Assembly (NCBI GenBank): GCA_048213135.1
Contig: PS015356.1
Coordinates: forward strand, 25,328-60,713
From: Reclinomonas americana ATCC 50394
Lineage: Eukaryota
Length of the DNA: 35,386 nt
Direction of reading: 5' to 3'
The number at the start of each line of letters is the position of its first letter. The stretch's first letter is position 1. Both the position numbers and the translations under genes were made by a program. The notes beneath the pieces are model-generated. The model did not search any database, had not been told where the DNA came from, and was given only the letters and a program-made list of their open reading frames with translations. Shown here one piece after another: positions 1 to 35,386 of this stretch.

Positions 1-35
<35 letters not shown>
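1..35. repeat. (GA)n microsatellite
   Basis: Perfect GA dinucleotide run at the window start, probably intronic or upstream of Fis1. Confidence 0.95.
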
Positions 36-38
<3 letters not shown>

Positions 39-127
39 GCAGAAAGAGAGAGGTCGAGGAGCGATTGACAATCACCAACGCCCATTCGAACATTCCTCAC
101 TCTCTTCTCTCCGTCTCACACATATAG

Positions 128-514
128 GCGGCCACCGAGCGATATGCCACCTCCGACCGCGCGCCCATTGACCAATTCCAATACGCCACCGCTCTCGTGT
201 GGAGCCCGGTGAACTCACAGATTCCACACGGTCTGTCGCTGCTGGCGGCGCTGCGCAGTCGCGACTTGTACGTGCGCGAGGTGTTGTATGAGATCGGGTG
301 CGGCATGTATCGGCTGGGCCAGTACGCCGAGTGCCTGCGTGTGGTCGATGATATGCTGGCAATTTGCGATGATTCGTCGCAGGCGGAGCGGCTGCGTGAG
401 GCGGCGGAGACCAAGCTGAGGGTGGACGGGAAGCGCGGGTGGGGCCTGATTGTCGGGGCGGCGGCGGTGGCTGTCGCGGGCGCGGTGGCGATTGGCAAGT
501 TGAGGAAGAAGTAA
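128..514 (+). CDS. FIS1: Mitochondrial/peroxisomal fission protein Fis1, terminal exon (5' part not resolved)
   Basis: Acceptor catatag at 127, then AATERYATSDRAPIDQFQYATALVWSPVNSQIPHGLSLL..REVLYEIGCGMYRLGQY..SSQAERLREAAETKLRVDG. This is the two-TPR Fis1 pattern, followed by a tail anchor (GWGLIVGAAAVAVAGAVAIG) and basic end KLRKK-TAA. Confidence 0.85.
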   Translation, partial: AATERYATSDRAPIDQFQYATALVWSPVNSQIPHGLSLLAALRSRDLYVREVLYEIGCGMYRLGQYAECLRVVDDMLAICDDSSQAERLREAAETKLRVDGKRGWGLIVGAAAVAVAGAVAIGKLRKK

Positions 515-636
515 CAACAACTCAAACAACGGTGGTACATTTTTTTCACATCAATCATTAACACGTGAGAGGAGAAACCTTAACGCCAAACACACACACA
601 CGCAAAAGCAAAACAAGGGAGAAGGGGGAGGATTTT

Positions 637-1212
637 TTAGTGCAGCTTTTGAACAAGAACCGGCAACTTGGTCACCGCGCTCGACTTGACGGGCGACCGG
701 TGGTGGTGGTGGTGGTGATGCTGCTGCTGTTGCATCGACTGTACAATGAGCGGGTGCGGCAGGGGCGCCTGTGGAGCTGGCAGGTGGTGATGATGGTGCT
801 GCTGCTGCTGCTGCGGGAAGTGATGGTGCTGCTGTTGCTGCTGTTGGGAGGCCCCAGCGGCCAGCATCGACATCATCGCCGAGAGAATGGGTGGAGGTGG
901 GGCGTGGTGTGGGGAGCCGAGTGTGGCACCGAGCTCGCGCGCCGTCGCCGCCACCCACTTGCTGGTGGTGGCACGACGGGCGGTGGCCGAGGTCGTCAGG
1001 GCAGAGGGCGGCGACAGGGCAGACGATGCGCTGGCACCGATTGCTCCCTGTGTCGCCGCACTAATGGTGAGCTCGCGGGCCGTCGACGGACCCGTGGCCA
1101 CCACACGCCGCTTGTGCGCAGCAGCCGAGGCAGCTGTGCACGAGGCTGGCGGCGACAGCGGGCCGACCTTCAGTGGCGGCACCGGGCGAGCGCAGCGCGC
1201 CACATCGTCCAA
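637..1212 (-). CDS. 3' end of an unknown protein with a low-complexity Ala/Ser/Pro and poly-Gln/poly-His tail
   Basis: Open frame from the gap edge to TAA at 637-639, with Q/H runs (QQQQQQHHHFPQQQQQHHHHH). An A/T-richer spacer follows, convergent with Fis1. No domain recognised. Confidence 0.55.
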   Translation of the reverse strand: MDDVARCARPVPPLKVGPLSPPASCTAASAAAHKRRVVATGPSTARELTISAATQGAIGASASSALSPPSALTTSATARRATTSKWVAATARELGATLGSPHHAPPPPILSAMMSMLAAGASQQQQQQHHHFPQQQQQHHHHHLPAPQAPLPHPLIVQSMQQQQHHHHHHHRSPVKSSAVTKLPVLVQKLH

Positions 1213-1528
1213 NNNNNNNNNNNNNNNNNNNNNNNNNNNNNNNNNNNNNNNNNNNNNNNNNNNNNNNNNNNNNNNNNNNNNNNNNNNNNNNNNNNNNNNN
1301 NNNNNNNNNNNNNNNNNNNNNNNNNNNNNNNNNNNNNNNNNNNNNNNNNNNNNNNNNNNNNNNNNNNNNNNNNNNNNNNNNNNNNNNNNNNNNNNNNNNN
1401 NNNNNNNNNNNNNNNNNNNNNNNNNNNNNNNNNNNNNNNNNNNNNNNNNNNNNNNNNNNNNNNNNNNNNNNNNNNNNNNNNNNNNNNNNNNNNNNNNNNN
1501 NNNNNNNNNNNNNNNNNNNNNNNNNNNN

Positions 1529-1797
1529 TCTCGGTCTTCCTCTTCTTCTGGGCCGTCATGGGCAACCTGACCTACGGCATCTCCATTTTCATCTTTGGCA
1601 AGTCGCTGGGACCCTCGGTGCCATGGCTCGTCGGCTCCCTCGGCACCCTCGCCTTCGACTTCACCATCATCACGCAGAGCTTCTGCTACGGCTCCGGACC
1701 CTCACAGGCCACCGCCGACGGTGGCAAGTTCAGCAAGATCCCCGACACACCCAGTGGCCCGCCCGCCGCTCTAAGGAAACACGCTTCGGCGGTCTAA
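1529..1797 (+). CDS. PQ-loop (SLC66/PQLC2/Ypq-like) lysosomal/vacuolar amino-acid transporter, 3' end
   Basis: SVFLFFWAVMGNLTYGISIF..PWLVGSLGTLAFDFTIITQSFCY matches the last two helices of PQLC2/Ypq proteins; TAA at 1795-1797. Confidence 0.8.
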
Positions 1798-2049
1798 CAT
1801 AGAATACGTATCCACTCCTCTCCTCTCTCTTTTTGTTTTGTTTTGTTTTGTATGAGGCCATTTAGTAACTATCTGATAAACACGTTTGCGTCAATCTTGC
1901 ATCCAAAATCCGCGACACATCGATTGTGTCAGACGACCAGAACTCCGCCGTGTTTCCAGCTTGTGTGAAGAAGAGAAGAGATAGACACTGTGTGTGTGTG
2001 CAAACAGAGTGCAGTGTGTGAGTGAGAGTGCGCACGTGCGTGTGTGATC

Positions 2050-2163
2050 ATGACGACCCCCGCATGCGTGGAGCGCATTGAGGCACTCACACACACTCCA
2101 CTGGTGTGCCTCTCCCCACTCTCTCTCTCCCTTCTCTCACTGACACTAGCACTCACACGTGCA

Positions 2164-2195
<32 letters not shown>

Positions 2196-4595
2196 GGTGG
2201 CCAACCAGTTCTACATCAGTTCACTGCGCGTGGTGGAGTTCATATTAGCATTCTCAGCACTCGTGTGCTTCATCGTGCGTACACACACACACTCTCACTC
2301 CTCCCTCTACTCTCCCTCACACTCAAGCTGATCATTCCCTCTCCCTCATCCATGCATCATCATTCATTCGTTCAGATTTTGCTGCGCATTCAACACTACC
2401 GCTTCTTCCGCGGACGATCGCGCGTGCTCACCATGTTCATCTGCCTCCTCTTCCTCTGTTACAACACCTGGGGACTCTTCACGTACTACATCACCTCCGG
2501 ACCGTGCATCATACTCGGCGTGTCGGCCATGATCTTTTACCCGCTCATCACGTGGGCGCAGATCTTGCGGTGTGTCGTCTGTCTCTCTCCTCCTCAACTC
2601 CTCTTGCATCTCGTCCTTGACACACACACGCGCCGCATGCAGCACTGCGCGACTGCTGGTGGTGTTTCGTTTGAATCGAGTGCGCGCTGATCTGGCACTT
2701 TTGCGCGAGGTGCCGCCGGGTGCGGAAATGGGAACCACGAGCTCGGTCGGCGATGCGTTGAGCGGGGACGATGCACCGCTGTCGCCGTTGACGTCGCCGT
2801 CGGTGATTACGTCGTCGACGGCAGAGTCGGTGATGCAGCCGGTGCCGGCCGAGGTCAAGGCCACGGAGACACTGTCGTACTCCAAGTATGTGTCGGAGCC
2901 GTACATGCTCATGTATGTGCTGGCGCCGTTGCCGTTGCAGCTGGGACTCTTCATTTCGGGTGTGTGGTGGATGGCCCCCGGCAGTGACATTGGCCGCCTG
3001 GATCAGAACTGGTGTCGGTGTACCGACATTTTGCGGTCGCTGCAGATTGTTGAGTGCTCTCCCGTCACCGCCCTTTTACCCTCCCGTCTTTTTCTCATTT
3101 TTTTGGCCTGCACAGGCCGTGTCGGCATTCATCACCGCGCAAGTGGTGGTGCTCACTTCGCTGACGATTGCCGCTCGCAACGTGCGCGACGTGTGGTGGA
3201 TCAAGCTGGAGGCCGTGGCCATCACCATTGCGTGCATCACCTTGCTGATTCCGAGTCTCGGTATTGTGTTTGCCACCGGATCGTTTGCCTTTGCCGTTCG
3301 CACCTCCTCTGCCGTGCTCCTCTACTGTTGCGTGCGCGCGAGCTCCATCTTTTCCGTGCAGTCCACACGATTGACTCACACACTCTCTTCACGCAGTGTT
3401 CATCTCCTGTGTCTTTGTCATCTCTGTCGTGGTGCCTGTGGTGCTGGCCTACCGGCATCGTCAAAATGTGCGACAGTTCGCGTCGGGCTCGCTGGCCACG
3501 GCCTTCAATGCCAGTGCGCGCGACAGCATGGGCTGGGAGATGCAGACAAAGTTGCTGCCGGTAGAGTCGTTTGATCAAATCATGGGCGATCACCGGTCAC
3601 GCTCCCTCTTCCGCGAATAGTTGTGTTGTCTTCTTTCTCCTTTTGTCGTCCTCCGCGTTTGGCACATCTCTCATCGCCGCAAACACTGCAGTCTACTGCA
3701 GGAGCTGGCGGTGGAGAATCTGTGCTTTGTGGAGGAGATCGAGTTGCTGCGCAAGGAGATCAAGGGCGCGCACAGTCGCATGCTGCGCCGAACTCGACGA
3801 GGACAGCCGCCGCAAGCCATTGACTCACTTGAACCGATTCGCTCACACTGCGAGCGCATCTACCGCGATTTCATCTGCGCCGGCGGCTGCCAGGAACTGA
3901 ACATCTCGGCTCGTGTAGCTGCCGAACTGCACATCATCATGAACATGGCGGTCGACGAACGGCCGCCGCTGTGCGACGTGCTGACGGTGACGCTGAATCA
4001 GTCGCAGTCGGCCAACGAGGCCATGCTCCGCCGACCGACCGTCGTACACTCGCCGTCGGTGGCGAGCTCCGTATTTGTCTCGTCGCACACGCTGCTGACG
4101 CCGCCCCCGGACGACGTGTCGGCTACCGACAGCCCGCAGCAGGAGGGACCTGTCGGTGGCGCCTCGCCACCGCCCCCATCACCGCCAAGGTCGGGACACC
4201 GCCACCAACCTTCGCGCTCCTTTGGTGGCCTGGCGGTGGATGTCGTAAGTGGTGACCGGCCAGTGACGGGCGATGCCGGCGGCTCGGTTGCCTTTGTAGT
4301 AGTCACCATGTTTGATCGTGTGGTCGCCGAGGTCTTGTTGACACTAAGGTACGGGTGCCAGCGACGCAAAGCTCATTTTGTGTTTTCGGTCGATCACCCA
4401 TGCCTTTCCCACAGAGTCGACTCGTATCGGAGATTCATCCTCAGCCCTGGTACGCTTCTATTCTTGTTCTTGTTGTCGTCGCCACCGTCCATTCATTCCT
4501 CTCGCTGTTGTGGCAGACTTCCGGCGATACATTGCCGCCGAGCGTGAATACGTGGCAGCTGCATTACGGGGGCGCTTTGTGTTGCGTACTTTTGT
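2050..4595 (+). CDS. 7TM-RGS protein (seven-helix membrane domain fused to a regulator of G-protein signalling domain); multi-exon, 3' end runs into the gap
   Basis: Spliced frame gives seven hydrophobic segments, with RNVRDVWWIKLE before TM6 and VISVVVPVVLAY at the end of TM7. RGS motifs follow: FDQIMGDHRSRSLFREYLLQELAVENLCFVEEI, IYRDFICAGGCQELNIS, MFDRVVAEVLLTLRVDSYRRFILSPDF. Confidence 0.85.
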
Positions 4596-5579
4596 NNNNN
4601 NNNNNNNNNNNNNNNNNNNNNNNNNNNNNNNNNNNNNNNNNNNNNNNNNNNNNNNNNNNNNNNNNNNNNNNNNNNNNNNNNNNNNNNNNNNNNNNNNNNN
4701 NNNNNNNNNNNNNNNNNNNNNNNNNNNNNNNNNNNNNNNNNNNNNNNNNNNNNNNNNNNNNNNNNNNNNNNNNNNNNNNNNNNNNNNNNNNNNNNNNNNN
4801 NNNNNNNNNNNNNNNNNNNNNNNNNNNNNNNNNNNNNNNNNNNNNNNNNNNNNNNNNNNNNNNNNNNNNNNNNNNNNNNNNNNNNNNNNNNNNNNNNNNN
4901 NNNNNNNNNNNNNNNNNNNNNNNNNNNNNNNNNNNNNNNNNNNNNNNNNNNNNNNNNNNNNNNNNNNNNNNNNNNNNNNNNNNNNNNNNNNNNNNNNNNN
5001 NNNNNNNNNNNNNNNNNNNNNNNNNNNNNNNNNNNNNNNNNNNNNNNNNNNNNNNNNNNNNNNNNNNNNNNNNNNNNNNNNNNNNNNNNNNNNNNNNNNN
5101 NNNNNNNNNNNNNNNNNNNNNNNNNNNNNNNNNNNNNNNNNNNNNNNNNNNNNNNNNNNNNNNNNNNNNNNNNNNNNNNNNNNNNNNNNNNNNNNNNNNN
5201 NNNNNNNNNNNNNNNNNNNNNNNNNNNNNNNNNNNNNNNNNNNNNNNNNNNNNNNNNNNNNNNNNNNNNNNNNNNNNNNNNNNNNNNNNNNNNNNNNNNN
5301 NNNNNNNNNNNNNNNNNNNNNNNNNNNNNNNNNNNNNNNNNNNNNNNNNNNNNNNNNNNNNNNNNNNNNNNNNNNNNNNNNNNNNNNNNNNNNNNNNNNN
5401 NNNNNNNNNNNNNNNNNNNNNNNNNNNNNNNNNNNNNNNNNNGTACTACTTCTGCTGGTTGCTGCTGGACGAAGAAAAACTCACAAATCATCCTTTTTTT
5501 CGACTCGACAGATAAACAACAATTAGTGTATGTGCGTGTAATACAAGGTGAAAATAAACAAATATGTGACACTGTTTTG

Positions 5580-8500
5580 CTACCCGCGCAGAAACATGCC
5601 CTGTGCCGGCACCAGTAGATTATCCGAAATCTGTTGTGAACATAAAACATCAGCAAGGAGCGACGAGAATGATACACGAAGCAGCGCGCGTACCTGACCC
5701 ACTGTGCCTTGCAGCAACTGAATGGTTTTCGGTCCCGCCACGCCGTCGGCAAAGAGTCCGCAGGCAGCCTGGAAGACCTGGATGAGCGGCGCCAGCTCGT
5801 CCTCCATGTGCACCACCGCGCTCAGTTGCGTGCCGAATGCCATGGCCGGGTCGCGAACATGGTACATGGTGAAGGGGCGACCGAGGAGCTTGGCCAGACG
5901 CTCTTGCATCACCTCCGGGGACATGGAGGCGTGAATGCCTGAACGCACGGACAGCACCAATCAGTGATGCGCACAGAAACCACACTTTCCACGGCGGGGG
6001 ACGCACCGAGAGTGGAGAGCCACAAACGCAGTTGTTGGATGCGTCGTCGCAGTGCGCGGAATGTGTCGACATCCAGCCGCCCCACCAGCAGCTGCGAGTG
6101 TCGCGGGGTGCTCATCGACGCCATGGACGACGAGGCGGAGAGTGTGGGCGAGGTGAAAATGCCGCTCTGCAGGAGCGAGAATAAACACACACGAGGAACG
6201 AAGAATCGCGACAACTGCTGCAACAGTACCTCACGGTGACCAAGAAAGGAGCCATCACGGCGACCCAAGAATGACCCCGACTGCTGCAGCGCTGCAGAGG
6301 CTCGCGTCGCCATTGGTGACGTGGACATGAAGCTCTGAGAGAGCGACGACGCGAGACTGTCGGCGATCGAGTCTGCATCGGAGATTTCCGAGACACGAAA
6401 GCCGTTCGTCTGCATTCCCCCCATACATGGTTAGCAGCAGCCCGCGGCAGTTGCGATAGAAGGGCGGTCGACGCAACTCGATTGTAATCCTCCTGAAACT
6501 GGAACAGACCGCGTCGAGTCACTGCATCGAGAATGCCGTGCGCCCTCGGTGCCGCACAGCAGTACCTGCAATGTCACGAGTCAGGGTGGATCGGAGGCGA
6601 TAAAGAACAACCAGGACACGCACCCCAAGCGAAACAAGCTGCGCTGCACCACACGCACGACAGCGCGGCAGCGTACAATGCCCTCGTCGAGCAGTGCTGG
6701 ATCGACGGTTACATCAACGTCAGCGGCCGAGCTGCCAGCCGGCGGCATTGCTCGCGGAAACTGGTCAAAAAACACGGTCGCGGCCTGGCTGCCAGCGGCA
6801 GCCGACGAGGGCACAACTCCCAGCGCTCGCGTGGTCGACGATCCCAGTGCGTGCGACAGTGCTTCCACTGGATCCGTCAACACCAGCGGTCGCTGAGGCC
6901 TGTGCAGATTCAAATCCGCCGCCTCCATGTCTAGCTCCTCCACGGGAGAACCTTCCGATGTTTCTGTCCCCGGTTCCGCGCCTCTCGCGCCCCCAACAGG
7001 CATGGGTAATGCCCATTCCTGTGAGTCGTGCCGCTGAGCCGGCATGGGCATTCGGCGCGCCGGATGCCGAAACGACGACGAGAATGCGGTAATGGCATCC
7101 ATCGGTGCTCTGCAGCATATGAGACGAATGAGAGCCAGCATCGCAGCAAGTCTGGTCGTCGACACGCACCCTTGCTGCCGCGATCGCAGCAGTGTCTTGA
7201 TCGAGCCCACAAGGCTGTCGGGGAAATCCTCGCGCAGGCGCTGCAATGTGAAGGCACTGCTCGAGAAGAAACAGCGGTCGTGAGAGGGAAGAACACCGGT
7301 GGGCTCGACACGCCTGCTTCACGCAACTCGATGCACTTGCTGACTGGGAGCATGCTCGGTAGCGGCGAATCCGGCGGGTACATGGTCACCAGTGCCATGT
7401 ATGTGTTCACCAGGTTCTCGTAGGCGTCGAAATCTCCATTCGGAACCTCTATGAAGGGATGCGCCACGTCCCAGTTATCCTCGTGTGACATGAACTGATG
7501 GGAGAAGTGTCAGAGAGGAACATAAAGGATATGATTTAAACAACTCCGACGCACCTCTTGCAAATCGGTCACACAGAGCACACGGCCGAGAGACGTCACG
7601 AGTGGGGACGCTCCGATGGCATTCCTGGCGCTCAGGAGTGAGGGAAGGTCAAGCAAAACATCTGATAATCAGTGGGGAGAGACGCAACGCAAAGAACAAG
7701 CGCTCCATGGCCTCACGCTGCACGAGTGGCATGGTGCTCTTGCCGTTGAAGAGGACGACTGTGACACGATCTTGCTCATTGTCTGTGGCACGCGCGCTGA
7801 CAGTGAGACAGTGGTTGCAGCTCTGTCGCATCAATACCAAATACCTGTTTTGACCAACACCGTGTGCTGCAGGCGAGGTGCGTGCTGCAGCCACTTGGTG
7901 ACCACATACAACTTGAAGCCGGTGAGCACACATAACCGCTCGTAGATGTGGATCTCCCGCGACAAGGCAGCAAAGGCGACCATGCTGAGAAGGTTCAGAG
8001 TCAGACACACCCACATCTGAAACAAGTGCAGACAACGCGGCAGCTACTTCACCTGCGTCGCTCGGGAGAAATCAGTGGCATCCACTCACGCGACGTGCTG
8101 ACGCTGGTGATCTGGTCGTCGGTGATGGTCATGAGGTAGGAGACGGCGGCCTCCAGCGAGCTAAAGTGATACCTGTGCAGGACAAAATGAGTGAGGATCA
8201 TCATCACCGCACGCAGAACAAGACGGCACTGACAGCACGCACCCCATTTCGCCATTCAGGCATGCGGGGGCTGCGAACTGACGAACAAACTCCAACTGCG
8301 ACACCATTTGCGTCACATTGGCCTTCAGGACCACGTAGATCCACACCGGCAGAAAGTCGTCGGAGCAAATGGCACCTGTTGCATGCGCAGGTGGATGAGA
8401 AGCTGCGTGTGGAAAGCCACCTTCCCCTTCACACCACACACAAACACACACCAGCACCGAGTTCGCCTTGCTTCGTGAACACAGCCTGAGCGGCCGTCAG

Positions 8501-11005
8501 CACCACCTTGAGCTTGCGCGTTGGCGAGTGCGCAAAGTACAGGGCACGCAGGCAGGCAATGGCATCCGCATACGGAATGAGCTCGTTGCTCCAGTACTGC
8601 GAACCCATGTGCAACTCGGCTTGCGAACAATGTGCAAACTGAACTCACAAACACACGCAGAAATTGAGTCAATCGCTAACGCAGCGTAAGACGCTGCTGC
8701 TGACTTCCTCCAACCTTCTGGCACTGCTTGGCAAAAAACTCATCGTCCTGCTTGTTTTCGACCGCCTTCAGGCACAAGTGTGAGAGGCGTCGAAAGAGGA
8801 TCTCCTCTATCGTAAAGTTGACTTCGTCTTCCGACAGGTCTTCCATCTCGTCCGGGTACGTTTGGTGCAGGTACTGGTCAAGAGTGTGTCAGTCAACATG
8901 CACATGGGTGGTGGAAGGAGGAGGACAGAGGCGCTCAACATCAGCAAAATCCTCGATAAAGTACCGCGTCTGAGACACGCGCTTCTCCGTCACGTCCTTG
9001 GTGTCGAATGCCTGCACATTACCGCACACGTCAACGACACTGCGCACGTCACCAACTCGCCAACCGCCACCAAACCTCGCGAATGCAGTCCGACACGAAT
9101 CGCAGCAGTAAACTACACACAGCCATCAACAGTCATGACGCAAAGCTCGAAACCCGCGGCAACACAGTTGCATCTCACGCACCCGGTGGCTGGATTCTTC
9201 GGGTCATCCAACAGATCGCTGACAAAATTGGGTCCGCGCGGCTCTGCGACACTGCGTTAGCGAACCACACATTGTATTCCCACTCGAGAATTCGCGTATC
9301 ATCACACACCGTGTTCATCACCGCGCGACAGAAACGTACGAAAGTCACGGCCGAGACCGGTGAGGAATTCGGCCCTTCTCTGGTTGAGTTCCTCGCGAAT
9401 GGCGCGCAGCCGCTGGAAGCGAATGTATTCACGCTCCAGCTCGTGCAAAATGGCATTTAGCGATTCCTGCGCACGATACGGGGTTGAGGGGAGCTCTCGT
9501 CTCGCCTATCTCTCCTCTGGGGATCACGCACCACTCGCTGATCCTGTGTAATGTCGTTCTGCAGCAGTGCCATGAGCAGGTCCACCACCAATTCACGCAA
9601 CACGTCCTGCCTCCTCCGCAGCTGTGCAGCCAGCAAGTGCTGCATCATCACGACCATGAGTCCTCGCAACCACACGCGAGTGCCTGCACAAAAACGCACC
9701 GATTCTCCCGCGGCATCGCTCGGTGAATCCGCCGCCACTTGTCCGGTGGCGATCAGCAGACGCAACTGCGCGAGCCACACACATACACACACGCTGAGTC
9801 GCCAATCACGGGAGAGAGAGAGAGCCCTGACTACCACCCCCGCCGCAACTTCCGGCATGGCCGCCTGCTCCGCCTCGTCGCAGATGGCGAAAAAGTCCTC
9901 GGGCGACGAACGCACTTGCGCGAGACGCTCCTGCGCCAACTCGGCCCGCAAATTGGCCAACAGAATACGCTTGCCGAGCACCTGCGCACGCAGCACCGTG
10001 GCGCGCTGCTCCAGAAACTTCGGGTCAAACAGGTCGACCATTGTCTTGCCGCCGCTGCCACTCGGCGTGCCCTGCGCCGGCACCTGCAACAGTTTCGGCA
10101 GCTGTGTCGCCGTGATGGATCTGATACCACAGATGAGCATCGCTTCCACACACAGAGTGGGTCAAAGTCGGGAGAGAGGCGTACCCACGCAGTCGTCGCC
10201 GTGTTCGCTCCGGACTCACCGCCGACGCCAAGTACACCGACTTGCCGGCCTGCTGTCGTACTGTGCGTGCCGAGGGCTTGGTCGACAGCGGAGCCGACGA
10301 CTCGCCACTGCGCACATCGATACAGGCATGAGCGACAGGAGAGAGAAAGCAGGCGGAGGTAGTAGAAGAGGACCTTGCTTGCGTGGACCACGCCGAAGTC
10401 GCCGACTCAAACGAGGCCATGGGCGACGTCTGCGTCGACGAGGCCTCCAGCATCGACGGGATGCTCAGTGCATCCGAGCGCGGCACCACCGACTTGCGAT
10501 ACTGCGCCACTGTGAAACACACATATGATTGAGCACACTGAAAGAGAGAGACGCGACACACACAAACCATTTGCCGGTGGCACCACCGGCTCCGCCAGTC
10601 GCGCAGACCGTACCAGTCGACCTGCACAACCCCTCAATGAGCACGCACGTCTTTATCTCTCTCTCTCACACGCAAACACACTCACCTCCTGCCACCTCTC
10701 TCCTCTCACTCATCTCCGCCACTGCAAACACCGCTCCCGCAGCTGCTGTCGCCTGTTGTTGTTGTTGTTGCTGTTGTCGCGGCAGCTCATACACTTGATC
10801 CACTAAACCCTCCTCTTCCACTGCAATCGCCAGTGCGTCGCTCTCCAGTCGCGCAGCCTCAGTCAGCCGCTCAAGAGCCTCGCTCACCCACTCGCACACT
10901 ACATGCGACCTGCGTGTGCCATACATGGTGAGACACACACAGAGAGAGGCGCAAGCGGGTGAGAGAGACATACCGAGGCAACTGCAGCTCCACAGCGCCC
11001 TCCAT
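5580..11005 (-). CDS. VPS9-domain Rab5-family GEF with N-terminal coiled-coil/low-complexity region and C-terminal STB6-like / peptidoglycan-binding-like region; multi-exon
   Basis: First exon MEGAVELQLPR (ATG 11005; alternative in-frame ATG 11032). Helical bundle TIEEILFRRL..DDEFFAKQC, then VPS9 motifs AHSPTRKLKVV, GAICSDDFLPVWIYVVLKAN, GEMGYHFSSLEAAVSYL (about 8120-8600). Then LTGFKLYVVTKW, LGRVLCVTDLQEF, FIEVPNGDF, VQRSLFRLGY..GILDAVTRRGLFQFQ, IQVFQAACGLFADGVAGPKTIQLL; TAG at 5580-5582. Some internal exon boundaries are uncertain. Confidence 0.8.
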
Positions 11006-11038
11006 TGCGGTGTCCTGTGTGCCCCGTATCATGCGATA
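11006..11038. promoter_or_regulatory. Very short head-to-head interval (putative bidirectional promoter or overlapping 5' UTRs)
   Basis: Minus-strand ATG at 11005 and plus-strand ATG at 11039, each followed by a short exon and a phase-compatible GT-AG intron. Confidence 0.45.
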
Positions 11039-13963
11039 ATGAGCGCGCGAGGTGACCCGTCGTCCGCCTCTCTCTCTCCCTCCCTTGTGTGTGTGCGTGA
11101 CTCTCTCTCTCTCTCCACAGAGGCATCTCGATCGTCGCCTGCATCGCCCAAGAGCGGCGGTGGTGTCCCACCATTGCGACGACACACATCATCGCCGTCG
11201 TTGAATGCTGCTGTGCCGATTGTCGTCACTGCCTCTCCACCAACACCAACAGCAGCAGCAGCAGTGCAATCACCATCGCAGTTGCCTCCATGGGTGACTG
11301 CAGCAGCAGCAGCATCGTCGTCACCGATTCCACCGCGATTGGCGCCACTGTCGCCACGACGAGTGTCGATGCCGGTGCCGGTACCTCCTGCACTCGCTGC
11401 TGCCACTGCTGCTGGCAGTGGGGGTGTTGAGTCACCGCCATCACTGTCACCACCGCCGCCATCGTCGTCGTCGATGCAGACATCGATGCCGTCGGTGCCG
11501 TCGCCTGGAGGACCAGTGGTGACGAGCAACAGCGTCGCCAAGGTTAATGTGAATCTCGTTGTTTTGCTCTTCAGTGATGATAGCTTATGTAGCAAGTGTG
11601 TGTAATAGCGATTAGAGTTTGAGGCACCACCACAGCAGCGACGGCAATCGTCGGTGTCGCCGACGCGTGGGCGACCGAAAGCAATTGCGATGCCGCTGGA
11701 GGATAATACGGGAGTGGTGCCGACGCGGCATGGTATGGTATCGCCATTGTCGGAGAGTGCCTTGTCGTCGTCGTCGTATGGTTCGCCGCAGCAGAGGCCA
11801 CCGTTGTTGCAGCTGACGCCGCGAACGCGCATGCGGAGGAGTAGTGATGCGGATTCGGAGGCCTCGGACAACTCGGAGGGCTCTGAGCGCAGTAATGTTG
11901 CATGCATCCGTGGTGGTGTGTCGCGTGTGTGGTTCGCTGCTGATACAGCGCTGTGTGCAGTATGTGCCGATGTATGCGCGAGAGAGTCGGCGCAATCTCA
12001 AGCGCGGCGCCAGTCTCTTCAATGGGGCTCTGTCGCTGCCGAAAATCACCGTCGACGTGCGTCGCCGATTGCGTGCGTGTGAGTGTGTCTCTCGAAGACC
12101 ATGCATCCACTGAATCCGCGTGTAGGATGTCGCCGCGTCGACAGTGTCACCCGACGCCAAGGCCACCGCCAAGAGACGCAAGTGCCTGATTTCGATGCGG
12201 CTGGCCATGACGATTTTCGTGGTGCTCATCATGATTGTGCTTCTCGTGATCGCCGGTTCGTCTTCTACGCTCCCCGTGTCTCACACACTCGAGCGACGTG
12301 GGCTGACGAGGCCATGTGCCTGCAGTGGTTCTCATGTGGACTGTCGGTGTCTCGTCGGTCACCCAAGTGGGCACCGATCTCACCGAGCGCGTGCAGGGTG
12401 AGCTGGTCGACGCCATCACCACCAATGTTGGCATTCAGGTTCGTGATGCTTGCCACCGCCGCACTCTGCCTCCCAGCCACCCTCTCGCTGATGGAGTACT
12501 CGTAGCCGAGGGACCCGCTTATCATGGTGCGATATCTGGTGGAGCAAGGATCGGCGGGCGCCACACCGTCCTCGTTTGACGCCACCAGCAACGTTCTTTT
12601 CAATGTGGTGAGCACGTGGTCCATCGGCCCTCTTCTTCTGTGCGCACGGCAGGAATGCAGACACGTGTTCCTTTCTTGATTCAGGCACAAAACTGGAGCA
12701 ACTCGCTGCAGGCCGTGTGGGTCGCCGACACCAGCGGCAATGTCAATCTGATGCAGTTCGATCCCAATGTTTCGTGCACACATCGCCGAGCCCACCATGG
12801 CCTTCTTTGCCCCCCTTGCGGTATTGCTTAACAGCGCCACGTGCAGAATTCATCCACCGTGTGGCTCCTGCAGCGACGCGCGAACAGCGCAGTATTTGAT
12901 GGATTTGCACGCGACCTCTCCAGTTCACAGTCGACTCCGCTGACGGGAATCACACTCAGCAATCCGGTCGACTTGACCACTGTACTTCAGGTCTCCTTGA
13001 CTGACACGCCACCGCTTCGTCGTCTCACTGCACGCTGACGTGTCGCGCGCAGAGTGACACACTGAGAATACCACTCAGCGACGTGCAAGGAGTCGGCTTT
13101 GTTGGCGCACAGGGAGCCGTCGCTCCCGTGCCGGGTACCTCCACTCAGAGCGTGTTCAGTGTCGACGTGGGCACGTATTATCGACGCAGTCCAACCGTTG
13201 CGCACTGTGGGTGGTGTGGGCTTGCGTGGGCGTCTGCGTGGGCGACTCACCCTCCCAGACACAGGATGCGTCACTCAACGGCAACGGCGCCGGCACAGTG
13301 TCGGTGGCTCATGTGTTTACCAGCCTGCAATCGCAGCTTCGTGACCGCATCCTGTCTTCGGTCGCCGACGTCACGTTTTTCATGATGAGCGCCGCCGACG
13401 GCTCGCTCCTGATGCACTCGTCGGCCAATGTCGTCAACGTCGGCTATCCCTCGTCGGCCAACTCACCAATCACGGCGGCGCAGTGTGACGACTCTCGCAC
13501 TCGTTCCATTGACTCTTGGCTTCGCTCGGTGAGAGGAGCATCAACAATGAGTGACGCATTGTGTTCGTGGCTCATCCAGTGTGGTCGTCAACAGCGATAC
13601 GGCAATGACCTGTCCGGCTTCCAGTGCAACGGGAACAATGCATCGCATGACGTCCTCAACGGCCTTCTTCAGCTCTCTTGCCTCAGCTCTACCACGACCA
13701 CCACATGGCGCGGCTCATATCGCTGGGTGCGTCGTCGTGCGATGATAGCCCATTTCCTGCTGCGCTCTGCCAGACTTACCTGCACTCGTAGATGGTGGTC
13801 ACCTACATTCCCACATCCTTCCTGATCAGCCCCATCAACTCACGCCTGCTGCTGGTGGTCCTTGTCAGTGTTGGCCTCGTGCTCGTCGGTGCCCTCCTCA
13901 CCTTTATCATCATCTACCTCATGACGAGACCACTGACCCGGCTCGGCGACAAGATGCACACTG
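11039..13963 (+). CDS. Receptor-type class III adenylate cyclase, 5' half (Ser/Pro-rich N-terminus, TM1, extracellular Cache-like region, TM2, start of HAMP)
   Basis: MSAR, intron 11052-11120, EASRSSP...; TM1 MTIFVVLIMIVLLVIAVVLMW; extracellular exons; TM2 LLLVVLVSVGLVLVGALLTFIIIYL; HAMP helix 1 MTRPLTRLGDKMHT; donor G|gtgaga at 13964 just before the gap. Confidence 0.75.
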
Positions 13964-14558
13964 GTGAGAGGNNNNNNNNNNNNNNNNNNNNNNNNNNNNN
14001 NNNNNNNNNNNNNNNNNNNNNNNNNNNNNNNNNNNNNNNNNNNNNNNNNNNNNNNNNNNNNNNNNNNNNNNNNNNNNNNNNNNNNNNNNNNNNNNNNNNN
14101 NNNNNNNNNNNNNNNNNNNNNNNNNNNNNNNNNNNNNNNNNNNNNNNNNNNNNNNNNNNNNNNNNNNNNNNNNNNNNNNNNNNNNNNNNNNNNNNNNNNN
14201 NNNNNNNNNNNNNNNNNNNNNNNNNNNNNNNNNNNNNNNNNNNNNNNNNNNNNNNNNNNNNNNNNNNNNNNNNNNNNNNNNNNNNNNNNNNNNNNNNNNN
14301 NNNNNNNNNNNNNNNNNNNNNNNNNNNNNNNNNNNNNNNNNNNNNNNNNNNNNNNNNNNNNNNNNNNNNNNNNNNNNNNNNNNNNNNNNNNNNNNNNNNN
14401 NNNNNNNNNNNNNNNNNNNNNNNNNNNNNNNNNNNNNNNNNNNNNNNNNNNNNNNNNNNNNNNNNNNNNNNNNNNNNNNNNNNNNNNNNNNNNNNNNNNN
14501 NNNNNNNNNNNNNNNNNNNNNNNNNNNNNNNNNNNNNAGCCATGTGTCTTGTGCGTCT

Positions 14559-16256
14559 TCACTTTTCGGTGATTCGCGTGCCAGGAGTCCACGACTCGGC
14601 GAGGTCGGATTGTAGTCGCAATCGTTCACATTCCTCTCGTAACCTGTGTGCGTGAATCAGCAACAGCAACGACGACGTGAGTAACAAGTGGTGTGGCGCT
14701 GGCGAACCTGTGAGCCGCCAGGTCGCCGCGAGCGCGGCGTGAGAGTGCCTCGAACTGGTCGAGCACCTCGATGGCCTTGGCGAATTCGCGATTCTCGTAC
14801 AACATGTAGGCGCGGGTGAAGGTCTCCGCCATCTGGACCTCCTTGGAGGAGGCGCGATCGGACCAGTTCATCTGAGCACGGGGCGGGGAGGGGCAGGGAG
14901 GAGTTGAGAAGAGCACGCAAATGAGTGTGGCACAGCTGCAGGCAATTTTTCCGTACCACCTCGAACACCACGGTGAAACCGGTGCGACCCTTGACGCTCA
15001 CGGTCTCGAGTGGGCGACACACAAAGGACGACGAGGAGGGATCGGACTCGGCTCGTGGCCCGTCGTCGTCGTCATCGTCGCCGTCGTCAAACATGTTGAC
15101 GGCGCCGAGTTCGACGTCGAGCATCGCCAGCGAGCGCTGCATGCGTCGCCTCTCTTCCTCCATCATGCTCACTGCGATGGAAAGCGCTTGTGAGTGAGAT
15201 GCACACACACAATCATACGTGCCGAAGCAGCAGTACTCGCCTTTTCGGCGCTTGCGTTGCAGTCCGAGAGCCTTGGCCACGGTCGGCGGCATGCCCAGTT
15301 CCGACGGCACCGTGACGCACTGACGAAGTGTCTCCGACGACACCAAGATACGCGTCTCGTAGCGCTTATTCAGGCCCTCCAGTCGGCTGGCCAAGTTGAC
15401 AGTGTCACCAATCTGCGTGCATGCTTGTAAGGGCGACAACACAGAGAGAGTGGCGACACGATTGATGCAACACGAAACTGCGGTAAAACTCAAACGATGC
15501 ATGCTGCCGATATTCCCGACGTAGCAGCGACCCGTGTGGATGCCGATGCGAATGCGAATGCGCGGCAAGCCTGAACCCTCCAACTCCCATTTGGCGTTCA
15601 GTTCGCGTAGTGCACGCAAACACTCGAGTGCCGTGTGCACCGCCAGCGTCGCGTGCCTCGGTACATCGTTCGGTGCGTTCCAGAACGCCACTGCGAGTGC
15701 GAGTGAACAGCAGTGAGCTCCCAAGAGACGCATTAATTATGTCGTCCACACTACGGACTCACTGATGGCGTCGCCGATGAACTTGTCGACCGTGCCCTCG
15801 TGTGACACAATCACTTGCGACATGGACTCGAGGAACTCGGTGAGCAGTTTGACCAGGCGCGCCGAGTTGAGCTCCTCGGAGATGGTGGTAAAGTCCTCCA
15901 CATCGCTGGGGTGGAGCGACACATCAGTGTCAAGCATTCTGTGGTCGTACACGACACGTTTCCACGTTACCAGAAGAACACCGACAGCTCGCGCTTCTCC
16001 ATGCCGACACGCACAGCCTGCGGAAACACACAGTGAGGGTGGTGAGTACCAAGCATGCGACATGGGTGCATTCATGTGTGCACACAGCGTACCCTGTTTT
16101 CGCCAACAATCTGCTTGACCAGCTGCACGGGCACGAATTTGGCAAACGAGGCAATGCCGGTGAGCATCTTCGAGAACGACGTCTGCGCCTGGTACATTTC
16201 GGAGAGGCGCGACTGTGGTTTGTAGTGCCGCTGAAAGTCCCACTCCATGCGTGCCA
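14559..16256 (-). CDS. Class III adenylate cyclase, 3' half (rest of HAMP, catalytic domain, TPR-like tail); opposite orientation to its apparent 5' half
   Basis: (V)ARMEWDF..SRLSEMYQAQTSFSKMLTGIASFAKFVP; VFFCDVEDFTTISE; GTVDKFIGDAIMAFWNAP; IRIGIHTG..VGNIGS; FTAIGDTVNLASRLEG; VSVKGR; last exon ..SWTPGTRITEK-TGA (14559-14561). The Lys and Thr specificity residues indicate ATP (class IIIb-like). Confidence 0.9.
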
Positions 16257-16335
16257 CTGAGAGGGGTGGGGCGATGAGAGGAACGACGAATTCTTTGAAT
16301 GGTGTGCGAACTGCANNNNNNNNNNNNNNNNNNNN

Positions 16336-16656
16336 GTGTCGTCGATCATGATCTCCTCCTCGGCCACTGCATGCGCCGACTGTCGCCAGCCTGCAGAGCG
16401 CGCGCGAAAACATGTGAGCAATCCGCGCTTTCTTTCGATATCAATCGCCGACACGCAAAACACACATACCATAGTCCGGCTGCAAGTCTAATGGTGGCAG
16501 CTCCTCCGAGTGCTCATTGTCTGCACAACGCGTCATGTGAGTGAGAGTGAGTGGGCAGTGTGGAGAGAGTGAGAGCACGAAACTCGGTTCAAACTCCCCG
16601 ATTCCATCATGACCTTCGTCGTCTTCGGTGGCGACAAACGAGGACTGTCGTTGCAT
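16336..16656 (-). CDS. 5' exons of an unknown acidic protein, truncated by the gap
   Basis: ATG 16656 MQRQSSFVATEDDEGHDGIGEFEP, intron (A|gtttcg 16583), NEHSEELPPLDLQPDY, intron, GWRQSAHAVAEEEIMIDD, then gap. Phases are compatible. Confidence 0.5.
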
Positions 16657-17450
16657 GACGACTGCGACTCGGCGATGCGCAGTGTCACACTCTCTGCTCA
16701 CACAAAGAGAGGAGAGAGAGAGAGGAGATGCAAAAAGTGAGGGCGCGCTCATCAACCGTCCACGCACCCACGCACACACACACACGTACCACAGACGAGG
16801 GGTGCACTGCTCTTCTTCTCCCTCTCTCGCTCTCTCTCACGCGCGCGCGAAAGATGGAGAGCAGGTAGTGAGGGATGCCGTCTCTCGTCGCAAAATGCAA
16901 AATCGAGTTTCGCGCGCAAAAAATCGCCGCAACGGTTACTTTTGCGGTCAACACGAGCTGCACTTGTCGGATTCGCTCGCAGCACGAGGTGCAAGCGCGT
17001 TCTTTTTTCCTTTGCTTGTTTGTGTTGGTATGTGTGCGGTGATCAGCACCTTTGCTGCTGAGCAATTGCTGGTGTTGACGCGGAGGTCGAACGACGAGCA
17101 TGCACTGCAACTCCCGCACATGCGATTCCGAAAGGAGCGAGTGCNNNNNNNNNNNNNNNNNNNNNNNNNNNNNNNNNNNNNNNNNNNNNNNNNNNNNNNN
17201 NNNNNNNNNNNNNNNNNNNNNNNNNNNNNNNNNNNNNNNNNNNNNNNNNNNNNNNNNNNNNNNNNNNNNNNNNNNNNNNNNNNNNNNNNNNNNNNNNNNN
17301 NNNNNNNNNNNNNNNNNNNNNNNNNNNNNNNNNNNNNNNNNNNNNNNNNNNNNNNNNNNNNNNNNNNNNNNNNNNNNNNNNNNNNNNNNNNNNNNNNNNN
17401 NNNNNNNNNNNNNNNNNNNNNNNNNNNNNNNNNNNNNNNNNNNNNNNNNN

Positions 17451-20400
17451 ATTGACGGCGGAGGCGGACGATGACACGGCCAACACGGCGCGCGGTGTGC
17501 AGCTGGCGCTCACGCACAAGCAGCTGAGCCAGCGAGCTTTGTTGCGCTTGTCGGCCACCTCGTCGTCGCCCAACTTCCTGCAGCATGCGCGGAGTGCGTC
17601 GCAGCGCAGTCTCGACAGTCTGCCGGGTCGGTCGGCGCCGCCTGCGGTGGTGGCGTTGAGCGTGTCCAGTCCGCTGCAGCGCAAGGACTCGGGCTTTGCC
17701 AGTTGCGTACTGCGGTGTCCGTTTCGTGTCTCCCTGCCTGCTGTGCTCTCATTGCATGTCGGGCGTGCACGCACACAGGTGGGAGTCGGCCCACGCGCAT
17801 CACGGTGGACGAAGCGCAGCTCTCGACGGGACAGCCGACGCCATTCACCGCGCGTGTGCACGGAGACGGAGCGCACTTTACGGTTAGTCTTTTTGCTGCC
17901 GTCAACTCCACCACGCGTCTTGATCATGCGACCTCACCCACCAATGCAGATGGATGTGTTGATGACGGAGCCGGCGGTGCCGGGTGTCGTCAAGGAGGTG
18001 CTGTCGACTACCACGTTTGGTTTTGATCGGCGATTCTTGGTGAACACTGTCCGCCGCAACGTGTGGTCCAGTGCGGTCGACCACTTCACCGTTGCGTCCC
18101 ACGTCGCTGCCATTGTTTTTGTTTCGACGTGTGCGCCACCTTACCTGCATGAAAACAGCGACCAAGCGAGGCTCCGATGCACGAGCGCCTCGACGAGTGG
18201 CACCGCCTGGAGCTCGGCCCCTTCATGGAGTACGATTTCGAGTTCCGCACTCGCCGAAGCCTGTGGAGCAATCGGGCCAACCAGTCGTATGGTCCACGAT
18301 GGTGGAGCGCGGTGTGGACCACGCTCGTCGTGTTCTTCAACTTGATCGACTTTCTACTGTTCCACATTCCATTCAACATCCTCCGCTTCGGGCGTGCACT
18401 CGTGCGCACCTTTGCTTCGCGTCACCCCGGCGAGCCGCGTGAGGGATTGCATCGTTGCGTGTGCACGACAATGCTCTCTCTTTCCCTCCCCTTTGGTCGC
18501 TCACAAGTACAACAGGCAAAGCACGGCGATTGTGGCGAGAGGAAGGGCGGCGAAAGTGTGCGCTGGCCGACGGCACTCCGAATCACCCGCACTACCTGCC
18601 ATCACCGAATTTTTCCATTTCTTGTTGCGTTGCAGTGGCGTCGTGTGTTGCTGGTTGATCCGCATGCGCTCGACTCACCACACTCTGCGGGGGCGGTAGC
18701 GGTGCGCGATCTCGATGCTGACGAGGCCGAGGTGCAGTTGGCAGTACATCGTGTGCGTGAGATCCTTCTCATGCGCCTGCTGCAAGTGGCCGTGGGGCCG
18801 TTCGTGTCGGCCGGCTACGGACTCTTTCGCTTCCTGTACGTGCACGTACGCCAGCAATGGCTGCGTGGTCACTTGTCCGAAATCAATGTGGCGCCATATG
18901 TGCAACGCCATGTGGCGCTGTTCCATGTTGCGCAACCATGCTCCCTCTACTCCTGCGTGTGGTTTCTGCCGCACTGACACAGTAGTACGCGCAGAACATG
19001 ATCTCCGAGGTCAAGTATTGGCGCGAAATGACACGCTCACGCCTGGACTACGTGGTGCCGACGCATCAGCAGCTGCTCTACCAAGACATTTCGGATCTGT
19101 TCTTCGAGGAGGACTTTTTGTTCAAGCGTCGTCCGTTCAGCGACGGCCAGGGACTCGGTTGCGTGTGGGACGACGGCGTTGAGAAGTTCGACGACATTGT
19201 TCAGCTGCTGCGCCCGAGTAATGCGCTTCCGCGTCCGGGTGATCCGGCTGCTGAGAGTGCACCGGAGGGACGCGAGCAGCGCATCAAGGAGTGCTGGGCC
19301 TGGGCGGCTCACATGCCGGCTCGGACGGCGCCACTCAAGACATTCCGCGAACGGTCCTCTGACGTGTGGTGGAAACCAGGTGCGTACGAGTATGCATGCG
19401 CGCTCAAGAGCGATGCTTACTCATGTTGTTTGTGCAGGCTTTTTCACGGTGATCTCCAACGTGTTCCCGATGCTGAATTTTGGCTCGGTGTTCGTTTTCC
19501 TGCAAGTCTGGCTCGTGCACTACGATCGCCTCGGTCCCATCGAGGCTGCCTATGCGTACGCCGCGTTGCGCGTCATCTTTTTCGGACTTGGGGTAAGTTC
19601 TGGTCTTGCCATTCTGCGTGCACGCCGAGAATTCGCTATAACGATACACTCTGCAGTACTTGGCCGACGCGTGGACGTGGGCGCCGCACAATCCAGTAAC
19701 ACCCGACCAGTCGGCGTCGCTGAAAATGTCGCGACGACAGTGGCACCAGGTGGGCATGCGTGTCCTGGTGGTGACCATGTCGGTGCTTGGCACGCTGGCC
19801 ATGGACACGGTGTTGCTGCTGCGCGGCGAGAAGCAGCTGTGGGATACGACACTGGATACAAACTCGCCACGGCAGGTTTGTCGCTACGTGGTCGTCGTGT
19901 GTGTCTCCTCCTCCTCCTCACGTGTGACCGCGCAGATTGCTGTGTTGGTCATCACCCGCTGCATTGTGATGCTGCTGACCATGACCGTGACAGGAAGCAT
20001 TGCGTTTATCTTTTCGCTCTCGCTTCTGTCGTTGATCAAGGGCTGGTGGATCGGCTTCTCCAGTAACCGAACGTGGAACCAGGTGCGGCCACTGACCATG
20101 AAGCATGCAAACCAGAGTTCGTCTATTGTCTCACGCGCTTCACCACAGATGGCCAACATTGTGGCGCCCAAGAAATCCGCCATCCGGAAGCCGATCAAGC
20201 CAGTGGAGCCGTCGGGTGGATGGACTGCTGTGGGTGCGGATCGTCACTTCTTGTTTCTTCGCTCTATTGCTCGCGACTGACTCCTCGCATGTAGGCCTCA
20301 AGTCGCCCACCAATGCCGCCGCTATTCGTATCAGTGCCGCCCTGCCGTCGTCTCGACGTACGGCGAGCATGGCCAGTGACGCGGACGATGTAAACAAATT

Positions 20401-23400
20401 GCATGTGGACCGCGAGCTGGCCGGCGTACCGAACAAGGAGTGGAACAAGCGCGAGCGTCTACCGGCCAACCTGTCGATGAAGGATTGGGATGTGGAGTCG
20501 GTGCCGAGTTCGTTGGCGCCAACTGTCACCATTGCTGGCGGCGATCGGCTGACGGCCATGAGCTACGGCGATCACGTACTCACCATCAGCACCAAGATCG
20601 AGGTCAAGTTTGCACGCATCTTCATTCCCCTGGAGCACGACCCGATGCGCATTCGTGTGGCGTGGGCGCGCTATCTCAACCTGATCTTCAACGACTTTTT
20701 CAAGCGCTCGTTGCTGCTGGAGCAAGAGTACAACATGTACAAGCGTGCTCTCGCCATCCGGCACACCTCGCGCACCGACTTTTTGGCCGGCACCTGCAAC
20801 CTGCGGCATTTCGTGTCGCTGCTTCGCCGGCGTCCGCCAAAGAACCAGGAGGCACGACGTCGCCTGTCGACCAATTTTGACGGCCTTCTCAGCAACAGCA
20901 TCCCCACCGTCGATCCGGTCACCTGCATGCCGTCGTTCTGCATCATGATTCCGAGTGGTGCGTGGGTTGTGCACTCTGTGATTTCAAACCTTCTGTTTTG
21001 ATTAACTGACTCACTTTTGTGCACGTGCAGGTGACGAGCCGTTCTTGTACACCATGGATCAACTGCTGGAGGTCACCACGAATCGCGCACCGATTTTGCT
21101 TCACATGATAGAGCGGTACCCGAATGACTGGAAGAACTTTGCCGATCGAGTGCTGTCGGACCCCACCTTTGCCGACGAGGATGGCGACGCCATTGACATT
21201 ATCTTTACGCGCGGCGCACAACGGTCCAACGTGCTCGAGCTGATGGAGCAAGGCGACTATCCACTTGTGTACCACTCGTTCCGCAGCTTCAGCGTGCCTC
21301 TTCAGCGCAAGATTCGCGAGTGGGCCTGCGGACGGTACGTGTGTGTAGATGATGATAATGCTGATGCTCGTCTGCGGCACTGACAATGACTCGCTTTGGT
21401 TCTTTCTCACTACAGTTTCCAACCACTGTTCCGGTGTCTGGAGGGCGTGGCCGGCCAGCGCGATGCCCTCATCTTCCTGCACCGGCTGCAGAACCCGCGA
21501 GACCCCATGAGCCGAGCCATCGAGGTCGTCGACCAGAAGCTGCAAGTGGTGTTTGGCTACCAGTCGTACGGCAAGGTACCTGGAGCCTCGCTGAGAATCG
21601 CCTTCTTCTCTCACTTGCTCACTCGTTGCCGATTACAGCTCAAGCAAGCTGCTGACGGCGATGCGTCTGAACGCGGAGGCCTCCTGAGCGACATTAACAC
21701 GACGCTGGCCAAACTACCGTTCATCGATCTGGTGACCGTGGAGGCCACCACGTTTGAGGGCCAGACCGTGTACGACTCGGTGTGTTACAAGTTTGATCAG
21801 CGACCCGACGGTACCGTGTTGCGTGTCGAAAAGGCTCGCGTGCGAGTTGCGTGCCATGAGAGAAGTGCAGTCGTGTCGAAGACCAGGTTCCACACACGCT
21901 CACTTTCCCCACCTTGTGCAGTTGCCCGGCAATCCGTTCTTGTGTAGCGGCAAGGCAGAGAATCAGCATCAGATGTTTGTGCACGTACGCACTGAAATCG
22001 TGCAGGCTGTAGACTGCAACCAGGACTCGTACTTTGAAGAAATGCTCAAGGTGATTGATCTCCGCACATGTCGTTCGTTCTCTTGATGCACTGACGCGGT
22101 TGATTTTGTGGCAGGCCCCCTGCGCGTTGCGTGAGTTTGCTTTGAATCCGGAGGTGCGAGTCGTCGGATTCTCGGAGACCGTAATCACCGAACGATGGAA
22201 CTTTGTCGGTCGGCTGGCGGCCTTGGCCGAGCGAGCGTTCAACACCACCGTGCAACGCGGTCTCGGTATCATTGGTCTTCGCGCCCACTACGGTCACCCC
22301 GACTTCATCGATGCACGATTCGCTCGCTCCTGTGGCGGTCTCTCAAACAATGCCTACGTCAGCGAGGACATTTTCCTCGGTCTCAACTTGTGGATTCACG
22401 GCTACGAGTCGACGCATGTCGACTATCTGCAGTACGGCAAGGCTCGTGACACGAGCATGCTCACCACGGCCAAATTCGAGTCGAAAGTGGCTGGCGGCTC
22501 TGCGCAGGCTGTTGCGTGGAGATTTCTTGATTTTGAGCACACACGAGCACATCCTCACGTGCTGTCCCATCACGCAGTGCATGTCGCGTGAGGTGCATCG
22601 CTTGTACCGATCGCGTTTGTTTGGTCCGCTGCAGCGGTACTGCTTGTATCACTCCAACATGGGCTTCTACTTGAACCACTACATTGTGCGCAACGTTGTC
22701 ATTTTCTGGGTCCTCACCCACATTTGCATCAACATGGCCAATCACGTTGCGTCTCGAGCGTACCGTACTCTTCTTCTCTTCACTGCACTCGCATCTCACC
22801 AATAACCTCCCCGCGACGCAGTGGATCGAGTCCAAGTTCTTTGTGGCCACCAGCAACGATCCCTGGTTCCTGGCTGTCGGCATGTTCCTTTCCCTGCCCG
22901 CCATTTTCACCATGTGGATTGATCGCGGTTTACTGGGCGGCACTTGGTATTTCATCAAATACGTCGTGCCCATGGCTGGCTATCAATTATTCCACGTCAG
23001 TACCAAGGCCTACGGGTGGGGCATCGGTATCTCCTCGGACGCCAAGTTGCGCCTTCAGAGGGGGGATGCACACGTTTTTTTATGTGGCAGGTGACGGCAC
23101 GGTAGTAGATGTTTGCAATCTCTCTCCCGCACGCATGCACATACAGAGCACTTTGTCTGTGTCTGTCACTCTCTTCTCTGTCCCCACCGGTGACGTGCTT
23201 CCAATCACACACGCTCCCTGTCCAGCTCTTTGTATCCGCCTAACTGGACCGGCATCACTGACGAACCTGCGTCTCCTGACACGGTGCGTCTGATGGATCA
23301 CGACAGATACATTCAGACGGGGCGTACGTTTGGTCTCGAGCACACGCGGTTCCGCGACATTTTGCTGCAATTCAACGACTCGCACTTCAAGTACTGCTTC

Positions 23401-26400
23401 AAGCTGCTCGTGCTGCTGCAAGTCAATGCCATTGCACTTGGTACGGGTGTTGCTGCTTCTACAAGCGTGCGTGACTGCCTGTGCCTGACCACGCACGCGC
23501 ACATGTCGCAGGCGACCAGAGCATCATGTGGAGCGGCTGGCTCATGCTGGGCGTGACGCTGATTGCCCTCAATTTCTTCAATCCCAGCACGCTTCCGATC
23601 CGCACACCGGCCAAGTTCACCACGGTGCGTTATTGTTGCATGTGTGTATGCGATTTGAGTGTGTCTCGCTCACTGCTCACTGAATTGTGTGCTTCACAGA
23701 AATTCATGCAGNNNNNNNNNNNNNNNNNNNNCAAGACATGATGGACTTGCGCGATCACTCCAAATTCTGGCTCGACCGACGAGGCAACAAACTGACCAAG
23801 AATCGACGACGCTGCTGCTCTCCATGGTTTGTCCGTGGCGAGAGGAGAGCCAGGGAAGAGAGAGAATCACGTACTCATGTGGTGTGATGCCGATGCAGGT
23901 TGCCATACACCATCTTCTGGTTCTTGTGGCAGAATCGCATGGCGGCCATTGTCATTGGCTGGTTGACACTGATGATTGTGCGATTGACGGCATTTGTTGT
24001 TGAGTTGTACAACAAGGTCATCAACATTGGCATGACGCAAGGTCTGTTATTTTTTTCGTTCTCGCCGTGCGCAACGAGCTATCGGACTGCTTCTCATCGA
24101 CACGCTTACACGCAGCTGTGGACTACGAAATCCCGTCGGGCTTCCGTCGCATGCCACGCGCCTACTACGAGACCATTAATCAGGTCATTGACGATAAGCT
24201 GATGCAACTCAATCTGCACGCCAACGACATTGGCATGTCGGTTCCACGCGCTCACTTCCCCGGCGACGACCCGACTCCTGTGGACGCCTTCTTGCCCAAT
24301 CGATCGCTGGCTGCCTCGTCACTGCGCCGAAGAGTGGCCTCTGGCGGTTCGCTCAAGCACGCCAGTGAAGTCGGCGGCGCCGGCTCCAACGTGTCTCTGC
24401 TGCGACCGGTGGCGGCATTTGAGGATCTGGCTCGGCGATCGCGTCTCGGCAAGGGCGTGGTGTCGCCCGGCTCGCTGCATCAGCAGCAACAACAGCAGGC
24501 GGCACAATTCTCTGATCTCGACAGTCGAACTACCACTGTACACTTGCACCCGAGTGCGGCAAGCAATGCTGGCGTGCTCGGTGCCTATCTGGCTCGTGTG
24601 CAGCAGTCGCTCGGCAATCGAGAAGACGTAGTGGAGGACCCACACATGCGCTTGTTGCAGTCGGATAACCTGCGTAGCGAGCAAGTTGCGTTGTACACTG
24701 GATTGTGATGGAAGAGAAAATCGCCGAGTCTCACACGTGTGTGTGTGTGTGTGTGTTNNNNNNNNNNNNNNNNNNNNTGTGTGTTGTGAACAGAATCACA
24801 TTGAGAAGGCGGTGACAGAGAACGAGGGACTGGTGATGGAGTTGGTGAAGGACATTAATGATGCTTTCAACGGCTTCTGGTTCTTCAATCCAGAGGAGCG
24901 ACCAGAGGCCACCTCGGCGGTGGTGCGTTGTGGCGCGATCTTACATTCTCTGCTTGGGTGAGTTTTGGAGGACTTATTATTGTTGGCTGCAGACGGCGCG
25001 CATCTGGGACATTGAGGACGACGAGGCCGACGATGATGAGGTGATGGCATACGACGATTACGTGCAGCTGGCGGTGAATGTCACCAAGAAAATCAAGGTG
25101 TGCGGCGGTCGCAGTTTTTGTGGAGTTGATTATTCTTCTGAATACGCAGACACATACACGCAGAAATACCAATACCGCTTGCGCTCGTCGCACGTGTCGT
25201 TCCCAGCACTCGTGCGCCGCATCCTCAACATCGAGTGGCCACAAGAACGACTCGACTTTTTGCTCATGTTTGGCAGCTTTGGTGGTGCCGTCAGCAAGGC
25301 CATTGACCAGTGCAACGACGACACTCTGTCTGGCCAGGAGCGTCGCCATCGTGCTGTCTTGCGCGTGGTCTGGGCCCTCAACACGTACGTCGAAAACACG
25401 TACGACCTCATGCGACGGACTGTACTGTCGCTGCACATGCGCGAGTTCCGCGCGAATCCGCTGTGCGTGGACCTGGTACAGGCGGCGTTCTTGAGCATTC
25501 AAGAAGGTCTCTTTGGTTTCCATCGCCACGACTGTTGATAGGCAGACTACTCACTGCCTGTGATATCTCACTTGCGCAGGCTACCAAATTCTGCTCGGTG
25601 AAGGCGTGCGACAATTTGCGGAAGAGGTGGCGCCGCAGTTCGCAGCTGCGGCCGTACTCGCCAACGACATGGCGTCGATGGATCCAGACACGATGCTGGC
25701 GCGCGCACAAGAGATCAAGTCGTTGTGGAAGACGGTGCAGAAACTGTCGGCTCACCTCGCCGTCACCTCGCAAGAAGTACTGCAGCTGTCGCGAGCGTTC
25801 GAGGTATCCCATTGCACCGTTATTTATTTTGTTGCCTGCACCCACCGACTCACTTGTTTATCGACGCTCGCAGGAGGGTGAGGCGCCGCACTACTTTTTC
25901 GATTCGCGCATGTTGCAGATGAACGGTGTACTGGACGACAGCCCAGCCATTCAAAGCAAGTTGGAACTGGTGACGAGCACACTCATGCAACTGCAGCAGA
26001 TGGAAGCGCGACTGGAGAAGGATTGCATTCGATTGGTGCGCATGAAGCAAGGTCTCAACCCCGACGACGACAGTACGATCATGCCTCTCGATCTGCCGAC
26101 CATGGCCGAGAGCGTGCACTCAGTGTCCAGCTACCGCGGCGGTCTCGGCAGCTCAATTGCTGGCACCCCGCACGCTGCCCTGGAGATGGTCGCCACTCCG
26201 CGCACCGTGATTGAGGAGGCCGGCAAGCAGATGAAGATCACTGTCGTTGGTGCGTACCCACGTCACTCTTTTCTCCTCCGTGCCCGTGGCTCACTCTCTT
26301 CTTTTGTGAATGTGTGCGTGTGCAGCACCACCACCACTGGCTCCATCGAGCGCCGCCGGATCGTCGACGTACAACGAGGACGAGATGCGCAAGGCTTCGA

Positions 26401-28905
26401 ATCGCCGTCAGAGTCAGGACCTCGGTTCCGACATTATGACGGTGGACTCGGAGATTGTCGAGTACGGCGACCTGGAGAAGTCGTCGTCGCAGAGCTCCAT
26501 CACCCACACACATCGAGTGGTCACAAAACGCATCACGCGCTCCGTGTCGCCCACTGGCAAGCCCGTGCGACGAAGTGCAAGTGGCAAGGCAGCGGACAAG
26601 ACCAAGTCTGCCAATACCGCCGCCACTGCCGCAGCCGACGGCGCGCCAGCAGCGGCCTCGTTTGACCTTGGCGGCTCCACACCACTACCACCGCCAATCC
26701 TCACGCCGGTCACGGCGCGGGCGATCTCGCGCAATGGTGGTGGCGGTGGTGGTGGGGGTTCCATGCTGACCACTGTGTCGATGCCTCCAGACGATGCCGA
26801 CAACACTCCGCGCGACTCGTTGGTGTATCTGCAGGCCGGCGTGGTGAACTCGTACCCGTCGTCGCCGTCGTCGCAGGCGTCGGAGCTTGCCGTCGAACTG
26901 GCCACCGATCAGAGTGTGACACCGAACCGCTCGCCCAACACCACACCGATCCGCATGGACGACGGTACAGCTGTTGACGACAGCGAGCAGTCGATTGATG
27001 TGCTCGACGTGGACGAAATTCGCCGCGACTCGCGACTTGTGCGTGAGGTGTCGGCGCGCATCGAGATCCCGTTCATCATGCGCCATCCAACCTATCGCTT
27101 CTCGGTGGACGAGCATGTGGCGTTGGCGTACAAGCGGCAGGAGGGCGTCATTCGCTACATTGGACCCACGGATCTCGGTCCAGGCACGTGGCTCGGCGTC
27201 GAGCTCAAGCTGCCAGAGGGCAACAGCGACGGCATGCTCAACGGTACTCGCTTCTTCCGTTGCCGGCACAACTACGGCGTGTTTGTCAGGCCGGAGAATG
27301 TGCTGCGTTGCAAGGTACTGTGGACAATGATGTCCTTTTTCTTGTGTTTTTCTTCTTCCCTCCACTGATTTCTTGTGACACAGATCTACACTGTGGAGGC
27401 ACAAATGGGTGGCGATCAGATGCAAGAAACAGTGGACATGCGTCGTCGTGCATTGTCGCCGAGTGCGCGAACGGAGGAGTTGACGGCGCGCGAGAAAGGT
27501 GCACTTGCGCAGCACGAGTCGCGCACGCGAGGAATGGCTGCCTCGCCAACAGACATGGTGATGAATGCGGCGTCGCCGGATGTGGCTCCACGCCTGCAAC
27601 GTCGTCAGTCGCTCCTCGGCAACGACAGCGAGTCCAGCAGCAACAGCAGCGGGCGAGGGCGTCCGGTGTGTGTTGACAAATTCATTCACTGTGCAGTCGT
27701 CGTTCCTCGCTCACCGCATCCTGTGTTTGCGTGCAGCGTCGCAACAGTCGGAGCAGTTTTGACGGCAACAGTGCACCGGCGGGAGGTGCCACACGTCCCG
27801 GCGCTGTGAATCCCGGTCGCCGACTGTCGCACTCGCGTCGGCCGTCGATCTCCGACACGACACCGCCGGTCGAGCAGTTGTCGGTGATTCCGCCGACTCC
27901 GCCCGTGGGTGCGCTGCTGCCTCCACTCCTGCCGCTGGCCGACTCTCCAGTGCCACCCGGAGGCGCGTCGCCGCCGGTGCGAGCGTTGGCGTCGGTCGAC
28001 CGACCGCGCAGTTTCAGCTCGGTTCGTATGAGCTTCCAGGCGACGCGGCGGCGCGGTATGCCCGTCAGTGCCACCGACTCGAGCGAGGCCGCAGACATGG
28101 AAATGGTCGCGGCATCAGCTGCGGCGGCACCTGTAGCATCTCCGGCGCCCGCAAAGGGCTCACCGGGAACGCTACGTCGCAATCACTCGCCCGACATTGC
28201 GTCGAAATTCGGCCAGTTGCCGGCGCCGACCTTCCTCGGACCCGACGGCCTTTTGCGACACAAGAACACACTCAGCCAGCCTTCGCTGCACGGAACAGGC
28301 ACTTTGTTGCGCTCGTCGGGCAACAGCGAAGCGACGCTGTCGGTGACCTCGCTGTCGTCGACATCGCTGGTGCATGAACTTGGCGAGTTACCGCCAGTGC
28401 CCTCTGATCACGTCTCGTCGGCGTCGTCGCTGGCCTCTGCGGTGGCCGGCGGAAGTGCGCCGATTGGCAGTGGCTCCGAGGGGCACGTGACGCATCTGTG
28501 GATGCATCGCTTCCGACCCAATGGCGTCGACGGCCCACTGGCCGACTTTATTGCCGATCGGCTGGCCACGGAGCTCTCGCGTGGCCGCTACCCACTGCAT
28601 GCGCCCGATGACGACGAGCTGCGCTACATGGCGGAGAGCGCCAGTGCCAATGGGTTCTCGCGATCCGAGTCACTCATTCCCGGCTCCGGCATCATCGTGT
28701 CGGTGTGCCTGGTCGACGGTGGACGCGTCTCCAAGGACGGCATTCAGCGCATTGCATTCTCGGTCAATGGTGAGTCCCGTGTAGCTCCCCTCCCTCTGCG
28801 ATTGCATGATTACTCACTTGCACGCGACATGCAGGCCCCGATGCAGACATCACGCGCTTTGTGGCTGGGCGGCCAGCAGATCGCTTCCAGGCGCTGGGAG
28901 ACTAA
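17451..28905 (+). CDS. GT48 / FKS-callose-type 1,3-beta-glucan synthase with a long C-terminal extension (helical region, CAP-Gly, low-complexity, terminal globular segment); many exons, 5' end in the gap
   Basis: FKS motifs after splicing: KTFRERS, PKNQEARRRL, MPSFCIMIP, YPNDWKNF, WACGRFQPLFR, RVRLPGNPFLCSGKAENQ, VDCNQDSYFEEMLK, HYGHPD, SEDIFLG, QYGKARD, FESKVAGG..MSRE, GFYLN, YIQTGR..SHF, FFNPS. Phase-compatible GT-AG exons continue to TAA at 28903-28905, crossing two 20-N gaps. Confidence 0.85.
27099..27302 (+). other. CAP-Gly domain inside the glucan synthase tail
   Basis: FSVDEHVALAYKRQEGVIRYIGPTDLGPGTWLGVELKLPEGNSDGMLNGTRFFRCRHNYGVFVRPENV follows the CAP-Gly consensus. Confidence 0.92.
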
Positions 28906-29454
28906 AGATAATAAATTATGGTGTGTGTATGTTGCATGCAAGGGTTCGATGCAGCCGTGCAGGCCGCAGTGATACTTGTAAGTCGGCCGAAACTGAGCAA
29001 CCCCACTTTCAGACAAGACCGTTTTGTTTGATTGTGCGAGAGGAGCGGAGGCTTGATCTGTTTCGTGTCATGTCCGTGTTGTCTCAAGCTCATCGTGTCC
29101 CNNNNNNNNNNNNNNNNNNNNNNNNNNNNNNNNNNNNNNNNNNNNNNNNNNNNNNNNNNNNNNNNNNNNNNNNNNNNNNNNNNNNNNNNNNNNNNNNNNN
29201 NNNNNNNNNNNNNNNNNNNNNNNNNNNNNNNNNNNNNNNNNNNNNNNNNNNNNNNNNNNNNNNNNNNNNNNNNNNNNNNNNNNNNNNNNNNNNNNNNNNN
29301 NNNNNNNNNNNNNNNNNNNNNNNNNNNNNNNNNNNNNNNNNNNNNNNNNNNNNNNNNNNNNNNNNNNNNNNNNNNNNNNNNNNNNNNNNNCCGGGTTCGG
29401 TCCCGGTACCCCCGTACCGTACCGACCGACCGTCGTACGACGACGTACGTCGTC

Positions 29455-29455
<1 letters not shown>

Positions 29456-29500
<45 letters not shown>
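29456..29500. repeat. (CT)n microsatellite, intronic
   Basis: Perfect CT run upstream of the acceptor at 29543. Confidence 0.95.
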
Positions 29501-29503
<3 letters not shown>

Positions 29504-29543
29504 TGATGGAAGAAGCTCATGAGTGTGCATTTGGCCGTTACAG

Positions 29544-32500
29544 TCACTGTGACCGAGGCTTCGTTGTTTCTGGTGGCGCAGAGTGACAGCTGCCCGTCTG
29601 TGCCAGAGCAGCAGCAAGTGTCGCTGACGGGCACTGCTCTGCCGCTTACCTCGGCCGATCCGGCGGGCCTTGCGCTCTTTATCGACACTGCCTGCACTGT
29701 CGCCTTTCCTCGTGTCGTCATGACATCGTCGATTACCGCTGCCACCGCCGCCAGCCTCACCTTTGACACCACCAACATGAACAGCGCTCTGGCCACGAGG
29801 TTGCGCTTGCACTGATCTCTCCTTCTTTCTCCCTCTGGCTCTCTCTGCTCACGGTATGTGTCATGCAGTGGCTTCCTGTGCGGTCGTGCAACTCCGACGA
29901 CCGCCTACAGCAACCTCGTGTCTGTGTTTTTCAGCGCGCCGTGCATTCGCACCCCGCGCGCCATTCGCTACGCCCTCGATTGCGCAGGAGCGACTCAGGG
30001 TGCTAGCGCGGCGACCACGATCCCGGCGACGCAGTCTGTGCCGATCACGGGCAGCAATCTGGCTGCCTCCCTCATTTTCGGCTTGGCTGCGTCGAATGAT
30101 TGCCAGGGCACTGTTGATACCACCACTGTGCCACTGGCTTACACGGCATCGGGCTCCACCCTCGACTATACCACTCAGACGGCAACTGCCAGCACCGTGA
30201 CGTCCCAGTACTTGTGTGCGCGCAAGGTTGCCACTGGCACGTGGGCGTACACTGGCGCACAGATTACGGTGAAGCAGTTGTGTGTGGTGCCTCGCATCCA
30301 GGCCGCCGGCGACAAGAGCATTATGTTGCACCCGGGCTCGTGCACCACAATTACTCAGTCGCAAGTCGTCCCCAATCTGTACATTACCGGATTCGCCGCG
30401 ACTGCCGCTTTTACGCCGTCGTCGTCGTCGGATCAGCTGGTGCTATCCAACGACCCGGCCGGCAATTGCCAGCCCCAGTTCCACGTCAGCACTGTGACGG
30501 CCATCTTTGTGTCGGACACGAGCATTGCGGTGCGCTTTTCCTGTCGATCGCCGGCACTACTCCACACGCGTACTCACTCCTCGCATGCAGTTTGACACCA
30601 CAAAGCAACTGACGCCGATCTCTGCTCCACTCACTCTGTGCACGCGCGCTGTCTTTGAGGACAACTGGGTACCGACGGCGGCCACGATCACCATCAACAA
30701 TGGCTGCTGGTCGGTGGCGTCGCTGTCGATCCCACCGGGCGCCTGCAACATCGACTCCCTGGGCAACGTCGGCAACCTCGATCGCACCATTACTGGCGTC
30801 AACATGCCGAGTTGCGTACCACGCGCTTACCCTTTTGTGAAATGACTCTGCGCACTCACTCTTTGGCCTGCAGCTGCTGCCGGCTTCGTGATTGACATTT
30901 TCGCCCCGGGCACATGCACTCCTGGAGGAGCCGGTGGCGATACTGTCCCGGTAGCAGAGTCTACACAGATGAATCAGGGGCTGTTGATTTCTCCCGACGG
31001 ATTGACGGCAACCAGCCAGGTGGTCAGCTTCATGACACTCACGCACATCCTGCGCCAGGCTGAAACCGTGGGAACACTGCCATACTATGAGATCTGCTAC
31101 TCCACCGATGCCGGCAACCAAGTCTATGTTCGTACCATCGAAGAGAATGCCTGCCTGTGCATGTTCTTACGTTGTTCGTGTGCCTCCCACAGTACTTCTC
31201 CGGCACGACTCTGACGATTGACGGACCGTGTGTGTCGTCGCCGTCACAACCATTCACCTTTGCCATCAACGATGGTGTCGTACAGAACCTGCACGTGGGA
31301 GGCACTGTCGTACCCGCACAGGCGACGCGCTACTCGTCTGGCTGGGATATGAATGACACGGCAATCATCACTTACGATTCCTTGTGCGACCCGACCACTG
31401 TTGCGCTTTGCGTTCATCATCTCCGTATAGTGCAAAAAAAGTTAACAAGTAACTCACTCTCGAGGGACAATCGTCTACACAGACTATTATCGACTCCGTC
31501 GCTGGAACGACGTTCACCTTCGCTACTACCTTCTATGACACGGCGATCGCGACCGTGGACTCGGCGCTGTTGGCGGCACTGCCGGCCGGCCGCAAGCCAA
31601 CTGATTTGAGCCTGTGCATCAATCTCAATGGTGCCGGCACCTCGTACGTGCGCCTGGCGACCATCAATTTCGGTGCGTGGAAGAAGCACATCAGGTGCTT
31701 CATTAGCTGAAGCCTGCATGCTAACTGAAATCTGTGCATGTCTTTCACAGTGTCCATGTCGGTCGTGCGAGACACGTACGCCACTGGCATCTTCAACGCG
31801 CAGCTGCAGCTTGATGGGTTCCCCCTGCCCGCTCCATCCACATTCGACACGGCATCCGCGGCGGCCACGACCGGAAACCCGATCGTGTTTATCACGGACA
31901 CGGCCACCACATGCATCGATGGCGTGGTGCCAACTGGCGCAGCAGCATTGGGAGCAGGCATCACCAACCTGTCGCTGACGATGCTGACCGGAGCGACCGG
32001 GTTTTCGACCACGGCCGAGCACTACGCATTCCAGCTGTCGACCCGTTCGGCGCTGGCGGCGTGTGCGACCACCAATTTTGTGGCTGCGGGCGACTACCTG
32101 CTGTGCGTGCGTCTGGGCGACGGACAGGGTTACATGACGGCAGCCACGTTGCATGTCACTGGTACGCCTCGATAATCAGTTCCCTTTTTGCGTGCACGCG
32201 CACACAGACCTACCTGCTAACCAACATGTTTTGCGCAGCCGACACTACGGCAGTTTCCCCGGGCACATCGATTTCGGCCGCCTTCAACAAGCGCTTCAAT
32301 TTGACGTTGTCGGGCACCTTTAACGACTGCTCTACCTTCTCGATTGTCAACTACGATCCGTCAGTGGTCAGCTGCGGTGCGTCGCTTACCGACACCGTGA
32401 CTGGACGGCTGTCGTTCTCGCTCGACGTGACCCTCGGCCTCGGACGCTACAATGCTGCGTCTGGACTGTACTCGTCGTACACTCTTTCGCTGCAACCCAA

Positions 32501-33910
32501 CTCGACCGTGCGCCGTCCGCTCATGGTTCGTGTTGCTCACTTACTTGCGTTTTTATCGTGTTACATCTTGTGCACTCACCTCTGCCCTTCGCTTGTTGCC
32601 TTGGCGCAGCTGTGCTTCCAAGCCAACTCGAATGGTGCTTTCCTGGCGATTCCGTCCGCGTTCCCCAACACCGGTACCGGCGTGATCAACATTGGCGCAC
32701 GTGAGTGCCAGAGTGCGCTTTCTTTACCTTGACCGTGGTAGATGTCTCATGCGGTACTGCGTGGGTGACACAGACATTCAAGCCGGCACAATTGTGGGTG
32801 ACAACAGCGATGCGTTGTACGCCGCTTCCCAATTCGACGGTGGTGCTGGCACACGCACGTGGCAGATTACCACGCAGTTTACGGAGGAATTTAGTTTCGT
32901 GGCGGAGCGCCTCCTTTTTCGTCTCCAGTGCCTTGCGCTGTGCTGACCCACTCTTGTCTCGCCACAGCTTCGGTGCCGAAGGTGTTCTTCGCGTTGCAGG
33001 GCCTTAACATTGGTGCCAGCGACACTCGTTTCTACTGCTCCACCAAGTTGCGTGTTGTTGCGTGCTTTCTGCTTGCGACACACCAGCGTCCTCATTCCTT
33101 CCTTGTCTTGGTGCGTGCAGTCGTGTGACCACGCAGCAACTGCTGCTCCGCTGCATCACGTACACCAACGTCGACATCAACAAGTTCGTGTGTGTGTGTG
33201 TATTATTGCGTCATCGCTGCAACATTTGATACTGAAAAGAGTTACTCTCTCCTATTGTTTCGTGCAGCCTGTCGCTTGGATGGATGGCGGTCAACATGCC
33301 GAGCACTTCGTCGAACGACTTGCGCGTCGGCAGCATCAACTACGTCGCCGATCGCCACCGCTCGTGGTGGACGCCGACGACAACCTCGTCCACGCGCGCA
33401 CAGTCGTCCTCGATTACCATTGGCAACTATGTGCAGTTCCCGGCGGTGCTCACTGCGCTGCGCCATGGCTACATTAGCGGATCGTACGACGCGGACTTTG
33501 TCGGCGGCGACGTGGAGGCATCGATTACCAAGTTCAACTTCCGCCACCAGGCGTCGGTGCAGACCACGTGCCGTGTGTCACGCCTTGCATTCTCGTACTT
33601 GTCGTACGTGCCGCGTGGTGCGAGTGGATGGGGTCTCCTGGCTGGCGAAGGCAGCCTCACGGCGCCTTTCGCTGACGCCGTTCACGACATTTCCACGGAC
33701 GATTTGACGGCTGACAACACCACGTTTGTGGCCTACCTGCGTGGATGGGCGTTTGCTTCGGCGGGCACAGATGGATCGCTGGCGGTGCAGTTGTCAGTGG
33801 GTGGATCGTTCCCTTCATTCACCGTATCCGTCAGCACGACTGGATCGGCGTCCACCCCGTCACGCATCGATTACTCCTGGGCCGCGCTTGGCATGGCTGC
33901 AACTGTGTAA
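29544..33910 (+). CDS. Large Thr/Ala/Cys-rich, probably extracellular protein with C-terminal H-type lectin-like domains; multi-exon, 5' end in the gap
   Basis: Spliced frame of beta-strand-like modules with recurring Cys (GFLCGR, QYLCARK, LTLCTRA, YEICYS, LSLCIN, YLLCVR, LCFQ). Then TQFTEEFTSVPKVFFALQGLNIG..RFYCSTNRVTTQQLLLRCITYTNVDINNLSLGWMA (H-type lectin pattern) and two weaker similar units; TAA at 33908-33910. Confidence 0.7.
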
Positions 33911-34835
33911 GCGCAGAGACCGGAAGCCTGGGGGTTTTGATGTTTTCAATATTTTGCCTGTGTCTGTGTTTTGTTTTCATTTTGCTGTTTTGCTCGTGTC
34001 TCGCCGACACCAGAAATGAATGCTCTCGAAGCTTCGCTGTTGTTATTATTCACCATAAAGCACATGCAGATTTTACTGCTGTGAGAGACCTCAGCGCGGC
34101 GTGGATCGCTGTCGTCGTTGAGTCGACGATGCTGAGCCACTGGTCGCACAAGGACAATGAGGCGTGTCAGCGAATTGGGGAGGTGGGGAGAAGAACGCAT
34201 AAAGAANNNNNNNNNNNNNNNNNNNNNNNNNNNNNNNNNNNNNNNNNNNNNNNNNNNNNNNNNNNNNNNNNNNNNNNNNNNNNNNNNNNNNNNNNNNNNN
34301 NNNNNNNNNNNNNNNNNNNNNNNNNNNNNNNNNNNNNNNNNNNNNNNNNNNNNNNNNNNNNNNNNNNNNNNNNNNNNNNNNNNNNNNNNNNNNNNNNNNN
34401 NNNNNNNNNNNNNNNNNNNNNNNNNNNNNNNNNNNNNNNNNNNNNNNNNNNNNNNNNNNNNNNNNNNNNNNNNNNNNNNNNNNNNNNNNNNNNNNNNNNN
34501 NNNNNNNNNNNNNNNNNNNNNNNNNNNNNNNNNNNNNNNNNNNNNNNNNNNNNNNNNNNNNNNNNNNNNNNNNNNNNNNNNNNNNNNNNNNNNNNNNNNN
34601 NNNNNNNNNNNNNNNNNNNNNNNNNNNNNNNNNNNNNNNNNNNNNNNNNNNNNNNNNNNNNNNNNNNNNNNNNNNNNNNNNNNNNNNNNNNNNNNNNNNN
34701 NNNNNNNNNNNNNNNNNNNNNNNNNNNNNNNNNNNNNNNNNNNNNNNNNNNNNNNNNNNNNNNNNNNNNNNNNNNNNNNNNNNNNNNNNNNNNNNNNNNN
34801 NNNNNNNNNNNNNNNNNNNNNNNNNNNNNNNNNNN

Positions 34836-35386
34836 TGGCCTTTGCGTGTTTGAACTTGGCGAAGGCGTACCAGGCGGCTGAGGTGTACGACTTGGCCGAG
34901 GAGAACATGAAGGAGTATCGGTGAATGTCATCTCTCTCTCTCTCACACACACACACATGCGCTTGCACTTACACACGTGATGAATGATGGCAGCACGCTG
35001 ATGGCCTCCAAGTTTGTCGCACCAGAGGCCAATCACGAGGCGGGAATCGAGTATGCCATGTTTCTGCGCTCGTTGCATCAGCATCGATTTGTGCAGACGC
35101 GACTGCGCAAGGATTCAATGGCGTACGATTCAGTTACGCACCGCCACGCTCCATGAGATCTCAGTAGCATGTTTTATGCTGACTCTCAGTGACGCAGGTC
35201 AAGGCACTTGCCGAGGCGCGGCGTTTCTCAGAGAAAGTCTCCATCTTCTCCCGTCGACTTGCCGCGCGGGGGGCGGTGGCAGCTCTCTGCGTGCTGGCAG
35301 CCAGAAGAGTGGCAGTGCCGGCTCGTATGCGTCGTCCTCTCGAGGGTCTGTGCTGACACGCTCCTCTCGCCTCTCAGCCAGGTACG
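34836..35386 (+). CDS. Internal exons of an unknown, possibly TPR-like helical protein (partial at both ends)
   Basis: AFACLNLAKAYQAAEVYDLAEENMKEYR, CT/CA-rich intron, TLMASKFVAPEANHEAGIEYAMFLRSLHQHRF. Later exon frames are ambiguous. Confidence 0.45.

Follow-up and report, generated by a model that had tools for sequence, protein, structure and literature searches.

In a 35,386-nt window of the Reclinomonas americana ATCC 50394 genome (contig PS015356.1), covering about eight genes, we found that 5' splice sites fall into two classes and that the choice between them depends on the last base of the exon. Donors of the normal class carry G at +5, and those of the shifted class begin GTT and carry G at +6 (below, H is A, C or T at −1, and a slash outside brackets marks the exon–intron junction). 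A sequence-only reading of this DNA had proposed two such classes aligning as G[G/T]TNCG and governed by the final exon base, with the displaced one a major class and with exceptions to the rule, and had named a genome-wide association of the −1 base with G at +5 versus +6 as the check. Within the window that association is significant and these proposals are borne out below, while its interpretation of a displaced U1 register stands only as the best-fitting reading and its suggestion of variant U1/U6 snRNAs is speculation.

A motif-blind gene finder (the v2 parse) relied solely on GT...AG, on codon usage and on 3' signals; in later parses the donor score was restricted to +3 to +7, and a curated table of 93 introns combined automatic parsing with hand edits. 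Among the 88 introns of the v2 parse, +5G donors followed G in 26 cases and H in 12, against 1 and 18 for shifted donors (Fisher p = 4.0e-6). The corresponding figures were 43 and 12 against 1 and 26 in the 97 introns of the v5 parse (Fisher p = 3.5e-11), and 47 and 9 against 1 and 25 in the curated set (Fisher p = 1.5e-12), where hand edits had dropped three +5G donors after non-G bases and so tilt the result towards association, the unedited parses being significant too. The 63 introns that the blind parse recovered or that had a homology check gave 28 and 5 against 1 and 20 (p = 3e-9). Shifted donors open 26 of the 93 curated introns, nine of the 26 being concentrated in a single gene.

It is very improbable that this pattern arose because donors were chosen by motif or intron boundaries mis-set. 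The earlier donor list had been made without tools, later parses scored +3 to +7, and most introns have alternative in-phase GTs. Reading frame alone seldom fixes a donor: in the v5 parse, just 2 of the 27 shifted donors lack another such GT 45–150 nt from the acceptor, and in 4 of the 27 the intron could be read through. Against this, the −1 base entered no parse, and the association was already present in the parse given GT alone. Relative to blind-parse acceptors, H/GTT[GT]CG lay in frame-preserving phase at 18 of 24 sites (p = 3.6e-5) and G/GT[GTA]CG at 28 of 30 (p = 9e-12), whereas H/GT[GA]CG upstream of the same acceptors did so at 10 of 31, as expected by chance. On the sense strand 18 of 30 G/GTGCG, 18 of 29 H/GTTGCG and 4 of 62 H/GTGCG were used as donors; the antisense strand held just 7 H/GTTGCG. 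Protein homology running gap-free or contiguously over the junction places six shifted donors to the codon: alignment to four homologues was gap-free at five of them, as it was at four normal donors, and PF00211 profile positions were continuous over the 15478 junction (about 126 to 126–127; Table 1). Intron length was alike in the two classes (median 68 and 71 nt), which also share the branch motif and CAG acceptor, and comparison of the introns with each other gave 0 hits.

Of the 39 donors named in the sequence-only reading, 38 had the right sequence, position and strand; the one put at 29780 was wrong, the G/GTTGCGC site lying at 29800. The curated set contains 36 of them (all except 29780, 24685 and 32701), and, taking 29780 as 29800, the v2 parse recovered 24 of the 39 and the parse scoring only +3 to +7 recovered 33. 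The acceptor for 24685 is uncheckable because the donor is followed by an in-frame stop (24706) and an N gap (24758), and 32701 is an in-phase alternative to 32713, both being +5G donors after a non-G base. Shifted donors at 7327, 9849 and 7073 (minus strand) and at 13197 and 18454 (plus strand) are additional to that list.

Table 1 Donors in the window. B, found by the motif-blind parse; C, in the curated set; H, gap-free homology over the junction. A further 28 curated G/GTNNG donors lie beyond the rows given.
Class	Donor	Positions	Intron	Strand	Support	Remark
Normal	G/GTGCGTA	19379..19386	19380-19437	+	C, H	
Normal	G/GTGCGGC	20082..20089	20083-20148	+	B, C, H	
Normal	G/GTGCGGA	20233..20240	20234-20294	+	C	
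Normal	G/GTGCGTG	20957..20964	20958-21030	+	B, C, H	
Normal	G/GTACGTG	21334..21341	21335-21415	+	C, H	
Normal	G/GTGCGTT	23624..23631	23625-23699	+	B, C	
Normal	G/GTGCGTT	24922..24929	24923-24992	+	B, C	
Normal	G/GTGCGTA	26249..26256	26250-26325	+	C	
Normal	G/GTGCGCT	30529..30536	30530-30590	+	B, C	
Normal	G/GTGCGTG	31672..31679	31673-31750	+	B, C	
Normal	G/GTTCGTC	12255..12262	12256-12325	+	B, C	
Normal	G/GTTCGTG	12438..12445	12439-12505	+	B, C	
Normal	G/GTTCGCC	14701..14708	14707-14644	-	C	
Normal	G/GTGCGTG	6617..6624	6623-6566	-	C	
Normal	G/GTGCGTC	7548..7555	7554-7495	-	B, C	
Normal	G/GTGCGTG	8236..8243	8242-8173	-	B, C	or acceptor 8161
Normal	G/GTGCGTG	7163..7170	7169-7110	-	B, C	
Normal	G/GTGCGTG	9176..9183	9182-9040	-	B, C	
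Normal	G/GTGCGTG	9525..9532	9531-9467	-	B, C	
Normal	G/GTTCGTG	32525..32532	32526-32609	+	B, C	
Exception	C/GTGCGTA	2274..2281	2275-2375	+	C	+5G after non-G
Exception	A/GTGAGTC	15756..15763	15762-15691	-	B, C	PF00211 contiguous over junction
Exception	T/GTTCGTA	31127..31134	31128-31192	+	B, C	
Exception	C/GTGAGTG (32701), A/GTGCGCT (32713)	32700..32719	acceptor 32773	+	B, C	two in-phase donors 12 nt apart; C for 32713
Exception	A/GTTCGTG (33184), T/GTGTGTG (33190)	33183..33196	acceptor 33267	+	B, C	two in-phase donors 6 nt apart
Exception	C/GTGCGTG	12072..12079	12073-12144	+		low confidence; or C/GTGCGTC at 12057
Exception	T/GTTGGCG	16101..16108	16107-16018	-	B, C	
Shifted	T/GTTGAGT	3048..3055	3049-3115	+	B, C	
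Shifted	T/GTTGCGT	3326..3333	3327-3396	+	B, C	
Shifted	A/GTTGTGT	3619..3626	3620-3691	+	C	missed by motif-blind parse
Shifted	A/GTTGCGT	6471..6478	6477-6410	-	B, C	
Shifted	C/GTTTCGG	7067..7074	7073-6900	-	B, C	174 nt, in frame, read-through possible
Shifted	A/GTTGCGT	7321..7328	7327-7257	-	B, C	
Shifted	C/GTTGCGT	7682..7689	7688-7625	-	B, C	
Shifted	T/GTTGAGC	8933..8940	8939-8874	-	B, C	
Shifted	A/GTTGCGG	9843..9850	9849-9766	-	B, C	
Shifted	T/GTTTCGT	12768..12775	12769-12873	+	C	alternative acceptor 12846
Shifted	C/GTTGCGC	13196..13203	13197-13264	+	B, C	
Shifted	A/GTTTCGT	15472..15479	15478-15413	-	C	nucleotidyl cyclase gene; PF00211 continuous
Shifted	A/GTTTCGT	16577..16584	16583-16521	-	C	low-scoring segment
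Shifted	A/GTTGCGT	17701..17708	17702-17778	+	B, C	glucan synthase gene
Shifted	C/GTTGCGT	18090..18097	18091-18158	+	B, C, H	gap-free vs P0001, P0151
Shifted	C/GTTGCGT	18453..18460	18454-18699	+	C	acceptor 18516, 18636 or 18699, all in frame
Shifted	T/GTTGCGC	18926..18933	18927-18994	+	C, H	
Shifted	A/GTTGCGT	21845..21852	21846-21921	+	C, H	
Shifted	T/GTTGCGT	22510..22517	22511-22577	+	B, C, H	
Shifted	C/GTTGCGT	22745..22752	22746-22821	+	B, C	
Shifted	A/GTTGCGC	23045..23052	23046-23306	+	B, C, H	261 nt
Shifted	G/GTTGCGC	29799..29806	29800-29868	+	B, C	sole after-G exception
Shifted	A/GTTGCGT	30810..30817	30811-30873	+	B, C	sole in-phase GT for acceptor
Shifted	T/GTTGCGC	31399..31406	31400-31482	+	B, C	
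Shifted	A/GTTTCGT	32893..32900	32894-32967	+	C	
Shifted	A/GTTGCGT	33046..33053	33047-33120	+	B, C	
Near-variant	A/GTTGCCT	10976..10983	10982-10910	-	B, C	no +6 G
Near-variant	T/GTTGCAT	11896..11903	11897-11960	+	B, C	no +6 G; gene 5' end, uncertain

Position tables revealed that +4 to +8 of the shifted class mirror +3 to +7 of the normal class. In the normal class (n = 47), +3 was G28 T9 A9 C1, +4 was C in 29, +6 was T in 32 and +7 was mostly G21 and C14; in the shifted class (n = 25), +4 was G20 T5, +5 was C in 22, +7 was T in 18 and +8 was mostly G12 and C7. The exon's last base before shifted donors was A12 T7 C6 G1, a deficit of G (p = 0.001 to 0.011) and an excess of A (p about 0.001 or less).

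On balance, we think it more likely than not that one fixed heptamer, G-[G/U]-U-G-C-G-U, is recognized by a single reader, in all likelihood the U1 snRNA 5' end, which binds H/GUUGCGU in a shifted register. The introns themselves are of the ordinary U2-type GT-AG kind, 58–100 nt long, and carry a CTSAC branch motif followed by a CAG acceptor. After an exon ending in G the heptamer would straddle the junction in the usual register (G/GUGCGU), and after A, C or U it would be wholly intronic; the intron's +1 G would then stand in for the missing G of the exon end, the +2 U, which is obligatory, would be a tolerated mismatch and all downstream positions would be displaced by one base. Cleavage may be set by the sole GU in the heptamer, through later spliceosome components and not the U1 register, so that the cut would fall one base upstream of the position given by the register. 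An A-rich, G-poor −1 is expected of such sites, since −1 would face U10 of U1 and the +1 G would face C9; a counter-point is that the same U10 contact is on offer at −2 of the normal class, yet no A preference was seen there (11/47).

For the canonical U1 5' end of humans (AUACUUACCUG, in the form given by PMC4856993), pairing with shifted donors was weak whatever the register (mean −1.3 against −6.4 kcal/mol), and the shifted-register model therefore needs a changed U1; no Rfam hits were found within the window. We modelled, by nearest-neighbour energies, a U1 end assumed to be complementary to GGUGCGU. For the 25 shifted donors, the minimum-energy duplex paired the +1 G with C9 in 14 and left position 8 unpaired in 19. 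The single G/GUUGCG case scored −9.4 kcal/mol, whereas H-class sites averaged −6.5, so that the scarcity of G/GUUGCG is unexplained by pairing strength.

Bulging of the +2 or +3 U, with +1 G and +2 U paired as usual and pairing resuming at GCGU, would give an identical downstream alignment; this was the register that the model chose for the sole G/GTTGCGC site, and one-nucleotide bulges at +2/+3 are described as validated in human sites in the portion of PMC4856993 drawn on here. We regard it as unlikely, because under this register C9 would remain paired to a G at the exon end, which should then be preferred as strongly as it is in the normal class (47 of 56). G was instead seen once in 26, with A enriched, and where the exon ended in A, C or T the model preferred the shifted register. 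A shifted U1 register thus best fits the aligned tables, the −1 composition and the modelled energies together, and we infer that U1 is the reader, that its register is shifted and not bulged, and that the U1 of this lineage carries a base pairing with the conserved C.

A little less likely still are two U1 paralogues, one complementary to GGUGCGU and the other, by a single change opposite the second heptamer position, to GUUGCGU. A dedicated, fully matched reader would suit the tighter shifted consensus (C at +5 versus C at +4 of the normal class, p = 0.03) and the equal efficiency with which the two motifs are used, but a second U1 alone leaves the avoidance of G before GUUGCG unexplained. 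We give somewhat less weight again to a dependence arising after U1, in which loss of the exon-end G weakens a U5 loop 1 contact and is offset by additional or altered U6 pairing at +5 to +8. Human U6 pairs at these positions do offset a missing −1G, and U1 by itself does not account for the human −1G/+5G link, according to the part of PMC8283771 used here; five consecutive shifted-class positions nevertheless reproduce the normal class with a one-base delay, which resembles a single reader in a different register and not the addition of contacts.

Whichever reader is involved, the −1 rule is a strong tendency and not absolute. The exceptions comprise the after-G shifted donor at 29800 and the 9 of 56 curated +5G donors that follow A, C or T.

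That 47 of 56 +5G donors follow G is an ordinary proportion, and compensation between G at −1 and G at +5 is known from older statistical work. It is also described for human 5' splice sites in the sections of PMC8283771 consulted; window donors with neither +5G nor +6G are alike in keeping G at −1 (5 of 10, including all three checked by homology or Pfam), but what compensates in the window is the one-base displacement of an entire motif and not a better match at unchanged positions. In Mamiellophyceae, donors of the form AG/GTGCGT occur with CTGAC branch points, and Irimia and Roy raised the possibility of matching changes in the snRNAs (passages of PMC2483917 and PMC3879977). The window shares the unusual normal consensus GTGCGT(G) and a strong branch motif of the same kind, whereas the best homologues of its glucan synthase come from outside the green algae and it has far more introns per gene than Ostreococcus; those passages of the two papers do not mention a GTTGCG class.

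The closest parallels, in the portion of PMC4856993 drawn on here, are human. The one-nucleotide bulge registers (Roca et al. 2012, cited there) likewise carry one more U behind GU and pair normally farther along, but they keep the benefit of an exon-end G, which precedes 1 of the 26 window donors. In the human shifted (+1) register (Roca and Krainer 2009, also cited there) every 5' splice site/U1 pair is displaced by one position with the cut still made at GU, the +1 G stands in for the exon-end G, and sites begin GUU or GUC and have a consensus that starts one base late, as we propose here. All validated noncanonical registers together account for about 1.5% of 201,541 human sites; the window differs in its consensus (GCGU, not AAGU), in its exon-last-base rule and in the share of introns concerned, its shifted register being putative. 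What appears to be new in this one 35-kb window is a motif moved by one base as a sizeable intron class tied to the last base of the exon.

The 5' splice sites of the window fell into two classes that depended on the last base of the exon. In the normal class, of type G/GTNCG (the slash marks the exon–intron boundary), G stands at +5; in the shifted class, H/GTTNCG with H being A, C or T, the G has moved to +6. Among the 93 introns of our curated table, T occupied +3 in 41 donors, and the -1 base and donor class were associated in a highly non-random way (p=1.5e-12), bearing out the dependence that the sequence-only reading of this DNA had proposed. The shifted-donor observation is thus confirmed within one 35-kb window. 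All but one of the curated introns were of GT...AG type (92/93), the remaining one being a low-confidence GC start at 15231 (-).

Counts of donors by class and by the last base of the exon, in the motif-blind parse (v2) and in the curated table
Set	Donor class	After G	After A, C or T
v2	G at +5	26	12
v2	T at +3 and G at +6, no G at +5	1	18
v2	Neither	13	18
Curated	G at +5	47	9
Curated	Shifted	1	25
Curated	Neither	5	5

The association was already present in v2, a dynamic-programming gene finder blind to the donor motif, which drew on window-trained codon usage, a crude branch/acceptor score and a broad length prior, its sole donor rule being GT...AG. This parse predicted 88 introns in sense-strand regions and recovered 24 of the 39 donors listed in the sequence-only reading (29780 being read as 29800); comparison of its +5G and shifted rows gave p=4.0e-6 (Fisher). 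In later parses, intron positions +3 to +9 were scored by a two-class model and the exon base was never scored. Donors with G at +5 then numbered 38 after G and 23 after H in v3 (94 introns), against 1 and 25 shifted donors, and 43 and 12 in v5 (97 introns), against 1 and 26 (p=3.5e-11). Several donors had been mis-set by parses before the two-register donor model came in. A first naive parse was too inaccurate and was set aside; one that penalised introns harshly, and read through those in frame, was dropped too.

The curated table started from v5, with the glucan synthase part swapped for a curated list. Donors at 4318, 4466, 25831, 27279, 27463, 29455 and 14766 (-) were taken out and those at 4349, 4450, 25804, 27315 and 23827 were put in. 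This editing cost the set one shifted donor (18624) and three +5G donors that followed A, C or T (4318, 21339 and 27463). The donor at 27315 is supported by a CAP-Gly match that extends beyond the wrongly chosen v5 donor. Pfam detected no RGS domain at E<=0.1 in exon 3693-4346, where one was expected, so introns 4349-4414 and 4450-4516 were placed solely by intron-like signals and were not counted as homology-checked. Among the 63 introns that v2 had found or that homology or Pfam had checked, G at +5 occurred 28 times after G and 5 times after H, against 1 and 20 shifted donors (p=3e-9). The 14 homology- or Pfam-checked donors alone gave 4 and 1 against 0 and 6, with three donors of neither class, all after G (p=0.015).

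Of the 39 donor strings in the sequence-only reading, 38 were present at their assigned place and strand and 36 entered the curated set. The string assigned to 29780 was absent there; a G/GTTGCGC site stands at 29800. The A/GTTGCGT at 24685 (+), with an in-frame stop 21 nt further on (24706) and then an N gap (24758), either opens a final intron with its acceptor concealed by the gap or is a chance motif at the true gene end. Three lower-confidence donors resembled the shifted class: A/GTTGCCT at 10976-10983 (-) and T/GTTGCAT at 11896-11903 (+), both without G at +6, and C/GTCGCGT at 8094 (-), with C for T at +3. Tandem in-phase donors, all after non-G bases, occur 12 nt apart at 32700-32719 (+) and 6 nt apart at 33183-33196 (+); these could be alternative 5' splice sites, adding or removing 4 or 2 codons.

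Reading frame alone was rejected as proof of a donor, most acceptors having further in-phase GTs. We counted how often each string, 45-150 nt upstream of v2 acceptors, stood in the frame-preserving phase compared with an expected 1/3, a test independent of the parse's choice of GT. H/GTT[GT]CG was in phase in 18/24 cases (p=3.6e-5) and G/GT[GTA]CG in 28/30 (p=9e-12), while H/GT[GA]CG was in phase at chance level (10/31) and G/GTT[GT]CG in one case of two. GTGCG therefore functions only behind G, and GTTGCG behind A, C or T. Use as v5 donors followed the same division, with 18/30 sense-strand occurrences of G/GTGCG and 18/29 of H/GTTGCG used, against 4/62 of H/GTGCG and 1/3 of G/GTTGCG. The antisense strand held just 7 H/GTTGCG strings.

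The window (35,386 bases, nine N runs, ~57% G+C in gene parts) is eukaryotic, with densely packed genes that contain many short introns. Several further genes had no family match, and Rfam at gathering thresholds gave no match anywhere in the window. N runs of exactly 20 at 16316, 23712 and 24758 look like scaffold gaps, and intergenic or 5' regions (1-35, 2160-2195, 29460-29500 and 24735-24790) contain long runs of the dinucleotides (GA)n, (CT)n/(CA)n and (GT)n. At 24778-29101 (-) the gene finder also predicted a 'gene' of many introns opposite the CAP-Gly gene; it scored 24-29, where the sense strand reached 191-214, and was left out as an artefact, since GC-rich coding DNA carries long open antisense frames.

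Genes of the window with a family assignment
Gene	Position	Strand	Family evidence
1,3-beta-glucan synthase	17452-24705	+	Homologues found carry PF02364
Nucleotidyl cyclase	~14.5-16.3 kb	-	Pfam PF00211
CAP-Gly protein	24.8-28.9 kb	+	CAP-Gly match

The glucan synthase gene has at least 22 introns, and one of its exons matched PF02364 weakly and below threshold (E 0.005; 15.5 bits, where the cut-off is 37.2). Its closest homologues, labelled Cyanophora paradoxa in EukProt, are only 52-55% identical to it in the catalytic core; the next are amoebozoan or unnamed. None of the window's own proteins was found in the protein collections searched with the glucan synthase homologue, a search for longer proteins with a 132-aa glucan synthase exon found nothing at E<=0.001, and a protein atlas look-up gave generic GT2 clusters only.

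The hand-curated model of the glucan synthase (20 introns, 1506 residues), which ends at the N gap, is stop-free, and its alignment to four homologues was free of gaps at 11 junctions. Five of these belong to the shifted class (18091, 18927, 21846, 22511 and 23046), four to the normal class (19380, 20083, 20958 and 21335) and two have neither G (21576 and 22051), with residue-exact continuity by tblastn from 22510 to 22578 and from 23045 to 23307. In the cyclase, Pfam profile positions continue over the junction both at the shifted donor 15478 (~126 to 126-127) and at an exception to the rule, A/GTGAGT at 15762. Frame and homology, with GT-AG ends assumed, thus place cleavage before GTT at the five shifted glucan synthase donors and at 15478.

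When the shifted class was aligned one base later, its positions +4 to +8 mirrored +3 to +7 of the normal class, a comparison with the lineage's own consensus and not with a known U1 sequence. The shifted class was the stricter, with C in 22/25 donors against 29/47 (p=0.03).

Base counts at corresponding donor positions of the two classes
Normal class (n=47)	Shifted class after A, C or T (n=25)
+3: G28 A9 T9 C1	+4: G20 T5
+4: C29 T11 A6 G1	+5: C22 A2 T1
+6: T32 C8 G5 A2	+7: T18 C5 G2
+7: G21 C14 T7 A5	+8: G12 C7 A4 T2

Apart from the donor, the introns of both classes are alike. Median lengths were 68 nt (normal) and 71 nt (shifted); CTNAY occurred in the last 50 nt of 37/47 and 22/25 introns, its A at a median of 17-18 nt from the 3' end, and the acceptor was CAG in 44/47 and 24/25. 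These introns have the ends and branch motif of U2-type GT-AG introns, and excising them yields an uninterrupted frame that matches homologues, as in the glucan synthase model. U12-type (minor) introns have a long conserved donor of ATATCC or GTATCC type; only G/GTATCCC at 25804 resembled it among the 93 introns, and none in the GTTGCG class did. All-against-all blastn-short comparison of the 93 introns gave no match at E<=1e-3; as no intron resembles another, the shifted introns are not a repeated (introner-like) element. Most v5 introns (79/97) cannot be read through. The other 18 have a length that is a multiple of three and no in-frame stop (for example, 19876-19935, 20083-20148, 15478-15413 and 9849-9766), and their retention would preserve the reading frame.

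Both classes may present a fixed heptamer, G-[G/U]-U-G-C-G-U, to one reader, most likely the U1 5' end, and two registers could accommodate the shifted donors. In a bulged register, one U (+2 or +3) would be looped out, pairing at -1, +1 and +2 would be canonical and an exon-end G would stay paired and therefore be favoured, yet the exon base before the shifted class was G just once in 26, against A in 12, T in 7 and C in 6. G was depleted there relative both to exon composition (G 0.297; p=0.0012) and to unused exonic GTs (G 0.227; p=0.011), and A was enriched (p=0.0013 and 0.0003, respectively). In a shifted register, with pairing moved one base into the intron, the +1 G would occupy the exon G's place and the -1 base would face the next base of U1. 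That base is U in canonical U1, so the preference for A at -1 fits the shifted register.

ViennaRNA duplexes with the canonical U1 end had mean energies of -6.4 kcal/mol for normal and -1.3 kcal/mol for shifted donors, weak for the latter in every register; if U1 is the reader, it therefore cannot be canonical opposite the conserved GC. A hypothetical U1 end complementary to GGUGCGU, a model from which the real U1 may differ, gave -10.3 and -6.5 kcal/mol. On it, the +1 G of shifted donors paired with C9 in 14/25 cases (the shifted register being chosen), position 8 was unpaired in 19/25 and the -1 base lay on U10 in 10/25. The single G/GTTGCGC site reached -9.4 kcal/mol in this model and so surpassed the mean of the class; the near-absence of G/GTTGCG is thus not accounted for by pairing strength. 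H/GTGCG would form six contiguous pairs (-7.1 kcal/mol), yet is hardly used, and the normal class showed no preference for A at -2 (11/47). Taken together, these three points suggest that having G as the first base of the heptamer counts for more than unbroken pairing. Opposite the favoured C (+4 in normal and +5 in shifted donors) canonical U1 has a pseudouridine; the strong preference for C, together with the poor pairing of canonical U1, predicts a changed U1 and/or U6.

The interpretation given in the sequence-only reading, a rule-governed register shift possibly served by variant U1 and U6 snRNAs, is the best one available, with its snRNA component predicted from the donors. Textbook models of the 5' splice site expect G at +5 in a single register, as do most gene finders. 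We consider it possible, at somewhat under even odds, that in this lineage U1 position and cleavage are routinely uncoupled, about a quarter of introns being one base out of register as dictated by the exon's last base, with a U1 5' end remodelled for GCGU and perhaps two paralogues differing at one base. Were this so, the genome would offer a natural system for studying genome-wide how registers are chosen, how U1 hands over to U6 and how faithfully the cleavage site is kept, with thousands of natural test cases for U1-independent fixing of the cleavage site. If a quarter of donors signal one base late after non-G exons, gene prediction needs a two-register donor model conditioned on -1. From the C conserved at +4/+5, a changed snRNA is predicted, for which a direct search can be made.

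Among the literature matches listed, compared by titles and the starts of abstracts, none described a GTTGCG class or a shifted register as a main mode of a lineage. Twenty metagenome loci, at most 45% identical, showed no excess of the donor strings; they are not relatives and were set aside as a comparison. The link between an exon-end G and G at +5 is general, according to the abstract of PMC8283771. In Mamiellophyceae, GTGCGT donors occur with CTGAC branch points, and snRNA co-evolution has been suggested, Ostreococcus included (excerpts of PMC2483917 and PMC3879977). Shifted and bulged 5' splice site/U1 registers are established for human sites, validated noncanonical ones making up ~1.5% of 201,541 sites in the excerpted text of PMC4856993. 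The donors described here are like the shifted sites of Roca and Krainer in that the consensus fits better one base later while cleavage is placed at GU by frame and homology, and they suggest that a mode found as an oddity in ~1.5% or fewer of human sites can become a main mode.

Follow-up and report, generated by a model that had tools for sequence, protein, structure and literature searches.

Where cells deposit wall polymers is a central question of morphogenesis, and one locus of Reclinomonas americana ATCC 50394 raises it in an unusual form. On the same strand of a 35,386-nt stretch of contig PS015356.1 (hereafter, the window), a GT48 glucan synthase is followed by a CAP-Gly domain, and the question is whether both belong to a single gene.

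Gene model and its parts

A splice-aware parse of the window joined the GT48 and CAP-Gly halves into one plus-strand chain of 30 exons, which amounts to 9159 nt and 3052 aa once spliced. This 3052-codon chain contains no internal stop, and its sole stop is the TAA at 28903-28905. The gene model is our own dynamic-programming parse, the donor scores of which were tuned on the same window. A first-pass annotation had ended the gene at a TAA at 28905, in agreement with the terminal stop of the chain, and had described a stop-free continuation past the GT48 core, which we recovered as an open spliced frame through the CAP-Gly domain. Its start at 17451 has to be abandoned, as this position is the edge of a 306-N run (17145-17450) that truncates the 5' end of the gene and leaves the true start codon out of view. 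The features of the model are as follows, with the evidence for each in brackets.

17452-20215, plus strand: N-terminal region of the GT48 gene, covered by model exons 1-9 and including the first hydrophobic helices (splice-aware chain, hydropathy)
20295-22510, plus strand: GT48 cytosolic glycosyltransferase (GT) domain, exons 10-14 (PF02364, FKS1/GSC2 alignments)
22578-24041, plus strand: GT48 C-terminal membrane block, exons 15-20 (tblastn, phmmer, hydropathy)
24116-24684, plus strand: exon 21, encoding 190 aa of low complexity beyond the last helix, up to the junction donor (codon signal)
24685-24793, plus strand: junction intron, phase 0 on both sides (donor statistics, codon scores)
24794-26249, plus strand: exons 22-26, a region of about 390 aa of unknown family, predicted to be mostly helical (codon scores, AlphaFold model of one exon)
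26326-27098, plus strand: linker 1, rich in Ser/Thr/Pro, at the start of exon 27 (31% S/T/P)
27099-27314, plus strand: CAP-Gly domain (PF01302)
27384-28309, plus strand: linker 2, rich in Ser/Thr/Pro, formed by exon 28 and the start of exon 29 (31% S/T/P)
28310-28905, plus strand: C-terminal segment with no assigned fold, encoded by the last part of exon 29 and by exon 30, which are separated by an intron at 28770-28834 (GTGAGT...CAG) (chain)
28910-28915, plus strand: AATAAA, which may serve as polyadenylation signal, beginning 5 nt past the stop and one of three on this strand of the window (motif scan)

Identity of the two halves

The Glucan_synthase profile PF02364 matched a single exon-sized ORF at 22055-22588 (1.7e-27, 96.5 bits versus a cut-off of 37.2), and a weak N-terminal Pfam match was found on 20102-20998. 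GT48 relatives aligned by tblastn across 20600-23450; homology extended to about 23620 and, for the Cyanophora protein P0006, weakly through the last helix (tblastn, phmmer). The GT48 core used as a query returned 695 library matches with E <= 0.001, and the nearest sequences were three EukProt proteins of Cyanophora paradoxa, 46-53% identical over the core. In the alignment to FKS1 1141-1267 (1.6e-19), ED is aligned with ED, the pair described as catalytic in yeast Fks1 (E1221/D1222) in the excerpt of PMC12715860 that gives the residue roles. The same excerpt places the UDP-glucose site of yeast Fks1 at K1082/N1085 and a D-A-N motif (D1102). Across the corresponding region (FKS1 1073-1114, GSC2 1092-1133; the printed alignment is to GSC2 and the FKS1 numbering comes from the tabulated range), Lys and Asn are kept, whereas D-A-N reads D-C-N, the middle Ala being replaced by Cys.

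Hydropathy (Kyte-Doolittle, threshold 1.5, giving an approximate helix count) revealed membrane regions on both sides of the GT domain. Four precede it, one of them double, with peaks at 18324-18380, 19446-19502, 19747-19824 and 19936-19992, and four follow it, the last strong helix being at 23945-24001. No Pfam family was found in the pieces of exons 1-9. Exon 19 spans a 20-N gap (23712-23731), across which no homology was confirmed. Exon 21 has a strong codon signal in the frame of the gene and consists of 44% S/T/P/G/A/Q; no family matched it in a Pfam search. The locus resembles FKS1/GSC2 and other GT48 (callose) synthases in its Pfam domain, its membrane/GT/membrane order, its ED pair and, as far as the alignment shows, its nucleotide-sugar Lys and Asn. 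It differs from yeast Fks1, for which 15-17 helices are reported in total, by having fewer hydrophobic helices after the Arg-rich loop. The FKS identity proposed in the first-pass annotation is upheld by the PF02364 score, the conserved ED pair and the aligned relatives, and the N-terminal ~1680 residues are apparently a divergent, catalytically competent GT48 beta-1,3-glucan synthase, as judged from sequence.

Downstream, PF01302 (CAP_GLY) matched 27126-27302 (6.6e-21, 74.4 bits versus a cut-off of 26.5) over profile positions 7-65 of 65, and 34 solved CAP-Gly sequences matched as well, the best being KIF13B (2.8e-18). The CAP-Gly domain called earlier at 27099-27302 is therefore secure, and its fold signature is shared with KIF13B, CLIP-170/restin, CLIP-115, CLIPR-59, TBCB and dynactin p150. 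As in the CLIPs, it is set between Ser-rich, basic linkers; unlike in these CAP-Gly proteins, it is present in a single copy and would form part of the C-terminal extension of a polytopic membrane enzyme. The GKNDG motif contacts acidic-aromatic C-terminal tails, such as those of tubulin and EB. At this position, the domain reads GNSDG (27219-27233), whereas all four solved-domain alignments shown read GKNDG.

Exons 22-26 gave no Pfam, Atlas or homolog matches. One single-sequence AlphaFold model of the exon at 25164-25505 contains five helices in a bundle-like arrangement (pLDDT 58.9), so that, of the helical or coiled-coil region suggested earlier, this model supports helices in that exon but shows no long coiled coil. 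Both linkers, the first of which had already been noted as Ser/Thr/Pro-rich in the first-pass annotation, contain potential kinase sites, of the [RK][RK]x[ST] type in linker 1 and the RRxS type in linker 2. The tail has eight [RK][RK]x[ST] sites compared to 2.4 +/- 1.5 in shuffled sequences, and eight or more were reached in 3 of 2000 shuffles; this enrichment hints at a cytosolic, phospho-regulated arm. For the C-terminal segment (28310-28905), a Pfam search found no family match and the AlphaFold model was unusable (pLDDT 40.6), so that its earlier description as folded-looking was not confirmed. A Pfam search of the protein detected no motor, coiled-coil dimeriser or zinc knuckle.

The probable intron between the two halves

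Whether the halves form one gene hinges on the 109-nt interval at 24685-24793. Its donor is GTTGCGTT, with the hexamer GTTGCG at 24685, and its acceptor is AACAG. Of the 20 other introns modelled in the GT48 part, 9 open with GTTGCG, the commonest donor class in the gene; for two of these, at 22511 and 23046, contiguous alignments to P0006 and P0007 flank the intron on either side, and the same hexamer serves as a donor in three other genes. A branch-like CTCAC lies at 24729-24733, about 60 nt from the acceptor and farther than usual, and the visible sequence between it and the acceptor at 24792-24793 contains no AG. The interval also holds a 20-N gap (24758-24777) with (GT)n on both flanks, as the first-pass annotation had reported. 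It further contains an in-frame TGA at 24706-24708, 21 nt past the donor, that had escaped that annotation. If the intron is retained or the sequence is read unspliced, GT48 ends at this TGA. The protein would then continue for 190 residues after its last helix, compared to about 1370 residues, CAP-Gly included, when spliced.

Codon scores on both sides of the interval behave as expected for an intron. Between the donor and the TGA lie seven codons with a score of -1.65, a value that falls at the median for 28 intron starts and is exceeded by 96% of 433 exon windows. This indicates that the coding signal ends at the donor and not at the TGA. On the other side, the first in-frame ATG of the tail is at 24836, with G at -3 and +4. 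The 14 codons preceding it (24794-24835), which were held outside the training set of the codon score, reach 9.6 bits, a value attained by just 4% of 216 exon windows and by none of 838 stop-free non-coding windows. Therefore, the tail exon scores as an internal exon. Furthermore, the exons contain 34 strong donor hexamers in 9159 nt; at this density, one would fall in phase within 30 nt of a true stop with a probability of 0.036, or 0.0065 in the case of GTTGCG.

These observations bear directly on the possibility that two neighboring genes share this strand: a GT48 gene that stops at the TGA, and a separate CAP-Gly gene of about 1200-1300 residues that begins in or just after the gap. In that case, the intron-like features of the spacer would be coincidental. 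The in-frame TGA and the ATG at 24836, with its G at -3 and +4, speak for such an arrangement. Typical FKS proteins terminate soon after their last helices. P0006, the closest relative aligning through the last helix, ends about 21 residues beyond it, albeit in a weak alignment, and no tail or CAP-Gly match was found in the 150 best GT48 relatives or in 20 metagenome GT48 loci. Donor usage also differs, as GTTGCG accounts for 9 of 20 introns in the GT48 half versus none of 8 in the tail half (p = 0.024), which suggests that the two halves have separate histories. The codon signal that stops at the donor, the coding score of the 42 nt upstream of the ATG and the rarity of an in-phase GTTGCG so close to a real stop all speak against two genes. 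So does the spacing: only 127 nt, 20 N included, would have to accommodate a promoter with a 3' UTR before it and a 5' UTR after it, whereas about 815 nt (TAA 28905 to an ATG near 29720) separate the one tandem pair that can be measured in the window. A start codon would need to hide in the (GT)n-flanked gap, and the motif scan found no AATAAA on the plus strand between the TGA and this gap, in contrast to the one present after the stop of the tail. We thus consider two genes improbable.

An assembly fault, or sequence hidden in the gap, is the main risk to the single-gene reading. The join at 24758-24777 could link contigs that are not neighbors or conceal a long stretch, the two loci being unrelated or farther apart. 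Nine N-runs in 35 kb reveal a fragmented assembly, the sequence on either side of the gap breaks off in a microsatellite, which must recur at many sites, and a mis-join had earlier been suspected nearby. However, three of the runs are 20 N long while the sized gaps span 289-847 N, which suggests that the former are minimal gaps; by assembler convention, a 20-N run beside sized gaps suggests a small gap supported by read pairs. Each half also needs a partner, since exon 21 ends in a donor without downstream coding signal and exon 22 opens at an acceptor without a visible start; the phases match (0 and 0), and strand and orientation agree. An artefact of this kind seems to us a slim prospect. 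We give equally little weight to regulated splicing of 24685-24793, by which one locus would yield a stand-alone GT48 when the intron is retained and a CAP-Gly-tailed enzyme when it is removed. The stop 21 nt into the intron would suit such a switch, and splicing could be weakened by a length above the median (109 versus 71 nt), by the (GT)n tract and by a branch-like motif far from the acceptor; early in-frame stops are nevertheless the rule in introns rather than a signal.

Taken together, the GT48 and CAP-Gly halves are probably one transcription unit. The single polypeptide proposed in the first-pass annotation gains from the donor class at the junction, the branch-like motif and the codon statistics; the gap within the critical intron weighs against it, as does the fact that no ortholog was found and no RNA run was listed. 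We lean towards a gene of about 30 exons in which a GT48 synthase carries a CAP-Gly docking extension. Such a gene would encode at least ~3050 residues, its 5' end being lost in a gap, and the protein would run from membrane helices through the cytosolic GT domain to further membrane helices and a disordered stretch of about 190 aa. An ordinary 109-nt intron would join this stretch to an extension of about 1180 aa, in which a helical domain without an assigned family is followed by a Ser/Thr/Pro linker, the CAP-Gly domain, another linker and a short C-terminal end.

A proposed docking arm on a glucan synthase

We found no GT48/CAP-Gly fusion in the literature either, and the architecture, suspected from the outset to be new, does look undescribed so far. 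If the halves are fused, the tail is likely cytosolic. Only one strong hydrophobic helix, preceded by an aromatic segment of 11-16 residues, follows the last Arg-rich loop, which on a simple parity count would place the tail on the extracellular side. This one-helix topology, together with GNSDG in place of GKNDG, weakens the earlier proposal of microtubule-patterned glucan synthesis, and overall we regard binding of this predicted CAP-Gly domain to microtubules or EB as possible but doubtful. On the single-gene reading, the extension would act in the cytosol as a docking and regulatory arm, tying the synthase, or its delivery vesicles, to a partner protein. Candidates are proteins that end in an acidic-aromatic tail (alpha-tubulin, EB or a CLIP-like protein) or another partner, and the linkers would be controlled via phosphorylation by basophilic kinases.

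In plants, CSI1/POM2 is a separate adaptor that links cellulose synthase to microtubules. Plant wall synthases share with the present locus the proposed positioning of a glucan synthase by cortical microtubules; their links are non-covalent, via adaptors, whereas the present enzyme would carry the link within its own chain. For callose synthase, the abstract of PMC9110548 reports a biochemical association with microtubules in the pollen tubes of tobacco. Fusion of a wall-polymer synthase to a cytoskeleton-binding module has a precedent in fungal chitin synthases bearing a myosin motor-like domain, as far as the excerpts of PMC4425547 and PMC3252574 describe them. Both systems would combine a processive wall-polysaccharide synthase and a cytoskeleton-binding module in one polypeptide; the fungal enzymes are GT2 with an N-terminal module for actin, unlike the GT48 enzyme described here, with its C-terminal, non-motor CAP-Gly module of microtubule type.

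For this genome, GTTGCG (T at +3) is a major splice donor class, and the locus provides a worked example for annotation, as standard gene-prediction software trained on GTRAGT donors would probably break the gene up or cut it short. More speculatively, and in our view unlikely as a whole, the protein could be a glucan synthase with its own microtubule or plus-end docking module. It would be the first covalent tie between GT48 and microtubules, positioning glucan deposition in a wall, cyst, scale or division plate without an adaptor, tuned by linker phosphorylation, and a microtubule counterpart of the myosin-chitin synthase fusions that arose independently in a protist lineage not yet sampled. 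If true, it would offer a compact study system, a single protein in which removing or exchanging the tail would show whether glucan synthesis is positioned by microtubules, and a CAP-Gly-armed glucan synthase would represent a third, independent solution beside plant adaptors and fungal myosin-like chitin synthases.

The GT48 part and its gene

An open reading frame at 22055-22588 matches the Pfam family Glucan_synthase (1.7e-27, 96.5 bits against a cut-off of 37.2), and another at 26310-27365 matches CAP_GLY over 27126-27302 (6.6e-21, 74.4 bits against a cut-off of 26.5). An open spliced chain leads from the former to the latter and on to a TAA at 28903-28905, confirming what the first-pass annotation had reported, including its end coordinate of 28905. 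The chain was built using a codon table trained on seven segments and a splice-aware dynamic program run over 17451-29100, followed by three hand corrections made from the sequence. It contains 30 exons, 9159 nt and 3052 codons, with this TAA as its sole stop. AATAAA begins 5 nt after the TAA and is one of just three copies on the window's + strand. At the 5' end the model enters a 306-N gap, and the start codon lies beyond the visible sequence.

Features of the gene and its upstream neighbor
14660-15736, -, open reading frame with an adenylate/guanylate cyclase catalytic domain (PF00211, 2.1e-07), in a gene head-to-head upstream of the glucan synthase
23945-24001, +, last strong membrane helix
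24116-24684, +, exon 21, up to the junction donor
24685-24793, +, junction intron, with a 20-N gap at 24758-24777
26326-27098, +, linker 1
27099-27314, +, CAP-Gly
27384-28309, +, linker 2
28310-28905, +, C-terminal segment

The GT48 core had 695 protein matches at E <= 0.001 in an exhaustive HMMER search, none of them near-identical; the best was only 52% identical, and three of the top four were from Cyanophora paradoxa. A word-indexed search of longer proteins gave no match for the core, and must be considered insensitive here since HMMER found relatives in the same length range. By tblastn, GT48 relatives cover 20600-23450. Among solved structures, residues 1141-1267 of yeast FKS1 align with the GT48 core (1.6e-19) and the ED pair is kept, while FKS1 1073-1114 aligns with exon 13, where the nucleotide-sugar site retains its Lys and Asn and D-A-N is changed to D-C-N. 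Catalytic or nucleotide-sugar roles are attributed to these residues in a review (PMC12715860). The enzyme is a GT48 member, agreeing with the family in the features compared except for the middle residue of D-A-N, and the synthase looks active because the alignments with FKS1 retain the ED pair and the nucleotide-sugar Lys and Asn.

The window (35,386 bases of a eukaryotic scaffold, G+C ~58% outside gaps) has a high gene density and many short introns. The analysis draws on this sequence and on comparisons with organisms unrelated to its source. Nine long neighboring open reading frames (2000-4600, 6000-13900 and 29700-34000) matched no Pfam family at E <= 0.01, which, together with the maximum identity of 52% for the GT48 core, suggests a eukaryotic lineage that has been little sampled. 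The next gene probably starts with the ATG near 29720, ~220 nt downstream of a long (CT)n microsatellite at 29445-29500 (+).

Splice signals in the window

The median intron length in the gene is 71 nt (range 58-92, plus one of 261 nt), the junction intron being left out. A CTCAC, CTGAC-like or CTTAC motif found 10-35 nt upstream of most acceptors, in introns of 17451-34000, is probably the branch site. GTTGCG is the commonest donor of the gene, used by nine of the 20 other GT48-part introns when the junction is excluded. Three other genes of the window use it as well, and there it was detected before GTTGCG received any scoring bonus.

Donors with T at position +3
17702, 18091, 18454, 18624, 18927, 21846, 22511, 22746, 23046, 24685, +, GTTGCG(Y), glucan synthase gene
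3327, 29800, 30811, 31400, +, GTTGCG(Y), outside the glucan synthase gene
12256, 12439, 31128, 32526, GTTCGT, second donor class

Alignments with P0006 and P0007, two GT48 relatives from the HMMER search, are contiguous on either side of introns 22511-22577 and 23046-23306, both with GTTGCG donors. The latter (+), at 261 nt, exceeds the usual length three- to fourfold; both alignments run contiguously across it, so it does not conceal a missed exon. The next gene downstream again has GTTGCG as the donor of its first intron, 29800-29868. In this genome GTTGCG(Y), which has T at +3, forms a major class of splice donors, and standard gene finders would probably miss introns with GTTGCG or GTTCGT donors. 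Both hexamers are hardly used by the minus-strand genes at 5500-11000 and 14600-16200, nor by the CAP-Gly tail. An introner family was rejected as the source of the GTTGCG introns, which have no sequence in common beyond their splice signals. A pyrimidine at +7 was likewise rejected as a donor discriminator, as exonic non-donor copies also have it (6/6).

The junction between the GT48 part and the tail

After the last membrane helix, exon 21 encodes a 190-residue low-complexity stretch, and its frame runs to a TGA at 24706-24708. The model leaves this frame at 24685, where the donor reads GTTGCG, and resumes after an acceptor at 24793, with a (GT)n tract containing the 20-N gap in between. A single donor PWM mixes two donor classes and gives the junction donor only 2.2 bits; hexamer counts were used instead. 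The 9159 nt of exons contain 34 copies of the ten strong donor hexamers, and an in-phase copy would fall within 30 nt of a real stop with a probability of 0.036, or 0.0065 for GTTGCG. CTCAC is found in the intron at 24729, and the visible sequence from there to 24792-24793 is free of AG. Furthermore, the seven codons from the donor to the TGA score -1.65, below 96% of 433 exon windows and equal to the median for the first 21 nt of 28 other introns, showing that the coding signal stops at the donor. Conversely, the 14 codons from 24794 to the first in-frame ATG at 24836, which lay outside the training set, score 9.6 bits, a value reached by none of 838 stop-free non-coding windows and by 4% of 216 exon windows. 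On this score exon 22 is coding from the acceptor onward, and it behaves as an internal exon without a visible start of its own.

We consider it likely, from these splice signals and codon scores, that the GT48 part and the CAP-Gly tail form one transcription unit. The fusion proposed by the first-pass annotation is probable; the microtubule coupling it attached to the fusion is tentative. Several observations count against a single gene. The junction intron is above the usual length and its branch-like motif is unusually distant from the acceptor. GTTGCG donors are found in 9/20 GT48-part introns versus 0/8 tail introns (p = 0.024), a difference in keeping with an origin of the tail as a separate gene. 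The 20-N gap also falls within the decisive intron, and the GT48 relatives compared lack the tail. Two present-day genes, with the GT48 gene ending at TGA 24706-24708, are nevertheless an unlikely arrangement: the 3' UTR and poly(A) site of the first gene as well as the promoter and 5' UTR of the second would have to fit into 127 nt, including the 20 N, whereas the sole measurable tandem spacer here spans ~815 nt (TAA 28905 to the ATG near 29720).

Less likely still is an assembly fault at the gap. Of the nine N-runs in the window, three are exactly 20 N long and the others measure 289-847 N. From these sizes and from assembler convention, the 20 N at the junction probably mark a minimal gap supported by read pairs. 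A regulated junction intron that yields both products would be compatible with a single transcription unit. We rejected another arrangement, in which intron 24042-24115 is read through, the GT48 part ends at a stop near 24200 and a tail gene begins in exon 21, because it would make the two coding regions overlap and because the frame read through the intron has a non-coding score.

The CAP-Gly tail and its possible role

The CAP-Gly domain matches 34 solved CAP-Gly sequences, the best being KIF13B (2.8e-18), and a word-indexed search of longer proteins with its open reading frame returned only two generic CAP-Gly matches. In canonical CAP-Gly domains, the acidic-aromatic tails of tubulin, EB and CLIP proteins are bound through the motif GKNDG. 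Here GNSDG stands opposite the GKNDG of the solved domains in each of the four alignments shown. Compared with canonical CAP-Gly, the domain thus fits the profile but departs from the motif, with Lys replaced by Asn and Asn by Ser. Pfam searches of seven tail pieces gave only sub-threshold noise besides CAP-Gly.

For the helical region, ESM Atlas gave no usable match and the word-indexed search no match. Single-sequence AlphaFold predicted exon 25164-25505 as all-helical, with five helices, at low confidence (pLDDT 58.9), and its model of the C-terminal segment was unusable (pLDDT 40.6). The prediction for the exon supports the helical character noted at first pass, though not a coiled coil. 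The two linkers described there each consist of 31% Ser/Thr/Pro. Eight [RK][RK]x[ST] sites, mostly RRxS, cluster in the linkers flanking CAP-Gly (26326-28309, +; model residues ~2283-2722), against 2.4 +/- 1.5 in shuffles of the tail, only 3 of 2000 of which reach eight. This enrichment suggests that basophilic kinases regulate the tail, which would hence be cytosolic.

Hydropathy revealed a single strong helix (23945-24001) after an Arg-rich loop that should be cytosolic by the positive-inside rule. By simple parity the tail would then lie outside, except if the aromatic segment that immediately precedes this helix also enters the membrane. The exon spanning the gap at 23712-23731 may resemble the conserved FKS cytosolic loop; it had no PDB match, and short BLAST against 150 GT48 relatives gave no consistent match. 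Structural studies of yeast Fks1 report 15 or 17 helices, with horizontal helices after a cytosolic loop.

Of 152 proteins compared with the tail, only the two generic CAP-Gly proteins matched it; none of the 150 GT48 representatives did, nor did any of 20 metagenome GT48 loci from a GT48-core scan (all <=45% identity) show similarity to it. The Cyanophora protein P0006 stops ~21 residues past a helix weakly aligned with the last helix here. In the literature, judged mostly on titles and abstracts, no description was found of a glucan or callose synthase or GT48 fused to CAP-Gly, and the two co-occurred only in separate rows of a table; a database-only record of such a fusion may exist. Domains have been added to other GT48 relatives:

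P0004 (ENA metagenome, 2723 aa), two GT48 cores in tandem
P0112, GH81-like domain N-terminal to GT48
P0116, C39 peptidase, DUF6531, 3-keto-disaccharide hydrolase domain and RHS repeats after GT48

Callose synthase of plants associates with microtubules (PMC9110548), which makes a non-covalent counterpart of the fusion. Given these relatives and this counterpart, the architecture of GT48 plus CAP-Gly is not categorically new.

The GT48, which looks active, and the CAP-Gly fold very probably share one reading frame. Binding of microtubules or EB by the CAP-Gly arm overall is a tentative proposition, because of the change to GNSDG and the parity that would place the tail outside. These same two points weaken the microtubule-patterned glucan deposition put forward in the first-pass annotation, of which the CAP-Gly fold itself stands. 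In Zymoseptoria, according to PMC7967022, the same vesicles carry glucan and chitin synthases along microtubules. The tail of the Reclinomonas protein would act as a cytosolic docking and regulatory arm; an alternative just as simple as microtubule tethering is that this arm aids delivery of the vesicles that carry the synthase.
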